Shown here one piece after another: positions 1-64,000 of a DNA stretch of 64,000 nucleotides. Below the pieces are notes generated by a model. The model saw only the letters and a program-made list of their open reading frames with translations. It was not told the origin of the DNA and searched no databases. The first letter of the stretch is position 1; each line of letters begins with the position of its first letter. A program made the translations under genes and the position numbers. Source of the DNA: a virus; the IMG/VR virus record IMGVR_UViG_3300025096_000008, positions 1 to 64,000 of that record. One strand, written 5' to 3'.

Positions 1-2
1 TT

Positions 3-779
3 GCTTCTGATCTTTCAGATTACGAAGCAAGTAATGATGCTGCTCTAGCTGCCGAAGCTACTACTGCTCGTGCTGCTGAAGCTGCTAACGCTACTGCTAT
101 TAGCACCGAAACTGCTCGTGCTACTGCTGCTGAAGGTGTTAATTCTACTGCTATTAGTGCCGAAGAGACTCGTGCTACTGCTGCTGAAGGTGTTAATTCT
201 ACTGCTATTAGTGCCGAAGAGACTCGCGCCACTGCTGTTGAAACCGCTACAAATCTTAGAACTGGTGGTATTTCTACCAATTCTAATCTTACCAATACTA
301 TTATTGGAGATGATGTTCGTTTTCAAATCGGTAGACATTCTACTGTTCCTGCTATCTTCAAGACTGGAGTACAGGTTCAATACGACGGCTCGATGTTCTT
401 CCTCGCTGGTGCTGGCGAAGCTGGATGGCCAGGTTACAAGTTCTACTTCTGTGAAGGTGGATCTTGGCACCCAAGCCCATTCGTAGCTGATCCAATGGCA
501 GACACAGACAGTGACGGATATTCCGATGCTGCTGAATATCACAGCAGTGCTGGTAATGCCGATCCTGCTGTAGCAGCAGTCCTCGGCTGTACGGATAGCG
601 GTTATACTGAGTATAATCCTGCCGCCAATGTGGACAATGCTACCTGTGTTACACCTGTCGGAGGCGGAGATCCAGGCGGAGATCCAGGCGGAGATCCAGG
701 CGGTGATCCAGGCGGTGATCCAGGCGGTGATCCAGGCGGAGATCCAGGCGGAGATCCAGGCGAAGATCCAATGCCATAA
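3..779 (+). CDS. 5'-truncated fibre/whisker-like structural protein (Ala-rich coiled coil, C-terminal WHPSPF module, Ca-binding-like and GGDP repeats)
   Basis: Frame 3 is open from the window start and runs into track ORF 393..779. It has 18-aa repeats (RATAAEGVNSTAISAEET), DTDSDGYSD, GCTDSGYTEYNPAANVDNATC and (GGDP)n, and is followed by a terminator. Confidence 0.6.
   Translation, partial: ASDLSDYEASNDAALAAEATTARAAEAANATAISTETARATAAEGVNSTAISAEETRATAAEGVNSTAISAEETRATAVETATNLRTGGISTNSNLTNTIIGDDVRFQIGRHSTVPAIFKTGVQVQYDGSMFFLAGAGEAGWPGYKFYFCEGGSWHPSPFVADPMADTDSDGYSDAAEYHSSAGNADPAVAAVLGCTDSGYTEYNPAANVDNATCVTPVGGGDPGGDPGGDPGGDPGGDPGGDPGGDPGGDPGEDPMP
115..235 (+). repeat. 54-bp coding tandem repeat (18-aa coiled-coil unit)
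   Basis: gctactgctgctgaaggtgttaattctactgctattagtgccgaagagactcg occurs twice, with degenerate flanking copies. Confidence 0.9.
663..770 (+). repeat. 12-bp tandem repeat x9 (GGCGGWGATCCA; GGDP x8 + GEDP)
   Basis: Directly visible in the sequence. Confidence 0.95.
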
Positions 780-832
780 TCTGAATGATTAGACATTCTG
801 TCTATCCAGCCTAGTTTCTGAATAGACACCCT

Positions 833-871
833 GAACACCCACAACTCTGGTAGTTGTGGGTGTTCTTTTTT
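833..871 (+). terminator. Rho-independent terminator
   Basis: gaacacccacaact-ctggt-agttgtgggtgttc followed by a T run. Confidence 0.9.
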
Positions 872-942
872 GTATAAACAGGAAGATCTTTCGGAGAACA
901 CAGGAGGGATAATCTATTTATGTTATGGAGGAGTTATTTTAA

Positions 943-1230
943 ATGAAAAGTGAAGATCAGACAGAAGCAGTAATAATCTATTCGAGAGAAAGCTGCCCTT
1001 GGTGCAAAAGAGCAAAGCAAATGATGGACTATTGGAGTGTCTTTTACTATGAGGTGGATATAGATAAAACCCCAGATGTAAAGGATGAAATGATAAAAAT
1101 AACAATTGCCGCTGGAGGAGATCCTGGAGAACTTCCTGTGATGGTATACGGAGGCAAGACAATAGTCGGCTTCAAACATCAACAAATGCTAGATTTATTC
1201 CCACTTCTTGATCCTAACGAGAAAGACTAA
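943..1230 (+). CDS. Glutaredoxin/NrdH-like redoxin
   Basis: IIYSRESCPWC motif, later LPV...GGKTIVGF; SD ggagg. Confidence 0.85.
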   Translation: MKSEDQTEAVIIYSRESCPWCKRAKQMMDYWSVFYYEVDIDKTPDVKDEMIKITIAAGGDPGELPVMVYGGKTIVGFKHQQMLDLFPLLDPNEKD

Positions 1231-1243
1231 ACTACTTATGGCT

Positions 1244-1789
1244 ATGAGCAAGGGTCCGAGTTATTTTTACAAAGCCAAAGTTGTCTCTGTTTATGATGGC
1301 GATACATGTAGGGCAGATATAGATGTCGGCTTTGGTATCGTTTTAAAAAATAAAACCATCCGTCTTTCTAACATCGATACTGCCGAAATAAGAAGTGAAG
1401 AAAAAGAATCAGCAATCAAAGCAAGGGACAGGCTTAGAGAACTGGTGTTGGACAAAGAAATAATGCTCCAGACGATGAAAGACAGGACTGGAAAGTATGG
1501 AAGGATTATCGGTGTACTTTATTCTGATGGGAACAACATAAACGATTTGTTGGTAGAGGAAGGCTTGGCTGTAAAGATAGTCAAGAAGTCTCGTCGAAGA
1601 TCAAAGAAACAAACACAGGTAGAGAAAAAGCAGACAACCGAGAACCAAGCTCCTAGGAAGCAGGAAGAGCCAAAAGAAGAAGCCAGATCTTCCGATAAAG
1701 AAAAAAAAGAGCCAAAAGAAAAAGACGTGGCAGTCAAAATTGAAATACCCGAGAATCTCGTTCAAGCAATCTCAGGTTCCTCCGAATAA
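1244..1789 (+). CDS. Thermonuclease (SNase family) with Lys/Glu-rich tail
   Basis: VVSVYDGDT, IRLSNIDTAE, GKYGRIIG and INDLLVEEGLA motifs. Start ATG 1238 or 1244 is preferred over the track TTG 1208. Confidence 0.85.
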   Translation: MSKGPSYFYKAKVVSVYDGDTCRADIDVGFGIVLKNKTIRLSNIDTAEIRSEEKESAIKARDRLRELVLDKEIMLQTMKDRTGKYGRIIGVLYSDGNNINDLLVEEGLAVKIVKKSRRRSKKQTQVEKKQTTENQAPRKQEEPKEEARSSDKEKKEPKEKDVAVKIEIPENLVQAISGSSE

Positions 1790-2005
1790 CAAGCTAAATT
1801 TTTGTTTATGTTGATGAAAAGCGAATACCACCTCGCTATGTGTTATAGTGTTTTTTTACCCAAACTCAAAAAAGAAATAAAACATTTAGCAAAGGTATGG
1901 TATGATATAGCCAATATTGCTGATAAAAGACGATAAACAGAGATTTTCAGGAAACTTACGACTATTTATTTTGTGAAAAGATCTTTTTTATCGGGGAGAT
2001 AATAT

Positions 2006-3073
2006 ATGTCTAATGAAATGTTAAAACAGGCGATTATAGATGCCGAGGCTTTGAAAGAAGTTGCTTTGAAAAATGCTGAAGCTGCTGTGGTAGAGAAATA
2101 CTCTCGGCAGATAAGAGAGGCAGTAGATAATTTGCTGGAACAAGGCGAAGACGAAGAGCTTACCATCGATACAATGGAAGAACCAGCCCCTTCAGGTCTT
2201 GATGACCAACTGCCCTTGGCAGCCACTGACGGAGAGAACCTCTGCCCGTGCCCTGAAGAAGAAGAAACGATTGAGCTTGATTTCGATGACCTACAGAACA
2301 TCATGCAAGCATTAGATTCTGATGATGATGAAGCAAAGATGGCTGGACCGACTCCAGACGAAGTTCTTCCCGACGAGGAAGAGTTAGAGGTTTCGCCGAT
2401 AGCAGAGGATATTGCCGACACTGTAGCGAACATGCTCGATGGTGAAGAACAAGAAGAACAGTCGGACGAAGATGAGATTGTTGAGATTGCCATCGAAGAA
2501 GACGAAGACGAGATTGTTGAGATTGCTTTGGAAGAAGAGTCCGGCAATGATACCAAGGTGGAAGAAAAGAACAAGAAGAATATTGAAACCCTAGAGGAAG
2601 CTGTTGCCTTTTCTCACGATAAGACAAGCACTCTGTTACAAGAAAACGGAAACCTCTCCCAGACGAATTCAAAAATAATCAAAGAAAATAAAGTTCTCAA
2701 AGAGAAGCAAGGAAAGATTCTTGTCGAGAATAAAGATCTAAAGAAACTTATAGGAAAACTTTCCAATACATTAGAGAGCGTAAATCTTTCTAATGCAAAA
2801 CTAATTTATACGAATCAAATTCTAGGTAGCAACTCCTTGAATGAGCGACAAAAAGATAAAATTGTCGAGGCTATTGCCGATGCTGATTCTGTCGAAACAG
2901 CGAAAGCCGTATTTGAAACCCTTCAAAGCGCAGTGGGCGGATCCTCCAGGGGCGAGCCAAAATCACTAAGCGAAGTCGTGTCGAATAACCGGGTGTCGAT
3001 GTTTAGGCGAAAAGAAAAACAAGCGAGCACCAACCCTCATACAGAACGTATGAAAAAGCTCGCTGGCATTTAA
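2006..3073 (+). CDS. Prohead core scaffold protein (gp22-like)
   Basis: Acidic coiled-coil protein directly upstream of the capsid gene; many LxE sites; ends RMKKLAGI; 13-aa internal duplication EDEIVEIA. Confidence 0.75.
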   Translation: MSNEMLKQAIIDAEALKEVALKNAEAAVVEKYSRQIREAVDNLLEQGEDEELTIDTMEEPAPSGLDDQLPLAATDGENLCPCPEEEETIELDFDDLQNIMQALDSDDDEAKMAGPTPDEVLPDEEELEVSPIAEDIADTVANMLDGEEQEEQSDEDEIVEIAIEEDEDEIVEIALEEESGNDTKVEEKNKKNIETLEEAVAFSHDKTSTLLQENGNLSQTNSKIIKENKVLKEKQGKILVENKDLKKLIGKLSNTLESVNLSNAKLIYTNQILGSNSLNERQKDKIVEAIADADSVETAKAVFETLQSAVGGSSRGEPKSLSEVVSNNRVSMFRRKEKQASTNPHTERMKKLAGI

Positions 3074-3094
3074 TCATTTAAGGAGGAAAAACAA

Positions 3095-4777
3095 ATGTCT
3101 ATTTTAGAAAAACTAACTGAAGGCATCGTTAGCCGTGACCTAAGCAAGGAGTCTCACGCCATTGTTAATAAATGGGAAAAGACTGGTCTGCTAGAAGGTC
3201 TTACTAACGATACCAAACGAACCAACATGGCTTGCCTGTTGGAAAACCAAGCTAAGGAACTTCTCCGTGAGTCATCTTCGATGCACACGGGAGATGTGGA
3301 AGGATTCGCCGCTGTTGCGTTTCCAATCGTTCGCCGAGTGTTCGCCGGACTGATTGCCAATGATTTGGTATCTGTTCAGCCTATGAGCCTACCAAGCGGA
3401 CTTATCTTCTTCTTGGACTTTACCAAAGATCGAGCTCGCTTAGGTGATGCCGCTGGAGATTCGGTATATGGCGGCGGAGCCGTTGCTAACCAAATCACTG
3501 GTGGAGTTTCCCTGACTGGCGACGAAGCCGAGAAATCGTTCTACAACTTGAACAACGGCTACTCGTCCCCAACTGGTTCTGATACTGGTGTTAGCATCAG
3601 CCAGATTCTGTCCGGCAACGTCGGCGGAACTACTGATGCCGATGCAGAATTGGAGAAAATTCTACGCTTCGACCCAGACATTGCTTCTGGAACAGCGGCA
3701 ATCGTTGCCAGCGTCGCCATCAACGATCTCGACCAACTTAACCTGGATGACCTTGTTACAGTTACTGTTGATTCGACAATCGTTGGTCGTCAAGCTCGTC
3801 GCTTGACACAACTTAGCGGCACTGCCGGCACTGACTTGCTTCTTGTTGTTGCCGCTTCCGGCACTGAGACGTCACCAAACGAGCTCTCAACGAGTGTAGG
3901 AGCCGCCTTGGACTTTTCATGGGCTCAAGTTGACGACTTTACCACGGGCGGAGCAATCGGCTCAGTCGTGGGGAGAGAAGCATGGGGACTAGAAGGAAAC
4001 GAAAACATTCCAGAAATCGACATCAAGGTTGACAGTGTTGCTGTGACGGCACAAACCAAGAAGTTGAAAGCTAAGTGGACTCCTGAATTGGGTCAAGATT
4101 TGAATGCTTATCACAATCTTGATGCCGAGGTAGAGCTCACCAGCATCCTTTCTGAGCAAATCGCTCTTGAGATCGACCAAGAAATCTTGGAAGATCTTAT
4201 CAAAGGTGCTACGGCTGGTAAACTTTTCTGGTCTCGCCGACCAGGCAAGTTCCTGAACCGAGATACCGGTGCCCCAATTAGCACGAGTGCTAATGAAGAA
4301 ATGTTGGGTGCTGATTTCACGGGAACCGTTTCGGAATGGTATGAAACCCTTCTCGAAACAATCAATGATGTTTCGGCTCAAATCCATCGTAAAACATTGC
4401 GGGGTGGAGCTAACTTCTTGGTCTGCGGACCAGAGGTTGCTAACATCCTTGAGTTTACCGCTGGCTTTAAAGCAACTGTAACTCATGATGATGATCGTGG
4501 TAATGCTGGTGCTACCAATGTTGGAAGCATCTCTAAGAAATGGGATGTGTATGTTGACCCATACTTCCCACGCAATGTCGTTTTGGTCGGACGCAAAGGA
4601 AACTCATTCCTCGAAAGCGGATATGTGTATGCTCCTTATGTGCCCCTCCAAACCACTCCTACCATTTTTGGTACTGAAGACTTCGTGCCTCGCAAGGGTG
4701 TGATGACTCGGTATGCTAAGAAAATGGTACGACCGGACATGTACGGACTAGTTGTTGTGACAGATCTTCTCGGATAA
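3095..4777 (+). CDS. Major capsid protein, T4 gp23 family
   Basis: LLENQ, PIVRRVF, VSVQPMSLPSGLIF, KLKAKWTPELGQDL, YAPYVPL and GVMTRY motifs. Confidence 0.97.
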   Translation: MSILEKLTEGIVSRDLSKESHAIVNKWEKTGLLEGLTNDTKRTNMACLLENQAKELLRESSSMHTGDVEGFAAVAFPIVRRVFAGLIANDLVSVQPMSLPSGLIFFLDFTKDRARLGDAAGDSVYGGGAVANQITGGVSLTGDEAEKSFYNLNNGYSSPTGSDTGVSISQILSGNVGGTTDADAELEKILRFDPDIASGTAAIVASVAINDLDQLNLDDLVTVTVDSTIVGRQARRLTQLSGTAGTDLLLVVAASGTETSPNELSTSVGAALDFSWAQVDDFTTGGAIGSVVGREAWGLEGNENIPEIDIKVDSVAVTAQTKKLKAKWTPELGQDLNAYHNLDAEVELTSILSEQIALEIDQEILEDLIKGATAGKLFWSRRPGKFLNRDTGAPISTSANEEMLGADFTGTVSEWYETLLETINDVSAQIHRKTLRGGANFLVCGPEVANILEFTAGFKATVTHDDDRGNAGATNVGSISKKWDVYVDPYFPRNVVLVGRKGNSFLESGYVYAPYVPLQTTPTIFGTEDFVPRKGVMTRYAKKMVRPDMYGLVVVTDLLG

Positions 4778-4805
4778 GAACTGCCTTAACAGCCTAAAAA
4801 GAATT

Positions 4806-4835
4806 AGAGCCTCTTCGGGGGCTCTTTTCTTTTTT
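4806..4835 (+). terminator. Rho-independent terminator after capsid gene
   Basis: agagcctc-ttcg-ggggctct followed by a T-rich run. Confidence 0.9.
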
Positions 4836-4880
4836 GCTCAAACTACTTATAAAGGCAACTAGCAGCGGAGGAAAAATATT

Positions 4881-6146
4881 GTGGCAGTACCTACACTAAC
4901 ACCAACTTCAACGGTCAGTGCTATAACACTCCCAGCAACAGGATCTAGGACTGATGTGACGGCATCGTTGCCTATTGGGGTATATACGGGAGAGCAGTTC
5001 ATCTCTGGTGCTGTCGATCAGGTTTCCTACACATATAGAAAGCTTGGCGGCGATGTTCTCGATATAGAATTGACTACTCGAAATGTCTATGCGGCATACG
5101 AAGAAGCTGTCCTGGAATATTCATATCTTGTAAATATCCATCAAAGCAAGAACACTATTTCAAACTTGATGGGACAAGTAACCGGCACCTTCGATAGCGA
5201 CGGTGAGTTAACCGACGGTAGCTTAAAAACCGAACTGAGTGGAGTTGGGGCAGAGCTTCGATACCCTAGGTTCGATCTAGGGTATGCCAACACAATGGCT
5301 TCTGCTGCTTCGGAAAGAGCTCAAGTTGGTGGCAACTTAACATTCTACTCTGCCTCTATTGATATAACTGATGGTGTTCAAGATTACGATCTACAATCTA
5401 TAGTCTCCTCCAGCGCTGCAGCCGGCGGCGTACCATTTTCCGGCATAGATACTTCCAAGAAGGTAAGAATTCAGAAAGTGTTTTATAAATCTCCAAGAGC
5501 AATGTGGCGATTTTACGGATACTATGGCGGGTTGAATACCATAGGAAACCTCAACACATACGGGCAATACTCGGATGATAGCACTTTCGAAGTGGTACCA
5601 ACCTGGCAAAACAAGCTCCAAGCTATGGCATATGAGGATGCCCTCTCGACACGAACCTCGCATTACTCTTATGAGATAAGGAATAACAAAATAAGGCTAT
5701 ATCCAATTCCAGATAAAGACTGGGTTACAAAAATTTGGTTTGAGTTTACGGTAGACACAGACACAATATTTGACGAAGATGGTGTTGATACTGGCAGAGC
5801 AGGTGTCAACAATATGAACACTCTGCCGTTTGCAAACATTCCTTTCACCAACATAAACTCGATTGGGAAACAGTGGATAAGAAGATTCGCCCTCTCTCTG
5901 TGTAAAGAGATGCTGGGACTTATAAGAAATAAGTTCACGACAATCCCAATCCCAGGCGAATCAGTAACTCTAAATGGAGATGCCCTATTGTCTCAAGCGA
6001 AAGAGGAGCAAAGCCTATTGAGGGAAGAGCTTAAGACCGTATTAGATGAGATGACATATGATAAGCTCGTGGAGCAAGATGCTGAAATCATGGAAGCAAC
6101 TGCAAACTTACAGGCAAAAATTCCAATGAACATTTTCACAGGGTGA
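4881..6146 (+). CDS. Neck protein, gp13-like head-tail adaptor
   Basis: RKLGGDVLDIEL at the N-terminus and WIRRFALSLCKEMLGLIRNKF...VTLNGDALL at the C-terminus; follows the capsid gene. Confidence 0.85.
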   Translation: MAVPTLTPTSTVSAITLPATGSRTDVTASLPIGVYTGEQFISGAVDQVSYTYRKLGGDVLDIELTTRNVYAAYEEAVLEYSYLVNIHQSKNTISNLMGQVTGTFDSDGELTDGSLKTELSGVGAELRYPRFDLGYANTMASAASERAQVGGNLTFYSASIDITDGVQDYDLQSIVSSSAAAGGVPFSGIDTSKKVRIQKVFYKSPRAMWRFYGYYGGLNTIGNLNTYGQYSDDSTFEVVPTWQNKLQAMAYEDALSTRTSHYSYEIRNNKIRLYPIPDKDWVTKIWFEFTVDTDTIFDEDGVDTGRAGVNNMNTLPFANIPFTNINSIGKQWIRRFALSLCKEMLGLIRNKFTTIPIPGESVTLNGDALLSQAKEEQSLLREELKTVLDEMTYDKLVEQDAEIMEATANLQAKIPMNIFTG

Positions 6147-6160
6147 GAGGAGAATAGACA

Positions 6161-6967
6161 GTGGCTGAAAACATTACTTGGAAGCAACCCGCTAATCCTC
6201 CTCCTCCTATGTTTCTTGGGGAGAAAGAAAGAAACTTAGTTAAGCAGGTTAACGATGAGCTAATCGAGCGAGTTATCGGGCAGGGGATTATCTATTATCC
6301 TGTTAGCCTAAAACACACTAACTACCACTCTCTATATGGCGAAGCGATAAACAAGAGCTTTCTTACACCAATAAGAGTAAATGCTTTGATAAACTGGGAA
6401 GGCTCTCAGACAAGCACGACAGGCTTCGGAATAGATAGAAGATCCAGCATCACAATCAACTTCCACAAAAGAAGGTTGACGGAGGATCAAGATCTACAAG
6501 TTCAAGAGGGAGATTTTGTTCTTTACGGCAACTTGTTTTATGAAATAGTAACACTAGCACAGCCCAGAGAACTTTTCGGTCAAGTTGATCACAAGATGGA
6601 GATTGCAGCAAAGTGTATTCGAGCAAGGGATGGCATGTTCGAAGAGTCTAGTATGCCAGAAGTTACCATAGAGAAGTATAAGGCAACGGCTACAGAAACT
6701 TCTTATGTTTATTTAACCACTCCTGCCTCTTCTTCTTCACCAACTGTATCCGCTTCAGCGGCAGTTCCCACTTATTCCGGCGCCGACTCTGGCTCTTTGG
6801 ATTACCAAATTTTGGAAGATTTCGATTCTAATCCGTGTGACTACTCAGGATATCACTTCTACCTCACTGCAGCACCTGTGCCTCCTATAGCCTCTTTTGC
6901 CATGGCGAACAAGTGGTATTGGAACGAAAACTGTGTTTGGCACCCAAGCCCATTTATGGTACCTTGA
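6161..6967 (+). CDS. Neck/head-completion protein, gp14-like, with C-terminal extension
   Basis: HSLYGEA and EGDFVLYG motifs; gene order after gp13; Ser/Thr linker then an extra ~60-aa domain. Confidence 0.75.
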   Translation: MAENITWKQPANPPPPMFLGEKERNLVKQVNDELIERVIGQGIIYYPVSLKHTNYHSLYGEAINKSFLTPIRVNALINWEGSQTSTTGFGIDRRSSITINFHKRRLTEDQDLQVQEGDFVLYGNLFYEIVTLAQPRELFGQVDHKMEIAAKCIRARDGMFEESSMPEVTIEKYKATATETSYVYLTTPASSSSPTVSASAAVPTYSGADSGSLDYQILEDFDSNPCDYSGYHFYLTAAPVPPIASFAMANKWYWNENCVWHPSPFMVP

Positions 6968-6984
6968 TGTACTAGGAAAGACTT

Positions 6985-7821
6985 ATGACGAAAGAAAAGA
7001 TAACGGTATTGAGTCCGTCAAACTTAGAAAACATAGATGGAGCCATGCACGAGTGGGTAGACCAACAGATCAGTGCTTTCGCCACAACTAACCGAGGCTG
7101 GAAAAAGGTACCGGTCATTTGGGTATCGGCAGAAAGAGCATACCAGACAAAGAGAGATAAAGGGCTACGGGATAAGGAGGGTGCTCTCATATACCCTATC
7201 ATAACAGTCGAGAGGATTAGTATGGAAAAAGATCCATCATTCAAAGGATCCTTACAAGCCAACATATTCCCCGTTAACGATTACAGGGGAGGCTCGATAC
7301 CATTAGCCAACACCATAAATCAATCAAAGACCCAGAACTTTCAGAATGCTGACTCAAAGAGAGAGACCGGACAGTTGAATTTTAAAGTAAAGAAGAAGGA
7401 CAATAAGATAGTATATACCCATAAATCGATTCCGATTCCAACATACATTAGTATTATGTATCGAATCAGCTTAAGGGCAGAGTACCAACAACAGATTAAC
7501 GAGATGAACGAACCGTTCATTGTCTCCACTGGAAACATCAGCAGCTTTATTATGAAGAAAGAGGGTCATCGATATGAGGGATTCTTTCAACCATCTTACG
7601 AACAAAATAATAATGCCGGAAGTCTCGACGAGGATGAGAGAATCTATCAGACATCGTTCGATGTAAAAGTGTTGGGATATTTAATCGGCTCCAAAGACAA
7701 TCAAGAGCAGCCCCAAATTGTAGAAAGAGAGAACGCGGTAAAGCTGAAGACACCAAGAGAAAGGGTAATCGTGGGAGAAGATCCAGAACATCCCGATAAT
7801 TGGGGAAAGTATAGGGAATAA
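6985..7821 (+). CDS. Tail sheath stabiliser/terminator, gp15-like
   Basis: Lies between neck and sheath; KVPVIWVSAER, LIYPII and IYQTSFDVKVLGYL resemble the gp15 family. Confidence 0.7.
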   Translation: MTKEKITVLSPSNLENIDGAMHEWVDQQISAFATTNRGWKKVPVIWVSAERAYQTKRDKGLRDKEGALIYPIITVERISMEKDPSFKGSLQANIFPVNDYRGGSIPLANTINQSKTQNFQNADSKRETGQLNFKVKKKDNKIVYTHKSIPIPTYISIMYRISLRAEYQQQINEMNEPFIVSTGNISSFIMKKEGHRYEGFFQPSYEQNNNAGSLDEDERIYQTSFDVKVLGYLIGSKDNQEQPQIVERENAVKLKTPRERVIVGEDPEHPDNWGKYRE

Positions 7822-7930
7822 AAAATAGCATTTAGAGTATTTTAAAACTATTTACAACAGGCTAGATTCACATTTAAAGAAAAATAACGAATGTTTTACT
7901 ATTGTTATTTGTAGAGGAGAGTAAAAGGAT

Positions 7931-10741
7931 ATGTCGGCAAAGAAATTCAAGTTCGTATCACCTGGAGTTTTCGTTGATGAAATTGACAACTCACAGTTAC
8001 CAGAAACACCAGAGGGTGTAGGACCAGTAGTTATAGGAAGGACGGAGAAGGGACCAGCAATGGTGCCTGTCCAAGTTAACTCGTTTTCAGACTTCGTTGA
8101 AACATTTGGTAATCCAGTTTTTGGCGGAGGTGTCCCTGATGCCTGGCGCGCCGGACCCAATTCCACTGCTCCGACCTACGCTTCTTATGCCGCCCAGGCA
8201 TACCTCAGAAATCAAAGCCCCCTGACGGTTGTGAGATTGGCAGGCATCGAAGATGCTAACCCAACAGCAGGCGGTGGTGCCGGCTGGGAAACCAACTCAG
8301 AGCCGATGGATTCAGATGAAGTCAATGGCGGTGCTTACGGTCTTTTCTTGGTGGAGTCTGGCTCGGATCTCACGGCTTTGCCGGGCACTGGCTCGCTGGC
8401 AGCAATCTTCTATTGCTCCGAGGGTGTTGTTGAACTTACGGGTACCTTGGCTGACGGAGACACGACTGCCAGCGGCACGGCTGGACTTTTCTTGTCCGAC
8501 GACACTCCTCACCAATACACGGCACAAGTTCGAGATGCTTCAGGTGTAACTGATAAGGTTGTTTTCAACTTCAACGAAAACAGCAAGCTTTACATCCGAA
8601 ATGTCTTCAACACGAACCCAACATTGGTCAATACCTTTGCTGGCGGGAAGAAATATTTCCTCGGAGAAACCTTCGATAGGAATATTGCTGATAAGCTCGC
8701 TAGCGACACAAAATCTTTCGGTGTCATCTTGGGACTCGCTACATCTGAGTTCACAGCGGATATCCAACAGAACTGGCAAGAGATGCCTCTTTCCGATGCC
8801 TCCACTGGATGGTTCTTTTCTCAAGATTTGGGAGACCAATCATTATTCAATGCTTTGGCGAAACAAAAGCTTTTTAAATTTGAGACACTTTCTGGTGGAG
8901 AGTGGGCTCAAGGCAATCTTAAGATCTCAATCACTAGCATCAAAGCTTCCCCTAACGAGGATCAGCCATACGGCACTTTCTCGGTCCAGGTTCGAAAAGC
9001 AACAGATTCCGATGCTAGAGTCTCTCCAGTAGAGACATTTAGTGATGTAAACCTAAATCCAAATTCCCCAGATTTCATTGCTCGTAGAATCGGCGATTCT
9101 TATCGAGTATGGGACAACGACGACAAGAGATATCAGACTTATGGAAACTATACAAATCAGTCTCGATACATCCGGGTTGTACTGGATTCCTCTGTGGAAG
9201 CCGGCACAACCGATCCTAAATTCTTACCATTTGGAGTATATGGACCAACTAGGTACCAAGCCTTTCAAACAGTGAGCGGCTCAACTGACCCGTTCGACAG
9301 CTATGTTGTCGGCGGCAGCAGTATCCCTCGCTCGTTAGCTGCTGGTTTCGAGAAGGTGAATGTGGGAACACTTGCTCTCACCGCTTCTTTCGAATTCCCT
9401 GAGATTCCGACGAAAACAAACAGCAATGATTCATCACTTATAAATCAGAGAGATGTATACTTTGGAGCAACAACGAATGTCGCCAACAGTAGTCGCCTCC
9501 AGCGGGATATTGTAGACTATGTTCGTCGTAAGCCAGGTGATGCTGATAATCTAGGTGTTACTGGTTCACTGAACTACTCCTGGGTATTCACCCTTGACGA
9601 TGTTTCCGGCTCCAATGCCGATGGCGTCTTGGGAACATGGACATCCGGTTCTCGTGTTTCCGGCTCCTCAATCACGGCTCAGGCAGGAAATACTTACGAG
9701 TCAGTTCTCAATGCTGGGTTTAACAAGTTCACGACAATGCTACAAGGTGGCTTTGAGGGTGTTGATGTTCTCGAACGAGAGCCTTTTGCTAATCGACTAT
9801 TGTTAGACGGAACATCGCCATCTAACTATGCCTATGCTTCTATTGAGCGAGCCATAAATACAGTAGCTGACCCTGATGTGGTTCAGTGTAATATGCTCTC
9901 TATGCCTGGTGTTACCAACGAGGCACTCACGGGCAAGCTTCTTGATGTCGCTGAAACCCGAGGCGATGCCTTGGCGATAGTTGACTTGAAGGGTGGCTAT
10001 GAGCCAGAGACAGAAGCTTCAGCGAGCTTGTCTGCTCGACTAGGCTCTGTATCTGAAACGATCTCAAACCTAAATCGAAGAAACATCAACAATAGCTACG
10101 GATGTGCCTACTATCCTTGGGTTCAAATCACCGATACAGTCACCACAGGAGGCTCTCTATGGGTTCCCCCAAGTGTGGCTGTGCTTGGTACCCTAGCGAG
10201 CAGCCAGGCTGCTAGCGAGCTCTGGTTTGCTCCTGCTGGGTTTACCCGAGGCGGCTTGACGGAAGGTAGTGCCGGCATTCCAGTAACGAATGTTCGACAA
10301 CGATTGACTTCGGACAACCGTGACGATCTTTATACGGCAAACATTAATCCGATTGCCCAGTTCCCAGCAGAAGGAATTGTGATTTTTGGACAGAAGACAC
10401 TCCAAGTGACACCTTCTGCCCTAGACAGAATCAATGTTCGACGAATGCTGATTTATGTTAAACGACAAATCTCTTTCATAGCTTCCAGATTGCTTTTTGA
10501 TCAAAATGTTCAATCAACGTGGGGTCGCTTCTTGGGAGAGGTGAACCCATTCTTAGGAAGTGTCAAGACTCGCTTAGGTCTTATGGACTATAAAGTGATT
10601 CTTGATAACACGACGACAACCCCTGACTTGGTTGATAGAAATATTATGTATGCCAAGATATTGTTGAAGCCAGCAAAGGCACTTGAGTTTATTGCTCTTG
10701 ATTTTGTTGTAACAAGATCTGGTGCTTCTTTTGATGACTAA
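7931..10741 (+). CDS. Contractile tail sheath protein (gp18)
   Basis: VSPGVFVDEID, WFAPAGFTRG, GQKTLQ...DRINVRR and KPAKALEFIALDF motifs. Confidence 0.97.
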   Translation: MSAKKFKFVSPGVFVDEIDNSQLPETPEGVGPVVIGRTEKGPAMVPVQVNSFSDFVETFGNPVFGGGVPDAWRAGPNSTAPTYASYAAQAYLRNQSPLTVVRLAGIEDANPTAGGGAGWETNSEPMDSDEVNGGAYGLFLVESGSDLTALPGTGSLAAIFYCSEGVVELTGTLADGDTTASGTAGLFLSDDTPHQYTAQVRDASGVTDKVVFNFNENSKLYIRNVFNTNPTLVNTFAGGKKYFLGETFDRNIADKLASDTKSFGVILGLATSEFTADIQQNWQEMPLSDASTGWFFSQDLGDQSLFNALAKQKLFKFETLSGGEWAQGNLKISITSIKASPNEDQPYGTFSVQVRKATDSDARVSPVETFSDVNLNPNSPDFIARRIGDSYRVWDNDDKRYQTYGNYTNQSRYIRVVLDSSVEAGTTDPKFLPFGVYGPTRYQAFQTVSGSTDPFDSYVVGGSSIPRSLAAGFEKVNVGTLALTASFEFPEIPTKTNSNDSSLINQRDVYFGATTNVANSSRLQRDIVDYVRRKPGDADNLGVTGSLNYSWVFTLDDVSGSNADGVLGTWTSGSRVSGSSITAQAGNTYESVLNAGFNKFTTMLQGGFEGVDVLEREPFANRLLLDGTSPSNYAYASIERAINTVADPDVVQCNMLSMPGVTNEALTGKLLDVAETRGDALAIVDLKGGYEPETEASASLSARLGSVSETISNLNRRNINNSYGCAYYPWVQITDTVTTGGSLWVPPSVAVLGTLASSQAASELWFAPAGFTRGGLTEGSAGIPVTNVRQRLTSDNRDDLYTANINPIAQFPAEGIVIFGQKTLQVTPSALDRINVRRMLIYVKRQISFIASRLLFDQNVQSTWGRFLGEVNPFLGSVKTRLGLMDYKVILDNTTTTPDLVDRNIMYAKILLKPAKALEFIALDFVVTRSGASFDD

Positions 10742-10790
10742 AAAACAAAGAAATAACTACTTATTTTATAAGACGAGGAGAAAATAAATT

Positions 10791-11345
10791 ATGCCATTCT
10801 GGAGTGACGCAACAATAGCAGACCCTAAGAGACAGCACCGCTGGCTCATCAACATCGGTGCACCCGAGCTCAGCAGTTTCATCACATATGTGTGTAAGTC
10901 TGTAGCGAAACCGAAAGTAACAGTGGCAGAAACGGAGCATAAATTTATTAACCACACCTTCTACTATCCAGGTGGAGTCACTTATGAGCCCATTACGATA
11001 ACACTGGTAGATCCGGCGAACCCTCACTCCTCACAGGCACTTTACGATCTTCTACAGGTATCTGGTTATACACTCCCAGGGAATATCACTCAAGTGAGCC
11101 CAGGCGAGAAAGATATGTCCACGATCAGTAAGAGGCAAGCCATTGGAGCCCTGAGAAGCTGCTATATAAGTCAGCTTGACGGAGACGGCAACGAGATTGA
11201 AAAGCTTACCTTAGAGAATGCTTGGATCAAGAGTGTTGACTTCGGCGGAGATTTGAACTATGAGAACGAAGGGCTTGTTGAGCTTTCTCTTGAGCTTCGC
11301 TTTGATTCCTTTGATCTACAAACTTTCGGTCCATTCGCCTCATAA
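10791..11345 (+). CDS. Tail tube protein (gp19)
   Basis: Follows the sheath; YYPGGVTYEPITITL and AWIKSVDFGGDLNY...ELSLELRFD. Confidence 0.9.
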   Translation: MPFWSDATIADPKRQHRWLINIGAPELSSFITYVCKSVAKPKVTVAETEHKFINHTFYYPGGVTYEPITITLVDPANPHSSQALYDLLQVSGYTLPGNITQVSPGEKDMSTISKRQAIGALRSCYISQLDGDGNEIEKLTLENAWIKSVDFGGDLNYENEGLVELSLELRFDSFDLQTFGPFAS

Positions 11346-11427
11346 AAACAAAATAATACTTAACTTTGCTAGTTAGATGTGATATAATAATTCTACCCTA
11401 TGTCACATCTAACAATACGAGGTATAA

Positions 11428-12312
11428 ATGACAAAGCGAAATAACGAGGAGAGACTCGGATTACCTTCGACGGGCGCGAAGGGATCTACGTCTGATCCTC
11501 CTCCACCAGGGTCCGATAATGGCGGACTATCTTTTGTGGCGCCCACTGAACTAGTAGACCTGCCTTCTCAGGGAAGGTTCTACCCCGAAGGTCACCCCCT
11601 TCACAATCAAGAGTCAATTGAGATTCGAGAGATGACAGCCAAAGAAGAAGATATCCTTACTTCTAAATCTCTAATACAAAAAGGTGTCGTATTCGACAAG
11701 CTTTTACAAAACCTTATTGTCAACTCCATGATTGGACCACAGCAACTTCTAGTCGGCGATAAGAATGCTCTTCTGATTGCCGCCCGACGAAGCGGCTATG
11801 GTGAGATGTACGAAACATCCGTGGACTGTCCATCTTGTGGAACCAAACAAGATATATCTTTTGATCTTACAGGTGCGACTGTCAAGGGACCACCCTCTCT
11901 CGAAGCATGTTCCGAAGCTGTGGATGCCCCAATCATCCAGACTGATAGTGGCACTTTTTTAGCTAGGCTTCCAAAGTCAGATCTTGATGTGGAACTGAAA
12001 TTAATTACAGGTGCCGACGAAAGAAAGCTGTCGGCAACACTTGAGATGAGAAAAAAGAAAAAGCTTTCAGAGAATATACTCACTGAGCATCTGAGGCTTT
12101 GTGTTGTTTCGGTGGCAGGTACGGAAAATAGGCAAGAGATAGAGAAGTTTATCGGTGTTATGCCGGCTAAAGATTCTAGATTCATTAGAAAGGTTATGGC
12201 AGAAATCACTCCAAATATTGATTTGACGCAAGAGTTCGTTTGCGAGGAGTGCTATCACGAGCAGGACTTGGAGGTTCCTATTAATGCCACGTTTTTTTGG
12301 CCTGACCAGTGA
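11428..12312 (+). CDS. Tail assembly chaperone / gp26-like baseplate hub protein
   Basis: VDLPSQG, EMTAKEEDIL, two CxxC pairs, ends FFWP; lies between tube and tape measure. Confidence 0.8.
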   Translation: MTKRNNEERLGLPSTGAKGSTSDPPPPGSDNGGLSFVAPTELVDLPSQGRFYPEGHPLHNQESIEIREMTAKEEDILTSKSLIQKGVVFDKLLQNLIVNSMIGPQQLLVGDKNALLIAARRSGYGEMYETSVDCPSCGTKQDISFDLTGATVKGPPSLEACSEAVDAPIIQTDSGTFLARLPKSDLDVELKLITGADERKLSATLEMRKKKKLSENILTEHLRLCVVSVAGTENRQEIEKFIGVMPAKDSRFIRKVMAEITPNIDLTQEFVCEECYHEQDLEVPINATFFWPDQ

Positions 12313-12472
12313 TTACATGGAGATGGTATATGAACAGTTCTTTGTTCTAAAATACCACGGAGGATGGAGTCTTATTGAGGCTTATAATTTGCCGATACAG
12401 TTGAGAAACTGGTTTGTTGAGAGACTAGCAAAGCAAATAAAGGAAGAGTCAGATTCCATCAAGAAGAAATAA
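12293..12472 (+). CDS. gp51-like chaperone segment, likely reached by +1 frameshift from the upstream ORF
   Basis: +1 frame FFGLTSDY...YHGGWSLIEAYNLPIQLRNWF overlaps the upstream ORF at a T7 run. Confidence 0.65.
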   Translation, partial: FFGLTSDYMEMVYEQFFVLKYHGGWSLIEAYNLPIQLRNWFVERLAKQIKEESDSIKKK

Positions 12473-12494
12473 GGCATCCTAGGGTGCCTTTTTT
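12471..12494 (+). terminator. Rho-independent terminator
   Basis: aaggcatcc-tag-ggtgcctt followed by Ts. Confidence 0.8.
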
Positions 12495-12530
12495 CATGCT
12501 AAAAAACTACTTATTGTGGAGGTTTCCCTT

Positions 12531-12884
12531 ATGGAGAGCAAGAAAATTAATGAAAACGAAGAAATGGTGCCGACAGTTATTGACTTCACTAAGATGAGGG
12601 ACGACGACGGGCAAATAAACGAGTCTTGGATTCTCACATTCGGGGCGACAATGAGATGGCTGATGCCGTCCTTGTTCAGGGGGGGAGCCACGCCAATGAG
12701 TATTCGTGGTTCGAGGGGCGAGATTAGCAATTTTGCAAATGTCCTATCAAAGGAAAAGAAATATTTACAATCCTGGAAAAGTAATGGATTGAGCAGCCCA
12801 GCGACGTATCGAAACAAGAGCAAGCTTAATTCGGCTGTAAAGAAGTTCGAAAGAGTTACCGGACTTAAATGGCCATTCAAATAA
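12531..12884 (+). CDS. Hypothetical late protein
   Basis: SD ggagg before ATG 12531; preceded by CTACTTAT. Confidence 0.7.
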   Translation: MESKKINENEEMVPTVIDFTKMRDDDGQINESWILTFGATMRWLMPSLFRGGATPMSIRGSRGEISNFANVLSKEKKYLQSWKSNGLSSPATYRNKSKLNSAVKKFERVTGLKWPFK

Positions 12885-12916
12885 TAAATATCTAGAACAA
12901 GGACACCCAGAGATAG

Positions 12917-15784
12917 ATGACGACACAAGAAGACAAGACCCTGGACCATTTGGTTGAACAGAAGGAACGCCTTGCAAAAGTTGCTAAGGAACAAAACGAA
13001 GCTCTCGACGAGGAGCTAACGTTAAAAAAACAGCTTTTGTCCGTGGGGCAGTCACTTCTTGGCACTGCTAATGATAGGCTGGAAGCGGCATCTAATCGAA
13101 AGAAGCAAGTCCTCGAAGTACAGCAGGCTGAGCAAGAAGCCCGAGAAGCGGAAGTTGAGCATCTGGAAAAAGCCGCCGAAGCCGCAGCCCGCAATAATAA
13201 TCTTACTGAAGAAGAACTTAGAACACAACAAGCGAACCTTGCGGCTGCTCGGGAAGCATACGAGATATCCAAAAAGAAAGGAGTAACACTTAAAGAGCAG
13301 CTAACATCACTCGCAGCACAGAAAGGAGTGGTAGATTCTTCCACCAAAGCCTTCGACTCCATTGCTACAAGCATGGGGATTTCAAGATCCCATGCCGGAG
13401 ATATGGCTAAGAATATGGTATCTTCCTATATCACGGCTGTTAAGACAGAAGGAATTTTTTGGGGCACCGTCAAGTCAGTGGCAAGCTTGGCTAGTGCATT
13501 CTGGGATGTGTTCAGCCCAGTGAGCCTGATCTCCTCCGCAATGTCTGCTATATGGACTGCCAGTTGGGAGTTCCTAATAGAAAGCTCTCAGGCTCTTTCG
13601 AATTTTAGTGCTGCAGCCGGCGATGCCGGATCGATGGCAAAAGATGTCGGGGCAGCAATGAGCCTAGGCACTGGTGTTAATATAGAGCAGGCAGCTCAGG
13701 CAGCATCGGGATTAGCCGCTAGCTGGAGAGGCTTCTCGGGAGCATCTAGTGCCGCGAGAACCTCCATGATAAGAACTGCTGCCGAGCTTAATGTGCTTGG
13801 TATCAGTGCCGAATCAACAGGCGAAGCCATAGAGCTTCTCACAAGGACAATGGGTGTCTCTACTAAACAAGCAGAGAAGACGCTGAAGGGTATGGCATCA
13901 GCAGCTTCATCGCTTGGTACTACCCCCGCCAAGCTACAATCTGATCTTGCCTCTGTTCAGGGGAGCTTGTCTCTCTATGGCGATAGGATGATAGATGAGT
14001 TTTACGATCTTGCTGGGGCAGCAAAGGCTGCTGGATTGGAGATGTCAGACTTGACAGCTCTTGGAGAATCGTTTGATTCGTTTGATGATGCTTCATCCAA
14101 GACAGGAAACTTGAATGCTCTATTGGGCGGACCATTTCTTGACAGCATGGAGATGATGAGATTACAAGCAGAGGAAGGTCCGGATGCTGTTGCTTATGCT
14201 CTCAAGGATGCTTTTGCTGCAGCAGGTAAGTCTTACAAAGACATGAACTACATGGAAAAGAAATCCTATGCCGACTCGATAGGAATGAGTGCTGATAAGT
14301 TTGGTAAGCTAATGTCGATGTCGAAGAGCGAGGCTAAAGCAGAAGCCAAAAAAGCAAAGCAGGAGGCAGCTTCTCAAAAGAGATATAAGAAGATGCTTCG
14401 CTCCACGGTAAGTTTAGGAATGCAGATAAAGAACTTCTTCCAATCTGTATTCGCGAACAAGAAAGTGGTGGGAGCTATAAGAAGGCTCATGGGCATCCTC
14501 ATAGGTCCGAAATCCCAGAAAGGTCTGAAGGAAATAACGAAGGCACTTGGCGATAAAATGGCAGCAGCCATAGAAGTAGTTACAATTGTGGCAGAACGAC
14601 TCGTGAAGTGGTTCTCAAAGCTAACGGATGGCTGGGGCGATGTCGGCATGATGACAGATGAGAATGGCAATCTCATGAAGGATTGGGGAACAAAGGTGGA
14701 GGAAGTCATGGACTCCATGGAGGAGGCGATGGAGGGCTGGGGAACAAGGGTGGAGGAAGTCATGGACTCCATCGGACCCTCGCTGGATAGGTTCGGAAAG
14801 TGGCTGGAGGAGACACTCGAAAAAGTTGGAGAGGGCGAATCTTTTTGGGACCAAGTGTGGGAAGGGATGGGTTTTACTTTCGCCAACTTTTGGGATTCTA
14901 TTGGGCAATACATGGTCGGCGGCTATTTGGCCATCAAGGCCATCGGTGTGCTCTTTGCTTGGCTCGGAGATAAAGTTATGGCTACTTTTGCCAAGGGCTT
15001 TAGAAAGTCATCTGTCGGAATAGGAAAAGGATTCATCACTCTAGCTCGTGCAATTTCCAGATCCATAACCATTATAGGTAGGGCGTTTATGAGCCCAACA
15101 GGCATGTTTTTCACAGGCTCACTGGCGATAATTCTAGGTACACTGGGATATTCGCTGAAGCAACTGGCAGCAGCATTCCAAGGGTTCGGCGAGATGATGA
15201 CGGGCATCGGGAAAGCTTTCGATGCCATCGGAGGCTTTATAACACACCTCATTAAGATAACAACCGATGGCTTGTCAGTCAGAATGCTTAAATTTATGTA
15301 TGACTTTTCAAAAGCCCTCGATGTGATGGGCATGTCTATGAGGGCAATTCCGGGAGTCCAATCGAACTATATCGTCCAGCTCATAAAAGCCTTTCAGGCT
15401 AATGGTCCTGGTGCTGCTTCGGCAATGGATAAGTTTGCCGAAGCGGTAGAGAGGCTGGTTGCTGCTTTACAGAAGCTTTCAACCAGCAAGATATATGCCT
15501 TCGGGTGGAACATGACTCAAGCATTCGAAGCGACAGCAAAAGTAACACCACAGAGTGCCAAAGCGGCTGCTAAAGTTATCGACAAGGCAAAAGAGTATCA
15601 AAAAGAAGTGGTAAAAAACAAAGACAATGTTGATGCTCTTGCTGAGCTTCTGAAAGCCACAGGAGCAGCTCAGCCAGCAGGCGGACCTGGCGGCGAAACA
15701 GTTATTAGGCTTGAGCTCGGCGGCAAAGTTATGAGTGAATACATCTGGAACTCAGTCAATGGCGACATCAACCGCCGCCGATAG
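12917..15784 (+). CDS. Tail tape measure protein
   Basis: 955 aa, Ala-rich and helical, with hydrophobic C-terminal segments; follows the chaperone. Confidence 0.85.
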   Translation: MTTQEDKTLDHLVEQKERLAKVAKEQNEALDEELTLKKQLLSVGQSLLGTANDRLEAASNRKKQVLEVQQAEQEAREAEVEHLEKAAEAAARNNNLTEEELRTQQANLAAAREAYEISKKKGVTLKEQLTSLAAQKGVVDSSTKAFDSIATSMGISRSHAGDMAKNMVSSYITAVKTEGIFWGTVKSVASLASAFWDVFSPVSLISSAMSAIWTASWEFLIESSQALSNFSAAAGDAGSMAKDVGAAMSLGTGVNIEQAAQAASGLAASWRGFSGASSAARTSMIRTAAELNVLGISAESTGEAIELLTRTMGVSTKQAEKTLKGMASAASSLGTTPAKLQSDLASVQGSLSLYGDRMIDEFYDLAGAAKAAGLEMSDLTALGESFDSFDDASSKTGNLNALLGGPFLDSMEMMRLQAEEGPDAVAYALKDAFAAAGKSYKDMNYMEKKSYADSIGMSADKFGKLMSMSKSEAKAEAKKAKQEAASQKRYKKMLRSTVSLGMQIKNFFQSVFANKKVVGAIRRLMGILIGPKSQKGLKEITKALGDKMAAAIEVVTIVAERLVKWFSKLTDGWGDVGMMTDENGNLMKDWGTKVEEVMDSMEEAMEGWGTRVEEVMDSIGPSLDRFGKWLEETLEKVGEGESFWDQVWEGMGFTFANFWDSIGQYMVGGYLAIKAIGVLFAWLGDKVMATFAKGFRKSSVGIGKGFITLARAISRSITIIGRAFMSPTGMFFTGSLAIILGTLGYSLKQLAAAFQGFGEMMTGIGKAFDAIGGFITHLIKITTDGLSVRMLKFMYDFSKALDVMGMSMRAIPGVQSNYIVQLIKAFQANGPGAASAMDKFAEAVERLVAALQKLSTSKIYAFGWNMTQAFEATAKVTPQSAKAAAKVIDKAKEYQKEVVKNKDNVDALAELLKATGAAQPAGGPGGETVIRLELGGKVMSEYIWNSVNGDINRRR
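14684..14772 (+). repeat. 54-bp-period direct repeat in tape measure (WGT[KR]VEEVMDS x2)
   Basis: tggggaacaa(a/g)ggtggaggaagtcatggactccat at 14684 and 14738. Confidence 0.9.
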
Positions 15785-15838
15785 AGATCACGATAAAAAA
15801 GCTCCACCTTCCTATTTATAATAGAGGAGAAAATCACT

Positions 15839-16786
15839 ATGGAAGACGATTTAGATCTGGATGGGTTGATTGCTGGTCATGATCGAGCCCTGGGCGAAGA
15901 CCCTAACCTGGCGAAGGCTCTATCTTATGGCAATGCCGCCCCAGATGCTCAAGGGAGTCAGTTCTACAATGATCCGACAACAGAGGGCGCCGTCAGGCGA
16001 GGACACTTCATTGAGATATATCACATCATTTCCAAGACATCCCTTTACTTCAAAGCCTTTCTGACAGACTTCAGCGATAACTTCAATGTTAGTCACAACA
16101 AAGAGAAGGTCTTTGGTAGGACTGACCCTGTTATCACATACCAGAATACAGAGAGGATAATCAATGTGGCTTTTTCTGTCGTCGCCTCCAACCTCCAAGA
16201 AGCGAGAGCAAATATGGATAAGGCAAACCGATTCGCATCCATGATGTACCCGGCTTACGATGGAGACAATTTAAAAGCTGGACCAATGTTCAGAGTTAAG
16301 CTAGGGAACCTGATCTGTAAGCAAGGGCTGACTGAGGGTGAAGGCATGGCACTAGCCGAAACTGCTGGACTTACTTGTACTATAGGCGGCTTCAAATATA
16401 ATCCGAGCTTAGATGAGGGATTTTTCGATCCCGAGCCCGGCATACTTTATCCCCAGGCTATAACGATAGATCTTGAACTTTCCGTTATTCATGAGCAAAA
16501 ATTAGGATACGGACCCGATGGCACTCGCCGGGAACCTGGACGATACCCATATGGTGGCGAGAGAGCACCCCACCCGCCTGCCATACCCCCGCCAGATCCA
16601 AGCACTTTGAAGCCATTCGAATCGAAGCAACAGATCATTAGGGAGACCAGTATCTCAACCGAGCTCAAACTACAGAAAGATCTCATGAGAGCCCGCTATG
16701 AAGTTCAGAAAGCCAAAATGCTCTCTCCCGTTAGGAAGCTCGGCAAACTATTTGGGACAGTACATAGAACTGGCGGTGATAGCTAA
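15839..16786 (+). CDS. Tail tube initiator / baseplate protein
   Basis: FKAFLTDFSDNF...GRTDPVITYQNTERII...YPAY tube-like pattern; lies between tape measure and LysM gene. Confidence 0.65.
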   Translation: MEDDLDLDGLIAGHDRALGEDPNLAKALSYGNAAPDAQGSQFYNDPTTEGAVRRGHFIEIYHIISKTSLYFKAFLTDFSDNFNVSHNKEKVFGRTDPVITYQNTERIINVAFSVVASNLQEARANMDKANRFASMMYPAYDGDNLKAGPMFRVKLGNLICKQGLTEGEGMALAETAGLTCTIGGFKYNPSLDEGFFDPEPGILYPQAITIDLELSVIHEQKLGYGPDGTRREPGRYPYGGERAPHPPAIPPPDPSTLKPFESKQQIIRETSISTELKLQKDLMRARYEVQKAKMLSPVRKLGKLFGTVHRTGGDS

Positions 16787-16808
16787 ATAAAGAAAATGGA
16801 GTTGACAA

Positions 16809-17156
16809 ATGGTATCCAGATATGATAATATGAAAATCTCTAGGAATAATTCCGAGAGAGATAAGAAGTTGAGAGAGAAGAGAGGAATAAGAACTATGAG
16901 ACAGTTCGGAACTCCTAGCATCAGTTACCCCACAGAAGAAGAGCAAGCTTTCTTGGAGAGCACTACTGTTGTTTGGAAAGTGGGAGATAGGCTTTATAAG
17001 TTGGCTAACACATTCTACGGAGATCCCACCCTGTGGTGGCTCATAGCCTGGTACAACCAAGCTCCCACCGAATCCCACATTACTGTCGGGGACACCATCG
17101 AAGTGCCTCAGCCGCTCGATAGGGCACTCTCAATCTATATGAGGAGATCAGCATAA
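16809..17156 (+). CDS. LysM-domain baseplate wedge protein (gp53-like)
   Basis: GDRLYKLANTFYGDPTLWWLIAWYN...GDTIEVP. Confidence 0.85.
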   Translation: MVSRYDNMKISRNNSERDKKLREKRGIRTMRQFGTPSISYPTEEEQAFLESTTVVWKVGDRLYKLANTFYGDPTLWWLIAWYNQAPTESHITVGDTIEVPQPLDRALSIYMRRSA

Positions 17157-19814
17157 ATGTCAGAAGATCCAAAGCCGACCGGGATGATGGAAGAAGATAA
17201 TAGCACCCGTGCTCCAATAGAGACTTTAGAGGATATTACAGCTCAAGAAGGGGAAGTAGAGCAATCTCTCGATCCAGATCTAGTCATCCAGTATTCAGAT
17301 CAAGAGGATGCTGCTCAATCCGTCACTCAAAGTGACCTCAATGAAGCAGAGCTTGCCGAGCTTGACATTGATCAAAGCGAAGTTGATGCAGCCACTCAGG
17401 GAGCAATTGTTGGCTCCATCACAGGAGCATCCAGGAACGAGAGAGAGCGCCAACGGAAGTTACGAAAGCTAGCCCAAGCCGAGACAGGGAGGAAAGTTGC
17501 CGGAGGCAGGAGAAAAAAGCAAGAAGCAAAGGAAGGTGTTTACGAACAGACAGAGCAAGCATATCTGATTCAAAACCTTGAGAAGTTTCTTTTGGCAGAG
17601 ACAACTCCCGAGTCAGAAAGCATGAAAAACCTGATCATTGCAAACTCGAAAGGAAACTTAATAAACACATTGACCATTGGCAATCGACTACTACCTCTTA
17701 TGGGAATAAGCCCAGAACAACTGAGCAGCTTAATACCATACATCAGATTCTTTAAGAGCACAAAGGAGGGCAATGAACGAAACTTAGAAGAGTTTAAGTT
17801 TTCGACGACAAGTCCAAACATGAAAGAATATTTCGAAAGCGGAGCCAACCAGCAGAAGAATGTTGGCTTAAAAAGCTTTTCATGGGAATCAACCGGCGAT
17901 AACTCCTACAATTCCAGAAGATCTTTTCTTGCCGATATCGTTATTACTTTTTCGTCGATGAGCGACCTACAGGCACCCGACCAAGGCATCTCGTGGATGG
18001 ATTTGATTCTCAACAATCCAACAAAAACAGAACTAGAAGGAGAGCCCAAAAGCGAATCTAAATTTAAGCGATACGAAATCCTCGCAGAGATTGGCTATAA
18101 CTTTCCAGATAATGCTCCAGGCTTTACACCTGAACTAAAGGCTTCGATTAGAGAGAGCCGAGTTTTCCTTTCTCTGTATGCCAATACAACAGAATTTGAT
18201 TTTAAAGACGACGGCAGCATTGAGCTCAAAGTGTCGTATACAGCTTCCGGAGAGTTTCTTTCGAATCAATTTAGCTCTAACATTCTCACAATTGGAACAA
18301 TGAGCGAGGAATTAAAATTGGATGCCGAAAAAGAAAGGCTCAAGAAACTGACGGAAGATGTCGCTGATGCCCCAAACAAATCGAAAAAGAAAAAGTCTTT
18401 GGAAGAGCAAATAAAAGATCTGGAGGTATCCATCGAAGAGAAAACCCAAAGGAACAGGGCATCCAACTATGCTAAATTCCTCCAGCACCTCGTCACTCAT
18501 CAGCGACTATTCACATTCACCGTGACAGAATCTCAGTATAAAAAAGGAATACTACCCAACAACAAAGAGTTGGATAGACTGCTCCAAGAAGCACCCGACG
18601 CAGATGTTGTACAGGATACTGTTAAGGAGCTGAAGAAAAAAGAGGAGGCTGGCAAAAACTTAGATAAGAAGCCGACTCCGACAGGCAAAAGAACCATATC
18701 ATATTTCTACCTCGGCGATCTTATGAACTATATGGCGGAATCCCTTAAGGAAAAGCCAGGGGAAGAAAGCTCAATGGCTTCTGAAGTGATAATCGGCGAT
18801 TATGAATTTTATATATTCCCTCCATACGATCCCAAAAAGAAGCTTGCTACCAAAGCCATTGTATCGGAGGAAGTTAAGAAAATGAGAGCCAATCTCTCTA
18901 CTTTACCGATATCTCTTGATATGTATAACCTCTTTATGTATGAGAATGCAATGAAGGAAGGAAGGGACACTTGGACATTCTTCGATTTCGTAAAAAAGGT
19001 AACTTCAGAGTTAGTAGATAATGCTGTTAATAGTTATGTTAAAAACCGGATTAACGACGAGGCAAAAAAGTCATTCACTTTTGGCAAGCCATCGATAAAG
19101 AGCACTGTTACCTCGGGGTACTCTAAGGCACTTATTGGGGTAAAGGGCGGCTGCCCCGCCACCATCAACACCCCTGGTACGGATTTTAGGATTGCTCCCC
19201 CCGAGACTCTTGAGCCTACATCCACCAAATTTATTCCTCCGAATAATTTCTTTATTATTTACGGTGCCAGAGTGCCTGCCTCTATTCGACGAGGCACTGA
19301 CGAGCAGGTAAATGCCCAAAATGGTGTCTACCACCTTGTCACTGGTGCCGATAGAGGAATAGTAAAGGGGATCAAATTTAAACAGAAAGCGAACAGACTT
19401 AGAGATCAGAACATCTTGAAGTCAAGAGACACCGGAAATGTTGATGTGGGGGTGCTGAAGCTCCCCTACAATGCAACGGTGGAGATTATGGGCACCTCTC
19501 CGTTCTATCCTGGTCAGGCACTATTTATTAGCCCTGCTCTTGTTGGAGTGGGCACACTAGACTCTAGAAAATCCATCGCCAAGAAGCTCGGTCTGGGCGG
19601 CTTCTACATTGTCCACAAAGTATCTTCTGATATATCCATGGGGATTCTCCAGAGCACGGTTGAATGTAACTGGGAAACTTTCCCCACCCCCGATCAGCAG
19701 ACTTTAGATGACAAAGAAGCCGATGATGCAACGCTAGATCCATTGAGCAATGACTGTTTCGCCAACCGAGCGATAAAAGAGGATAATATCAATTTCTCAG
19801 GGGAGAGCCCATGA
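17157..19814 (+). CDS. Baseplate hub protein (gp27-like), large
   Basis: Follows the LysM gene; C-terminal YNATVEIMGTSPFYPGQ...GGFYIVHKVSSDI resembles hub proteins. Confidence 0.6.
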   Translation: MSEDPKPTGMMEEDNSTRAPIETLEDITAQEGEVEQSLDPDLVIQYSDQEDAAQSVTQSDLNEAELAELDIDQSEVDAATQGAIVGSITGASRNERERQRKLRKLAQAETGRKVAGGRRKKQEAKEGVYEQTEQAYLIQNLEKFLLAETTPESESMKNLIIANSKGNLINTLTIGNRLLPLMGISPEQLSSLIPYIRFFKSTKEGNERNLEEFKFSTTSPNMKEYFESGANQQKNVGLKSFSWESTGDNSYNSRRSFLADIVITFSSMSDLQAPDQGISWMDLILNNPTKTELEGEPKSESKFKRYEILAEIGYNFPDNAPGFTPELKASIRESRVFLSLYANTTEFDFKDDGSIELKVSYTASGEFLSNQFSSNILTIGTMSEELKLDAEKERLKKLTEDVADAPNKSKKKKSLEEQIKDLEVSIEEKTQRNRASNYAKFLQHLVTHQRLFTFTVTESQYKKGILPNNKELDRLLQEAPDADVVQDTVKELKKKEEAGKNLDKKPTPTGKRTISYFYLGDLMNYMAESLKEKPGEESSMASEVIIGDYEFYIFPPYDPKKKLATKAIVSEEVKKMRANLSTLPISLDMYNLFMYENAMKEGRDTWTFFDFVKKVTSELVDNAVNSYVKNRINDEAKKSFTFGKPSIKSTVTSGYSKALIGVKGGCPATINTPGTDFRIAPPETLEPTSTKFIPPNNFFIIYGARVPASIRRGTDEQVNAQNGVYHLVTGADRGIVKGIKFKQKANRLRDQNILKSRDTGNVDVGVLKLPYNATVEIMGTSPFYPGQALFISPALVGVGTLDSRKSIAKKLGLGGFYIVHKVSSDISMGILQSTVECNWETFPTPDQQTLDDKEADDATLDPLSNDCFANRAIKEDNINFSGESP

Positions 19815-21031
19815 AGCTAAGTTTTGGATCTAACAGTCTCCCAGCAAGCAGCTCTTATAGCGAGAGGCTGTCATATATAAAGAACTACCCTGTCGGCATT
19901 TTAGAGCAGAGCTCTGCCGACTATTGGTACGACCATGTTTTATTTGGAAGGATTGATAAGAATCAAGACTCAATATACCCCTCCCAGAACTTCCTAAAAG
20001 AAATACCCGATTACGAGACAAGTGTGGTAGCTTTGAACTTTGTAGCAGATGCCTTTACCACATTCCGAAGAAATATGGACTTACTTGGTTCAGATGGAAT
20101 GCTGTATGCCGGAGGGTTTATAAAGGACACGAACTTTCTACAACCCCTTCGAGGCTGGCAAAACGTCAATAGCGATTACGATTCGTTTATAAACTCTTTT
20201 TATAGCAACTACCTCTTCCCATTTCTATCCTCCCCAGAAATCAACGAGCACATCCAAAGCTTCCAGGACTTCGTTGAGCAGTTCACGATACTGATAGATA
20301 GAACAACACTACTCTCGCCATTTACAAAGACAGAATATATAACAAGCAATTTGGGAACTCCAATGTATAGTGGGCTTGCTGTTGAGATCGAAGACTCTCT
20401 CGATCACGGAGACGATCTAGAAAAGATACTATCCTACACTAACGACTCCAACTTCGAAATATACAGGCAGATTGCAGCAAACAATGGATTCGTTCTCGAT
20501 AAGAATGCCCCGTGGAGATTGCTAGCACTACCATATGCCCCTCAGATTCAAAATCATATGAATACCTACGGGATAAACTCCGAAACTATGGTAGACAAAT
20601 ACTATTATCGCTCCCATCATTTTGATATACCAAACCTCAAAGTGTACATGAGAGAGTTCTACAATGCCTTCGTCAAAACCCTTCCGACAGTCAGAATCCC
20701 CCTCGTGGGAGGAAAAGGTAAAAAGAAAAGCTTGACAAAGATTATCCATCGTGATACCATTAGCAAAGAACAATATAACGAGGAGTGGTATTTTGATAAT
20801 TCATTCTGGATTAGGCTGTATGTGTTTATTAGAGCGAAAGAGACGAACCGAGACTGGAACCAATACAAGCTTGACCAGGTTGCCTCAAAGGCAGCAGAGT
20901 TTTTTCTCTACTCCGGAGAAGAAGCAGCATACAAATTCATCAATAAAGAGGTCCGCCGACCGTGGAAAGAAAGCTCTCAGATAGACAAATATCGCCGAGG
21001 AACTTTCATGCTTAAAAGAAAGCGAGGATAG
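19811..21031 (+). CDS. Hypothetical protein, probably tail/baseplate associated
   Basis: 406-aa ORF coupled to the hub gene by ATGA; no recognised motif. Confidence 0.6.
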   Translation: MKLSFGSNSLPASSSYSERLSYIKNYPVGILEQSSADYWYDHVLFGRIDKNQDSIYPSQNFLKEIPDYETSVVALNFVADAFTTFRRNMDLLGSDGMLYAGGFIKDTNFLQPLRGWQNVNSDYDSFINSFYSNYLFPFLSSPEINEHIQSFQDFVEQFTILIDRTTLLSPFTKTEYITSNLGTPMYSGLAVEIEDSLDHGDDLEKILSYTNDSNFEIYRQIAANNGFVLDKNAPWRLLALPYAPQIQNHMNTYGINSETMVDKYYYRSHHFDIPNLKVYMREFYNAFVKTLPTVRIPLVGGKGKKKSLTKIIHRDTISKEQYNEEWYFDNSFWIRLYVFIRAKETNRDWNQYKLDQVASKAAEFFLYSGEEAAYKFINKEVRRPWKESSQIDKYRRGTFMLKRKRG

Positions 21032-21032
21032 C

Positions 21033-22208
21033 TTGTTTTACATAACTCTTGATTCGAAGGAAGAGTGTTTAGGATATTACTATGACGGCGCCATCCACGA
21101 TACGAGCCCCGATCCCGACAAAAACAATGTAACATGGGACTACTCCCATTCCCATCACCAAGACGGAATAGAGTATCTGAAGCTTTATTGTGGCGGCAAA
21201 TCTTTGGGAGAAATGTGCCCCGACCATCTGGGTAGAGACTGGGACGGAGCACTGGAAAAAAGAAAGGCATTCGAAACAGCCATCAAGAATAGTAAAATAG
21301 AAGTTCAAGATGTATGTATATACGATCTGGTTCCGCCATGGTTTATGAAAGAAATCTCCCAGCTCAAATGTGAGATTCTTGAGCATGTTCATCAAAACCT
21401 CCACAAGCCAGAGGCATACGACTTCATGCTTGGGCTGGAAAAACTATTTGCCGGAATCAAAGAAAACACTCTCAAGATTGATACATCGAGCCTCCGAGGC
21501 AAGCTCGGAAATTCGGCAGTTAGAAACTTCCTCCATAGAGTCAGAGGAAAGACTTCGATAGAATACAATCAGTTCGGGACTATTACCGGCAGGCTAACAG
21601 TAGCAAATTCTAGCTTTCCCATTCTAAACATTGAGCGATCTCTCAGGGAAATAGTCAAGCCAAATAACGATCTGTTTGTGGAGTTTGATTACAATGCTGC
21701 CGAACTAAGAACACTACTCTCTCTATCTGGACAAGAGCAGCCGAAAAGAGATATCCACGAGTGGAATATTGAGAATGTCTTCAAAAAGGAAATGACCAGA
21801 GCCGAAGCGAAGAAGAAGATCTTCTCTGCGATATATAATCCGAACATTGACCAAGACTACTACAAGGTGGAAAAGGTATTAAAAAAGTATTACAACTCAG
21901 GTAAGATCAAGACTCCATACGGAAGAGAAATAGAGTGTGACGACGGACATGCCCTGAACTATATTTTACAGAGCACTACTAGCGATCTGGTTCTTGATCA
22001 AGCTATGAAGATAAACAAGATCCTAGAGGGGAAGAAATCTAAGATAGTATTCTTGATCCACGACAGTTTTGTGGTGGATTTGGCACAGGAAGAGCGAGCC
22101 TTGATATACGAGATCAAGGAAATTTTTTCCCGGAACAAAATTGGAGATTTTTTAGTCAATGTTAGTGCCGGCAGAGACTTTGGCAATATGAGGAGGATTG
22201 ATATATGA
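21033..22208 (+). CDS. Compact family A DNA polymerase (no recognisable exonuclease domain)
   Basis: TITGRL, motif A FDYNAAELR, motif B RAEAKKKIFSAIY, NYILQST and motif C IHDSFVVD. Confidence 0.85.
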   Translation: MFYITLDSKEECLGYYYDGAIHDTSPDPDKNNVTWDYSHSHHQDGIEYLKLYCGGKSLGEMCPDHLGRDWDGALEKRKAFETAIKNSKIEVQDVCIYDLVPPWFMKEISQLKCEILEHVHQNLHKPEAYDFMLGLEKLFAGIKENTLKIDTSSLRGKLGNSAVRNFLHRVRGKTSIEYNQFGTITGRLTVANSSFPILNIERSLREIVKPNNDLFVEFDYNAAELRTLLSLSGQEQPKRDIHEWNIENVFKKEMTRAEAKKKIFSAIYNPNIDQDYYKVEKVLKKYYNSGKIKTPYGREIECDDGHALNYILQSTTSDLVLDQAMKINKILEGKKSKIVFLIHDSFVVDLAQEERALIYEIKEIFSRNKIGDFLVNVSAGRDFGNMRRIDI

Positions 22209-22519
22209 AATACGATAAACTCGTTCGAGATAAAGTACCACATCGTCTAATAAAGGAGAAGAAGGTATTCTCATGCCGAGAGGCACTGAAAGAGGAATAC
22301 TTAGATTATGTTGATGACGCATTGCTTGAGCATGTAAATGGCTATTTGGAGAATCGATCTCTCGAAGCACTGGCAGAAGTCTTGGAAGTGGTGTATACTC
22401 TTTCTCTTGAGCTGGGATACACCATCGACGAGCTTATGGAAGAAAGAATCCAGAAAGAGGCTGACCTTGGGGCATATTACGAGGGAATCATCCTAGAGGA
22501 AGTGAAAGAAGATGATTAA
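22205..22519 (+). CDS. MazG-like / PRA-PH nucleotide pyrophosphohydrolase
   Basis: MKYDKLVRDKVP...LEALAEVLEVV...ERIQK family pattern, with partly degenerate acidic residues. Confidence 0.7.
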   Translation: MKYDKLVRDKVPHRLIKEKKVFSCREALKEEYLDYVDDALLEHVNGYLENRSLEALAEVLEVVYTLSLELGYTIDELMEERIQKEADLGAYYEGIILEEVKEDD

Positions 22520-23354
22520 TGTGATTGGCTTGGGCAAAGTCGGATGTGCTATAGCCGAGAAGTTTAGAAAGCATCCCCAGTATGAAGTATATAAGATAGG
22601 AGCAGGGCTTCCCGATAAGGATAATAAGAACTGCTTTTCCATCAAGAAGAGATCGGCACCAGAAGACTACGAAGATAAGTTCCCAGCAAGGGTTACGAAT
22701 GCTCTCAAGAAGATTGACGGTGACATTCTCTTTGTGGTTTCTGGCGGCACAGATATTTCCTCAGCATCGCTAAGAATACTGGAGGCAGTAAGTCCGAGAA
22801 GGATAGAGGTACTATACATAAAGCCAGACCTTACTGACGATCATTCAAAGAACCTCGACAGAGTGGTATCTAATGTATTCCAGGAATATGCTCGCTCTGG
22901 GCTATTCGAGAGACTCTATCTTATTTCAAATTCCGCAATCGAAAAAGTCATTGGGAATATTCCGATTGGCAGATATCAAGACACGATCAATGAATTTGTC
23001 TCTTCCACCATTCATATGCTAAATGTCTATAGAAACACCGAAGCAGTAATGTCCAGCTACCCAAAGGAGTCTGGTATTTGCCGGATTTGTACTATAGGAA
23101 TCGGTGAGATGGAAAAAATGGCAGATCAGATGTGCTTTTCTCTTGACAATGTGAACGAAAAGAGCTATTATTTTGCTATAAACAAAAAACAGGTAGATAA
23201 TGATTCTGATCTCCTCTTTAGGGTAAAGAAGAGAGTAACACAAAAAGACGAGGACATAAAAGTAGGTTTTGGAGTATACTCAACGGAATATGACAAGAAC
23301 TACATCTATATTGTTTCTCAAACAAAGATAATTCAAGGAGTAAACTATGGTTAA
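22512..23354 (+). CDS. Tubulin/FtsZ (PhuZ-like) protein with degenerate signature
   Basis: NVIGLGKVGCAIA, then SGGTDISS in place of GGGTGSG, then LYLISN. Confidence 0.65.
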   Translation: MINVIGLGKVGCAIAEKFRKHPQYEVYKIGAGLPDKDNKNCFSIKKRSAPEDYEDKFPARVTNALKKIDGDILFVVSGGTDISSASLRILEAVSPRRIEVLYIKPDLTDDHSKNLDRVVSNVFQEYARSGLFERLYLISNSAIEKVIGNIPIGRYQDTINEFVSSTIHMLNVYRNTEAVMSSYPKESGICRICTIGIGEMEKMADQMCFSLDNVNEKSYYFAINKKQVDNDSDLLFRVKKRVTQKDEDIKVGFGVYSTEYDKNYIYIVSQTKIIQGVNYG

Positions 23355-23622
23355 AATTTTTACAGGCTCTTTTAAGAAGAAGAACGACGACATTCGGACT
23401 ATGATTTTTGTAAAGCTGGAAGATCTCCCTTCCAGCTTTTTAAGTTCCAAGATCAAGGATGGATCATCTCAGCGAAAAGTACCAGAAGGGCAAGAGCTCG
23501 TATGGGATGTTTCCGAGTCTGCTTTCCGGACATTCAACTGGAACTCAGCACTGGGAGAAGTAGATGTGAAACTACTGGAAGGAAAGGAAAAAGAAAATTT
23601 TGAGAAAAAGCACTTGACATAA
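23347..23622 (+). CDS. SH3-fold / WYL-like small protein (DUF2693-like)
   Basis: FKKKNDDIRTM...VWDVSESAFRTFNW. Confidence 0.6.
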   Translation: MVKIFTGSFKKKNDDIRTMIFVKLEDLPSSFLSSKIKDGSSQRKVPEGQELVWDVSESAFRTFNWNSALGEVDVKLLEGKEKENFEKKHLT

Positions 23623-23642
23623 GAAAAGTGATCTGATATAAT
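23614..23642 (+). promoter_or_regulatory. sigma70-type promoter for SSB
   Basis: TTGACA-17-TATAAT with an extended TG. Confidence 0.9.
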
Positions 23643-23673
23643 AGTGTCTAACAAAAAGTAAAAGGAGTCATAA

Positions 23674-24426
23674 ATGACAATTGATATGAAAAAAATGAGA
23701 GAAAAGTACAGCACCCTCAAAAACCGAGGTCAGGGTGGTGGTAGTCAGTTCTGGAAACCTTCCGAGGGTTCACAGACTGTACGGATTGTTCCGACTGAAG
23801 ACGGAGATCCTTTCAAGAGCTTTTCTTTCCATTATGGTGTCGGCAAAGAGGGAGGCTTCCTATGTCCAAAGAATAATTTTGGAGAGGACTGCCCAGTATG
23901 TGGCTTTGTTCGTGGTCTTTACCAAGAAGGCGATGAAGAGAGCAAAGCTATGGCACGACAGCTCGGTGTTAAATCTCGATTCTTCTCTCCCGTCCTTGTT
24001 CGAGGGGAAGAGGAGCTTGGAGTCCGTCTATGGGGTTTTTCCAAGACGGTATATGAAACTCTCCTGGGTCTTGTGCTGAATCCGGACTACGGGGATATTA
24101 CGGATATTGAAACTGGTATCGATCTGGATCTACATTACGGTAAGCCACCTGGAGGTCAATTTCCTATGACCAAGGTGACACCAAAGCGACGTTCTAGCCG
24201 CCTTTGCAGCGATAAGATTAGCGAAGAGCAGTGTGAAGGTCTTTTGGGTACTGTACCAGATTTTGAATCTCTCTTTGAGAAAAAGACGACTGTCGAAGTC
24301 CAAGGATTCTTGGACACTCACTTGACAGCCGACAATCCAGAGGAGTTTTCCAGTGAAGTGGAAAAATATCCTGGAAAAAGTGTGAACAAGGTTGATAGTG
24401 CCCTTGACGAATTGATGACTCGTTAG
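23674..24426 (+). CDS. Single-stranded DNA-binding protein, gp32-like
   Basis: FWKP, VRIVP, H...CP...CPVC zinc site, DYGDITD and an acidic tail. Confidence 0.85.
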   Translation: MTIDMKKMREKYSTLKNRGQGGGSQFWKPSEGSQTVRIVPTEDGDPFKSFSFHYGVGKEGGFLCPKNNFGEDCPVCGFVRGLYQEGDEESKAMARQLGVKSRFFSPVLVRGEEELGVRLWGFSKTVYETLLGLVLNPDYGDITDIETGIDLDLHYGKPPGGQFPMTKVTPKRRSSRLCSDKISEEQCEGLLGTVPDFESLFEKKTTVEVQGFLDTHLTADNPEEFSSEVEKYPGKSVNKVDSALDELMTR

Positions 24427-24443
24427 ACATCACACACCCACGG

Positions 24444-24476
24444 GGAGGCACAGGGTTAACGGGTGCCTCTTTTTTT
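24444..24476 (+). terminator. Rho-independent terminator after SSB
   Basis: gaggcac...gtgcctc followed by T7. Confidence 0.8.
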
Positions 24477-24498
24477 ACTTTATTTACGGAGTTGTGCT

Positions 24499-25623
24499 AT
24501 GGCGAGAAGTTTGAAACATAAAAAAGGTTCTTTGAACATCGATGAACTTAGGAAAAAGATCAATAAAAAGGCTGGCATGAATGTAGCACACGATCTTACG
24601 ACAGATAATCCAACTGAAGTCAAAGACTGGATTCCCACAGGCTCCACATGGCTAAATAGTGTCATTTGCCGAGGAAAGACTGCTGGTATCCCGGTAGGAA
24701 AGATATCAGAGATAGCAGGATTAGAAGCCTCCGGAAAGAGCTACATGGCAGCCCAGACAGCAGCCAATGCCCAGAAAATGGGAATCAATGTGGTATACTT
24801 CGACTCAGAATCATCCATCGATCCTACTTTTCTTAGCAAAAGCGGTCTGAATGTCGATGAAGTTCTGTATGTCCAGGCAAGCTCTGTTGAGTTTGTGCTG
24901 GAGACGATTGAGGAGCTCTTGAATTCGACGGAAGATAAGATGCTGTTTATTTGGGACAGTCTCGCCTTGACACCAGCGGTAAGTGATGTAGAGGGAACAT
25001 TTAACCCTAACGAATCGGTAGCTGTCAAGGCTCGTGTATTGGCTAAGGGAATGTCCAAACTAATAGTATCGCTAGCCAACTCACAGTCTACCCTTTTGGT
25101 ATTAAATCAGCTCAAGACAAATCTCCAAGTAGCGAACCCGAAGTACGCGACGGATAGTGAAAAATATACCACTCCTGGAGGCAAGTCGATGATGTATGCC
25201 TACAGTTTGAGAATTTGGCTGACTGGCAAGCGAGGCAAGAAGAGCATCATTGCCGACGACAAGGGTTTTGTCGTCGGCAATGAAGTCAAGGCTCGATTGG
25301 AAAAGTCTCGATTTGGAACAGCCGGCAGAATATGTAATTTCAAGATTATGTGGGGTAATGACATCGGGGTGAGGGATGACGAGAGTTTATTTGAGGCTAT
25401 ACAGTCTTCGGACCAGTTGATAAACTCGGGTCCATGGTGGACTCTCAAATATGGTGATGGATCTGAACAGAAATTCCAAGCCGCCAAGTGGGGCGAATTC
25501 ATGCTGGATTCAAAATTCCGAGATAGAGTCTTGCGGCTTGTGGACGAAGAGGTCGTCCTGAAGTTTGATAATAGGGATGTAGATGCCCAACACTTTTACG
25601 ATGAAGCAGAAGCAGAGGTATAG
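24499..25623 (+). CDS. recA: RecA/UvsX recombinase
   Basis: IPTGS, Walker A GLEASGKS, FIWDS, LNQL, TPGG and KSRF. Confidence 0.93.
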   Translation: MARSLKHKKGSLNIDELRKKINKKAGMNVAHDLTTDNPTEVKDWIPTGSTWLNSVICRGKTAGIPVGKISEIAGLEASGKSYMAAQTAANAQKMGINVVYFDSESSIDPTFLSKSGLNVDEVLYVQASSVEFVLETIEELLNSTEDKMLFIWDSLALTPAVSDVEGTFNPNESVAVKARVLAKGMSKLIVSLANSQSTLLVLNQLKTNLQVANPKYATDSEKYTTPGGKSMMYAYSLRIWLTGKRGKKSIIADDKGFVVGNEVKARLEKSRFGTAGRICNFKIMWGNDIGVRDDESLFEAIQSSDQLINSGPWWTLKYGDGSEQKFQAAKWGEFMLDSKFRDRVLRLVDEEVVLKFDNRDVDAQHFYDEAEAEV

Positions 25624-25625
25624 AA

Positions 25626-26234
25626 ATGAAAATGTTAAAGCAAGATAAATACTGGGGGAGCACTAGTGATATCCGCCTAGACGACAGCAGCTCGAACGAG
25701 AATGAGGTATCTTCCTTAAACAACAGGATCTATTTCTACTCAGAAGTAACTCGACCGGAATGTCTGGCACTAAACAAAAACATCCAGACCCTATCTGATG
25801 CTATGTGCACAAATGGTCATAACTACAATATTCCAGTTCCCCCAATCCGGTTACATATCAGTTCCTATGGAGGCTCTGTCTTCGCCGGACTTTCATCGGT
25901 GGATTATATAATGGCTTCCAAGGCACCGATCCACTCGGTAGTAGAGGGATGTGCAGCATCAGCAGCAACACTGATGAGTGTCGTGGCTGAAAAGCGATAC
26001 ATCCATAAGAATTCATTTATGCTCATTCATCAGCTATCTTCTGGTATGTGGGGCAAATTTGAAGAGCTCAAGGACAGCATGGAGAATTGTGAGATTTTGA
26101 TGCAGACCATCAGGGAGATCTACAACAAACACACTAACATTCCAAAAAAGAAGCTTGACGAGATTCTCAAGCACGATTTGTGGTTCGATGCTGACACTTG
26201 TCTAAAGTATGGCTTAGTTGACGAAATTATTTGA
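25626..26234 (+). CDS. ClpP-family protease
   Basis: ISSYGGSV, CAASAAT (Ser), MLIHQ (His), DLWF and YGLVDEI. Confidence 0.9.
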   Translation: MKMLKQDKYWGSTSDIRLDDSSSNENEVSSLNNRIYFYSEVTRPECLALNKNIQTLSDAMCTNGHNYNIPVPPIRLHISSYGGSVFAGLSSVDYIMASKAPIHSVVEGCAASAATLMSVVAEKRYIHKNSFMLIHQLSSGMWGKFEELKDSMENCEILMQTIREIYNKHTNIPKKKLDEILKHDLWFDADTCLKYGLVDEII

Positions 26235-26246
26235 GCTGATTCGTAG

Positions 26247-26423
26247 ATGAAAAAACCGAAAATAGAAACTCTCAAAGAAACAGTCAAGATATCTATAGAT
26301 GCGATAGAGAACCTTCTTGACGAAATATTTCTCCTGAGAGAAGAGAATGAAAAGATAAAGAAGAAGCTGAAGTCTGTTAGGGCGAAGCTTAAGCGATTGG
26401 TATCTGAGAATGGGCGAAAATAA
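26247..26423 (+). CDS. Small coiled-coil protein (58 aa, not in ORF track)
   Basis: MKKPKIETLKETVKISIDAIENLLDEIFLLREENEKIKKKL...; fills the gap between ClpP and the exonuclease. Confidence 0.6.
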   Translation: MKKPKIETLKETVKISIDAIENLLDEIFLLREENEKIKKKLKSVRAKLKRLVSENGRK

Positions 26424-27396
26424 GAAAAGAATAATGATAGTTGATGGTCACAATGCTTTTATTAGGCACTATATTGTGAACCCAACTATCTCCTCCAACG
26501 GTCAGCCCATCGGAGGTTTAGTAGGCTTCCTCCAGGGACTACAGAAGCTAGCAAGAACGATAAAACCAGATCTGATATCTGTTGTGTGGGACGGAGAAAA
26601 CGGCAGCCGCCGCCGTCGAAGCATCGTCAAGGGGTACAAGGAAGGCAGGAAGCCAGTTCGGCTCAATCGATTTATAAGAAACCTGCCTGAGAATGAAGAG
26701 TCAAAAAATCTCATCTGGCAGCAGGTCAGAGTGCTTGAATACCTAAATGAGACCCCCGTGATTCAGTTTATGTTCCCAGAAACAGAGGCAGATGACACCG
26801 TAGCATATGTGAGTCAACTCCCTCAGCTTAGTGACTGGCACAAAGTGATAGTATCCAGCGACAAGGATTTCTTCCAACTATGTGGTGATTCGACAATCTT
26901 ATATCGTCCCATACAGGACGAGGTTGTGAACAAGAATTCTATTTTGGAAAAATTCAGCATCCACCCCGATAACTTTGCCCTCGCTAGGGCAATCTCTGGG
27001 GATAAATCAGACAACCTTCCTGGTGTGCCGAGAGTTGGAATTCCGACTGTGGCAAAACGACTCCCATTCCTGTCGGAGGACAAGGAATATCTGGTAGCTG
27101 ATATAGAGAAATATTGTGAAGAGAGAGAGGAAGAAAAGGTTAAGTTTTATAGAGATGTTTTGGAGAATATTGATATCGTAAAAATCAATTACAAGATGAT
27201 GCAACTCTATTCACCATCCCTCTCAACTCAGACAACTAGAAAAATAAGGGAAACATTTGACGAGTACATTCCCCTGTTTAATAAGACGGGAATGGTAAAG
27301 CTTCTGTTTGAAGACGGCTGCCCTCAAATCAACCTCGACAATCTCTTTGCCCTATTTCAGAGAACTGTTTATGAACTAAAGAAACAAACCTCTTGA
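26410..27396 (+). CDS. 5'-3' exonuclease / T4 RNase H (FEN family)
   Basis: IVDGHN, VWDG, YKEGR, EADD, SSDKDFFQL and GDKSDNLPGV. Confidence 0.93.
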   Translation: MGENKKRIMIVDGHNAFIRHYIVNPTISSNGQPIGGLVGFLQGLQKLARTIKPDLISVVWDGENGSRRRRSIVKGYKEGRKPVRLNRFIRNLPENEESKNLIWQQVRVLEYLNETPVIQFMFPETEADDTVAYVSQLPQLSDWHKVIVSSDKDFFQLCGDSTILYRPIQDEVVNKNSILEKFSIHPDNFALARAISGDKSDNLPGVPRVGIPTVAKRLPFLSEDKEYLVADIEKYCEEREEEKVKFYRDVLENIDIVKINYKMMQLYSPSLSTQTTRKIRETFDEYIPLFNKTGMVKLLFEDGCPQINLDNLFALFQRTVYELKKQTS

Positions 27397-27421
27397 CTTT
27401 CGAAAGAAAAAAAGGTATACT
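27393..27421 (+). promoter_or_regulatory. sigma70-type promoter for helicase/RNR
   Basis: TTGACT-17-TATACT. Confidence 0.8.
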
Positions 27422-27442
27422 ATATACCTGGGAGAAAAATAC

Positions 27443-28798
27443 ATGGAATTAGACAACGATTCGACTTTTGGCTCTTTCGGAAAAGGATTCCAAGAATCCC
27501 TAGCAAAGATGATTCTAGATGATTCTCGCTTTTCGACACAGATTGGCGAAGTGCTTAACATAAATTTCTTTGAATTAAAGTATCTTCAAAATTTTGTAGA
27601 TAAAGTTTATCTGTATAAAGAGAAATACAAGAAGCACCCATCGAGAGACACGTTCGAGAGCATTCTCAAAAGCGAAACTTCCTCTGGGAACGAAGCCGTT
27701 AGAAAGCAGGTTCGGGATTTTTATGTCCGAATCGCCAGCGGAAACTTCTCTAATGTTGATGAAGAGTATGTCCAGGATAAATCCCTTGACTTCTGTCGGA
27801 AGCAAAAGCTCCAAGAAGCTATGCTCAAAAGTGTGAAGCTCATGCAAAAGTCTTCCTTCGACGAAGTTAGCAAGATCATCAATGATGCTCTCAAGCTAGG
27901 TGTCGATAACGATACTGGGTATGATTTCATAAAAGATTTTGAGGCAAGGTACGAACTCAGATCCAGGCATCCAATTGCAACTGGCTGGGGAGAACTAGAT
28001 AGAATCACTGGCGGAGGTATGGGAAAGGGAGAACTCGGAGTCGTTATAGCTCCCACTGGTGTAGGTAAAAGCATGGTGCTAGCTCACTTGGGCGCCATGG
28101 CACTGAAGAACGGAGTAAATGTTGTCCACTATACACTAGAGCTTCAGGACATGACAATTGGGAATAGATATGATAGTTGCCTGACTGGAATCCCCATCAA
28201 CGAACTTCGTCACAGTAAAGAAGATGTATTCGAGGAGATCAAGGAACTGCCAGGAAAGCTTTTGATCAAAGAATACCCAACGAAGTCGGCTACCACCCAG
28301 ACTCTCAGGACTCACCTGGAGAAGCTCCGAAACCGAGATTTCAAGCCTGGAATGATCGTTGTTGACTATGGCGACATTTTGAAGCCTATTTCACACTCGA
28401 AGGAGAAAAGGGAAGAGCTCGAAACTATTTATGAAGAGTTGAGGGCAATCGCTCATGAATTCGAGTGCCCCGTCTGGACAGCGTCTCAAACGAACAGGAG
28501 TGGGATAAATGCTGAAGTCATTACAATGGAATCTATTAGTGAAGCATTCTCGAAATGTTTCGTGGCTGATTTTATTTTCTCAGTATCAAGAACTGGTGCT
28601 GACAAGATGAACAATACGGGGAGGGTTTATATAGCCAAAAATAGGAATGGTATTGACGGTGTAGTGTTTCCAATTTTTATGGACCCAGGAAATGTCTCGA
28701 TAAAGGTATTTCCACAAGACGAGCACTCGGCAGAGGTTTTGTCGGGTCCACAGAAGGTATATAAGATGCTCAGGGATGAAACAAGAAAAGAAGATTAG
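27443..28798 (+). CDS. Replicative DNA helicase, DnaB/gp41 family
   Basis: APTGVGKS, YTLE, IVVDYGD, WTASQTNR and AKNRNG. Confidence 0.95.
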   Translation: MELDNDSTFGSFGKGFQESLAKMILDDSRFSTQIGEVLNINFFELKYLQNFVDKVYLYKEKYKKHPSRDTFESILKSETSSGNEAVRKQVRDFYVRIASGNFSNVDEEYVQDKSLDFCRKQKLQEAMLKSVKLMQKSSFDEVSKIINDALKLGVDNDTGYDFIKDFEARYELRSRHPIATGWGELDRITGGGMGKGELGVVIAPTGVGKSMVLAHLGAMALKNGVNVVHYTLELQDMTIGNRYDSCLTGIPINELRHSKEDVFEEIKELPGKLLIKEYPTKSATTQTLRTHLEKLRNRDFKPGMIVVDYGDILKPISHSKEKREELETIYEELRAIAHEFECPVWTASQTNRSGINAEVITMESISEAFSKCFVADFIFSVSRTGADKMNNTGRVYIAKNRNGIDGVVFPIFMDPGNVSIKVFPQDEHSAEVLSGPQKVYKMLRDETRKED

Positions 28799-28829
28799 TA
28801 AATAAAGACCAACAAATAGGAGAGAGAAA

Positions 28830-30686
28830 ATGGAATTAGCAAGTGAGATTTTGAGCAATATTACCGTTCACATGAAATATGCTCGGTACTTAGAGGATAA
28901 AAAGAGAAGGGAAACTTGGGATGAGCTAGTCACTAGGAACAAGCATATGCACCAGAAAAAGTATCCTCACCTCTATGATGATATAGAAGAAGCTTACAAG
29001 CTAGTTCACGACAAGAAGGTGTTGCCTTCTATGAGGTCGCTACAGTTCAGCGGCAAGCCTATTGAGATTTCGCCTAACCGAATCTATAACTGTGCTTATT
29101 TACCGGTAGATGATTGGCGAGCATTTGGGGAGATCTTGTTTCTCCTCCTCGGCGGAACGGGAGTAGGGTATAGTGTACAATCCCATCATGTAGAAGAGCT
29201 CCCAGAGATTAAAAAGCCAAATCCAGGCAAAATAAAGAGATACCTAGTTAGCGATAGCATTGAGGGCTGGGCTGACTCCGTGAAAGTTCTTATGAAGTCT
29301 TACTTTCGAGGAACTGCCACCTTAGATTTCGATTTCAGTGACATTCGCCCCAAAGGCTCCCAACTGATTACCAGTGGCGGCAAGGCACCTGGACCAGAGC
29401 CACTCAAAAACTGCTTGAGACACATCAAAAGTATCTTGAATGAAAAGTCTGACGGAGATCAGCTTCGACCGATTGAGGTTCACGATATCGTTTGCTATAT
29501 TGCTGATGCCGTATTGGCAGGCGGCATCCGTCGAGCAGCTTTGATATCCCTGTTCTCTGCAGATGATGACGAGATGATAGCTAGCAAATACGGCAACTGG
29601 TATGAGCTCAATCCACAACGAGGGAGAGCAAACAATAGTGCTGTTCTTTTACGACACAAGGTGGACGAAGAGTTCTTTTTCCAGTTGTGGGAGAAGATAA
29701 AGTTAAGCAACTCGGGCGAGCCGGGGATATACTTTTCTAACGATAAAGATTATGGCACCAACCCGTGCTGTGAAATTGCACTAAGACCGTTTCAGTTCTG
29801 TAACTTGTGTGAGGTTAATGCTTCAACGGTAGAGGGGCAGGAAGACTTGGAAGCTAGGATTCGTGCTGCTACCCTTATCGGCACCCTACAGGCAGGATAT
29901 ACTAACTTTCATTATTTAAGATCTGTATGGCAACGAACCACCGAGAGAGAGGCTCTTCTGGGCATTAGTCTGACCGGCATTGCTTCGAATAAGATACAAG
30001 ACTTGGATGTGAAGGCAGCAGCAAAAGCGGCACGACAAAAGAACAAAGAGGTGTCGTCATTGATTGGAATCAAGAGTGCCGCCAGGGTCACCACCATCAA
30101 GCCAGCGGGAACAACTTCGCTAGCACTTGGTTGTAGTTCTGGGATCCATGCTTGGCATAGCCAGCATTATATTCGCCGGATAAGAGTAGGAAAAAACGAG
30201 CCAATATATGGATATCTACTAAAGAACCATCCAGAGCTTGTTGAGGATGAGTATTTTCGACCTCACGACACAGCCGTCATCTCAGTCCCACAGAAGGCAC
30301 CAGAAGGAGCAACATTGAGGGACGAGAGTGCCCTAGATCTCCTCCAGAGGATCAAGTGGTTTTCCAAAAATTGGATAAAGCCGGGACACTCTAAAGGACA
30401 AAACACCCATAATATCTCTGCTACAATATCGATCAAAGATAACGAATGGGAAACCGTCGGTCGCTGGATGTGGGACAACCGAGGATGCTACAACGGGATT
30501 TCTTGCTTGCCGTATGATGGAGGTTCTTATGTTCAAGAGCCGTTCGAAGAATGTTCGGAGGAAACCTACGAGGAGATGATGAAGCATCTTAAGGATGTTG
30601 ATCTCACTCAGATCAGTGAAACGGAAGACAATACTGATCTCAAAGGTGAGCTAGCATGTGCCGGCGGAAGCTGTGAGATAAAATAA
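28830..30686 (+). CDS. nrdJ: Class II (B12-dependent) ribonucleotide reductase
   Basis: YNCA, GTGVG, TNPCCEI, FCNL, TTIKPAGT and C-terminal CAGGSCEI; no beta subunit in the window. Confidence 0.88.
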   Translation: MELASEILSNITVHMKYARYLEDKKRRETWDELVTRNKHMHQKKYPHLYDDIEEAYKLVHDKKVLPSMRSLQFSGKPIEISPNRIYNCAYLPVDDWRAFGEILFLLLGGTGVGYSVQSHHVEELPEIKKPNPGKIKRYLVSDSIEGWADSVKVLMKSYFRGTATLDFDFSDIRPKGSQLITSGGKAPGPEPLKNCLRHIKSILNEKSDGDQLRPIEVHDIVCYIADAVLAGGIRRAALISLFSADDDEMIASKYGNWYELNPQRGRANNSAVLLRHKVDEEFFFQLWEKIKLSNSGEPGIYFSNDKDYGTNPCCEIALRPFQFCNLCEVNASTVEGQEDLEARIRAATLIGTLQAGYTNFHYLRSVWQRTTEREALLGISLTGIASNKIQDLDVKAAAKAARQKNKEVSSLIGIKSAARVTTIKPAGTTSLALGCSSGIHAWHSQHYIRRIRVGKNEPIYGYLLKNHPELVEDEYFRPHDTAVISVPQKAPEGATLRDESALDLLQRIKWFSKNWIKPGHSKGQNTHNISATISIKDNEWETVGRWMWDNRGCYNGISCLPYDGGSYVQEPFEECSEETYEEMMKHLKDVDLTQISETEDNTDLKGELACAGGSCEIK

Positions 30687-30689
30687 AGC

Positions 30690-30718
30690 TTGACACGGCA
30701 AAAAGAGTATGCTATACT
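30690..30718 (+). promoter_or_regulatory. sigma70-type promoter
   Basis: TTGACA-17-TATACT with TG. Confidence 0.85.
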
Positions 30719-30744
30719 TAGACAATAAACAAAAAGGAGGCTAT

Positions 30745-31023
30745 ATGTCTAATGGTAATTTGAAGGTAGTTGATGGTGGAAATGACGTGGAGAAGGAGAA
30801 CAGAATTGTCGATTACATTAAATCACTTTCTGCCTTGGAAACCGAAATGGAGCCATATAAGGAACAGAAGCGAGATCTAAAACAAAACTATGTGGAGAAC
30901 GGATGGCTCTCCAAGGAAGAGATCTCTGCCGCTGTTAAAGCTTATCGACTGATGAAGTCGGAAGTTGATCTTGAGCAAATGAGAGATTTCTTTGAGCTCT
31001 ATTCTAAGACGAAGGTGTGCTGA
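30745..31023 (+). CDS. Small DNA-binding protein (GapR / T4 DsbA-like)
   Basis: YIKSLSALETEMEPYKEQKRDLKQNYVENG.LSKEEI..AVK helical pattern; strong SD. Confidence 0.5.
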   Translation: MSNGNLKVVDGGNDVEKENRIVDYIKSLSALETEMEPYKEQKRDLKQNYVENGWLSKEEISAAVKAYRLMKSEVDLEQMRDFFELYSKTKVC

Positions 31024-31298
31024 TGAAATATTCCCCCTTCAATAGGCATTTGATGCTAGAGGAGTGTGAAGTCAATGAGGAGACTCCTATTTCGAAGGTA
31101 CTGGTACCGGACGACTATAAAGCTGTTAAAGATTTTGGCACTTATAGGGTTGTGGGCAAGTCTATGGACAGCTCTCCAGTATTTGCCGTTAATTCTAGAG
31201 TTATTGTAGAAGAGTCTATGGTAAGGTCAGTAAGTTTAGGCGACAAAAAGATATTCATAATCCCAGAGAACTTTGTTGTTCTTTATGAAAATGAATGA
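31023..31298 (+). CDS. GroES-like co-chaperonin
   Basis: SPFNRHLML, a mobile-loop-like SKVLVP, YRVVG and IIPENFVV; right size. Confidence 0.65.
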   Translation: MKYSPFNRHLMLEECEVNEETPISKVLVPDDYKAVKDFGTYRVVGKSMDSSPVFAVNSRVIVEESMVRSVSLGDKKIFIIPENFVVLYENE

Positions 31299-32095
31299 AG
31301 AATAAAATATACCAATATGATAGAATAATAATTGGGGGATCCTTGGCATCGTTGTTATGTGGGTATTGTTATAATATTCCCGTAATCTATACGATGCCGA
31401 GGATACCTTTATTTTTTGAGACTGATGAGCGACTAGGCAGCAAGAGTCAGCTATGGAGAGAGTTGTCCGCAACCATGTCTCTGTCTGGCTTGCTCCCGAT
31501 GGAAAACAAGACTCAAAGCATCCGAATTGAGGACGGCACCCTCAAAGCCTTTACAGAAGATCCGGTATACGGTCATTTCGCCTTTGATGATATCATTGTC
31601 TTTGACGACACCGAGATTCATGGCTGGGATGGGAAGATTGAAAAAGAAAAGAAGCTTATGGTGCTTGACTGGATGAACGATAGAGGGAGCTCCCCTCACG
31701 ATATAGACTTCCTCGAAACTCCAGATGACTTTGTGAGAGATGTTCACTTTTATTTGTCTGATAGGATTTTCGGAAACCCACAGAAGAAGAAAGACATTCT
31801 TTCTATCTCGTGGCTAACAGAGCAGCAGATCAGGAGTGTGGAATACACCGACACTTATGCCAGGTTCAAGGTATTGGAAATGATGACGGATGCTGGAATC
31901 AAAGGAAGAAAGAACGGCATAGATAAGAAGACTGGCAGAGAAAAGAACCTCTCTATAAAGTTAGAGACAGCCAGCAGAGATGTCCTTCCTGTATTTAGAG
32001 AGCCATTCTCCGAGGAGCAGCTTTTGAGGCTATACGAGAAAGAACCCTCCCAGAACAAATATATCAGGACACTAAGAAAGTATCTGAATGGATGA
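31295..32095 (+). CDS. Hypothetical protein with Rossmann-like N-terminus
   Basis: YDRIIIGGSLASL, a degenerate GxGxxG. Confidence 0.5.
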   Translation: MKNKIYQYDRIIIGGSLASLLCGYCYNIPVIYTMPRIPLFFETDERLGSKSQLWRELSATMSLSGLLPMENKTQSIRIEDGTLKAFTEDPVYGHFAFDDIIVFDDTEIHGWDGKIEKEKKLMVLDWMNDRGSSPHDIDFLETPDDFVRDVHFYLSDRIFGNPQKKKDILSISWLTEQQIRSVEYTDTYARFKVLEMMTDAGIKGRKNGIDKKTGREKNLSIKLETASRDVLPVFREPFSEEQLLRLYEKEPSQNKYIRTLRKYLNG

Positions 32096-33032
32096 GATCA
32101 AGCCAATTGGCGACACAACATACTTTACCTTAGCGGGGATCATTCCCGTCGCTGGGGAGAAGCTGGATTTTGGCTTCCCGTGGCACGACTCCTTGATGCC
32201 CATTGGAAAGGATTATCTTGCTGTAGAACGAAGTGTCTATGAGTGTGCCATGGCTGGCTGTGAGAGTATCTGGATAGTGTGCCATCGAGAGATGCAGCCC
32301 CTAATAAGACATCGGATAGGAGATTGGATTGTTGATCCGGTTTGGACAGCAGCAAACAGAAGGAAGTTTTCATTCTTTGGCGGAGGCAAGCAGCACGAAA
32401 AGACGATACCCATCTTCTATGTCCCCATCCACCCAAAGGACAGAGACAAGCGAGACTGCTTGGCTTGGAGCGTCATCTACGGTTCGATGAGAGCATTCTC
32501 CGTATCTAAGATCATAAGTAAGTGGACTGTCCCAGACAAATACTATGTTTCTTTTCCGTATGGAGTTCACAGTGTCCGAAGCCTTAGAAAACATAGGAAG
32601 GCTATATCCGACCAGAAGAAGAAGTTTTACATCTCTCACAACGGCAAGACGGTCAAGGATGGAGAGTATCTGTCTTTCACATTTGATGTGGAGGACTGGA
32701 AGAATTTCCGGAGGATAATAAGAAGCGAAGGCACCGGCATCTATGAGCCAGGATCTTATTTTGATGATGAGGAGAAGACTCTCAAGGGAGACAAGCTTCC
32801 GCCAGAGGAACGATACAGTGCCCGCCACTTCCCGCTAGAGAAAGTATTTGGGCAGCTAGACACGACAGGTCACACCATTATGGAAACAGACAGGTATTTC
32901 AACATCGGGAGTTGGGAGAACTATTGTACATATATGGCTGACGAATATTCAAAATATGTAATAAAACCAAAAATGATACTTAAATATCACGAACACAATC
33001 CTTTCGGCGAGGATACAAAAGAAGAAGTTTAG
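32088..33032 (+). CDS. Sugar-phosphate nucleotidyltransferase-like protein
   Basis: LAGIIPVAG...SLMPIG...AGCESIWIV and a late FNIGSWENY (cf. DIGT). Confidence 0.65.
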   Translation: MDEIKPIGDTTYFTLAGIIPVAGEKLDFGFPWHDSLMPIGKDYLAVERSVYECAMAGCESIWIVCHREMQPLIRHRIGDWIVDPVWTAANRRKFSFFGGGKQHEKTIPIFYVPIHPKDRDKRDCLAWSVIYGSMRAFSVSKIISKWTVPDKYYVSFPYGVHSVRSLRKHRKAISDQKKKFYISHNGKTVKDGEYLSFTFDVEDWKNFRRIIRSEGTGIYEPGSYFDDEEKTLKGDKLPPEERYSARHFPLEKVFGQLDTTGHTIMETDRYFNIGSWENYCTYMADEYSKYVIKPKMILKYHEHNPFGEDTKEEV

Positions 33033-33061
33033 GACTACTTATTAGGACTAAGGGAGAGAAA

Positions 33062-33709
33062 ATGAAAAAGATTATCAATGAATGGCGACAATACTTGAAC
33101 GAGTCATCTCTGTCTCGTGTATACCAGCATATTGGAGAGCATGACACGGCTATACTCACGGGCTTCCGTGGAGATCCATCTGATACCTCCAGGTGTGTAG
33201 AAGGCTCAGCAGAGTATGAGGAAGAGGTAGAGGAAGTGAAGAAGGGTAGGGCGAAAAGCTCGAACATGCTTCGGAACCGAGATGTGAAGGCTTCCTTATT
33301 GGCTAGCGGCTACGGAGTTACCAAAGTGGACGGCTCTTACATCGAAGACTTTGATACACCCTCGGCAATGGAAGTGTCGGAAGATAGCTTTTTCGTAGTC
33401 AACCTCAAAGATGATCCTTCTTTCGCTTCCAGAGTTGAGGAGATTGGTAAGAAGTTCTGCCAAGACTCCGTGTTAGTAATACCAAAAGGCGGCAAGGGAG
33501 CATACTTGCTTGGCACTAACAACAGCGAATTCCCTGGGCTCGGACAACAAATATCCGTAGGGGATATAAAAATGGGCAAAGAGTCGGAATTTATGACCCG
33601 AGTCGGCAAACGTCCATTTACTTTCGCTGAAGGGCTGGAGACATATAGTGATCTCTCCAAGAACGAGCGAATGGCTGTAAAGAACATCGCCAAGAAAATT
33701 CTCTCGTAA
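33062..33709 (+). CDS. Putative internal head protein
   Basis: Begins MKKIINEWRQYLNE; TAILTGFR...EDSFFV...QDSVL; CTACTTAT upstream. Confidence 0.6.
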   Translation: MKKIINEWRQYLNESSLSRVYQHIGEHDTAILTGFRGDPSDTSRCVEGSAEYEEEVEEVKKGRAKSSNMLRNRDVKASLLASGYGVTKVDGSYIEDFDTPSAMEVSEDSFFVVNLKDDPSFASRVEEIGKKFCQDSVLVIPKGGKGAYLLGTNNSEFPGLGQQISVGDIKMGKESEFMTRVGKRPFTFAEGLETYSDLSKNERMAVKNIAKKILS

Positions 33710-33741
33710 AATCAACAACTTACAAATACTCAACAAATCTC

Positions 33742-33770
33742 TTGACAAGAGATTTGTGATATGATATACT
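33742..33770 (+). promoter_or_regulatory. sigma70-type promoter for dnaE, -35 inside a 25-bp palindrome
   Basis: TTGACA-17-TATACT with TG. Confidence 0.88.
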
Positions 33771-33804
33771 CCTATAACTAACCCATTCCCAGGAGCTTTT
33801 TGAT

Positions 33805-36800
33805 ATGGAAAGAAAAGAATCAACGATTCCGTTCGTAGGATTACATGCCCACAGTGTCGCCAGTGTGTTTGATGGTCTTGGATACCCGCAAGAACACATG
33901 GACTTTGCTTATGAGAACGGTATGGATGCCCTAGCTCTAACTGATCACGGCAATATGAACGGGCTGGCATATCAAGTGCTTCATGCTAAAAAGATGAAAG
34001 AACAAGGTAAAGACTTTAAGCCAATTTTTGGTGTTGAGGCATACTTTATTCCGTCCGTATCGGAATGGCGAGATGACTATGATCGAATCAAGAAAGAGCG
34101 AGCCGAGAGCAAAAAGCGGCAATCCAAGTTGAACGATGATGTATCCGGTGCGACTGTCGAAGATGAGGAAGAGACAAAGAAGGCTATCAAGAGCATCCTG
34201 AATAGGCGACGCCACTTGATTCTATTAGCCCAGAACCAAAAAGGGCTAAATAATATTTTTCAACTAATCAGCAAGAGCTACAAGGAAGAGAATTATTATC
34301 GCTTTCCTCGCCTAGATTTTGATATGCTACAGGAACACAACGAGGGGGTCATTGCTGCCTCCGCTTGCCTAGGTGGTGTATATGCCGGAGACTTCTGGGA
34401 GAACCGAGAGGAAGGCTCTGAGGCAGTCAGAGAGGCAATGAGAAAGACAACATCGAGGATGGTGGACATCTTCGGCGACAGATGGTATGCCGAGCTCCAA
34501 TGGAACAGAATTGATGAACAGCATCAGCTAAACAAACATATTATCGAGGTAGCAAAAGAGTTTGATGTGAGCCTAATTAGTACCGCTGATAGTCACTATC
34601 CAAGCCCCGATGTGTGGAAGCAGCGAGAGGTATACAAAAAGATCGGATGGCTAAAAAAAGGCGATGATGGCTCGGGAATCCCCGAGACAATCGACGAAAT
34701 GGATTACCAGCTTTATCCCAAGAATGGTGATGAAATGTGGGCATCTTACAAGGGGTACTCAAAGGATTGTGGATATGAATACAATGATAATCTGGTACGC
34801 GACTCTATTGCCGAGACATATAACATTGCCCATGAGAGAATATCTAGGTTTTTACCAGATAACCAGGTACGGCTTCCAAGTTTTGTGGTCCCCGAAGGTA
34901 AAACGCCAGCAGATACTCTCATTGAGTGTTCCACTGAGGGGCTCCGAGAAGCCGGTCTTGATAAGAAAGATGTTTATGTAAATCGCCTAAACGAAGAGCT
35001 TGAGGTAATCAACACTAACGAGTTCTCTCAATACTTTCTTACGATGAAAGCAATTGCAGATATCGCCTCATCCAAGCAGCTCGTAGGTCCAGCCCGTGGT
35101 AGTGCGGCAGGCTCTCTTGTCGCTTATGTTCTGGGTATAACCCAAGTGGATCCGATAAAGTATGATCTTCTGTTCGAGCGTTTTATGACGAGGAACCAGA
35201 AGGATGTAGGCTTTCCCGACATCGACTATGATGTTTCAGATCCTTTTGAACTGAAAGAGGCTCTGATAGAAGAGTGGGGCGACGATAAAGTTGTGCCCAT
35301 CTCAAACTGGAACACCCTTCAACTAAAATCTCTGATAAAAGACATCAGCAAGATGCAGGGCATTCCCTTCAAGGAAGTGAACTTAGTTACCAGTGTGATG
35401 ATGAGAGAGGCAACCCCTTTGGCTAAAAAGGCGAAGGGCATGACGGCAGGCATGTATATTCCAGGCTTCGAGGAAGTGAAAGAATACAGCCCTACATTAC
35501 AGGAGTTCTTTCGAAAGTATCCCGATGTAGAGACTAATGTTGATGTACTGTACGGTCAAGTGAGAAGCTGCTCTCGTCATGCTGGCGGAGTAGTTGTTGG
35601 AGACAATCTAGACCAGCATATGCCGATCATCAATAGTGGTGGTGTGAAACAGACTCCATGGAGCGAAGGGCAGAATGTCCGGCATCTAGAGCCCATGGGC
35701 TTCATTAAGTTTGATATCTTGGGACTAGCATCGCTTCGAATGATGGAGTCAGCAATCGTCCATGTTCTCAAGCGACACAAGGGTAATCCTGAACCCACTT
35801 TTGATGATGTGAAAGAATTCTACGACAAGAATCTTCACCCAACAGTTATCAACTTGGATGACCAGAATGTATACAAGAACATCTTCGGGAGAGGAAAATG
35901 GGCAGGCATCTTCCAGTTTACTGAAGACGGAGCCCAAAGGTTTTGTAAGCATGTCAAGCCAAACAACATCGTTGATCTCTCTGCTATCACGAGTATCTAT
36001 CGACCTGGACCTCTCTCCGCCAAAGTGGACAAGCATTACATCCAAGCAAAGAACAATCCTGATGAGATTGAATATGCTCACGAGATTGTCGAGGAAGTAA
36101 CCAAGGAGACTTACGGGTTTCTTATCTTCCAGGAGCAAATAGCATTGCTAGCCCATCGCCTTGGTCACGACATCAGTCTAGACGAAGGGAATATGCTTCG
36201 TAAGATTTTGACCAAGCGAGGCTCTGGGAAAGACAAACTCAAAGAGGATATCCACAATCGGTTCATCACGGGATGTTTAGAGAAAGACATGAGAGCAGAC
36301 AAGGCTCAAAGACTATGGGATACATTTGAGTTCTTCTCAGGGTATGGATTCAACAAGTCTCATGCCTTGAGCTACAGCATCCTATCGTTTCAGTGTGCTT
36401 GGCTGCTGAACTACTATCCTTCCGAGTGGATGGCAGCATTCCTAGACAAGGAGCCAGAAGCACGAAAAGAGAAGGCTATCAACATAGCACGAAGTATGGG
36501 ATTCGATATTGAGAAGCTCAATGTAAATACTAGCGGCTTCACTTGGGAAATCAACGAAGATGGCAACACACTAATCCAGCCGCTTTCGAGCATCAAGGGC
36601 TTGGGGAGTACAGCCATCAAAGAGATAATGACCCACCGACCATTCAATACGGTGGAGGATTTCCTCTTCAACGATAGGATGCTCTACTCAAAGGTAAACA
36701 AGAAGAGCATCGATGCACTTGCTCGTTCTCAGGCGATGAACGAACTTATTGACGATAGGTTTAGTGGGATGAGGCACTTCTGGATGGCGATAGCCAATGA

Positions 36801-37239
36801 TCGTCCGAGAAAAGAGAAGAATCTTGTAGAGAACATAGAGAAGTATGTTAGTGAAGGAGACTTCACCCCAGAGGAGAAGCTTGACTACCTTATCGACTTG
36901 ACTGGGTTATTCCCATTCGAGCTTGTTATGACCAAGGAAGTAGAGCGACGATTGGAAGAGGTTGCTGTCCCTCCCATCAGCGAGTATGATCCGGGGCTAG
37001 GAATTGTGTGGTTTATTCCCAGGAAAGTAGTGGAGAAAAAGACGAAGCACGGCAAGGATTGGTGGCTCATAGAAGCCATAGACAAGAACAGCACTGTGAC
37101 AGCAATAAAGTGCTGGGGAGTCAGGAAGGGCTCTGACAGTGTACAGCTAAACCGCCCCTACATGGCACGACTAGATCACGATCCGGTATGGGGATTTAGC
37201 ACAAGAAGCATCAGGCATTCTTTTAGAATGCTAGGGTAA
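33805..37239 (+). CDS. dnaE: DNA polymerase III alpha subunit (family C)
   Basis: PHP domain LHAHS...ALTDHG, RGSAAGSLVAY, FPDIDYD, HAGGVV, KFDILGL and YGFNKSH. Confidence 0.97.
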   Translation: MERKESTIPFVGLHAHSVASVFDGLGYPQEHMDFAYENGMDALALTDHGNMNGLAYQVLHAKKMKEQGKDFKPIFGVEAYFIPSVSEWRDDYDRIKKERAESKKRQSKLNDDVSGATVEDEEETKKAIKSILNRRRHLILLAQNQKGLNNIFQLISKSYKEENYYRFPRLDFDMLQEHNEGVIAASACLGGVYAGDFWENREEGSEAVREAMRKTTSRMVDIFGDRWYAELQWNRIDEQHQLNKHIIEVAKEFDVSLISTADSHYPSPDVWKQREVYKKIGWLKKGDDGSGIPETIDEMDYQLYPKNGDEMWASYKGYSKDCGYEYNDNLVRDSIAETYNIAHERISRFLPDNQVRLPSFVVPEGKTPADTLIECSTEGLREAGLDKKDVYVNRLNEELEVINTNEFSQYFLTMKAIADIASSKQLVGPARGSAAGSLVAYVLGITQVDPIKYDLLFERFMTRNQKDVGFPDIDYDVSDPFELKEALIEEWGDDKVVPISNWNTLQLKSLIKDISKMQGIPFKEVNLVTSVMMREATPLAKKAKGMTAGMYIPGFEEVKEYSPTLQEFFRKYPDVETNVDVLYGQVRSCSRHAGGVVVGDNLDQHMPIINSGGVKQTPWSEGQNVRHLEPMGFIKFDILGLASLRMMESAIVHVLKRHKGNPEPTFDDVKEFYDKNLHPTVINLDDQNVYKNIFGRGKWAGIFQFTEDGAQRFCKHVKPNNIVDLSAITSIYRPGPLSAKVDKHYIQAKNNPDEIEYAHEIVEEVTKETYGFLIFQEQIALLAHRLGHDISLDEGNMLRKILTKRGSGKDKLKEDIHNRFITGCLEKDMRADKAQRLWDTFEFFSGYGFNKSHALSYSILSFQCAWLLNYYPSEWMAAFLDKEPEARKEKAINIARSMGFDIEKLNVNTSGFTWEINEDGNTLIQPLSSIKGLGSTAIKEIMTHRPFNTVEDFLFNDRMLYSKVNKKSIDALARSQAMNELIDDRFSGMRHFWMAIANDRPRKEKNLVENIEKYVSEGDFTPEEKLDYLIDLTGLFPFELVMTKEVERRLEEVAVPPISEYDPGLGIVWFIPRKVVEKKTKHGKDWWLIEAIDKNSTVTAIKCWGVRKGSDSVQLNRPYMARLDHDPVWGFSTRSIRHSFRMLG

Positions 37240-37299
37240 AAAAACATTAATATTGTTTCTCTCCCGTATTTTATACTTGAGAGATAAAAGGAGTAAATT

Positions 37300-37476
37300 A
37301 TGAAAAAAATTATAGTAGCAGGCATTTTGTCCTTGACAGGATGTATCGAAGATGATAGAGTAAGATGTACCGACTTGGACGGTGGATTGCCCGATGCTGG
37401 AGCCGCCAGCGACGCTGGTTGTGTAGATGAAGAAATCATCGCATTTCCAGATATGGTAGTCCACATGGAGCGATAG
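37300..37476 (+). CDS. Small lipoprotein (58 aa, not in ORF track)
   Basis: MKKIIVAGILSLTG-C lipobox; DGGLPDAGAASDAGC; SD aaggag. Confidence 0.7.
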   Translation: MKKIIVAGILSLTGCIEDDRVRCTDLDGGLPDAGAASDAGCVDEEIIAFPDMVVHMER

Positions 37477-37486
37477 GAGAAAGAAA

Positions 37487-37660
37487 ATGATTAGAATGGA
37501 ATTAGTAAGCGACCCGAACAACTATGAGGATAAATTTGTCCGGGTAGAAGTTGATAATGAAGTTTCCGTATACCGACAGATCGAGTTTGAGCTTGATGTC
37601 GAAGGCAGCAAGAAGATTGTCGTGCCTCGCCAAACACCCTTCTATCAAGTAAAGGATTAG
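37487..37660 (+). CDS. Small hypothetical protein (57 aa, not in ORF track)
   Basis: SD aggag; MIRMELVSDPNNYEDKFVRVEV...; ends just before the dUTPase. Confidence 0.6.
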   Translation: MIRMELVSDPNNYEDKFVRVEVDNEVSVYRQIEFELDVEGSKKIVVPRQTPFYQVKD

Positions 37661-37668
37661 GGGAAAAA

Positions 37669-38199
37669 ATGATACTAGAATATGTAAGAGTAAGAGAAGA
37701 TGCTTTGCCCCCCGAACGGGCAAACCCGAGTGATGCAGGGCTCGATTTGTTTTTCAATCCAGAAAACAAAGAGTCGATTTCAATCGAGCCCGGTCAAAGC
37801 AAGCTGTTTCAGACAGGCTACAAGTTTGGTATTCCTCACGGATACTGCTTGGAGGTGAAGAACCGCTCTGGCAATGCTTCCAAGAAGAATCTGCTGGTCG
37901 GAGCCTGTGTTATCGACCCAGGCTACGATGGCGAAGTCTTTGTCAACCTACACAATGTTGGCACAGAACAGAGGCAAATCAGCCCAGGTGATAAAATTGC
38001 CCAGGTGGTGATGTATCCGATTGTCCACTTCAAGGCATTCGAGAAGCATGACCAAGATTTGTATAACTACTATCCAATAGCGATGAGTGATCGTAAGGAT
38101 GGCGCACTTGGGAGCACCGACAACAAGAAGCAGGATCTGCTTTCGAAGCTTCCTGTGTATGCTGATATGTGCTTCGACTTCGAAGGGGAGCGGTCTTGA
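37669..38199 (+). CDS. dut: Trimeric dUTPase
   Basis: AGLDL, RSG, VIDPGYDGE, IAQ and RKDGALGST motifs. Confidence 0.95.
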   Translation: MILEYVRVREDALPPERANPSDAGLDLFFNPENKESISIEPGQSKLFQTGYKFGIPHGYCLEVKNRSGNASKKNLLVGACVIDPGYDGEVFVNLHNVGTEQRQISPGDKIAQVVMYPIVHFKAFEKHDQDLYNYYPIAMSDRKDGALGSTDNKKQDLLSKLPVYADMCFDFEGERS

Positions 38200-38472
38200 G
38201 CGACAAAAAACATTATGATGGCATCTTTTTGATAATAATAGCATCATTAGCAGGCTTCATTATCACAGCCCTCCTTTTTTCAGCTTTCACGGCTCCAATG
38301 GGGCTTGAGCGAATGTGTGAGGAGTTCAATGATGCCGGAGAATGATTGGCTGGGAGTAGACTTTCTACTCTTAGCAGCGGAGACACTGATGCCCTGGGCA
38401 TTTGTTGGAATCTTCATATGGACTATAGCCAAATATTATAGAAAATAATAGTCACAAGAAAAGGGATAGAAA

Positions 38473-38952
38473 ATGGATAAGAATACAAAAAAGGTTATGT
38501 TTAGCAGTAAAGATATGAGTTGGGAAACTCCTCAAAAGTTGTTCGATAAGCTAGACGAGGAGTTCAGCTTTGATTTGGATCCCTGTGCCTCCAACGACAA
38601 TGCTAAATGTAAGAACTTCTTTACGGAGGACGACGACGGACTAGCACAGTCTTGGGGACCGAACAAGTCAATATTTGTCAACCCACCATATGGCAAGGCG
38701 ATAAAGAGCTGGGTAAAAAAGGCTTACGACGAGAGTCGAAAAGAAAAAACTACTGTCGTAATGCTAATACCTTCTCGAACTGATACATCGTATTGGCACG
38801 AGTATTGTATGAAAGCCGCCGAGATCTACTTCATAAAAGGGCGAATCAAATTTAGCGATAGCAGTATGTCAGCCCCATTTCCGTCTGCAGTTGTTGTTTT
38901 TCGGGACCACTGGAAGCAACAAAACCCGCTGATGGGAGCGATCACCAGGTAA
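38473..38952 (+). CDS. Phage N6-adenine DNA methyltransferase (small Dam family)
   Basis: WETPQ, FDLDPCAS, DGLAQSW, NPPY, LIPSRTDT and GRIKF. Confidence 0.92.
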   Translation: MDKNTKKVMFSSKDMSWETPQKLFDKLDEEFSFDLDPCASNDNAKCKNFFTEDDDGLAQSWGPNKSIFVNPPYGKAIKSWVKKAYDESRKEKTTVVMLIPSRTDTSYWHEYCMKAAEIYFIKGRIKFSDSSMSAPFPSAVVVFRDHWKQQNPLMGAITR

Positions 38953-38967
38953 AAATACTACTTATTT

Positions 38968-39648
38968 ATGGTGTCTAGAGTTTTTACCCTCCCCATCGTG
39001 TTATTAGCAGCCATATTTTTCCTGGGTGCTGGGTGTGTATCTCTTGGCGAAGATGTTAAAGTTCGACCTGCTTCCTGTGAGGAAAAGAGCGAGATAACGA
39101 GGATACCAGGATGGGATATGTCCTATCAGATAGAACCATCCTGTAGCCTCCCGGATCCAGCCGACACATCGCTAGCATTACATGTTTTCTACATGGAGTG
39201 GTATAAAAGATTCGGAGATAAGTCGAACATCGTGCTCAAGAACTTGAACAGGATGACTATTGAGTGGCGACTAGAAAAGATGGTATTCAACAATGGCTAC
39301 CGGATGGACGGCACTTTCATAGAGCAAGGGACAGCAATTGGACTTACATTAGATAAAGATTATGTCGTTGTTTATTTAGGTCCAGGAGAAAAAGTACCAG
39401 ACACATCTCTGATTCACGAACTTGTCCATGCCTCGATAAGGGTTCTCTCTCCAGATAATCGAGGAGACCCAGACCACGAAGGTGGCATATACCCTGGATG
39501 GACAGAAAACCATACACGACTCATAAAAGAAGCAAACGAAATTTTAAAATTGATGGATTTAAGAAATGCCGAAAAAGATAAAAAAGACTACGAAGTCTTC
39601 CAAACGAGCGAAAAAAGACCTACAACAAAAAATGAACATGTTCGATAG
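38968..39648 (+). CDS. Lipoprotein with HExxH zinc-peptidase motif
   Basis: Signal ending LGAG-C; LIHELVH...DPDH. Confidence 0.6.
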   Translation: MVSRVFTLPIVLLAAIFFLGAGCVSLGEDVKVRPASCEEKSEITRIPGWDMSYQIEPSCSLPDPADTSLALHVFYMEWYKRFGDKSNIVLKNLNRMTIEWRLEKMVFNNGYRMDGTFIEQGTAIGLTLDKDYVVVYLGPGEKVPDTSLIHELVHASIRVLSPDNRGDPDHEGGIYPGWTENHTRLIKEANEILKLMDLRNAEKDKKDYEVFQTSEKRPTTKNEHVR

Positions 39649-39823
39649 ATTACCAGACGAGTGTAGTGCTTGTTTGAAATCGTTCGACAAAAAAGACAAG
39701 GAGATGGTGAAGTCCTGGCATGTAGTGGTAAAGAATGACGAGAATGTGGTCAGGCTTTATTGTACAAGTTGCTGGAAGGCAGCCACCTCGGTTGTTGAAG
39801 ATTTCGAATCGGGCATAAAGTGA
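39566..39823 (+). CDS. Small Zn-finger-like protein
   Basis: CSAC...CTSC with a basic N-terminus. Confidence 0.65.
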   Translation: MPKKIKKTTKSSKRAKKDLQQKMNMFDRLPDECSACLKSFDKKDKEMVKSWHVVVKNDENVVRLYCTSCWKAATSVVEDFESGIK

Positions 39824-40122
39824 TCATCGGGTTCGAGGACGAAGACACCACTTATGCTAAGCTACTTACCAAGCTTAAGCATGAGGGCATCACAAAGAGA
39901 CAGTTTTTCAGAGGAGTTGTATCTTCTTTCCTGGAAGATGACCCGAAGTTTGCCGACTACATAATAGAGTTCAAAAAAAAGAAGCATCTTTTTGTAAAAA
40001 GTAAGCAGAAAATACTTGACAAAGAGAAACAAATATCCGATAATACAAAGAGAAAGTTTAGACTATCAGAAGATGAGATAGAAGGCTTGTTCGACATGTT
40101 TGAAGAGGAAATGGACATATGA
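39820..40122 (+). CDS. Putative ribbon-helix-helix DNA-binding protein with acidic tail
   Basis: Short strand plus two helices (GITKRQFFRGVV); coupled by GTGA/ATGA overlaps. Confidence 0.45.
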   Translation: MIIGFEDEDTTYAKLLTKLKHEGITKRQFFRGVVSSFLEDDPKFADYIIEFKKKKHLFVKSKQKILDKEKQISDNTKRKFRLSEDEIEGLFDMFEEEMDI

Positions 40123-40355
40123 AGGACTGCGCTAAGAAATGCTACACATCGGGCGACATGTGTCTGAAAGAGGATTGTAGGCTGTGGATAGAGCACAAAG
40201 AGGATAACAACTGTGTAGCGATATCCATAGAGAAGAACGGAGAAATGACTCTCCACCAGATTTCTGAAAGGCTGGGAGTTAGTTATGTGAGAGTGAAGCA
40301 AATACAAGATAAGGCACTAAACAAGCTTAATAAAAGATTGCTTGTTATAGAGTGA
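40119..40355 (+). CDS. Stand-alone sigma70 region-4 HTH protein with Cys-rich N-terminus
   Basis: MTLHQISERLGVSYVRVKQIQDKALNKL matches sigma region 4.2 (TLEEVG..F.VTRERIRQIE.KALRKL). Confidence 0.85.
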   Translation: MKDCAKKCYTSGDMCLKEDCRLWIEHKEDNNCVAISIEKNGEMTLHQISERLGVSYVRVKQIQDKALNKLNKRLLVIE

Positions 40356-40453
40356 TAAAAAGGGATTTTTGCCTTTCTGAACACTATTTATAGATGATTT
40401 AAAGTTTCTTTATCGCCACAAAGGCGAATTAATATTCATAGGGAGAGAGAGTT

Positions 40454-41008
40454 ATGTCTAAGAAAACGTTGCTAGAAGAAGGTTCAGTCCGTCATTTTAT
40501 GAAACTGGCTAGCCTACAACCACTAGCTGAAGAGTTCGTATCGGATTTGTACAAGGAAGAAGTAGTCGAAGAGGCTGCTGACGAAACAGAGGAAGTCGCC
40601 GAAGCAGTTGAAGCTGATACGGCAGAAGTTGTTGACGAAGATGTGACCGAAGAAGTCGTTAGTGAAGAAGAGCCAGCCCCTGAGATGGACATGGAAGCAG
40701 AAGAGCCAGCCCCTGAGATGGACATGGAAGCAGAAGAGCTCTCCATCACTCCAGAAGAGGCTGAAATTCTTGTGAAGCTCGGGCAAAAGATTGCTGCCGC
40801 CGGCACCGAAGAGGCTCCTGCCGAAGACGAGATGGAAATGGATTCCGAGCTAGAGGCACCCGCTGACGACATGGGCGGAGAAGAGATGGAAATGGCTTCC
40901 GAGGAAGAGGAAGAAGCTCCTGCCATGAGAGATATGTATGAGAACCTAGATGACTTGGTAGCCGAGGTTAGCAAGCGAGTAAAAGAACGACTAGCCGCTA
41001 AACAATAA
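40454..41008 (+). CDS. Highly acidic putative prohead core/internal protein
   Basis: Begins LLEE..VRHFMKLASL; 33-bp duplication EEPAPEMDMEA; CTATTTAT upstream and a terminator downstream. Confidence 0.65.
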   Translation: MSKKTLLEEGSVRHFMKLASLQPLAEEFVSDLYKEEVVEEAADETEEVAEAVEADTAEVVDEDVTEEVVSEEEPAPEMDMEAEEPAPEMDMEAEELSITPEEAEILVKLGQKIAAAGTEEAPAEDEMEMDSELEAPADDMGGEEMEMASEEEEEAPAMRDMYENLDDLVAEVSKRVKERLAAKQ

Positions 41009-41031
41009 GCTATACATCTAGAAGAAGATGG

Positions 41032-41070
41032 AAAAAACCACCTGCATCCCTTTGAGCAGGTGGTTTTTTT
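41032..41070 (+). terminator. Rho-independent terminator (A-flanked, possibly bidirectional)
   Basis: aaaaaaccacctgc...gcaggtggttttttt. Confidence 0.88.
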
Positions 41071-41072
41071 GC

Positions 41073-41101
41073 TTGACAAGCTTGAAAAGAAGTTTTATAA
41101 T
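41073..41101 (+). promoter_or_regulatory. sigma70-type promoter
   Basis: TTGACA-17-TATAAT, followed by CTATTTAT at 41111. Confidence 0.85.
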
Positions 41102-41142
41102 CTTTCTGAACTATTTATTTTGAATATGGGAAGTTATTTATC

Positions 41143-41331
41143 ATGGTCGAGTTTTCTAGAAAGTTATGGTACAAGACAGTGCTACACACCCTACAGAAGA
41201 AATATGATCGGCAGTGGAACAGATGTCTTAAACTGAGAGGCTCCGGTCAGATCGGCAAGATGGCAACTGAATTTTTGAAAAGCGAGGAAATACGGACCAG
41301 AATTGAGTCCGAAAGGAAGAAGATGAAATGA
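41143..41331 (+). CDS. Hypothetical small basic protein
   Basis: Lies downstream of two promoter motifs; ATGA overlap with the next gene. Confidence 0.5.
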   Translation: MVEFSRKLWYKTVLHTLQKKYDRQWNRCLKLRGSGQIGKMATEFLKSEEIRTRIESERKKMK

Positions 41332-42602
41332 AGAAAGAATCTAAGCTATTGTTGGAATTTATCGACGAAGAGATGGAGGCAATCGCCCCTTCAAAGGCTC
41401 GCCTTTTGAGAGAGGCTACTGAGGGCATGGGACTACACGATCTAGCGAGCTCGGGGCAGACCAAAGCATCGGCAGATGGATATGATTGTAGGCAGGATAA
41501 AGTAAACAGAGGAGACATCGTTGAGGGCATTGTGGCTGCAGCCATCGCTGCTTCTTTTTATAACAAAGGTGAGCCAGTTAAGGCAGGGCAGATCTTCTGG
41601 TGGCTCAAAGAAGGGGCAGGAGTTTTCGAGCTTCCAGGGCACCCCCACATCTCGATTGATTTCACTTCCAAGGTGGCTGGTGGTGGAGACTCTCACTTAG
41701 AAGATGTTAGATTTGTCCCGTGCCTAATCGGAGAATACGAGGGGGCACTAAGTTATGTGAACGATTATGCTGCTGGCATAGTTAAAGAGACAATAGAAGG
41801 GATTAATCGAGCTAAGAGTAAGTCGCCCCATACGATTTATATCGGAGCGGACGGAACTTCTGACCAAAAAGGGTCAAAGGCTGATGTAAAAGTGCTTCTG
41901 GATGATGAGCCTATAGCTGGCTTGAAGCCTCTGAGCCTGAAAGTAAAGGGTGGCGAGCAATTTTTTCAAGTGGCAGTCACCAATCCTGTTGCCGGCATTG
42001 ACAAAATGTTTAACGATACCCTAAAGCTAGGTATTAGTGTTCCAGGCTTCAAAAAATACTATGACAATGAGCCAGGCTGGAAAACTCAATATTCTGCTAG
42101 AATTTCCCAGGAAAATGCTGAGAAAGATCCTAGGATGAAACGTTTTCTAGAGAAAGCAATCTCCGAGTATAAGAATGTTTATAAAAAAGCAGAAGAAGAG
42201 CTCAGCCAGCTTCTGAAGGTTCCAGAGTACATAAAAACGACATTAGCTAGTGCGATTGTAGAGGGAATGGTTGGAAAAGAGGACATAGTTATGCTAAAGA
42301 TTGATAACCGAGCGGGACGATACTTTGTGAGGAATAGGGAGGCGATATCTAAGCTGGCTGAAAAAGATGTTTTCGACTTTAAAACTGAGCTTGTCGGTGA
42401 AAAAGGCTGGCCAGAGATAAAGGTTAATGTCGTCAACAAAACGACAGGCAAAGAGTATGAACTTCTCAAGATCAGACCCAGAGCAGACAGTGCTAAGAGC
42501 AGTTCAGGCAAATATTCTCCTTGGTTCCGACATCTAATGTCAACGGGATCTGGATTTTTCGATTTCGACGAAGATGTTGAAAGGCAAATTTCCGCTTCCT
42601 GA
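41328..42602 (+). CDS. Putative PD-(D/E)xK-type nuclease with capsid-targeting-like N-terminus
   Basis: GDIVEG...KADVKV...LSLK (E...D...SxK arrangement). Confidence 0.5.
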   Translation: MKKESKLLLEFIDEEMEAIAPSKARLLREATEGMGLHDLASSGQTKASADGYDCRQDKVNRGDIVEGIVAAAIAASFYNKGEPVKAGQIFWWLKEGAGVFELPGHPHISIDFTSKVAGGGDSHLEDVRFVPCLIGEYEGALSYVNDYAAGIVKETIEGINRAKSKSPHTIYIGADGTSDQKGSKADVKVLLDDEPIAGLKPLSLKVKGGEQFFQVAVTNPVAGIDKMFNDTLKLGISVPGFKKYYDNEPGWKTQYSARISQENAEKDPRMKRFLEKAISEYKNVYKKAEEELSQLLKVPEYIKTTLASAIVEGMVGKEDIVMLKIDNRAGRYFVRNREAISKLAEKDVFDFKTELVGEKGWPEIKVNVVNKTTGKEYELLKIRPRADSAKSSSGKYSPWFRHLMSTGSGFFDFDEDVERQISAS

Positions 42603-42615
42603 CGAAAAATAATCC

Positions 42616-42643
42616 TTGACTTTCTAAATAATACGGTTATAAT
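42616..42643 (+). promoter_or_regulatory. sigma70-type promoter for groEL
   Basis: TTGACT-16-TATAAT. Confidence 0.75.
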
Positions 42644-42676
42644 ACTAAGAGAGATTTTTCTTTTCTCGGAGGATAC

Positions 42677-44242
42677 ATGAAAAATTATGATGACGGCAGC
42701 TCTTTATCACAAAAAATTCTAGACGGAGTTAACAAGTTGGCGGACAATGTTGCCGCCACAATGGGACCAAGGGGCAGGAATGTTGTTATCCAGCCTAAGA
42801 ATGGAAATCCGATCATAACCAAAGACGGGGTAACAGTAGCACGGTTCATAGACTTTACTGACCCATTCGAAAATGTCGGTGCCCAAGTAATCAAACAGGC
42901 AAGCGAAGAGACGAACACCAGTGCTGGTGACGGCACCACCACAGCCATCGTCCTCTCTCGGGCAATCTTCATTGAGGCACAGAAATACATCGCTGCTGGA
43001 GCATCTCCAGTTGAGCTCAAACGAGGCATCGACAAGGCATCAGCCGTTATCGTAAATAACCTCCGAGCCAGTGCCAAGAGGGTGACGAAGCTGGACGACA
43101 TTGAAGACATCGCCACCATCTCGGCTAACGGTGATCGGACAATAGGAAAGCTCATCTCCACAGCCATCGACATGATCGGCAAAGACGGTTCAATAACCAT
43201 CGAGGACGGCAAGTCGCTAGAGACTAGCCTAGATGTAGTTGAGGGCTTTCGCTTCGACAGCGGCTATGCCGCCAGTGCCTTTATCACTGATGAGCGGAGA
43301 GGAGTTCTAAAATATAACGATCCTCTCTTCCTAATCACAGACGAAAAGATTGAGTTCGTGGAAGACATCCTCCCAGCACTAGAACTGGCGGCACGAGATG
43401 GTCGCCCCATCGTCGTCGTAGCAGAAGAGATTGAGGGTCAAGCTTTAGCGGCAATGATTATGAATACGGTGAGGGGAACGATGAAGGTCGCCGCCATCAA
43501 GGCACCTCGCTACGGAGACGAGCGAAGGAACATCCTCCAAGACTTGGCTACCAGTGTCGGTGCCACTTTTGTAACCAGGGAGTCAGGGCTCAGTCTTCGT
43601 GATATCAAATTGACTCACCTCGGAAACGCTAAAACGATTGAGGCATCAAAAATAGCCACAACCATCGTTGGCGGCAACGGGGATACTGCCCAGGTAGAAC
43701 AAAGGATTGAATCTCTTAAATCACTCTTTGAGCAGACAGACAACATGCAGGCTTGTGAGAGGATCCAAGAGAGGATTACTAGATTGGCTAGCGGCATTGC
43801 TATCATTAGTGTGGGGGGCAACACTGAAATAGAGATGACGGAAAAGAAGCATCGCATCGAAGATGCTCTTGAGGCAGTGAAGTCAGCTCAGCAAGAGGGG
43901 ATGGTATGTGGCGGAGGCATGGCACTCCTGTCGGCAGCCCGAGGTGTGGAGATACAGGCAGATAACTCTGACCAGGAATATGGTGCTCAGATTGTGCTCA
44001 AGGCGATTCAGGAGCCCTTGCGGCAAATGGCGGCTAATGCCGGCAAGAAGCCAGATGTCTTGTTAGATGGAGCTCTAGGGCTTGACGAGGGCTATGGCTT
44101 CGATATGTCAACAGGTAATACGGTGGATCTGCTGGGTAGCGGGATCATAGATCCAGCAAAAGTAACCAGGTGTGCTCTTCAGAATGCTGTATCGGCAATA
44201 GGGACACTTATTACTACGAGTCACGCCATTATCGAGGACTAG
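42677..44242 (+). CDS. groEL: Chaperonin GroEL
   Basis: TMGPRGRNV, ITKDGVTVA, GDGTTTA and GIIDPAKVTR; lacks the GGM tail. Confidence 0.97.
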   Translation: MKNYDDGSSLSQKILDGVNKLADNVAATMGPRGRNVVIQPKNGNPIITKDGVTVARFIDFTDPFENVGAQVIKQASEETNTSAGDGTTTAIVLSRAIFIEAQKYIAAGASPVELKRGIDKASAVIVNNLRASAKRVTKLDDIEDIATISANGDRTIGKLISTAIDMIGKDGSITIEDGKSLETSLDVVEGFRFDSGYAASAFITDERRGVLKYNDPLFLITDEKIEFVEDILPALELAARDGRPIVVVAEEIEGQALAAMIMNTVRGTMKVAAIKAPRYGDERRNILQDLATSVGATFVTRESGLSLRDIKLTHLGNAKTIEASKIATTIVGGNGDTAQVEQRIESLKSLFEQTDNMQACERIQERITRLASGIAIISVGGNTEIEMTEKKHRIEDALEAVKSAQQEGMVCGGGMALLSAARGVEIQADNSDQEYGAQIVLKAIQEPLRQMAANAGKKPDVLLDGALGLDEGYGFDMSTGNTVDLLGSGIIDPAKVTRCALQNAVSAIGTLITTSHAIIED

Positions 44243-44278
44243 CATACTATTTATGGTATCTAGCCAAGAGGATTTTCC

Positions 44279-44560
44279 ATGTCGCCCACGGACTCTGACG
44301 AAACAGTAAAACAACTAGTTGAGCTTAATTCTAAGCTGGATATGCTAGAGATGAAAATTGACGAAGTAAAAGAAAGGCAAGAAGGCATGGCTGAAGACAT
44401 GGCGAAAGTCCGAGAATCGGTATACCACCCCGATCAAGGATTGTATGCTCGACTTAGAGAGCTGGAGGCTTGGCAGAAGACATCCTCCAAGATCATTTGG
44501 ATGGTTGTATCGACAATGATAGGTATTGTTGCATACACCATCACAAAAACCCTAGGCTAA
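44279..44560 (+). CDS. Coiled-coil protein with C-terminal TM helix (holin/XhlA-like topology)
   Basis: Ends IIWMVVSTMIGIVAYTI; CTATTTAT upstream. Confidence 0.55.
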   Translation: MSPTDSDETVKQLVELNSKLDMLEMKIDEVKERQEGMAEDMAKVRESVYHPDQGLYARLRELEAWQKTSSKIIWMVVSTMIGIVAYTITKTLG

Positions 44561-44571
44561 ACAAAAAACAC

Positions 44572-44600
44572 TTGACTTATTTATATTAAGGTGCTATGAT
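44572..44600 (+). promoter_or_regulatory. sigma70-type promoter
   Basis: TTGACT-17-TATGAT with TG. Confidence 0.8.
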
Positions 44601-44633
44601 TATGACTAGCATTGGACAAGTATGGAGGTATTT

Positions 44634-44927
44634 GTGAGCGAAGTAAAGATTTCTTTCCGAACATCCCTTAAGGATTTACCGGGAGATATAAAATTATTGA
44701 TTTCCGACATAGCTAATAACTTACAGTTGGAAGCCAACAACAGCAGAGCGGCTTCTGACTCTCTATCTCAAGGTAGATGTAGTCGAACCATCTCATCTCT
44801 GGAGGATATGAAGAAAGACATGAAAAAGATAGAATCCAGAATAGAGGACTGTATTTCTATTTTACGGCAATACGAGAGTTATATGACACTTGACACCTCA
44901 GAGGCAGAGCCCGATGAAGAGCGGTGA
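44634..44927 (+). CDS. Hypothetical coiled-coil protein
   Basis: GTG after ggagg (the track start is 44622). Confidence 0.6.
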   Translation: MSEVKISFRTSLKDLPGDIKLLISDIANNLQLEANNSRAASDSLSQGRCSRTISSLEDMKKDMKKIESRIEDCISILRQYESYMTLDTSEAEPDEER

Positions 44928-45132
44928 TCTAGTTCATGTACCGTCAAATGTCCTTCTTCTTTCTGATGCCGAAGGTGGTTCGTTTAAGTTTACCACCGAG
45001 CCCACATTGGGAATCGTGACTCGGGAAAGCCTTAGTGACGGAAAGTATTATAAGATTTATTGCCTAGGAAGGGAGTGGACGATTCGCCAAGAGTGTGCCT
45101 ACCCTTTTAGCAAGAAGGAGACGAGATGTTAA
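44914..45132 (+). CDS. Small KOW/SH3-like protein
   Basis: MKSGDLVHV...LGIV...YYKIY. Confidence 0.55.
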   Translation: MKSGDLVHVPSNVLLLSDAEGGSFKFTTEPTLGIVTRESLSDGKYYKIYCLGREWTIRQECAYPFSKKETRC

Positions 45133-45404
45133 TTGAGCTTGTAGAAGTAGTGGACAGAGGAAAGGGAGTCTACGAAATAAAAGAGGTCTTTGTAAATCCA
45201 GATAGCATAGTGAGTGTCAAGAGGGATGACAATACCAAGAGGCTCCTAGATGAAGGTAAGCTTCCGTGGGATCTCCACAAGCAGCAATCATTTTCTAGGA
45301 TCGTGCTTGGAGCTACGGCAGAAGAGACTCTGGTAGTAGTGGGAACCCCAGCACAGGTTATGGAAAAGTGTTATGTTGCAACCTCTCGCCTCTTGAAAGG
45401 ATAG
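45126..45404 (+). CDS. FlbD-like small beta protein
   Basis: MLIEL...EVFVNPDSIVSV...LVVVGTPAQV. Confidence 0.5.
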   Translation: MLIELVEVVDRGKGVYEIKEVFVNPDSIVSVKRDDNTKRLLDEGKLPWDLHKQQSFSRIVLGATAEETLVVVGTPAQVMEKCYVATSRLLKG

Positions 45405-45407
45405 AAA

Positions 45408-45662
45408 ATGTTTTCATTCTACCATCTGTTTATAAAAGTGGATTGCCCATACTGCCGAGAAGCCATAGAGCTGCTGGAAGAACATCAAGAAAGCTATGTG
45501 GTATCTGTTGTCGATAAGTGCCAGGGATATCTCAACATGGTGAAAAAGCAATTCGGACACGAGACAGTTCCTGTCATCTTATATTGTAAGAGCGACGGAG
45601 CAATGGACTTAGTTGGCGGTGCCCGAGAACTCATTGAATTTCTTGAGACACAGAAAAAATAG
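45408..45662 (+). CDS. Glutaredoxin
   Basis: CPYC, TVPVI and VGG. Confidence 0.88.
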   Translation: MFSFYHLFIKVDCPYCREAIELLEEHQESYVVSVVDKCQGYLNMVKKQFGHETVPVILYCKSDGAMDLVGGARELIEFLETQKK

Positions 45663-45670
45663 GAGCAGCT

Positions 45671-46054
45671 ATGGAAATCCCCTGTAAATGGAAACCAATC
45701 GAGGAGTTCTCATTTAGGAACGAAGAGAAGAAATACGGTAGGTATCACGGCTCTATGTTTTGGAACGTCAAAGGATTCGGCTTAAAGCGCTGGGTTGTCG
45801 GAGGATACCTAGAGGTTGATTATGAGGAGCTAAAGGCAGATGGGCTTACAGAGAGAGAAATAGTCGAGGGATGCTTGGTATACTTGAATAGGCCACCACC
45901 AAGACAAAAGTTCCAGAGGAAAGAAGGCAAGCCACTTTATGGGTGCCTAGAATACTACAAGCATAAGATCACACCAGCCGGCATTGAAGTTCTGGTGATC
46001 ACAAACGAAAGAAAGAATAAGCGTTTTTGGTCAGAAGGTGCCGTAGTTTCATAG
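45671..46054 (+). CDS. Hypothetical protein
   Basis: SD aggag; 127-aa ORF. Confidence 0.65.
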   Translation: MEIPCKWKPIEEFSFRNEEKKYGRYHGSMFWNVKGFGLKRWVVGGYLEVDYEELKADGLTEREIVEGCLVYLNRPPPRQKFQRKEGKPLYGCLEYYKHKITPAGIEVLVITNERKNKRFWSEGAVVS

Positions 46055-46078
46055 AGAACAGAAATATTGAGAAATAGC

Positions 46079-46107
46079 TTGACAGATTAGAGGCAATATG
46101 TTATGAT
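46079..46107 (+). promoter_or_regulatory. sigma70-type promoter for the tRNA
   Basis: TTGACA-17-TATGAT. Confidence 0.85.
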
Positions 46108-46118
46108 CTAATCTGCTT

Positions 46119-46193
46119 GGACTTGTAGCTCAGCGGTAGAGCGACCCGCTCATAACGGGTTGGTCGTAGGTTCAAATCCTACCGGGTCCACCA
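46119..46193 (+). tRNA. tRNA with CAU anticodon, most likely tRNA-Ile2 (lysidine)
   Basis: Cloverleaf: GGACTTG/CGGGTCC acceptor stem, ACCCG-CTCATAA-CGGGT anticodon arm, GTAGG-TTCAAAT-CCTAC T arm, encoded CCA; no initiator features. Confidence 0.95.
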
Positions 46194-46228
46194 CTTGACA
46201 GCCACTCTGTGGTGTTTATATTATATCT

Positions 46229-46289
46229 GTGTCGCCTTCTAGGGGCACACTAACTAAGTCATAAGCTTGCTTATAAAGGAGAACAGATG
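46229..46289 (+). promoter_or_regulatory. ROSE-like RNA thermometer in the hsp20 leader
   Basis: An upstream hairpin plus cUUGCUU-aua-AAGGAG, which pairs the SD with a bulged G. Confidence 0.6.
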
Positions 46290-46727
46290 ACTAAACTAAC
46301 TAGAAACCATTACTTTCCGTCCATCATGGGGCAATCGGTGCTGGACTCGATCTTCGAACAGTTGATCGTTCGCTCGCCAGATTGGTCCGGCGAGGTCACC
46401 AAGAAATCCACAGAAGGATATCCTCTTACGGACATCTACAAGGACGAGGAAAACAATCAGGTAATCGAGGTAGCTCTCGCTGGCTTCTCCAGGGAAGACT
46501 TGAAGGTGGAAGTGAGGGATAACTACATTACGATTTCTTGTGAATCCATCTCAAAAGGAGATACAACCTCACGACGAATTGCTAGGAGGTCTTTCTCGAA
46601 GTCGTTCGTTGATTATGAGAATCAGCTTGATTTGAATAAGTCCGACGCATCCTTCGAGAATGGATTACTGAGGGTTACTATCCCCCCTACCGAAGAGGCG
46701 AAACCAACTGTTATTTCGATTGGGTAA
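46287..46727 (+). CDS. Small heat-shock protein Hsp20 (IbpA-like)
   Basis: YPLTDI, EVALAGFSREDL, IARRSF and ASFENGLLRV. Confidence 0.95.
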   Translation: MTKLTRNHYFPSIMGQSVLDSIFEQLIVRSPDWSGEVTKKSTEGYPLTDIYKDEENNQVIEVALAGFSREDLKVEVRDNYITISCESISKGDTTSRRIARRSFSKSFVDYENQLDLNKSDASFENGLLRVTIPPTEEAKPTVISIG

Positions 46728-46743
46728 AATTTGGTATGTATAG

Positions 46744-46775
46744 AAAAACACACTTCGGTGTGTTTTTTCTTTTTT
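46744..46775 (+). terminator. Rho-independent terminator
   Basis: aaaaacacac-ttcg-gtgtgttttt followed by a T run. Confidence 0.88.
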
Positions 46776-46838
46776 AGCTTTTTAGGAACTAGTTATTTTA
46801 GGGAGAGTAAGCGGAAACAGTGCCTGAAACGAACAAAA

Positions 46839-47045
46839 ATGCCTGAAAACGAACATAGCAAGCTCTACGTGAAGACGGGATGCCTAGTATGCTTAAATAA
46901 ATCGTATGCGTGTTCGTATTGTGACGGTGTTGGTAGTGTTTTTGTTGAAGCATCAGATAAAACTGTCTCAAAATGGCTCAGTCAGTTGACAGATGACAGA
47001 AGGCAAGATATAATAAATATGGCAGCAATAAAGGAAGGCGATTAG
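46839..47045 (+). CDS. Small Zn-finger protein
   Basis: CLVC...CSYCDGVG (DnaJ-like CxxCxGxG). Confidence 0.55.
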   Translation: MPENEHSKLYVKTGCLVCLNKSYACSYCDGVGSVFVEASDKTVSKWLSQLTDDRRQDIINMAAIKEGD

Positions 47046-47062
47046 CAAAAAAAGGTGAATCT

Positions 47063-49018
47063 ATGATAATCAGAAAGATATGGATGTTTCTTATAACGAT
47101 GATGGCACTTACGAGTGCATGTAATTGTGACGATGACCTTCTCTCTTTTTCATGTCCAGAGCCTATTCCGTGCCTAAATCTTTCTGACGGTGGTATATAT
47201 GTTTTCGATGACGACATCATTTCCCGAGCAAAGGGTGAGTGCGAACTCGGCAATACCACCTGTGATGCCCTAAACCGACAAATCTGCGTCAACGAGATAA
47301 AGCCCGTTGATGAAGTGTGTGACGGTCTGGATAACGACTGTGACGGCACCATAGACAATGGGCTATCCACTGATGCCGACGGTGATTTGTTCAATGACTA
47401 TTGGTCATGCCTAAAACCTGTTGATTGTGACGACAGCGACCCATACATCCACCCGAATGCCTCTGAGACTTGTGATGGCATTGACAATGACTGCAACGGT
47501 GAGATAGACGAGCTTGGTCCTTATGAGTGCTGGACTGGCGAATCTGACTCCGTTTTCGAAGGAACCCCATGCCAGACTGGGATAGTTTCATGTGTCGCTG
47601 GAGCCTGGACCGGATGTGAAGAACAGGTGTTACCAGCACACGAATTGTGTGATCTTGTTGATAATGATTGTGACGGGGAAGTAGACGAAGACTCTTGGCT
47701 AGAGGGATTTCCTTGCGGTCCAGACACTACTGTCGGGCAATGCTCTTACGGCAGAAATTCGTGTGTTGACGGAGAGCTCCTCTGTATTGATGCCCAGTAT
47801 TCCCAGAACGAAGTATGTGATGATATCGACAATGATTGTGACGGCATCATTGATAACGATTTGGAAAGACTCTGTGAGTCTGAGTGTGGAATGGGCATAG
47901 AGTTCTGCTCCTATGGCTCTTGGGGCGGCTGTACGGCACCATCACCAGGGATAGAATATTGTGATGGTGTTGATAATGACTGTGACGGAGAGGTGGACGA
48001 GAACTGTCCCTGTGTAGAGGGTGATGCCCAGACATGTCAAGAGGATCCTATGATGGATCAATACACGGGTGTTATGATGAGTTGCGGCATCGGAATCCAA
48101 GTATGTGACAACTTCGGAGTGTGGGGAGAGTGCTTTTGGTTTGGTCCATCTGTCGAGGTATGTAACAATTGGGATGACGACTGTGACAACATCATAGACG
48201 GAATGGAAGTCATATGTGGTGTCCAGCCAGAGGAGAATATGGGAGTTGGAGAGTGCAAAGCCGGAGTTACTATTTGTACAGCCGGTGAGTTTGGCGAATG
48301 TGTTGGAGAGATAGTGCCAACAGAGGAAGTGTGTGATGGCTTAGACAACGACTGTGACGGAGAAGTAGACGAAGATCTAAATATCCACGACAGAGTAGAT
48401 ATGGTATTCGCCATTGATATTTCCGGCTCTATGACTTCATACATTATTGCTCTCGCCCAGGGCATCTCGAACTATGTAGCAGACTTCGAAGACACAGAGC
48501 ATCGCTTCGCTCTTGTTCTATTTCCAGACTATCCAGACGGCTTGGGCGGAAATGGGGATCCCTACATTGTTGCAACGGCGCCCCCTCTGGTTGATGTAAA
48601 TACCTTCCTTAATACACTGACATCTATAAGTGCCCAAGGTGGAGGGTACGAACCATCCATAGATGTGATGTATGACCTGGCGGATCCCACCGACCCTGCT
48701 GGTATCGGCTGGAGAGAAGATGCCTACCCTTACATAATCTTGATCAGTGACGAGCCGGCACAGAGCTGGTCCTCACTCCAAGCATCTTCGGTGTATCCGA
48801 GTGCTCACAACTGCCAGATTGGTTCTTGTGAGCCCGGCGACGAGATAGAGACATTTATCATAAACAAGACACAGTTCTTTTTCGGCTTCCATGAGATAAT
48901 TTATGGAGATCCAGACAGATATTATGAAATTTCCCCACCTGACGGAAATCGCTATACCGAAGTCCTAAACGACATATTCGCCAATATCTGTTTATACGAA
49001 GCAGATGGTGGTGCATGA
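47063..49018 (+). CDS. Cys-rich repeat lipoprotein with C-terminal vWA domain
   Basis: Lipobox LTSA-C; seven E.C[DN]..D[ND]DCD...D repeats; MIDAS DISGS, GGYEP and ISDE. Confidence 0.85.
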   Translation: MIIRKIWMFLITMMALTSACNCDDDLLSFSCPEPIPCLNLSDGGIYVFDDDIISRAKGECELGNTTCDALNRQICVNEIKPVDEVCDGLDNDCDGTIDNGLSTDADGDLFNDYWSCLKPVDCDDSDPYIHPNASETCDGIDNDCNGEIDELGPYECWTGESDSVFEGTPCQTGIVSCVAGAWTGCEEQVLPAHELCDLVDNDCDGEVDEDSWLEGFPCGPDTTVGQCSYGRNSCVDGELLCIDAQYSQNEVCDDIDNDCDGIIDNDLERLCESECGMGIEFCSYGSWGGCTAPSPGIEYCDGVDNDCDGEVDENCPCVEGDAQTCQEDPMMDQYTGVMMSCGIGIQVCDNFGVWGECFWFGPSVEVCNNWDDDCDNIIDGMEVICGVQPEENMGVGECKAGVTICTAGEFGECVGEIVPTEEVCDGLDNDCDGEVDEDLNIHDRVDMVFAIDISGSMTSYIIALAQGISNYVADFEDTEHRFALVLFPDYPDGLGGNGDPYIVATAPPLVDVNTFLNTLTSISAQGGGYEPSIDVMYDLADPTDPAGIGWREDAYPYIILISDEPAQSWSSLQASSVYPSAHNCQIGSCEPGDEIETFIINKTQFFFGFHEIIYGDPDRYYEISPPDGNRYTEVLNDIFANICLYEADGGA

Positions 49019-49045
49019 CTCTCGAAGGAGGCACTACTTACTGGT

Positions 49046-49324
49046 ATGATGACGGACTTTAAAGATTCGAACATGCGACAGAAAAAAGTGCTTGACTTTC
49101 ATGCGGGAGATCTGGTATACTTAAAAAGTGATCTCTCTCTGAGATCGGGAGTTGGGTTGATTTTATCAACAGAATTCAGGAGTTTTGATATACACGACTT
49201 GAGAGATCATAAGGCAGGAAAGTCGTTTTCTGTGCTGCTACCAAAGGTGTATGTTTGGTGGACCCAAGGAGATAAGAAGCTTTGGATGGACGAGCAAGAT
49301 CTTTGCTTGTTAGAAAAGAGCTGA
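49046..49324 (+). CDS. Small KOW/SH3-like protein
   Basis: FHAGDLVYL...GVGLIL...VYVWW...DL. Confidence 0.55.
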   Translation: MMTDFKDSNMRQKKVLDFHAGDLVYLKSDLSLRSGVGLILSTEFRSFDIHDLRDHKAGKSFSVLLPKVYVWWTQGDKKLWMDEQDLCLLEKS

Positions 49325-49335
49325 GCGGAGATAAG

Positions 49336-49875
49336 ATGATAGTTTCTAATATTTTACTCATGTTTTTCATTAGCTCTGGCGATGTCAGTGCTACCAATTT
49401 TTCTATGAAAGTTAGGGGGTATGAAAACGGAGAGCCTAAGCCTCTCTATGTATCTTCCATCCTACAGAAGAGAAAGGCGAAGACACTCCTTCTGTCACGA
49501 GATGCTTCTGATAATTTTAGAGAGATGGTTGTACAGGCAGCGAAGGATGGATTCCACCTAGATGTACTCAGTGCCTTCCGTACCCACGGCGAACAGCATC
49601 GGATGAAGAGGCAGAGAGGTGATTTAGCAGCTCCGCCCGGCTGGAGCAATCACCAAATGGGACTGTCCATCGATGTGGGCGGCACAACTAGAATCATGCA
49701 AGGGAAGAGATATAGGACAATCTTGTATTGGTGGATGAAGCGAAATGCCAAGCGGTATGGATTCTACAATGATGTGGAAGCGGAACCATGGCACTGGACA
49801 TTCTACGGAGATAATCCGCCACCCCCCAAAAAGAAGGTGAGAGAATCACCAAAGGAGAAAAGTGATAATGTCTGA
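49336..49875 (+). CDS. M15B (VanY-like) peptidoglycan peptidase, candidate endolysin
   Basis: SAFRT...Q, APPGWSNHQMGLSID and EPWHW; hydrophobic N-terminus. Confidence 0.88.
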   Translation: MIVSNILLMFFISSGDVSATNFSMKVRGYENGEPKPLYVSSILQKRKAKTLLLSRDASDNFREMVVQAAKDGFHLDVLSAFRTHGEQHRMKRQRGDLAAPPGWSNHQMGLSIDVGGTTRIMQGKRYRTILYWWMKRNAKRYGFYNDVEAEPWHWTFYGDNPPPPKKKVRESPKEKSDNV

Positions 49876-50149
49876 AGAAAAACAAGAAGAAACAAACAAA
49901 GAGAAGGAAGAACAAGTTCCCAGCCCTGATAGGTACGGTCTTTTGTGTATCCTAGCTTTCGCAATGCTTATTTCGTCCTTATTTACGGCAAGCACATTCA
50001 TGGTTAAGGTGTGCCTAATCTGGATGTTCGTTCTTCGTAGCTATGGACTTTTGGTCAAGAAAATGAATAGAGAGTGGTTAGCAGTTATTTTATATGGTTC
50101 GTGCTATGTATATTATGCTACTCAGGTTTATCCCACTGGGATACTATAA
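49868..50149 (+). CDS. Small multi-TM membrane protein, candidate holin
   Basis: Three hydrophobic segments; overlaps the peptidase gene. Confidence 0.5.
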   Translation: MSEEKQEETNKEKEEQVPSPDRYGLLCILAFAMLISSLFTASTFMVKVCLIWMFVLRSYGLLVKKMNREWLAVILYGSCYVYYATQVYPTGIL

Positions 50150-50167
50150 AAGAAAAGGAGCGAGAAA

Positions 50168-50524
50168 ATGTCTAACAAACAAAGCCGAATTTCACCGGCA
50201 CAACAACTGGCACAGGCGATGAGAGAAAACGGCAATGTGCATGTTATACCCACCAAGGCGGCAAAAATCGTAAAAGAAATGGAAAAGCAAATTGAGAATT
50301 TATTTGCCGAACTGGTCAAATCTAAATCGGAGGTGTCCAAGTTAAGTGATCTCGTGGAATACCAGAGAGATCGCATTCGAGCCTTGGAAGAGGCTAACCA
50401 GTCGAAAAATAAGACGGAAACACCTAAAGTGAGTAAAAACAGTGACTTGGCGAAACCAAAGAAATCGAGGGCAAAAAAGCCCAAGAAAACCAGCCGAGTA
50501 AAAAAATCCTCACAAAAGACTTGA
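50168..50524 (+). CDS. Coiled-coil protein with Lys-rich tail
   Basis: SD aaggag; composition. Confidence 0.65.
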   Translation: MSNKQSRISPAQQLAQAMRENGNVHVIPTKAAKIVKEMEKQIENLFAELVKSKSEVSKLSDLVEYQRDRIRALEEANQSKNKTETPKVSKNSDLAKPKKSRAKKPKKTSRVKKSSQKT

Positions 50525-50549
50525 CATGATCTCTGCTTTGTGTAATAAT
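50521..50549 (+). promoter_or_regulatory. sigma70-type promoter
   Basis: TTGACA-17-AATAAT. Confidence 0.65.
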
Positions 50550-50585
50550 ATGTAAATCAGCATTACTCACAAAGGAGCAACAAGA

Positions 50586-50852
50586 ATGGTTTCCGTTAAG
50601 ATTTATCAGAAAAGCAAAGATGGGCTCAGTGTACCAACCGTGACGAAAGAATTTACAATGGATTCTTTCGAAAAGAAGACTATAATGGATATTATCTCCC
50701 TTTACGATCCAGATGAGTACATGGTTGTCGCGACCTACGGTAAGATTTCGCCCCGAGGCAAAAACTGGGTTCGTCTTTCTTCTGCTTTCGATGAGATACA
50801 TATAAAATACGGCAATACTGATATGACAGATCATCTTATCGGAAAGGCATAA
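50586..50852 (+). CDS. Hypothetical protein
   Basis: SD aaggag. Confidence 0.65.
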   Translation: MVSVKIYQKSKDGLSVPTVTKEFTMDSFEKKTIMDIISLYDPDEYMVVATYGKISPRGKNWVRLSSAFDEIHIKYGNTDMTDHLIGKA

Positions 50853-50855
50853 GAA

Positions 50856-51521
50856 GTGGTTACGAAACAGAGGAAGCCAAGAAGATGTTCCTACTGTCGA
50901 GAGGAAGGTCACGACAGAAGGACATGTGCCCCTCTTAGGCGAGATAAGTCTAAGGCAGCCGAGGTAAACAGAAGGTTTATTGATCTTGTGGTAGACGACA
51001 TGGTAGAGCGAGGGATCGGTCCAGGTGCTCTTATCGAGTTTACTATCCCAAATAAGGAGACTGCAGATAGAGAGCCCACACCACTGGCGATGGTTACTGG
51101 TCTTCATTGGGAACAGCTCTTTTATAGAAAGCCAGGTCGGCGATGGGTATCAATAAAGATGATGAACGGAGTGACCGTCTATCACATCGGGAACACTATC
51201 CGGAGAGTTAAATTCCCCCAACATGAGCTTGATAGAACTTACGATAGCAAGAAGGGGACATATATTTATTCTGAAGTTTTGAGACCACATCGCACACGGT
51301 CACCCGACCGAGCCGCTGACTATAGTTCATACCCGCTCCTTTCATCTGGCGAGTGGAATGTAATCTCCCCAGTGACCATTAACAAGGAGGCTCTAGTTCA
51401 GAGCCAACCTCTTGGTTTCTATCTTGGGTGGAATGGGATTGATGACTATTTTTTGGATTTAAATATTGAGAGTTGCCATCAAGGCAGTTACTACTTAGAG
51501 AAAAGAAGAAAAAGACTTTAG
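50856..51521 (+). CDS. Zinc-knuckle (CCHC) protein
   Basis: CSYCREEGHDRRTC. Confidence 0.7.
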   Translation: MVTKQRKPRRCSYCREEGHDRRTCAPLRRDKSKAAEVNRRFIDLVVDDMVERGIGPGALIEFTIPNKETADREPTPLAMVTGLHWEQLFYRKPGRRWVSIKMMNGVTVYHIGNTIRRVKFPQHELDRTYDSKKGTYIYSEVLRPHRTRSPDRAADYSSYPLLSSGEWNVISPVTINKEALVQSQPLGFYLGWNGIDDYFLDLNIESCHQGSYYLEKRRKRL

Positions 51522-51580
51522 CCGCCAGTGTTTTTAGGTTGGCTTACTTATAAGATTAAAAGAGAAGAGGAAAAGCTATT

Positions 51581-52681
51581 ATGGCATCAGTAGATTTTAA
51601 AACGTTTCTTTCAGCAGCCCCCGTCGTCCTTGGGGCTCGATACCCTGTTATCCTTCGAGGTCGCCACGGCATCGGCAAGTCAGAAATAGTCTACCAGATT
51701 GAGGAAATGCTGGGATACACTGATGGTGTTATCGAGAGACGAGCATCACAGATGACGGAGGGTGATTTGATTGGCTTGCCGTCAATCTCCTCAGATTCTT
51801 CATCAACCCGATGGAATCCACCAGATTGGTTCACGGAAGCATGTTCCCGTGGAGTGCTGCTCTTTCTAGACGAGATAGACAGAGCAATCCCAGAAGTGAG
51901 GCAGGGAATTTTCGAGCTCACCGATAGTCGGAAGATCAATGGGTACTCTCTACACGAGAATACTGTCATCGTTGCAGCCGTCAATGGCGGAGAGCACGGT
52001 TCGGAGTATCAAGTGGGAGAGATGGATCCAGCAGAACTGGATCGATACACTGTTTTTGATGTGGAGCCCACAGTCGAAGATTGGCTAACATGGTCGAAGG
52101 GGGAAGTTTCGGAAGTGGTATGGGATTTCATCAACCAGAATCGAAGCCATCTTGAGCACCTGGATAACTTCGAGCCGAACAAAGTATACCCCAGCCGACG
52201 ATCCTGGGTCCGGCTCGACAAGACACTCAAGACATGTCCAGACCAGCTAGCTCAGATGCACGAGCCTCTACTCTTCACTCTCTCTCAGGGTTTCGTCGGC
52301 TTCGAAGCTGCAATCGCTCTCAGAGATTTCGCCATCAATTATGGCAAACAGGTTACTGTTGAGGATGTTATCCATGAAGGCAATGTTTCGATGACGAAAG
52401 ACTTCGACATCAATGAGCATGGTGCCTTGATTGAGAAGATGGAAGCTTCTGGAATATTCAACACTCTCTTGTCTGAAAGCAATCTCTCGAATCTCGCTGG
52501 ATATTTTGTATCGGTCCCAGGCGAAATGGCAATGAAGCTGTTTAGCATCATAGGAAAGTCTCCATTGAGAGAGAATATTCTCAGCTTTCACGGCACAGAA
52601 GTGGAAGGAAAGCGGATCGGCGATCATGTTGTGTCCTTGGTCTCGAATATGGCAGATCAGGAAGCCGTAGAGCAGCCGTAA
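51581..52681 (+). CDS. MoxR-type AAA+ ATPase
   Basis: GRHGIGKS, DLIGLP, LLFLDEIDRA, AAVN, DPAELDR and PSRRSW. Confidence 0.9.
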   Translation: MASVDFKTFLSAAPVVLGARYPVILRGRHGIGKSEIVYQIEEMLGYTDGVIERRASQMTEGDLIGLPSISSDSSSTRWNPPDWFTEACSRGVLLFLDEIDRAIPEVRQGIFELTDSRKINGYSLHENTVIVAAVNGGEHGSEYQVGEMDPAELDRYTVFDVEPTVEDWLTWSKGEVSEVVWDFINQNRSHLEHLDNFEPNKVYPSRRSWVRLDKTLKTCPDQLAQMHEPLLFTLSQGFVGFEAAIALRDFAINYGKQVTVEDVIHEGNVSMTKDFDINEHGALIEKMEASGIFNTLLSESNLSNLAGYFVSVPGEMAMKLFSIIGKSPLRENILSFHGTEVEGKRIGDHVVSLVSNMADQEAVEQP

Positions 52682-52722
52682 GTGCTTGATTAATAAGGGA
52701 CAAAAAAACACTAAAAAAGAGC

Positions 52723-52751
52723 TTGACAGAGTTGATCTCCTGTGATATGGT
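52723..52751 (+). promoter_or_regulatory. sigma70-type promoter
   Basis: TTGACA-17-TATGGT with TG. Confidence 0.7.
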
Positions 52752-52783
52752 ATTATATTCACAGGCAAAGAAGGAGCACTAAT

Positions 52784-53245
52784 ATGCCATATAAGAGCAA
52801 ATACAGCAAGAACATCAATAAGTTAGTAAAATGGGCGAAAGAAGTCAAGCAGATCACTGTTGTTTTTGCCACAGGTCAGGTAGATAGATACATGCCAGAA
52901 GATAGGCTAATCATAATCAACGAAACTCAGAACGGTGAAAATCAGCTCTACACTCTCCTGCACGAAGTGGGTCACTCAATGAATAGAGAGACCGGTAATC
53001 TCGCCTATCGCTATGGCAAATATAAACTGTTAGCTAAATCAGATGAGACAGGCAAGCCCATCAAGTCATATGCCTACAGAGTCCAACTTCTTGATGAGGA
53101 GATGCAGGCATGGAAGAACGGCAAAGAAATTGCCGAAGGTCTTGGAATGAAGCTAGATGAACGGGCATACGAGAACTGTGCCGCCAAGTGTATTATGTCG
53201 TATATCGACTGGGCTGCCGAAAGAGAGTGGAATGCGCCGGCATGA
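52784..53245 (+). CDS. HExxH metallopeptidase (ImmA/IrrE-like)
   Basis: TLLHEVGH...EEMQAW. Confidence 0.75.
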   Translation: MPYKSKYSKNINKLVKWAKEVKQITVVFATGQVDRYMPEDRLIIINETQNGENQLYTLLHEVGHSMNRETGNLAYRYGKYKLLAKSDETGKPIKSYAYRVQLLDEEMQAWKNGKEIAEGLGMKLDERAYENCAAKCIMSYIDWAAEREWNAPA

Positions 53246-53477
53246 TTTCCATCCAGGAGATCTGATCGAGGACCGGAAAACCGGGCTAATCGGTCTTGTC
53301 TATGGAGTCCATCAGGATCCGTACAACATCACCAAGGGACGAGGATATTTCTATGTCTGGTGGATGGATAACTCCAGAGGATACAGAAAGAGCCTGGTCT
53401 CACCCACAGATAAGCGAGTGAGACAACTGGGTAAGAAGCTTAAAGAGAAGAAAGTGGTGAGGAACAATGTCGTTTGA
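53232..53477 (+). CDS. Small KOW/SH3-like protein
   Basis: FHPGDLIED..TGLIGLV...FYVWW. Confidence 0.55.
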   Translation: MRRHDFHPGDLIEDRKTGLIGLVYGVHQDPYNITKGRGYFYVWWMDNSRGYRKSLVSPTDKRVRQLGKKLKEKKVVRNNVV

Positions 53478-54642
53478 TTTGAACAAACATATATTCAGGC
53501 TCCTACAGGATGAGCCGTTTTTTGCTGCTCTTTCTCGGCGAATTGATAAGAGAGAAACTCTAGGGGTACCCACGGCTGGAATAGGAATCAACCCAGACTC
53601 CGGTCAGTTCGAGATGTTTTATAACCCCCAGTATTTCGACACCCTCACTGATCAACAGAAAGCTGGTGTCATCAAGCACGAGTTCTACCACCTTGTTTTC
53701 GAACATGTTACCGAAAGACTTCCAGAAGAGGGAATGTCTCCGATGTGGAACATTGCTACAGATCTTGCTATCAACGGATTTTTAAAGAGTGAGCTACCTC
53801 CAAAGTGCTGTATTCCAGGAGTTGACGATTTCAGCGAGATGATCCCACTCCAAACAGCGGAATGGTACTTCGAAGAGCTTAAGAAGAGGAAGGAGAAGGA
53901 TCCAAGTTTTATGTCTCCTCAGTCGGGCTCAGAAGTGGGCTCCGGAAGCCCAGAGGGTCAGTTCGATAGCCACGAATCTTGGGGCAAAAGTGATTCTCAG
54001 ACCAAAGAAATAGCCAAAGAGAGATTCAAAGACATGGCTAAGAAGGCTGTCGAGGAGTGTGATAAGGGGCGAGGCTGGGGCTCTCTATCTCACAGCATCA
54101 GAGAGCAGATTCGGACAAAGGTGAACTCTGCCACGATTGACTGGCGAAAGATGCTTAGATACTTCGTGAGGACATCTCAGGCATCATCTAAGAAGTCTTC
54201 TATCAAGCGAATTAACCGCCGATACCCATACATACATGCCGGCAAGAAGTCAGAGCGACAGGCAAGGATAGCTATTAGTATTGACCAGTCTGGCTCGGTA
54301 AGCGATAGCCTTCTTGAGCTTTTCTTCTCAGAGCTTGAGGCTCTCGCCAAGATTGCAGAGTTTGTAGTGGTTCCATTCGATGACTTGGTTTATACTGACG
54401 AAGTATTTGTCTGGAAAAAGGGTGAGCGCAGAGAACTGAATAGGGTTCTAAGAGGGGGAACCAATTTTGATGCCCCAACAGAGTATGTGAATCAACATAA
54501 GTTTGATGGTCATCTGATATTGACAGACATGTATGCTCCGATGCCAAAGGCTTCTAAATGCCAGAGAGCTTGGATAACGGACTCGAACGGAGCATCGATG
54601 CCTTACTTTAAGACCAAAGAGAGGGTGTTGGTACTAAAATAA
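53467..54642 (+). CDS. DUF2201-type metallopeptidase-vWA protein (MoxR partner)
   Basis: PTAG, HEFYH...H, WNIATDLAIN, IDQSGSV, GGTNF and LTD. Confidence 0.9.
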   Translation: MSFDLNKHIFRLLQDEPFFAALSRRIDKRETLGVPTAGIGINPDSGQFEMFYNPQYFDTLTDQQKAGVIKHEFYHLVFEHVTERLPEEGMSPMWNIATDLAINGFLKSELPPKCCIPGVDDFSEMIPLQTAEWYFEELKKRKEKDPSFMSPQSGSEVGSGSPEGQFDSHESWGKSDSQTKEIAKERFKDMAKKAVEECDKGRGWGSLSHSIREQIRTKVNSATIDWRKMLRYFVRTSQASSKKSSIKRINRRYPYIHAGKKSERQARIAISIDQSGSVSDSLLELFFSELEALAKIAEFVVVPFDDLVYTDEVFVWKKGERRELNRVLRGGTNFDAPTEYVNQHKFDGHLILTDMYAPMPKASKCQRAWITDSNGASMPYFKTKERVLVLK

Positions 54643-54723
54643 TACTACTTACTTATAGGGGCAAAATTTACTATAGGAGAAATATAAAATGTTATCTTTA
54701 TTAAATTCAGGAAAGTCACAGTT

Positions 54724-54993
54724 ATGACAGGCGAGTTCAGCGGATCAGTTGATGTGGGCGACGAATTTGCCAGCGATAAGATGGAAGATTTGGCTTCTCT
54801 CATTGCTGACCTCCAAACTGAAGAAGGTGGATTACCACCCCTAACGGAAGCCTCAACAATCTTACAGGACTATATGGATGCCTGGGTGATGTGGAGCCAG
54901 CAAGCAGGACAGCCAGGCTCTCGAACATATTATGAATATCTTTTTCAAGCGGTGGCAACCCGTGCCATCTTTATAACGAGGAACACACAATGA
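54724..54993 (+). CDS. Hypothetical protein
   Basis: Lies downstream of CTACTTAC and a 12-codon leader ORF. Confidence 0.55.
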   Translation: MTGEFSGSVDVGDEFASDKMEDLASLIADLQTEEGGLPPLTEASTILQDYMDAWVMWSQQAGQPGSRTYYEYLFQAVATRAIFITRNTQ

Positions 54994-55005
54994 AAGGAAA
55001 GTATT

Positions 55006-55449
55006 ATGATGACTAACGATTGGACAGAGTTCGATATTTATTTCGAGGAAGAGGAAGCAAAGAGCGAAGAAGAAAAGCAGAAGGAACTCGACGCTCTCTA
55101 TGAAACTCCGCCAGAAGATATTACACTGGACAAAGAAAAGCTAATGAACATCACGAAGAGGGCTCTCGCGAAAGAGGAAAGCAAGAAGAGCTTTGTATCC
55201 CCAGAACAACAGGAAGAGGTAAACGCTCACGCCCGCCAAGTTGCTTATAATATTTTAGAATGGGTTTATTTATCCGCCGAAGCCGGCGAGTGGAGCTATA
55301 GACATGATATGACGAAGCTCCCTCGGGCATACCTGATGCCAACTGTACAAGAGGTGAAGAGGAATCTTTTAAATACCTTTGTTCGTTACTCAGATTCGGA
55401 ATCCAATCGATGGATCGAAGTAAGTTGGATAAAATCAAATGAAGTGTGA
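55006..55449 (+). CDS. Hypothetical protein
   Basis: SD aagga; part of a chain of overlapping ORFs. Confidence 0.65.
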   Translation: MMTNDWTEFDIYFEEEEAKSEEEKQKELDALYETPPEDITLDKEKLMNITKRALAKEESKKSFVSPEQQEEVNAHARQVAYNILEWVYLSAEAGEWSYRHDMTKLPRAYLMPTVQEVKRNLLNTFVRYSDSESNRWIEVSWIKSNEV

Positions 55450-55723
55450 GCGGAGGGGAGGAGCCATAGGCTTTGAGAAAGTTTATAACAACGATCTACT
55501 GGTCGAATGTCGTAAAGAACTTTTGGCAGTCGGTGTTAAGGTAGAGACAGAAATCATCAGAGAGAGGTATTTTGTTACATCGAGGATCGTTGGGTCCAGC
55601 CGACGCTATACCATACGAGCAATTGAGTCTGCCACTCAAAGCATATCTATTTTTGGTATGAGTGATGGGTTCTCAACAAGGAGATCGGCACTAAAATGGT
55701 TGATAGGAGACAAGCAAAAATAG
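55439..55723 (+). CDS. Hypothetical protein
   Basis: Overlapping ORF chain. Confidence 0.5.
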   Translation: MKCERRGGAIGFEKVYNNDLLVECRKELLAVGVKVETEIIRERYFVTSRIVGSSRRYTIRAIESATQSISIFGMSDGFSTRRSALKWLIGDKQK

Positions 55724-55802
55724 GTCCGGTGATATATTGTTACTCGATACTGGCACTCGGTGCCACCTTTATTGTACTAAGAGCCATTAAGGAGCTTGGA
55801 AG

Positions 55803-56021
55803 ATGTCAAAGAAGAAGAGAGAAATGGTAATTTATACCAGCCCCACTGAAGTGATTGTTGGACCGCTGTCCGCAGAGCTAGACTTAATAGAAAATTGCTT
55901 TACTTTGCCAGGCAGGAAGATAAAAGATTTTAAGAGAGAGATACATCCCATGAGTGATATGGGCGACATGTTCAAGAAAGCGAATGAAGCAAGGCGAGCA
56001 CAAGGAGGTATCGATGAATAG
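55803..56021 (+). CDS. Hypothetical protein
   Basis: SD aaggag. Confidence 0.55.
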   Translation: MSKKKREMVIYTSPTEVIVGPLSAELDLIENCFTLPGRKIKDFKREIHPMSDMGDMFKKANEARRAQGGIDE

Positions 56022-56241
56022 TGTTACTGTGGTATTAGAACATCCAGCCTATTCAGATCTGAGCTCTGTAATACTACAAGAGCATTTTGAGCTTAGATAT
56101 TTAGCACTAAGGTGCTATCACGAATTATCAAACATATATACAGAAGGACACTATAGTGTGGTTATCACTGAAGACGGCAAGCAATTTAGTCTGGATTCAC
56201 ATAACGACATACTTTGCCGAATGAGAGAAGAGGTGAAATGA
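56014..56241 (+). CDS. Hypothetical protein
   Basis: SD aaggaggt before ATG 56014. Confidence 0.6.
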   Translation: MNSVTVVLEHPAYSDLSSVILQEHFELRYLALRCYHELSNIYTEGHYSVVITEDGKQFSLDSHNDILCRMREEVK

Positions 56242-56281
56242 TTCAGCAATGGAGGGAATTATAAGATGGCAGGAATAGAAA

Positions 56282-56542
56282 ATGTATAATCTTTACACAT
56301 GCAACTCTGAACTAATTTTACAAGAGCTTGGCAGTTCTATTGAGGCTATCGATAGGAAACTACGATTCGACAGAGACCCAGAACTTATTGGGCAGCGAGA
56401 AGAATTGTATGATTTGAGAGAATGGGTTGAGTCGTACATGACACCTCGAAAGAGAGAGTCATCAAGTATGATCTATTATGATGCCAGATATCACAAAACC
56501 TGGCGAGCATTAAATGGGAGGAAATCAGATGAAAATTTTTGA
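56282..56542 (+). CDS. Hypothetical protein
   Basis: ORF chain. Confidence 0.55.
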   Translation: MYNLYTCNSELILQELGSSIEAIDRKLRFDRDPELIGQREELYDLREWVESYMTPRKRESSSMIYYDARYHKTWRALNGRKSDENF

Positions 56543-56783
56543 AAAAATGATCGGTATGAAAAAGAGATGTGAGGTGGGAATATCAGTCCTTCTTCTTGCT
56601 GTTAGCCTTTTTTGTTTATTCATTTGTCTTGAGGGTGTGGCTATGATAGTCAGGCATGATGTCGCTACAGCGATAAATGTCCTTTTTCTAGGGCTATTGC
56701 TCTCGATAAATGGTGCAGCAGTGTTTTTCAATCTTACGAGGCTATCGAATGCCATCCGAGAGAGACTCAAGAGCTATGACTAG
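56529..56783 (+). CDS. Two-TM membrane protein
   Basis: SD ggagg; two hydrophobic helices. Confidence 0.6.
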   Translation: MKIFEKMIGMKKRCEVGISVLLLAVSLFCLFICLEGVAMIVRHDVATAINVLFLGLLLSINGAAVFFNLTRLSNAIRERLKSYD

Positions 56784-56973
56784 TGGTGATTGGCACCCGG
56801 CAGTTGGCGATATGGTTCAAGTAACCCTCCAGAAGATTCCAAGTGTAGGAATGATCATTGACTTACGAGGTGAAGAGATCATTGTGAAGGGTGCCTGGTG
56901 GCAAGAAGTTTTTAGGAAGGAAGAGGTGACTTACATCCACCCAGAATCTGAAAAGGGAGAAGAAGAATGTTGA
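56776..56973 (+). CDS. Small KOW/SH3-like protein
   Basis: PAVGDMVQV...VGMII...IIVK. Confidence 0.5.
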   Translation: MTSGDWHPAVGDMVQVTLQKIPSVGMIIDLRGEEIIVKGAWWQEVFRKEEVTYIHPESEKGEEEC

Positions 56974-57194
56974 AGAAATTATTTACAAAACACCCAAACG
57001 AAGTTGGCGAAACTTACTGGCAGCACTTTCGAGTGGCTTCAAAAATATCGTGGAGAAGCTTTCTTGCTTCGACGACTCAATTGATTCATGCTATTTTTCC
57101 ATTCTTCAAGCCTCCTCTCGGAACGGATGTGAATTCTATGAAAAATTTCCTCCAAGAAGTATCTCCTGATACTCGAAAAAAAAATAACCTATAA
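56967..57194 (+). CDS. DUF6356-like protein
   Basis: LFTKHPNEVGETYWQHF...LIHAIFPF. Confidence 0.7.
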   Translation: MLKKLFTKHPNEVGETYWQHFRVASKISWRSFLASTTQLIHAIFPFFKPPLGTDVNSMKNFLQEVSPDTRKKNNL

Positions 57195-57408
57195 GCGGGG
57201 CGACTTGGTTCAATACTGTCGGCTAACAGCCTACCCAAGAACGCCATGGGTAAAGGTGGGCATTGTGCTAGATAGCTTTGATGGAATGTATTCGGAGATC
57301 GTAGAAGTCTATTGGTTCGAAGAGCAGAACATAGAGATCATTTCATCACCATGGCTTGAAAAAACAGCCGAAGTGCCTGATATTGCTGATGAAAACATAA
57401 GTAGCTGA
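57166..57408 (+). CDS. Small KOW/SH3-like protein (start uncertain)
   Basis: YKRGDLVQY...VGIVL...VEVYWF; the motif begins upstream of the track TTG 57205. Confidence 0.5.
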   Translation: MILEKKITYKRGDLVQYCRLTAYPRTPWVKVGIVLDSFDGMYSEIVEVYWFEEQNIEIISSPWLEKTAEVPDIADENISS

Positions 57409-57489
57409 AAAGGTTATACTTTTTTTGGGACGAGATCTGGCTCTTGTAAGTGCCCGATATGTCTGTGTAAAAAAACTGTTATTATGTTC

Positions 57490-57518
57490 TTGACAGAGTG
57501 ATCTCTCTGTGTTACGAT
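57490..57518 (+). promoter_or_regulatory. sigma70-type promoter
   Basis: TTGACA-17-TACGAT with TG. Confidence 0.8.
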
Positions 57519-57552
57519 GGTCCTACAACATCAAGCGAAAGGGATCACCACT

Positions 57553-57837
57553 ATGTCACTCAAACTTACAACACTCGGATCAAACCAAACTGAGATCAAA
57601 ACAAGCAAACACACTGTCCTGTTTTCATATGAAACCCCAGTAGTGGCTCATACTCACTATGGCAACGGGCATAAGCCTGTGGTGTTCATCACTAACGGAG
57701 CAAATGAGGAAGGCAAGAAGATCCGGACTCGAACCACCTACGGACACATCAATTCTTATGTGAAAGATCTGCCTTCCAACTGGGAAAGGTTCGATGTCGA
57801 TCAGGAAGAACTAGAAAACATTTTGGCGAACGGATAA
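57553..57837 (+). CDS. Hypothetical early protein
   Basis: VLFSYETPVVA...TRTTYGHIN, a small-protein pattern common in phages. Confidence 0.7.
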   Translation: MSLKLTTLGSNQTEIKTSKHTVLFSYETPVVAHTHYGNGHKPVVFITNGANEEGKKIRTRTTYGHINSYVKDLPSNWERFDVDQEELENILANG

Positions 57838-57843
57838 AGCACA

Positions 57844-58071
57844 ATGAAACTGAAACATATGAGCGGCAAGCTTAAGGCATTAGTTATTCTAGACTTCTTC
57901 TTCTGGACTCTCTTCATTCTCGTTTTATTGATAGGAATAAAGGGACTCCACCTCTCGGGCATCCTGGGAATTGATGTGGTCTGGTGGAACTGGCTAGTGC
58001 TTCCTCCATGTGGCGGAGCAACAACAACCTTAGCGGGATTATATCTCGCGAGAAAAGAAGGGATACGATGA
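57844..58071 (+). CDS. Two-TM membrane protein
   Basis: Hydrophobic segments. Confidence 0.55.
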   Translation: MKLKHMSGKLKALVILDFFFWTLFILVLLIGIKGLHLSGILGIDVVWWNWLVLPPCGGATTTLAGLYLARKEGIR

Positions 58072-58382
58072 TGAAACAGGACTTCAAAAAAAAGCTAAAA
58101 GCACACGACTGGTATTATAGCTATAGTGATGATCACAATGTGTGGGAGCGAGGAAGGCGCCAGCTTCAGAACATTGTGGCACTGTACGACAGCACCAACT
58201 GCCCTTTTGATCTTGTGGAGCTTCGAAGGTGGGCTACGGGCATGGTCATAGGTCCATTTGCTGAAGAAGGACCAGACGAGTGGTACCTTCAGCCTCGAAA
58301 GTATAAGTGTACTGCCTCTGTCAAGAAAGCAGAGCTACTTACCACCGAGAGGAACCAGGAGATCGAAGTATGGTTCGAATAA
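58068..58382 (+). CDS. Hypothetical protein
   Basis: HDWYYSYSDDHNVWERG; ATGA overlap. Confidence 0.65.
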   Translation: MMKQDFKKKLKAHDWYYSYSDDHNVWERGRRQLQNIVALYDSTNCPFDLVELRRWATGMVIGPFAEEGPDEWYLQPRKYKCTASVKKAELLTTERNQEIEVWFE

Positions 58383-59014
58383 AGGACGACACCATTCCAG
58401 AGAGAATCAAAGAATGTCTGACCGTATTTGAGCGGCAAGGGAACTGGAACAGTATCAATATAGCCAAGTCGCTGCTAAGGCAACATGCCCAAAAGGGCGA
58501 ATTGAGCACCAAGCAGACTGCCATGGTTGAGATATGGGAAAGGGATTATACCCTCCCAGACGACAACTGGAAAGACGAATATTCAGCTTCGGAACAAGAG
58601 AGGAAATTGTTTGAAAAGGCAGTTAGCTATTTTGATAGCACCAACTCGCTTTACTATTACAGGCAACGAATCGCCTACTGTAAAGACCGAGAGGGGTACA
58701 TCCCAACCCGCCGAGACTTCAATAGGATGACCCAGAATAAGTATTTTGTTCGATGGCTGGAAGCTTCTGATGCAGAGCCCAAGTTTAGTCTGGGCGACTT
58801 GGTTGAGTCGCGCCAAGGCAGCGGCTCTCGTTGGAATCTAAGGGGGCTGCAATTTGTGATCACCAAAGTGATGGACGAGGTTGACCCTTGTAAAGGGGGA
58901 AGGTGGTATGCCGGGTATTCCATAACGGGAGAGGTGAAATACGGAAATCGGCTTTTCGAAAGCCGACGATTCACGAAGTTCAGAGAGAAAGAAGTAAAGA
59001 CTTTTAGAAAGTGA
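58370..59014 (+). CDS. Hypothetical protein with C-terminal KOW-like segment
   Basis: GELSTKQ...PKFSLGDLV; SD aggag. Confidence 0.65.
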   Translation: MVRIKDDTIPERIKECLTVFERQGNWNSINIAKSLLRQHAQKGELSTKQTAMVEIWERDYTLPDDNWKDEYSASEQERKLFEKAVSYFDSTNSLYYYRQRIAYCKDREGYIPTRRDFNRMTQNKYFVRWLEASDAEPKFSLGDLVESRQGSGSRWNLRGLQFVITKVMDEVDPCKGGRWYAGYSITGEVKYGNRLFESRRFTKFREKEVKTFRK

Positions 59015-59020
59015 GATAAT

Positions 59021-59296
59021 ATGAAGCCGATAAAGAAAAGTAAACTAAAGAAATATAAGGGAAGAATCTTAGACCTCCACAAGGTTAGCCATGCTGATGT
59101 TCCGGAGGTGCTATCTGCCTTCCTGTACAAGAGCATAGACAAAAAAAGAATGCCTGTGGAAGTCATTACGGGCAACAGCAGTGCTATGAGGGATGTTGTG
59201 AATAGTGTGGTAGACTACATGGGCTTTATGTCTATTAGACAGCCAGCTACGGACGAGGCGGGCAAGCTTGTCATTGACATAGAAGAGCTGGACTGA
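59021..59296 (+). CDS. Stand-alone Smr-like domain protein
   Basis: LDLHKV...VEVITGNS...GKLVI. Confidence 0.7.
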   Translation: MKPIKKSKLKKYKGRILDLHKVSHADVPEVLSAFLYKSIDKKRMPVEVITGNSSAMRDVVNSVVDYMGFMSIRQPATDEAGKLVIDIEELD

Positions 59297-59419
59297 TGGT
59301 AGTAGAAACATTCGGAATCGTTTTCTTTGTAGGCTATCTGATTCTAGCAGGCTGTGTTGCCTACTATTTGTGGTAGATATAAATCGGGGTTTTGCTGCTT
59401 GAAAGACTATTTATATATT

Positions 59420-59743
59420 ATGAGAATAATAATTGAAGGTAACGGCTCTTTATCAAAGCAGCAGTTACAGAAAATGTCTCCCGAGGAAGTGAAGGCTTAC
59501 TTCTCGTCTATAGAATCAGAGGAAGAGCCCAGGGTAGGTCCACCGCTTAAAGGCTCTCCCGACTTCAAGAACTCCGGCAAAACCGTCCCCAGCAATGAAG
59601 ATGATCGTATCCGCCAAGCCGTCCAGTATGTACTCCAGGATCCATCCGTCATGGACATGATAAAGAAGCACCTTTCTGGTGTGGCTGGAGCATCCCCCTT
59701 GGAACCAACGAAGCCAGGCAGGAAGAAGCCTGCTAGCGAGTAA
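59420..59743 (+). CDS. Hypothetical late protein
   Basis: ATG 5 nt after CTATTTAT. Confidence 0.6.
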   Translation: MRIIIEGNGSLSKQQLQKMSPEEVKAYFSSIESEEEPRVGPPLKGSPDFKNSGKTVPSNEDDRIRQAVQYVLQDPSVMDMIKKHLSGVAGASPLEPTKPGRKKPASE

Positions 59744-59748
59744 GAGCT

Positions 59749-60948
59749 ATGAAGCTATTGTTTGAGAACTGGCGAAGCCACCTAGAAGAAGGAATAAGCG
59801 ATATCGTCTATCACGGCACCAGCCTAGGTAGACTATCGGATATCGCCAAAGGCAACCGACTTATGACATCTGGTGTCTTCGGTGCTGATGCTGAAGAGAT
59901 CATCGGCAAGGGAAAGTTCTACTTTCTCTCTACGGCACGGTCCCCATCAGCCTTCAAGCATGGATATCCTTTGGTCAAGGACGGCAAAACTCGTATCACT
60001 CTAGACGGCAAGAAGATCGGACAGAAGTATTCGGGTGGACCAATAGATTACTGGCGGGATCGAACTAAAGGCGGCAAGTCAGAGATGGAAGATAGGATCA
60101 TAACAGACGATCCTTGGATAGAGAATGCTGCTGATTACATTACAGAGATAGTCGTCTACCTTCCGATCCTCAGAGGAAAGGCAACTGATTCAGACAGCAT
60201 CCTAGGATCAATTGCATCGGACAAGCCGACAAAATATGAATACATTCCCAACCGAGATATTGGATTTGCCGATATCAAAGCTCTAAAAGAGGTAAGCGAT
60301 TTTGCTCAATCCCACGGGATCCCTCTAAAGATAATACCGACAGAAGAAAAAGAAAGTGAGTTCTATATGAACAACCAGCCCTCAGCAGTATCCCACGACG
60401 AATTCGATAAAATGAGAAAAGAGTTAGACATAGACCCAGAGGAAAAAACACATCGTGGGAAGGAGCGAGATGCCTTCCACATAAAGCTAAGGAATGCGTC
60501 ATCCTATTCTCTTCTTCCTCCACTAATGGAACTGACCAAGATGCTGGATGCCGGCAACTTTAACTCATCCTCATCCGAGAAATGGTTTCCAACGAAAGAG
60601 GACATGCTGGAGGTCAAAACAGATTTGTACGAGTGGTCCAAGAAGCCAGACTTTGAGGAGTATCCACTACCAGAGTATGATGAGCCCGAAAAGCGAGAGC
60701 TACGAAGGAAGTTCCTGGAAGGGCAAGTGATAGTTACCAAGGAAGACATCGATGATGTTGAGGAAAGGCTCACTCGGTTTAAAAACGAGGCAGCCAGTGT
60801 GTTCGGTACCGACTTTCTAAGTGCTAGGACAGATCCTCGCCGAAGACCCTTCATTCAATTCTTTACGAAATACATGAGAAGCAAAAAGCTTGAGAATGTC
60901 ACTGAACTAGTCAAGCATCTAGAGCAAGAGCTCAGAAAAACTATTTAG
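59749..60948 (+). CDS. Putative internal head protein with ADP-ribosyltransferase-like domain
   Basis: Begins MKLLFENWRSHLEE; VYHGTS, FLSTARS and EMED. Confidence 0.55.
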   Translation: MKLLFENWRSHLEEGISDIVYHGTSLGRLSDIAKGNRLMTSGVFGADAEEIIGKGKFYFLSTARSPSAFKHGYPLVKDGKTRITLDGKKIGQKYSGGPIDYWRDRTKGGKSEMEDRIITDDPWIENAADYITEIVVYLPILRGKATDSDSILGSIASDKPTKYEYIPNRDIGFADIKALKEVSDFAQSHGIPLKIIPTEEKESEFYMNNQPSAVSHDEFDKMRKELDIDPEEKTHRGKERDAFHIKLRNASSYSLLPPLMELTKMLDAGNFNSSSSEKWFPTKEDMLEVKTDLYEWSKKPDFEEYPLPEYDEPEKRELRRKFLEGQVIVTKEDIDDVEERLTRFKNEAASVFGTDFLSARTDPRRRPFIQFFTKYMRSKKLENVTELVKHLEQELRKTI

Positions 60949-60958
60949 GGGGAGCAAG

Positions 60959-61150
60959 ATGAAGGTGGACCTAAAAACACTAGCAACCATCCTAGGTTTG
61001 ATAGCCCTAGTCGGCGGCTCTGTCGCTCACTTTGGAGGCTTCTATTACACCACCCAGCTAAGACTGGAAAGCCTAGAAGAGAAAACATCTAAGCTAGAAA
61101 AGAAGATCCAGAAGCAGGATCGGAAAAAGAACAAAGGGAAGAACAAATGA
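60959..61150 (+). CDS. Small N-terminal-TM coiled-coil protein
   Basis: TM helix then RLESLEEKTSKLEKK; CTATTTAG upstream. Confidence 0.6.
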   Translation: MKVDLKTLATILGLIALVGGSVAHFGGFYYTTQLRLESLEEKTSKLEKKIQKQDRKKNKGKNK

Positions 61151-61740
61151 AAAACTTACTTACACTGATCGTATCACTATCATTCCTCTCCGGATGTATG
61201 CTAGAGAGGCAATACGATGTAGTATCAGAGCAATCTATGGTAGCAAGCGGAGGCGACTACTATGACTTCCTTTCTAACTCCAGCGATACTTTTGTTGATA
61301 TTGTGGGCAGCAGTCTCCACGGTGTGGTGGGGCAGGTAGAGGATATAGAGACAGACCTCAGCTCTGTCTCTGGCTTCGACGAAGGAGACCATACTTATGT
61401 CGAGGTATTGATGACTGGTGTCCACGGATCCGCCATGGTCGCCTTTACTTTCTATGGAGGCATCACCCACCCAGATGTGGCACCAGGACATGTCCATCGA
61501 TTCGTGCCTTCTTCTGCCGAGAGATATAAAGATGATTTGCATGTAGAGGCTATTGTTTGTTCGGGAGCATTCCCTCACGAGTGGTCGTATGACGACATAG
61601 TGAACATAGTTGGTATCGAAGTAGAGCAACTCGTGGTGCCCAACGACGAACCACCAGCAGTTCGAATCAATTTTACCACAACGACTGAAGGCGACATTGT
61701 TACAGGTCATCTCGATGTTGTCGCCACCTCACAAGAATAG
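61147..61740 (+). CDS. Lipoprotein
   Basis: MKNLLTLIVSLSFLSG-C lipobox. Confidence 0.75.
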   Translation: MKNLLTLIVSLSFLSGCMLERQYDVVSEQSMVASGGDYYDFLSNSSDTFVDIVGSSLHGVVGQVEDIETDLSSVSGFDEGDHTYVEVLMTGVHGSAMVAFTFYGGITHPDVAPGHVHRFVPSSAERYKDDLHVEAIVCSGAFPHEWSYDDIVNIVGIEVEQLVVPNDEPPAVRINFTTTTEGDIVTGHLDVVATSQE

Positions 61741-61755
61741 AAAGGGGTCGTTCCT

Positions 61756-62652
61756 ATGTCTATCGAAGAATACAGAAATAGCAATAGAATAGAGCAACTT
61801 TACCACAAGGGGCAGAAAAACATCTGGGATGGTAGAGAATATCTCCAGGCATGTATCGAAAAGAACAACGGAATAAGCCTTACCCCAGAGAAAAAGAATG
61901 CCCTTGGAAACATTTTTAGCACCATCTTGTGGGGCGAACTGGCAGCCTGGAAGATATCTTCCATCCTGGCAGCCCGGCTCGAAGACGAGCCAGCCAGGAT
62001 GGCAGCGACATCACAAGCACATGACGAAGCCAGACACTTTTATGTGATGAGAGACTACCTCCGTTTCCTAGGAATAGAGACAGCCGATGTCCAAGGAATG
62101 AAGAGTCACTCCCAAGACTTTCTCCAGTCGATAATGGAAGCAGACACGACACCCAAAATGATACTAGGTATGCAAATGATGGTTGAGCCGATGGCTCTTA
62201 CTCTGTTCAAGGTAGTGAGAGAGAGGAACATCGAGCCTGTGCTATCGGACTTGCTTCTGATGTATGAAAAGGACGAGGCAAGACATGTGGCACTCGGAAC
62301 ATTATACCTTCCCAAGATGATGTCTGAAATGGGACCAATAGCCAAGGCAGATCTGCTCGTATGGCAATTCTTTAGGTATATGAAGCAGTTCGAGATGCTA
62401 AAGGAGCTAAAAGACGACTTCAGAGCTCTTGACACCCCTCCCAGAGAAGTCTTCCTTCTCGCCCGTAAGAAGCAAGCCAAGACTATGGAGCTCCTCTCAG
62501 AGGAGATGGGAGAGCGCTACCCGCTGATGGATACGATGCTGAAATTCATCGATTTCCGTAACGAGATAGACTTTCCAGAAGAAGAGTCGAAATACCTAGA
62601 TAGACTTCGAGCAGCGGCTCGGAAGACATACCTCAAACAACCATCCAAATAA
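61756..62652 (+). CDS. Ferritin-like di-iron protein (AurF-like)
   Basis: WGE...DEARH...VE...DEARH. Confidence 0.8.
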   Translation: MSIEEYRNSNRIEQLYHKGQKNIWDGREYLQACIEKNNGISLTPEKKNALGNIFSTILWGELAAWKISSILAARLEDEPARMAATSQAHDEARHFYVMRDYLRFLGIETADVQGMKSHSQDFLQSIMEADTTPKMILGMQMMVEPMALTLFKVVRERNIEPVLSDLLLMYEKDEARHVALGTLYLPKMMSEMGPIAKADLLVWQFFRYMKQFEMLKELKDDFRALDTPPREVFLLARKKQAKTMELLSEEMGERYPLMDTMLKFIDFRNEIDFPEEESKYLDRLRAAARKTYLKQPSK

Positions 62653-62666
62653 AACGAAAATACTGC

Positions 62667-62695
62667 TTGACATAGTGAAAATGATCTGCTATAAT
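62667..62695 (+). promoter_or_regulatory. sigma70-type promoter
   Basis: TTGACA-17-TATAAT with TG. Confidence 0.9.
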
Positions 62696-62750
62696 GGCTT
62701 ATGAGACTTGGTTAGCTAATTGAGTACCACTCAAAGAAAGGGCAAAGAAG

Positions 62751-63602
62751 ATGGGATACAATACTACGGGAGAGAGTCACACTAATGGTATTAGTGGAGA
62801 AAAGCTGGTATTAAAGTTGATTCGCGAAAACCGAGATCTTCAACTTGATCTGGATCCAGGCAGCACGTCAAAGACAAAAATATGTGAACTTGGAGGCACC
62901 AAGCAAACTGCCGATCTGGGATATGGTGAATCTCGAATTACCGTCAAGTCTAAGAAGGACAAAAAAAGCGGCACTACAGACTGGCTAAATACTAGCAGGG
63001 TGGGCGATCACCTCCCGAACACCATCGAGCTCTTAGCCTTGCAGGAAACAATCAAAAGCCTCAAAGGCAGCTTTGATTCTAGAACAAAAAGAGATTCACC
63101 CGAAGGAAAAGAAGCATGTGCCTCCGCTAAGAAAATGATAGAAGAAGATACCGATTCAGTCTTAGAATCTTTCCCCGAGTCATCACTCCGAGATTTTATC
63201 AAGCAGGTATACGAAAAACAAATCGAACAGCTTCACGTTATATACAACCTGGCTTATGACTCTAAGGTTTTGCTTTTCCATGGTAGTAGCCACCCAATCG
63301 GAAGGTACATATCCGATGGCGGCTGCTTTTTTCTAAAGAATACAAAGCGAAACGGAGACATATCGAATTCTCGAAAGATAATGTATAAAAAAGATAATCT
63401 TTCAGAAGAACAATATACGGGGTGGCGATTACGCATGGTACTAAATAACGGGACAGGAGCATTGCTAGCAGGAAAGCACTGGTCATCAAATCCAAGTTCC
63501 GTACTCACTTTAAAGATTCAGGAAGAGGGCTTCTCTAACATGGTAGCCCAATTGAAAGAAAGAAATTGTCTTAAGGAATATTCCCATTGTGAGGAGTATT
63601 GA
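62751..63602 (+). CDS. Putative restriction-endonuclease-like PD-(D/E)xK nuclease
   Basis: GISGEK...LGGTKQTADL...ITVKSK. Confidence 0.5.
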   Translation: MGYNTTGESHTNGISGEKLVLKLIRENRDLQLDLDPGSTSKTKICELGGTKQTADLGYGESRITVKSKKDKKSGTTDWLNTSRVGDHLPNTIELLALQETIKSLKGSFDSRTKRDSPEGKEACASAKKMIEEDTDSVLESFPESSLRDFIKQVYEKQIEQLHVIYNLAYDSKVLLFHGSSHPIGRYISDGGCFFLKNTKRNGDISNSRKIMYKKDNLSEEQYTGWRLRMVLNNGTGALLAGKHWSSNPSSVLTLKIQEEGFSNMVAQLKERNCLKEYSHCEEY

Positions 63603-63710
63603 CTTAAGTTGTCATTGTGAGGAGACTCTCTTCATGGCGACAATATGTGTGAGCATTGAGCTCATCACTTATAACCGTAGGCATTGAGTCCTACAAAGAA
63701 GGAAAATAAC

Positions 63711-64000
63711 ATGGATACACGATATCGAACAAACTGGAAAACACTTTATTCGCTAGCTAAAGGTAGTAAAAAAATAGGCTCCGCAGATGCGAATCTACAG
63801 AGAAAAAAAGGCTGCTGGTCCTCAAAGAGGTCCGTAGAGTGGCTTCTAACTGCTGTAGGGGGGAGAAACTATGCCCCTATTTACACTGTCGATCTCTCTA
63901 GCTGTCTGGAGTATTCCACACGTCTCGAAGAGCAGCTCGCAGACGAGTTGACTCGTCTTCAATTAGAAGACAAGCTTGGGGCTCGGATTAAGAGCCAAGC
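63711..64000 (+). CDS. 3'-truncated protein, possibly DUF262/ParB-like N-terminus
   Basis: SD aagga; open to the window end; DANLQR...CWS...PIYTVD. Confidence 0.5.
   Translation, partial: MDTRYRTNWKTLYSLAKGSKKIGSADANLQRKKGCWSSKRSVEWLLTAVGGRNYAPIYTVDLSSCLEYSTRLEEQLADELTRLQLEDKLGARIKSQ

Follow-up and report, generated by a model that had tools for sequence, protein, structure and literature searches.

A candidate -10-type late promoter, CTAYTTA, in a distant, uncultured marine relative of phage T4, and its probable gp55-like reader

Results

A strand-specific box between genes

The question raised by this stretch of DNA is whether a short sequence that recurs before its genes is a promoter, which genes it would serve and what would read it. 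The window, by which we mean the whole 64,000-nt stretch analyzed, belongs to an 87-kb contig from a marine uncultured phage distantly related to T4. The box has the consensus aCTAYTTAT, with CTAYTTA as its core. A reading of the sequence alone (the sequence-only reading) had placed it upstream of 17 gene starts and had proposed a novel late promoter, analogous to that of T4 with a different specificity. We found an exact CTAYTTA match on the + strand at each of these 17 positions (Table 1), and the two variants that had been named, CTAGTTAT (Table 1) and TTACTTAT at 51544, were also present.

There were 23 copies of CTAYTTA on the + strand of the window and two on the - strand, with a chance expectation of about 7-8 copies per strand. 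The total for both strands, 25, was reached in none of 100 shuffles, which contained 15.4 ± 4.1 copies. The six + strand copies besides the 17 listed (19521, 28425, 39862, 51491, 58335 and 63877) are all intragenic, and their number is about the chance level. In an unbiased k-mer test over the whole 87-kb contig, 9% of which is intergenic, CTATTTAT and CTACTTAT were the most intergenic-enriched 8-mers (p = 1e-8 and 4e-7), with 17 intergenic copies, 4 coding copies and 3 copies on the - strand. The motif is thus not as frequent inside genes, or on the - strand, as it is between genes.

Related loci allowed the box to be defined base by base. In 2.47 Mb of these loci, CTATTTA was enriched 17-fold between genes. 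Point changes at positions 1, 2, 3, 5, 6 and 7 lowered the enrichment to 5-fold or less, and single-base variants of equal AT content were 3- to 20-fold less enriched than the box. At position 4, enrichment was 10-fold with C, 9-fold with A and 5-fold with G, compared to 17-fold with T. The logo of 234 non-redundant sites was A-CTA-[T/A/C]-TTA-T, with A at -1, T at +7 and, at +12, a purine with C depleted. A -35 element was absent from this logo (<0.1 bit per position from -45 to -23), confirming the earlier remark that the sites share none.

The box was conserved across hundreds of related IMG/VR phages. At 80 related loci (capsid protein 64-98% identical) there were 356 copies on the + strand and 50 on the - strand, and the ratios in complete relatives were 18:1, 19:1 and 25:3. 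Conservation included the orthologs of the box at 4843: the order terminator, box, SD, start behind the capsid gene was retained at 59 of 78 loci, with diverging flanks, and most of the remaining loci had CTAATTA. Terminators directly before the box were common in relatives. In the window, the description of the boxes as often lying right after a terminator held for those at 914, 4843 and 12507 and for the variant at 46789, but not elsewhere, so that it applies to only 3-4 sites.

It is extremely improbable that chance or base composition accounts for the box. The intergenic DNA is AT-rich, a few boxes (60941, 1232) touch or overlap a stop codon, and TATTTATA is the reverse complement of the T4-type TATAAATA, which could suggest a stop-codon context or a T4-type promoter in the reversed orientation. 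However, neither the shuffles nor the variants of equal AT content matched the box. A reversed TATAAATA does not account for the invariant C, the A at -1, or the C or A at position 4, and TATAAATA itself had 93 + and 174 - copies in the clade, with no coding-strand enrichment. Because all genes are on the + strand, a reversed promoter would yield antisense RNA only. The shuffles, the k-mer test, the conservation, the variant enrichment and the start geometry described below largely refute a compositional reading.

Position of the box relative to gene starts

The distance from the box to the start codon ranged from 10 to more than 100 nt, and 24-45 nt was common. Among non-redundant sites, ORF-opening ATGs were rare at offsets 7-11 after the C (0, 1, 1, 1 and 2 cases) and frequent at offsets 12, 13 and 14 (14, 8 and 7; 29 cases, all without SD; Fisher p = 3e-11). 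A second, broad mode with SD extended from offset 22 on. For 22 of the 36 close starts there was no alternative start preceded by an SD, and most had an in-frame stop a few codons upstream; ORFs of 1625-2303 aa were included. In addition, tRNA-Ala starts 16 nt past the box at contig position 81580. The sharp onset of ATGs 12 nt past the C, together with the tRNA at 16 nt, places the likely transcription start about 12-14 nt downstream. The box would then be a -10-type element, and some mRNAs would be leaderless. These data support the prediction that the box is a lone -10-type promoter element.

We consider it very unlikely that the box acts as RNA instead, be it to direct processing, to stabilize the 5' leader or to bind a repressor or enhancer of translation. 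A strand-specific box between terminator and SD, commonly 24-45 nt from the start codon, would be fit for an RNA signal too. However, the wide range of spacings does not favor such a signal, and the 29 ATGs at 12-14 nt without SD, with almost none closer, indicate a transcription start rather than an operator. The box before tRNA-Ala excludes a translational role. Boxes also follow intrinsic terminators directly, at places where transcription has to begin anew, and Rfam families in the window were limited to one tRNA.

Two predicted promoter classes

The sequence-only reading had assigned the box to structural genes and conventional promoters to SSB, helicase, dnaE and groEL. In the structural module (0.9-17 kb), an exact box was present in eight of the nine gaps of at least 45 nt, in agreement with its placement before the scaffold/capsid, neck, sheath, tube and baseplate units. 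In contrast, the gaps of the replication module (21-33 kb) all lacked an exact box and had sigma70-type promoters instead; all four of the genes named above are preceded by TTGACA-N16-18-TATAAT-like sites (Table 1). The number of sigma70-like matches in 1-20 kb, 24, was at the chance level (26.4 expected). Intergenic box density was 0.337 per kb near capsid genes and 0.046 per kb near the sigma gene of relatives, an approximately 7-fold difference. We infer that the box-driven class is expressed late. The sequence itself was present in no RNA run. The box also argues that about ten scattered units are co-regulated with the structural genes; the further suggestion that these accessory units are virion genes was unsupported.

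Table 1. Boxes, conventional promoter-like sites and associated features in the window. Offsets are counted from the C of the box.
Feature	Position	Strand	Context
Strong terminator	833-865		Upstream of 914 box
Box CTATTTAT	914..921	+	ATG 943 at offset 29 with SD; thioredoxin-like gene, 95 aa
Box CTACTTAT	1232..1239	+	ATG 1244 exactly 12 nt past C, no SD, hence endonuclease gene (181 aa) predicted leaderless; layout also conserved in relative L007
Box CTATTTAT	1962..1969	+	355-aa gene at 2006 (scaffold by position; no family hit), then gp23-like major capsid gene 3095-4777
Box CTACTTAT	4843..4850	+	Between capsid-gene terminator (4806-4825) and neck/adaptor-like gene at 4881
Box CTATTTAC	7848..7855	+	Upstream of tail sheath gene at 7931
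Box CTACTTAT	10757..10764	+	Upstream of tail tube gene at 10791
Box CTACTTAT	12507..12514	+	Behind terminator 12471-12490; 117-aa gene at 12531, then 955-aa gene at 12917 (may be tape measure; no family hit)
Box CTATTTAT	15812..15819	+	315-aa gene at 15839 and baseplate-wedge-like gene at 16809
Box CTACTTAT	33035..33042	+	215-aa gene at 33062 (phrog_30877; weak SAM-methyltransferase likeness)
Box CTACTTAT	38958..38965	+	226-aa gene, probably leaderless, from ATG 38968 (offset 10) or GTG 38971 (offset 13)
78-aa protein	40119..40355	+	Cys-rich N-terminus and sigma-70 region 4.2 HTH; no region 2; conserved in relatives; possible partner or antagonist in the promoter switch
Box CTATTTAT	40384..40391	+	Between mini sigma-4 gene and 184-aa gene at 40454
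Box CTATTTAT	41111..41118	+	Tandem, behind perfect TTGACA-17-TATAAT promoter at 41073; genes at 41143 and 41328
Box CTATTTAT	44247..44254	+	3' of groEL, 5' of 93-aa gene at 44279
Variant CTAGTTAT	46789..46796	+	Behind weak terminator; plausible weak member of the set
Box CTACTTAC	49034..49041	+	ATG 49046 exactly 12 nt past C, hence 92-aa gene predicted leaderless
Box CTACTTAC	54645..54652	+	Overlapped by TTACTTAT at 54649; 89-aa gene at 54724
Box CTATTTAT	59407..59414	+	ATG 59420 at offset 13 and in-frame stop 72 nt upstream, hence 107-aa leaderless gene predicted; start of ORF 59354-59743 reset to ATG 59420 by this geometry
Box CTATTTAG	60941..60948	+	Overlaps stop codon of gene 59749-60948; doubtful as promoter because SD of gene 60959 would sit upstream of predicted transcription start
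TTGACA-17-TATAAT promoter	23614..23642	+	Upstream of SSB
TTGACA-N16-18-TATAAT-like	27393		Upstream of helicase
TTGACA-N16-18-TATAAT-like	33742		Upstream of dnaE
TTGACA-N16-18-TATAAT-like	42616		Upstream of groEL
TTGACA-N16-18-TATAAT-like	46079		Upstream of tRNA-Met
Further TTGACA/TATAAT-like	30690, 41073, 46986, 62667

A gp55-like sigma factor in relatives

Complete relatives have genomes of 186-190 kb, and every one examined encodes a gp55-like sigma. A 230-aa ORF of a 132-kb relative matched phrog_234, the T4 gp55 family (E = 1.2e-5), and a second match to this profile (E = 1.2e-4) covered positions 18-161 of 181. The 230-aa family, which we call P0001, was present in at least 598 relatives in IMG/VR, and three CheckV-100%-complete genomes carry both its gene and the capsid gene. 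In a profile-profile comparison (hhalign), the family aligned with seven gp55 proteins over 153 columns (Prob 81%, E = 1.2e-5). Of the residues in the gp55 pocket (PMC7892883), F86 and Y97 are kept in this register, T99 is replaced by S and H95 by F. The top structural match of an AF2 model (pLDDT 75.6) was T4 gp55 in the RNAP open complex (7d7c_F; 119 residues aligned, Z 10.9, which is moderate for a helical protein), and the other top matches were all sigma region-2 domains; Foldseek E-values were 0.07 or higher. Searches with the protein sequence itself detected no sigma factor in the PDB and no match in Pfam. Weak Pfam Sigma70_r2 matches coincided exactly with the gp55-like orthologs. The homology to gp55 is remote. 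The protein has an extra C-terminal HTH-like domain, yet there was no conserved DNA element upstream of the box.

The gp55-like gene was found neither on the 87-kb contig (completeness about 48%) nor in the closest relatives examined, and none of the contig's genes was syntenic with the sigma neighborhood. A gp55-like sigma elsewhere in the genome, as the sequence-only reading had anticipated, was therefore found in every complete relative examined but not in this contig. Because the gene would lie off the contig, the sigma is linked to this phage by clade homology, extrapolated from clade members with capsids 67-70% identical. Neither a gp45-type clamp nor a DnaN N-domain was found in the complete relatives, in a search in which the phrog_223 control was silent. 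Since these T4 co-factors were not seen, the T4 activation mechanism is not simply transferable.

An alternative that we consider unlikely is that the box is a promoter read by a host alternative sigma, or by host sigma-70 remodelled by phage factors. It would be consistent with a gp55-like gene off this contig, and with a link between sigma and box that consists of co-occurrence only. One relative has an extra canonical sigma gene, and a stand-alone sigma region-4 protein is conserved here (the 78-aa protein in Table 1) and in five of five genomes examined. In a variant of this explanation, the mini-protein could displace region 4 and free RNAP from the need for a -35. However, the box (TAYTTA) does not have the final T of the sigma-70 -10 hexamer, whereas the early promoters are textbook TTGACA/TATAAT, and we know of no host alternative sigma with a consensus that fits. 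The extra canonical sigma occurred in one of five genomes, compared to a gp55-like gene in all complete ones and about 600 contigs. Finally, distant cultured relatives with a gp55-like gene retain a related TATTTAT box although their hosts belong to different phyla, and this retention favors a phage-borne reader. We therefore infer that the P0001-family protein reads the box, and consider it likely that this phage sigma and host core RNAP use aCTA[T/C/a]TTAT as a -10-type promoter.

Discussion

The T4 late promoter, TATAAATA at -13 to -6, is read by gp55 with the co-activator gp33 and the sliding clamp gp45 (PMC2988020, PMC7892883). T4 and this clade alike have a -10-type box that is short and AT-rich, lacks a -35 and is located before head and tail genes, often behind terminators. 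Both also have a small, dedicated phage sigma, and the region-2-like domain of the clade's sigma is best matched by T4 gp55. TAYTTAT and the T4 sequence TATAAAT are alike at five of seven positions. They differ in the central AA, which is TT in the clade, or, in the other register, in a C for the A at -12; TATAAATA is not used. The clade also differs from T4 in the C-terminal domain of its 230-aa sigma, in replication (DnaE and DnaB here, gp43 and gp41 in T4) and in the many late mRNAs that are predicted to be leaderless, and it may differ in the clamp. The concentration in the structural module, the geometry, the missing -35 and the sigma in relatives thus uphold a T4-late-like element with a different specificity, with its lateness presumptive.

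The box differs in sequence from that of T4, but it is not without precedent. In Aeromonas phage Aeh1, whose gp55 has diverged, the putative late box CTAAATA starts at -12 and its C is a strong determinant (Nolan et al. 2006, PMC1524935). This is the closest precedent: both boxes are predicted upstream of late genes, gp55 is divergent in both, and they share the leading CTA, the final TA and a C at -12 (a predicted register in the clade), with two differences at positions 4-5 (AA in Aeh1, YT in the clade). Aeh1 belongs to the T4 family proper (Straboviridae) and has the replication genes and the gp33/gp45 set of T4, whereas the clade shares mainly virion genes with T4. T4-like cyanophages, also marine myoviruses, likewise have a gp55-type -10-only late element, quoted as NATATAATA (PMC3184105). 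That sequence differs, and cyanophage gp55 is found by plain BLAST to T4 gp55, unlike the clade sigma.

The nearest cultured phages have capsids 34-37% identical to those of the clade. Flavobacterium phage immuto and Microcystis phage Mel-JY01, which are cultured far-T4 phages, share the gp23-like capsid and encode a gp55-like homolog (29-33% identical) annotated as hypothetical. In immuto, TATATTTAT lies behind terminators and before structural genes (4 + and 0 - copies in 13.6 kb). Unlike in the clade, the first box position in these two phages is A or T, not C, and their hosts are from other phyla. We found no promoter analysis of either phage in the literature searched.

We propose that the early and replication genes would be transcribed by the host sigma-70 holoenzyme from ordinary TTGACA-N17-TATAAT promoters. 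The phage sigma, presumably encoded by a P0001-family gene in the missing half of this genome, would then direct host core RNA polymerase to the boxes, which reach from about -12 to about -5 and lack a -35 partner. Once this sigma is made, transcription would restart at the boxes, often directly behind terminators, and would begin 12-14 nt past the C; an ATG at that point would give a leaderless mRNA, and one further on a leader of about 10-40 nt with an SD. In this way the phage would express its units for head, neck, sheath, tube and baseplate, together with a tRNA and about ten small scattered units, as one co-regulated class that is presumably late.

Distribution and conservation of the CTAYTTA box

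We found 25 matches to the candidate late promoter CTAYTTA in the window. Shuffled sequences contained 15.4 ± 4.1 matches on both strands, and 0 of 100 shuffles reached 25. All 17 sites that the sequence-only reading had placed upstream of genes are exact matches, and the two variants that it named are also present. Six + strand copies that it had not listed lie inside genes, a number in line with the chance expectation. We also compared all 6-, 7- and 8-mers between intergenic and coding sequence on the + strand of the whole contig, with no motif specified. Among the most enriched 8-mers were CTATTTAT (10 intergenic, 3 coding, 1 on the – strand) and CTACTTAT (7 intergenic, 1 coding, 2 on the – strand), and the only further coherent signal was GCTTGACA, a sigma-70 -35 box. 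With this intergenic enrichment, and with 23 of the 25 matches on the + strand, the box is not equally common inside genes or on the – strand.

Conservation in related phages, suggested as a check, was also borne out. IMG/VR holds 513 relatives of the capsid protein (at least 500 capsid-bearing contigs). The 80 best capsid loci, which cover 908 kb and have capsids 64-98% identical, contain 356 copies of CTAYTTA on the gene strand and 50 on the opposite strand. After the capsid stop codon, an intrinsic terminator hairpin with a T-run, aaCTAYTTA, 8-15 nt, GGAGG and a start codon follow in this order in 59 of 78 loci; most of the remaining loci have CTAATTA at this spot. The sequence around the post-capsid box has diverged beyond recognition among the loci. 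The three complete relatives are similarly biased, with + to – strand ratios of 18:1, 19:1 and 25:3.

Within 2.47 Mb of related loci, CTATTTA was 17-fold enriched between genes. Changes at positions 1, 2, 3, 5, 6 or 7 left an enrichment of at most 5-fold, and at position 4 the enrichment was still 10-fold with C, 9-fold with A and 5-fold with G. This concentration between genes, with no spread along the strand, led us to reject a Chi-like or packaging signal. The logo of 234 non-redundant intergenic sites reads A(80%)-C-T-A-[T69/A17/C14]-T-T-A-T(61%)-W, giving a consensus here of aCTA[T/C/A]TTAT. It also contains a T-run at -17 to -15 with G/C before it, the trace of the terminators often present upstream, and at +12 purines are common and C is scarce.

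Two promoter classes and two gene classes

The window is made up of the first 64 kb of an 87,182-bp IMG/VR viral contig and has a G+C content of 44.6%. Essentially all genes are on the + strand. A structural module is followed by a replication and nucleotide block and then by a more heterogeneous region (see table). The nearest cultured phages by capsid protein are Microcystis phage Mel-JY01, Rhodothermus phage RM378 and Flavobacterium phage immuto, at 34-37% identity; the match of the capsid protein to T4-like phages is weak, and no nucleotide match to INPHARED phages was found. Given this distance, we class the uncultivated phage from its genes as a 'far-T4' myovirus, whose virion genes are of T4 type and whose replication set differs. 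Its DNA occurs in marine, seawater and sediment metagenomes, and no RNA run was found to contain window positions 900-10899.

Coordinates of features in the window and on the remainder of the contig
Feature	Position	Strand	Remarks
Myovirus structural module	0.9-21 kb	+	PHROG scans
Baseplate parts	within the structural module	+	PHROG scans
gp23-like major head protein	3095-4777	+	PHROG scans
Adaptor-like protein	4881	+	PHROG scans
Sheath	7931	+	PHROG scans
Tube	10791	+	PHROG scans
Strong terminators directly 5′ of boxes	833-865; 4806-4825; 12471-12490
Replication/nucleotide block	after structural module		SSB, UvsX-like recombinase, ClpP-like protease, exonuclease, DnaB, RNR, DnaE pol III, dUTPase
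Region 3′ of replication block			GroEL, Hsp20, methyltransferases, HNH endonucleases, many small unknown ORFs
Predicted leaderless gene	box 1232, ATG 1244
Predicted leaderless gene	box 49034, ATG 49046
Predicted leaderless gene	box 59407, ATG 59420
391-aa ORF, TTG start	21033-22208	+	matches to DNA-polymerase families (phrog_17, phrog_2573) limited to residues 245-367
Mini sigma-4 protein gene	40119-40355	+	78 aa
Tandem promoter classes	41073-41118		before genes 41143 and 41328
tRNA-Met	46119-46193		~4 nt after predicted start of TTGACA-17-TATGAT promoter at 46079
651-aa protein	47063-49018	+	five MopE-type putative metal-binding repeats (PF11617, E 2e-31)
Box and tRNA-Ala(GGC), beyond window	contig 81580-81671 (L087:17580-17671)		CTATTTAT box at 81580, tRNA at 81596

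The 391-aa ORF at the junction of the structural module and the replication block may be a polymerase fragment or an accessory domain. The 651-aa repeat protein is unusual for a phage and has no PHROG match.

The claim that the box precedes the structural units was upheld for the capsid unit and for the neck, sheath, tube and baseplate genes. Of the nine structural-module gaps of at least 45 nt, eight contain an exact box and one contains CTAGTTAG; the box is missing from all gaps of the replication block at 21-33 kb. The sigma-70-type promoters claimed for SSB, helicase, dnaE and groEL are likewise there, as TTGACA-N16-18-TATAAT-like sites (27 on the + strand, 4 on the – strand) precede each of these genes. 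Such sites also precede RNR-adjacent genes, tRNA-Met and many small genes. Sigma-70-like matches within the structural module are at chance level (24 versus 26.4 expected). In relatives, intergenic boxes reach a density of 0.337 per kb near the capsid gene versus 0.046 per kb near the gene for a gp55-like sigma factor (see below), and the density of sigma-70-like promoters has the opposite trend (0.008 versus 0.030 per kb). At the tandem site in the table, a CTATTTAT box lies 9 nt behind a perfect TTGACA-17-TATAAT.

Promoter anatomy and predicted transcription start

The box is a lone element, as had been supposed from the absence of a shared -35 sequence. In the 234 sites the information is confined to positions -1 to +8 of the box, and each position between -45 and -23 carries <0.1 bit. 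We surveyed start codons downstream of 463 non-redundant + strand boxes, counting ATGs that open an ORF of at least 60 aa by their offset from the C of the box. These numbered 0, 1, 1, 1 and 2 at offsets 7-11. At offset 12 there were 14 (from a total of 16 ATGs), followed by 8 and 7 at the next two offsets, after which they fade (Fisher p 3e-11). From offset 22 onward there is a second, broad mode, at a distance that leaves room for a Shine-Dalgarno (SD) sequence. Among the 36 close starts, 22 have no alternative start preceded by an SD sequence, and most have an in-frame stop a few codons upstream. The ORFs behind close starts include some of 1625, 2054 and 2303 aa.

A start codon lies at or 3′ of the transcription start, never 5′ of it. 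From the sharp edge of ATGs at offset 12, we infer that transcription starts 12-14 nt after the C, so that the box would span about -12 to -5. This placement predicts a class of leaderless mRNAs, with three such genes in the window (see table), and the box at 38958 probably drives a fourth. Three boxes are directly behind strong terminators, a place where a new transcript must begin. Further along the contig, tRNA-Ala(GGC) begins 16 nt after a box and appears to be driven by a late-type promoter; a translational signal is ruled out by this arrangement. The logo, the start geometry and the partition of gene classes together back the core of the sequence-only reading, in which the box is a -10-only promoter of a phage sigma factor that marks the structural class. 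This class is presumably late. The scattered accessory units that carry a box may include virion genes.

Comparison with known late promoters

The box had been proposed as an analogue of the T4 late promoter with a different specificity, and the comparison agrees. The T4 consensus TATAAATA is not enriched on the coding strand in the clade, with 93 copies on the + strand versus 174 on the – strand. Because the box fails this consensus, it is a sequence variant and not the T4 box; TAYTTAT and TATAAAT agree at 5 of 7 positions. A reading of the box as the reverse complement of the T4 box was rejected, as the invariant C, the A at -1 and the C or A at position 4 do not fit.

T4-family late promoters and the box are alike in having a single short AT-rich element near -10 and no conserved -35. 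Transcription starts ~6 nt 3′ of the element in the T4 family, and the start here is predicted 12-14 nt after the C. The T4 late box lies at -13 to -6, and T4 late promoters are activated by the co-activator gp33 and the sliding clamp gp45 (PMC2988020, PMC7892883). The nearest published box is CTAAATA of phage Aeh1, which begins at -12, has its C as a strong determinant and goes with a diverged gp55 (PMC1524935). Its register is the same as the one proposed here, and positions 4-5 differ. Two alignments to T4 are possible, one with the C at -12, as in Aeh1, and one with the invariant As at -12 and -8, the flipped bases of T4. Among the papers searched, we found none linking CTATTTA or CTACTTA to a phage late promoter and none describing this box or this sigma factor for the clade. 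In a paper on ViI-like phages, the late box of those phages was still unknown in 2011.

A gp55-like sigma factor as the likely reader of the box

The late sigma factor of T4, gp55, is a member of phrog_234. The sequence-only reading had suggested looking for a gp55-like sigma factor elsewhere in the genome. None was found on the 87-kb contig, which is ~48% complete (CheckV), or in the nearest relatives that we examined, but other relatives do carry one. In a 132-kb relative (capsid 67% identical), a six-frame search matched a 230-aa ORF, P0001, to phrog_234 (E 1.2e-5). By hmmscan the match has an E of 1.2e-4 and covers profile positions 18-161 of 181, which is weak but consistent. Relatives of P0001 are present on about 600 IMG/VR contigs. 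Three of these are genomes of 186-190 kb with a completeness rating of 100%, and one of the three has direct terminal repeats. All three also carry the capsid gene (69-70% identical).

Profile-profile comparison by hhalign of 18 P0001-family members with 7 diverse gp55 proteins gave Prob 81% and E 1.2e-5. The 153 aligned columns take in almost all of gp55, and the P0001 segment LDKFDPEKGSKAFSYFS is in register with LHNFDETKYKNPHAYIT of gp55. In T4 gp55, the pocket residues F86, Y97, T99 and H95 hold flipped promoter bases (PMC7892883). F86 and Y97 are kept in P0001, T99 is replaced by S and H95 by F; as the alignment is weak, this pattern is no more than suggestive. The top VIA-align match of the AlphaFold model of P0001 (pLDDT 75.6) was 7d7c_F, T4 gp55 in an RNAP open complex (Z 10.9, rmsd 4.6, 119/137 residues), and all other top rows were sigma region-2 domains (Z 8-10.7). 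The top 50 Foldseek matches were almost all sigma factors, at E ≥0.07, and sub-threshold matches to Pfam Sigma70_r2 fell exactly on P0001 orthologs.

Other searches were negative. A PDB sequence-profile search with P0001 returned only an irrelevant EF-hand protein (E 0.15), Pfam gave nothing relevant on P0001, and hhalign of P0001 against the single T4 gp55 sequence was not significant (Prob 0.6%). A search with phrog_12791 gave no match, and its control was equally silent. The only comparisons that carry the link between P0001 and gp55 are thus those by PHROG profile, by profile-profile alignment and by fold.

T4 gp55 has ~185 aa and is without a region-4 domain. P0001 is ~45 residues longer, with ~65 extra residues at the C-terminus, and in the AlphaFold model its last 95 residues form a four-helix HTH-like domain (pLDDT 90). 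We dropped sigma region 4 as an identity for this domain, with Foldseek E >1, no significant PDB match and nothing in Pfam.

Homologs of P0001 are also encoded by the cultured phages immuto and Mel-JY01, at 29-33% identity and annotated as hypothetical. In immuto (L177), TATATTTAT precedes structural genes at 4618, 7669 and 9665 (4 on the + strand, 0 on the – strand in 13.6 kb; three behind terminators), and in Mel-JY01 (L176), ATATTTAT precedes structural genes at 4730 and 7661. These are sister boxes in which the C is replaced by A or T. Among the papers searched, we found none on promoters of either phage. That a related box travels with a gp55-like protein across host phyla favours a phage-borne reader, and a gp55-like protein of the P0001 family is the likely one.

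By tblastn, all contig proteins compared with 80 sigma-gene neighbourhoods showed essentially no synteny, which is consistent with a sigma gene in the missing half of the genome. In relatives, the gene directly 3′ of the sigma gene (L091-L170, about 10690-10720) encodes ~94-99 aa with no family match, and in 22 of 52 full-length loci it has a box with an ATG at offset 12-15. We predict that this gene is late, leaderless and coupled to the sigma gene; its product could be a co-factor. A complete 186-kb relative has an additional, canonical sigma-70-family gene (G008:C1:10020-10697; 258 aa; Sigma70_r2 E 2.7e-12, r4 E 3.8e-5) that is missing from the other four genomes.

Clamp, co-factors and a mini sigma-4 protein

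In the five genomes searched, we found no match to gp45 (phrog_223), for which the control was silent everywhere, and none to the DnaN N-domain. The clamp-as-enhancer mechanism of T4 is therefore not to be assumed here. No T7-like RNAP scored above the cut-off.

The mini sigma-4 protein is a free-standing protein with a Cys-rich N-terminus and no region 2. Its residues 41-71 are a sigma-70 region 4.2 HTH (PF04545, 35.5 bits versus a cut-off of 24.1), and 43 of its 43 PDB sequence matches are sigma region 4. Orthologs of 83-117 aa are present in all four relatives examined. A sigma-70-like promoter match at 40016 lies 74 nt before the gene, and a late box follows closely at 40384. In an early-to-late switch the protein may act in a gp33-like or anti-sigma-like way; as candidate roles, it may bind the flap as gp33 does, compete for -35 boxes, or be unrelated. 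We think it rather unlikely, but worth stating, that late transcription throughout this large uncultivated clade uses a split, clamp-free sigma factor. CTAYTTAT would be read by the gp55-like region-2 protein, which has an HTH-like domain of its own at the C-terminus. The mini sigma-4 protein, encoded separately and conserved in the clade, would sit on the beta-flap or on -35 boxes and turn RNAP from TTGACA promoters. If true, this would be an evolutionary intermediate between two-domain sigma factors and the gp55/gp33/gp45 machinery of T4, and it would be linked to a programme in which late mRNAs are leaderless.

Implications

The advance is incremental and brings no new principle. The rule of aCTAYTTAT with a start 12-14 nt downstream can be used to find units of late transcription across a group of marine myoviruses that is widespread, with at least 500 capsid-bearing and ~600 sigma-bearing IMG/VR contigs and no close cultured member (nearest capsid 34-37%). 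It also corrects gene starts, as predicted leaderless genes such as those at 1244, 49046 and 59420 are misplaced by SD-based callers. A conserved protein annotated as hypothetical in immuto and Mel-JY01 gains a proposed function as a gp55-like late sigma factor. The known sequence range of gp55-type promoters is widened, from TATAAATA in T4 and CTAAATA in Aeh1 to CTAYTTA in this clade, and this series is a natural set for studying specificity change of a region-2-only sigma factor.

Follow-up and report, generated by a model that had tools for sequence, protein, structure and literature searches.

Are the sigma70-type promoters of this phage embedded in inverted repeats (IRs) that act as a structural switch, or do short AT-rich palindromes arise there by chance? 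The question was raised by a sequence-only reading of the window (the whole stretch of 64,000 nucleotides analysed here), which held that such promoters systematically carry IRs over the -10 or -35 box and proposed a switch that silences or insulates early promoters. The source of the window is a marine myovirus, uncultured and distantly T4-like (gp23-type capsid, DnaE, GroEL), which belongs to a lineage far from the Tevenvirinae, its best cultured capsid match being Microcystis phage Mel-JY01 (37%). A megablast search of 5 kb against a phage collection gave no match, and tRNA-Met was the sole Rfam match. All genes of the window are read in one direction and terminators are few. The sigma70-type promoters recognised in the earlier reading are genuine; 15 sites match TTGACA-N16-18-TATAAT at 11 or more of 12 positions on the + strand and none on the - strand, and these promoters are strong, sigma70-like and intergenic, with A-rich stretches upstream of the -35 box. 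Promoters were analysed in the window (15) and in the 87-kb contig (20), which corresponds to about 48% of a genome. The most alike (23614, 62667, 66334 and 67710) have only ∼33 nt in common, from -35 to -10. A GATC-holding motif, AGAGATCAC, is present in 8 copies versus 0.67 expected, six of the eight at promoters, and motifs of this type, found at six promoter sites as direct and as inverted copies, mark a promoter subclass. Among the phage genes are also a 78-aa protein with sigma70 region 4 only and a Dam-family methyltransferase.

All the listed arm pairs could be found at their coordinates; how far they exceed chance depends on the control. Compared with shuffled sequences, a best-IR score of at least 7 occurs at 8 of the 20 promoters of the contig (2.5 expected) and a score of at least 9 at three (0.22 expected), values that none of 300 shuffle sets reached, and the window alone shows the same tendency (7/15 versus 1.9 expected, P=0.0013; 3/15 at the higher threshold, P=0.0006). 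The comparison of IR scores that had been asked for thus turned out positive over shuffles, but not over the 35 intergenic windows of this genome that lack a promoter, where no significant excess was seen at either threshold (8/20 versus 8/35, P=0.22; 3/20 versus 1/35, P=0.13). RNA folding energy singles out three of the 20 promoters, two in the window (11360, z -6.2; 33742, z -3.5) and one beyond it (66334, z -2.1); when 11360 and 33742 are left out, the other 18 have a mean z of -0.26 (P=0.25). Most promoters are therefore at chance level by both measures, as are the weaker listed cases and those at 23611, 41071 and 57493, and the word "systematically" does not stand. A minority of the promoters is truly embedded in hairpin-forming repeats, and promoter IRs are not a general structural switch of this phage. 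Short AT-rich palindromes over -10 or -35 boxes, here mostly due to chance, should not be taken as regulatory.

The most pronounced case surrounds a promoter-like site on the + strand (11360-11388; TTAACT-17-TATAAT, with TGTG before the -10) in the intergenic DNA that separates the tail tube gene (10791-11345) from a baseplate-hub-like gene (11428-12312). The RNA is predicted to fold into a composite hairpin (11363-11423, + strand), with an inner stem of 15 bp including one G.U pair (G.T in DNA) and a 12-nt loop (11372-11386/11399-11413), and an outer stem (11363-11368/11418-11423) that pairs with the Shine-Dalgarno (SD) sequence GAGG at 11419-11422. This fold has -22.8 kcal/mol on the + strand (z -5.4, 0/200 shuffles) versus -15.7 on the - strand (z -1.9). 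Relatives at 57-88% protein identity keep the promoter pattern aataatNN-TTAAAT-16/17-TAtaaT, and tube/hub homologs spanning this range have, in five lineages (L082, L085-89, L090/L126, L091/92 and L093-95), a promoter-enclosing hairpin of ∼20 bp with unrelated arms, which encloses the -10 box in each of them; the composite hairpins measure 19-22 bp in every lineage. Of 12 sequences, 9 have a significant + strand fold (P≤0.03), and the + strand fold exceeds that of the - strand in stability by 0.7-10 kcal/mol; in the lineages compared, where the intergenic promoter is absent the hairpin is absent too. Within a single-lineage alignment, 8 one-sided changes via G.U leave 23 pairs intact. RNAalifold found no consensus structure for all 13 homologs, because the hairpins of different lineages are not positionally homologous; judged from alignments, the evidence is a recurring hairpin and not classic column covariation. 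Read-through had no significant effect on SD accessibility at this site, and we favour the view that the hairpin would lower hub-like gene expression, or uncouple it, with respect to the abundant tube gene. The claim that structure and not sequence is shared by the promoters thus holds for a hairpin minority, best of all at 11372-11413 in five lineages, but is incomplete, as the AGAGATCAC motif recurs in a promoter subclass. The tube/hub site represents a clean natural case of a hairpin under selection whose sequence has turned over completely.

The second outlier, 33733-33757, is a perfect 25-bp palindrome with arms of 12 bp and a centre of 1 nt. It lies on the -35 box of the DnaE promoter (TTGACA 33742-47, TATACT 33765-70), centred on an A of TTGACA. 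Its RNA folding z is about -3.5 to -3.75, and no second copy of its half-site exists in the 87-kb contig. Across sub-clades, covariation is seen at two of its pair positions, with A.C intermediates; the palindrome is gone in one sub-clade and replaced in another. It is probably a site for a dimeric DNA-binding protein, different in kind from the RNA hairpins; it bears no resemblance to LexA-type boxes.

At two promoters of the window, the repeat may instead reach the ribosome-binding site (RBS). The listed pair 50536-46/50562-74 is imperfect, and a better register (50533-50542/50568-50577, + strand) gives an imperfect hairpin, 50533-50577, in which the 5' arm falls within the spacer of promoter 50521-50549 and the 3' arm holds the SD AAGGAG of gene 50586-50852. 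Predicted accessibility from SD to AUG is 0.63 in the promoter's own transcript and 0.41 in read-through, versus 0.63 ± 0.07 with upstream-shuffled sequence (P ∼0.02), while total folding energy is unexceptional (z -0.65); the region of this gene occurs only in close relatives and offers no informative variation. A long-range pairing in read-through RNA is predicted at 57491-57558 (+ strand, -20.5 kcal/mol, z -1.4), where the SD region AGGGATCAC (57540-57548) is paired to a spacer motif, GTGATCTCT (57498-57506), and TGTCA, which overlies the start codon (57554-58), to TGACA in the -35 box (57491-95); accessibility is 0.61 in the own transcript and 0.18 in read-through (null 0.48 ± 0.13, P ∼0.03). 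The short IR inside it (57493-57510) has 5-6 bp, is at chance level alone and is weakened in one relative (L146). Together with 76589, the promoters at 50521 and 57490 show read-through-specific SD occlusion (P≤0.03), and masking of the SD or start codon was not found at 11360, 33742, 46079 or 52723. General occlusion of the SD by promoter sequence was considered and rejected, mean accessibility being 0.500 versus a null of 0.498 for 183 promoters of the family.

The remaining listed sites are heterogeneous. An IR with 9-bp arms and a 15-nt loop (46083-46115, arms 46083-91/46107-15, + strand) spans the spacer, -10 and +1 of promoter 46079-46107 and ends 3 nt 5' of tRNA-Met (46119-46193). Its score is reached by ∼1% of shuffles and its RNA z is just -1.75; close relatives keep the arms constant with 3-4 different loop bases, and a more distant relative has a terminator and no promoter at this position. 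Over the -10 of promoter 27393-27421, an AT-rich palindrome of 7 bp (27413-27429, arms 27413-19/27423-29) has a score of 7, found in ∼12% of shuffles (RNA z -2.4); it is broken in L003, has been lost from both L004 and L007, and is probably fortuitous. The 7-bp IR around the -10 of promoter 52723-52751 (52739-52765, arms 52739-45/52759-65; z -0.62) is not conserved: its left arm is altered in L144/L145 (84% local identity), which instead have another palindrome, of 14 bp, downstream of the -35. As to compensatory changes, whose search had been suggested, pairs are kept via G.U at 11372-11413 and two pair positions covary at 33733-33757; the breaks at 27413 and 52739 are uncompensated. The IR at 30718 is lost in close relatives, and those at 23611-23630 and 41071-41081 have only 5-6 and 5 bp, respectively; next to the latter, a classical terminator (41032-41069, + strand, 14-bp stem and T-run) abuts the consensus promoter 41073-41101. 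Directly 3' of the stop codon of gene 62751-63602, the repeat at 63608-63644 is a true + strand RNA hairpin (11 Watson-Crick and 4 G.U pairs; -16.9, z -3.1, versus -8.1, z -0.9, on the - strand), but the promoter placed in its loop is not credible, as the supposed -10, GAGACT, matches only 3/6. In close relatives, other sequence takes the place of this region.

We extended the comparison to about 3 Mb of sequence from relatives. IRs occur in 31 of 68 promoter-bearing intergenic windows and in 67 of 279 promoter-less ones (P=0.0008), and non-chance IRs are found in ∼1/4 of the promoter-bearing regions, 2.5x the promoter-less rate. Among 313 non-redundant promoter windows of the whole family, 15 have an IR score of at least 9 (4.4 expected) and five a score of at least 12 (0.1 expected); since the expectation is the same whether shuffles leave the hexamers in place or not, the hexamers are not the source of the excess. 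Scores of at least 8 were obtained in 20 of the 68 promoter-bearing regions, in the same positional classes as the promoter-early stem-loops (PeSLs) of T4-type phages. Of these 20 strong IRs, 18 straddle the -10 or transcription start, seven regions have the terminator-then-promoter layout of 41032-41101, five IRs are followed by a U-run, and five have RBS-masking geometry (L008:1654, L017:1067, L028:4985, L157:9539 and L150:5452). An SD within the 3' arm, or a U-run behind it, is found for 9/20 strong versus 8/215 weak IRs (P=5.5e-7). The + versus - strand folding asymmetry was not significant family-wide (23/40) and was rejected as proof of action as RNA.

We therefore lean, with modest confidence, towards regarding the above-chance repeats as PeSL-type promoter/stem-loop cassettes, whose action would most likely take place in RNA, in transcripts that read through. 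It had been rightly noted that the left arm lies upstream of +1, which limits the fold to DNA or read-through RNA. Action as RNA rather than as a cruciform is suggested because the strong IRs of relatives often have a 3' arm that contains the SD or that a U-run follows. With the 5' arm upstream of the promoter's own start, only transcripts arriving from upstream genes could form the hairpin, which might attenuate transcription, mark a processing or stabilising site, or mask the RBS, and transcripts begun at the embedded promoter, devoid of the 5' arm, would escape. Read-through transcripts presumably exist, and attenuation, cleavage or masking would each apply site by site. No U-run follows the promoter-overlapping hairpins of the window, which makes a terminator function doubtful here. 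We give little credence to a more specific version, in which the tube/hub promoter and hairpin would form a conserved filter for transcript origin, gained or lost as one piece while its arms turn over wholesale, so that late read-through RNA is cut or damped and RNA from the embedded sigma70-type promoter is spared, and in which 33733-33757 would separately be an operator of the 78-aa sigma-region-4 protein.

Could the repeats act in DNA? Cruciforms or single-stranded hairpins might occlude or pre-melt the -10 and -35 boxes and so silence early promoters or make them supercoiling-dependent; the -10 hexamer lies within the loop in many cases, and the geometry of two palindromes, 33733-33757 (arms of 12 bp, 1-nt centre) and 27413-27429 (centre of 3 nt), would permit extrusion. 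Long central spacers, however, disfavour extrusion kinetically, and those at 11372, 46083, 50533 and 52739 measure 12-25 nt. The G.T pairs and far weaker - strand folds at 11355-11432 and 63600-63650 are also unlike a two-strand cruciform, the strong IRs of relatives go with RNA signals, and no systematic signal exists across promoters. A silencing switch of this kind, as first proposed, thus appears very improbable. Binding of dimeric phage or host proteins would suit 33733-33757, a perfect palindrome on a -35 box, unique in the contig, whose two covarying pairs change via A.C and not G.U, as well as the AGAGATCAC-type arrays at six promoter sites, and the phage encodes the region-4-only protein and the Dam-family methyltransferase. 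Yet the arms differ at every promoter, so that a single regulator cannot account for the set, and no half-site recurs at several promoters, that of 33733-33757 being unique in the contig; the 15-bp arms at 11372, with their 12-nt gap, G.U pairs and full turnover between lineages, speak against it too, and templated quasi-palindrome correction could also yield the symmetric changes at 33733. Operators, which would concern mainly 33733-33757 and the GATC-motif arrays and not the whole set, are an unlikely explanation of the repeats.

It is also unlikely, in our view, that the repeats are mostly coincidence, with only 11363-11423 and 33733-33757 functional and mechanistically unlinked. AT-rich near-consensus DNA does make short palindromes (TATA is self-complementary, TTGaCAA palindromic, and CA of the -35 complements TG of an extended -10), and such an origin fits the mean z of the promoters without the two outliers, the lack of significant excess over promoter-less intergenic DNA in this genome, the loss or breakage at 27413, 52739 and 30718, and the fact that SD occlusion is not general. 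Against it stand the hexamer-fixed shuffles, the family-level excess in promoter-bearing regions, the tie of strong IRs to RNA signals, and the recurrence of the tube/hub hairpin in five lineages.

Among known systems, the early hairpin promoters of N4, invoked as a precedent, have 5-7-bp stems, 3-nt loops and a conserved sequence at about -11, and are read by a giant virion RNA polymerase aided by host gyrase and SSB. An IR at the promoter and a possible structure in DNA are common to both, but the promoters studied here have a sigma70 consensus, arms of 7-15 bp with unrelated sequences and loops of 12-25 nt, a stem and loop geometry that sets them apart from the N4 type. A search for a T7/N4-like RNA polymerase (PF00940) had no match in the 87-kb contig (∼48% of a genome), nor did the control search give one. 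The intercistronic RNase III hairpins of T7, of ∼20 bp with internal loops in polycistronic mRNAs, several of them next to promoters, resemble the composite tube/hub hairpins in size (19-22 bp), in lying between cistrons and in their position at a promoter; here, however, neither a sequence nor a family match was obtained (Rfam: tRNA only), and cleavage would be hypothetical.

In T4, the promoters of genes e, soc, 49 and I-TevI lie in the 5' strand of RBS-masking hairpins, so that long read-through transcripts are masked and promoter-proximal ones translated (PMC3014915). This precedent, also named earlier, fits 50533-50577 and several relatives, while SD masking is not general; at 50533-50577, 57491-57558 and in the relatives, the promoter lies in or next to the 5' strand and the SD or AUG in the 3' strand. 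The promoter is of sigma70 type here and not T4 late (TATAAATA), the timing logic may thus be reversed, and the masking, predicted from sequence, is weaker in this phage. If confirmed, the discrimination between read-through and promoter-proximal transcripts would extend from T4 to this marine myovirus group.

By analogy, the closest precedent is the PeSL, not named in the sequence-only reading, known from the T4-type phages RB49/phi1, PST/T4 and nt-1/KVP40 (Arbiol et al. 2010, PMC2839356; Comeau et al. 2014, PMC4122927). PeSL stem-loops, which fall into five positional subclasses, lie between, over, upstream or downstream of -35 and -10, contain G-T pairs, have terminator activity (PMC2839356; PMC4122927) and were interpreted as terminating or attenuating transcription that comes from upstream (PMC2839356). 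The phage studied here, also a gp23-type myovirus, shares with them near-consensus sigma70 promoters with A/T-rich upstream stretches in intergenic DNA, stem-loops with G-T pairs upstream of, over, between or just after the two boxes, and a proposed action on transcription arriving from upstream. Such stem-loops are present at 11360, 33742, 41073 and marginally 46079, most other promoters being at chance level. Some gene-cassette junctions also lie at promoters: of ∼10 junction ends between close relatives, four do so (46195, 42606, 62696 and 66378). As proof of PeSL shuffling this enrichment was rejected, since it is significant against the whole sequence (P=7e-5) but vanishes within intergenic DNA (P=0.42). 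Unlike PeSLs, this phage has non-chance stem-loops at only a minority of its promoters, its stems are not of the short G-run/C-run type and have no U-runs, only ∼33 nt are common to its promoters and not the ∼100 bp conserved between PeSL copies, its best case lies in the structural gene block and not in a hyperplastic region, and its lineage is far from the Tevenvirinae. If confirmed, PeSLs would extend to abundant uncultured marine myoviruses of ∼190 kb far from T-even phages. Promoter/stem-loop cassettes are already known from T4-type phages, and this marine lineage would add another case.

Promoters of the sigma70 type are real in this phage: TTGACA-N16-18-TATAAT is matched at 11 or more of 12 positions 15 times on the + strand (six times perfectly) and never on the - strand, and the matches lie 5' of gene starts behind an A-rich stretch, often with the -10 box extended by TG or TRTG. 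The + strand carries all credible genes of the contig (87,182 bp, ∼48% complete by CheckV estimate, with the window as its bases 1-64,000), which encodes a gp23-type major capsid protein, a tail sheath, a tail tube, a baseplate-hub-like protein, DnaE, DnaB, a GroEL-type chaperonin and a ribonucleotide reductase. A megablast search with 5 kb against a phage collection found no cultured phage with closely matching DNA; the best cultured matches of the capsid protein are Microcystis phage Mel-JY01 (37%), Rhodothermus RM378 and Flavobacterium phages, and hundreds of relatives, mainly marine, with contigs reaching ∼190 kb, are found in IMG/VR and metagenomes. A second motif, ACTAyTTAT, lies 10-40 nt 5' of many gene starts, structural genes above all (1950-1960, 4850-4860, 7860-7870, 10765-10775, 12500-12510, 33040-33050, 40400-40410, 41115-41125, 44250-44260, 49030-49040, 51550-51560 and 54650-54660), and is a likely late-promoter motif in this lineage; its copy within 41073-41125 comes after a sigma70 promoter. 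The contig is also nearly devoid of GGCC (10 copies versus ∼263 expected) and depleted in ACGT (30 versus 100) and TGCA (102 versus 279), a composition that suggests restriction-site avoidance.

The sequence-only reading had proposed that these promoters systematically carry inverted repeats over the -10 or -35 box, acting as a structure-based switch. All the repeats it listed are present, with widely varying strengths: 15-bp arms with one G.T at 11372-11386/11399-11413, a perfect 25-bp palindrome at 33733-33757, 9-bp arms at 46083-46115, 7 bp each at 27413-27429 and 52739-52765, an imperfect repeat at 50536-50574, and 5-6 bp at 41071-41081, 57493-57510, 23611-23630 and three sites already called weaker. 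We scored 20 promoters, 15 of them inside the window, by the best ungapped inverted repeat with a loop no longer than 30 nt, in a segment that starts 15 nt 5' of the -35 box and ends 35 nt past the -10 box. Scores of at least 7 occur at 8/20 promoters (2.5 expected from dinucleotide shuffles) and of at least 9 at 3/20 (0.22 expected), counts reached by none of 300 shuffle sets; the window promoters by themselves give 7/15 (P = 0.0013) and 3/15 (P = 0.0006). The control that the sequence-only reading had named does not confirm this excess as promoter-specific within this genome: 35 promoter-less intergenic windows include 8 at the lower threshold (P = 0.22) and 1 at the higher (P = 0.13). The only outliers in RNA folding energy relative to shuffles, among the 20, are the promoters whose -35 boxes begin at 11360 (z -6.2), 33742 (z -3.5) and, outside the window, 66334 (z -2.1); the mean z is -0.72 (P = 0.08), and -0.26 (P = 0.25) without 11360 and 33742. 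On these figures, "systematically" is unsupported: two sites plainly depart from chance, a few are marginal, and the remainder are at chance level. Of the listed repeats two, perhaps four, are functional elements.

The strongest case is the tube/hub site, 11363-11423. Where homologs of the downstream gene are 57-88% identical, the intergenic region is kept with aataatNN-TTAAAT-16/17-TAtaaT, and an inverted repeat encloses the -10 box in five separate lineages, with arms unrelated between lineages (for example CTTAAGAT/ATCTTAAG, AAATTCCTA/TAGGAATTT, TTAAATTCTTCT/AGAAGAGTTTAA and GTTGTATCATG/CATGGTACAAC). In each, the + strand RNA folds into a composite hairpin of 19-22 bp that begins in the -35 region and ends shortly before, or within, the Shine-Dalgarno (SD) sequence, with P ≤ 0.03 in 9/12 sequences. 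The + strand fold is more stable than that of the - strand by 0.7-10 kcal/mol across homologs (-22.8 versus -15.7 at the window's own site), single mismatches in the arms are G.T on the + strand, and one lineage preserves 23 pairs despite eight one-sided changes via G.U. Relatives at or below 54% identity have neither intergenic region nor promoter nor hairpin at this junction, which argues that promoter and hairpin are gained or lost together. When all tube/hub lineages are aligned, no common structure emerges; the evidence, drawn from sequence comparison, is recurrence of a predicted hairpin rather than column-by-column covariation.

The palindrome over the DnaE -35 box, 33733-33757, occurs once in the contig. 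Its symmetric positions co-vary: C:G has become T:A in relative L003, and across the window clade, L231 and L233 one position reads T:A, C.A or C:G and another C:G, A:T or A.C. One pair is broken in L002 and L006 by a change that creates AGATCT, the palindrome is missing in the L005/L230 sub-clade, and L007 has a different one. Such symmetric changes could also arise by templated quasi-palindrome correction. Because its + strand intermediates are A.C, not G.U, and its centre is a single nucleotide, a candidate duplex-DNA site for a dimeric protein fits better here than an RNA hairpin.

Close relatives differ at the other repeats. At 27413-27429, L003 carries an uncompensated break and L004 and L007 have lost the repeat. 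At 46083-46115 the arms are constant and 3-4 loop bases have changed, a pattern that suggests constraint but shows no covariation; in a more distant relative the tRNA that follows this site has a terminator ahead and the promoter is missing. The left arm at 52739-52765 is lost in L144 and L145, which have another 14-bp palindrome 3' of the -35 box; the repeat at 30718-30752 is lost in L004 and L007, and that at 57493-57510 is weaker in L146. For 50533-50577, whose gene is present in close relatives only, informative variation is absent among relatives. Junctions between close relatives fall at promoters at 46195 (an Hsp20 cassette), 42606, 62696 and 66378, an excess that vanishes when junctions are assumed to be intergenic only. 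The promoter 46195 and its Hsp20-like gene (46196-46738) are missing in the two closest relatives (L002, L006, L142, L143), where tRNA-Met leads directly into the terminator 46744-46767; the left junction is the exact first base of the -35 box. From 62697 through 64000 and on to contig position 66160, ∼3.5 kb (three genes) is replaced in relative G001 by ∼2.2 kb of unrelated DNA: homology breaks off at the -10 box of promoter 62667, then returns for 218 bp only, stopping 16 nt past the -10 box of promoter 66334.

Across ∼3 Mb of relatives, 313 non-redundant promoter windows hold 15 repeats scoring at least 9 (4.4 expected), 9 at least 10 (1.3) and 5 at least 12 (0.1). Shuffles with the hexamers fixed leave the expectation unchanged, so the hexamers are not the source of the excess. 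In true intergenic regions, scores of at least 7 are found in 31/68 promoter-bearing versus 67/279 promoter-less cases (P = 0.0008), and of at least 9 in 13/68 versus 23/279 (P = 0.014), both classes lying above their own shuffles. The promoter regions with a repeat of at least 8 (n = 20) comprise 7 terminators directly 5' of the -35 box and 13 repeats overlapping the promoter. Among the 20 strongest repeats of the 313 windows, 18 straddle the -10 box or transcription start; the 3' arm holds the next gene's SD in five and a U-run follows in five, together 9/20, compared with 8/215 chance-level repeats (P = 5.5e-7). In L008:1654, L017:1067, L028:4985, L157:9539 and L150:5452 (relative:position), hairpins of 12-14 bp have the -10 box in the loop or 5' arm and the next gene's SD as 3' arm; these are textbook cases and better experimental material than the window's own.

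An SD in the 3' arm and U-runs are RNA signals, and their association with the strong repeats of relatives makes a DNA cruciform switch, as first proposed, unlikely. Hairpins in the manner of N4 promoters do not match in geometry, and a PF00940 search of the ∼48% complete contig found no phage RNA polymerase, its control search likewise giving no match. The functional repeats resemble the promoter-early stem-loop cassettes (PeSLs) of T4-type phages and most probably act on predicted read-through RNA: the strong hairpins would terminate it or mask its ribosome site, and RNA started at the embedded promoter would lack the 5' arm. Masking of the latter kind, known from T4 e, soc, 49 and I-TevI (PMC3014915) and invoked earlier as a precedent, is significant in the contig only at 50521, 57490 and 76589 and is not general, mean SD accessibility in read-through RNA being 0.500 versus 0.498 with the upstream part shuffled (183 promoters). 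The predicted fold at 57490 joins the spacer motif GTGATCTCT to AGGGATCAC at the SD and TGACA from the -35 box to TGTCA, which covers the start codon. The promoter-overlapping hairpins of the window all lack a U-run, clear terminators with one lying at 833-865, 41032-41069 and 46744-46767; family-wide, the two strands do not differ significantly in folding. Two other repeats lie elsewhere: a perfect one with 16-bp arms and a 5-nt loop at 25247-25283, within the coding part of gene 24463-25623, equals any contig terminator in strength and has no T-run on the + strand, and an intergenic one with 17-bp arms and a 21-nt loop lies beyond the window at contig 67554-67608, 5' of promoter 67710.

The spacer motif belongs to a GATC-holding element inside sigma70 promoters, with the forms TGATCTG(y)TATAAT and AGAGATCAC/GTGATCTCT, at 23629, 49128, 50527, 52733, 57498 and 62682 in the window and at contig 66349, 67725, 72361-72413 and 76598-76652. 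GATC occurs 17 times in promoter windows (6 expected) at fixed offsets, and exact copies of AGAGATCAC number 8 where 0.67 would be expected, 6 of these lying at promoters. In each of the promoters 72352 and 76589 there are four motif copies, in both orientations, from -30 to the start codon. The phage encodes a Dam-family N6-adenine methyltransferase (38473-38952; PF05869, E = 5e-36), which, with the spacer GATC sites, points to methylation as a possible means of tuning these promoters. A 78-aa protein (40119-40355), whose sole Pfam match is sigma70 region 4 (PF04545, E = 7e-9), is a possible -35-box binder or mimic of the sigma-beta-flap contact.

The observation made in the sequence-only reading is already in print from another branch of gp23-type phages. 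PeSLs, described in the T4-type phages RB49 and phi1 (Arbiol et al., 2010; PMC2839356) and extended to PST/T4 and nt-1/KVP40 (Comeau et al., 2014; PMC4122927), consist of a strong sigma70-like promoter preceded by A/T-rich DNA and accompanied by a stem-loop, which may be 5' of, over, between or 3' of the -35 and -10 boxes and in which G-T pairs are marked; one such stem-loop equalled rrnB T1 in termination in a lacZ test, and in the authors' view the stem-loops terminate or attenuate transcription arriving from upstream, whilst the cassettes are seams for recombination (PMC2839356). The present phage differs in having a real stem-loop at a minority of promoters only, in stems that are not of the G-run/C-run kind, and in a sequence common to promoters of ∼33 nt, as against ∼100 nt in PeSLs. 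Its functional repeats are a further instance of the PeSL-like elements already known in T4-type phages.
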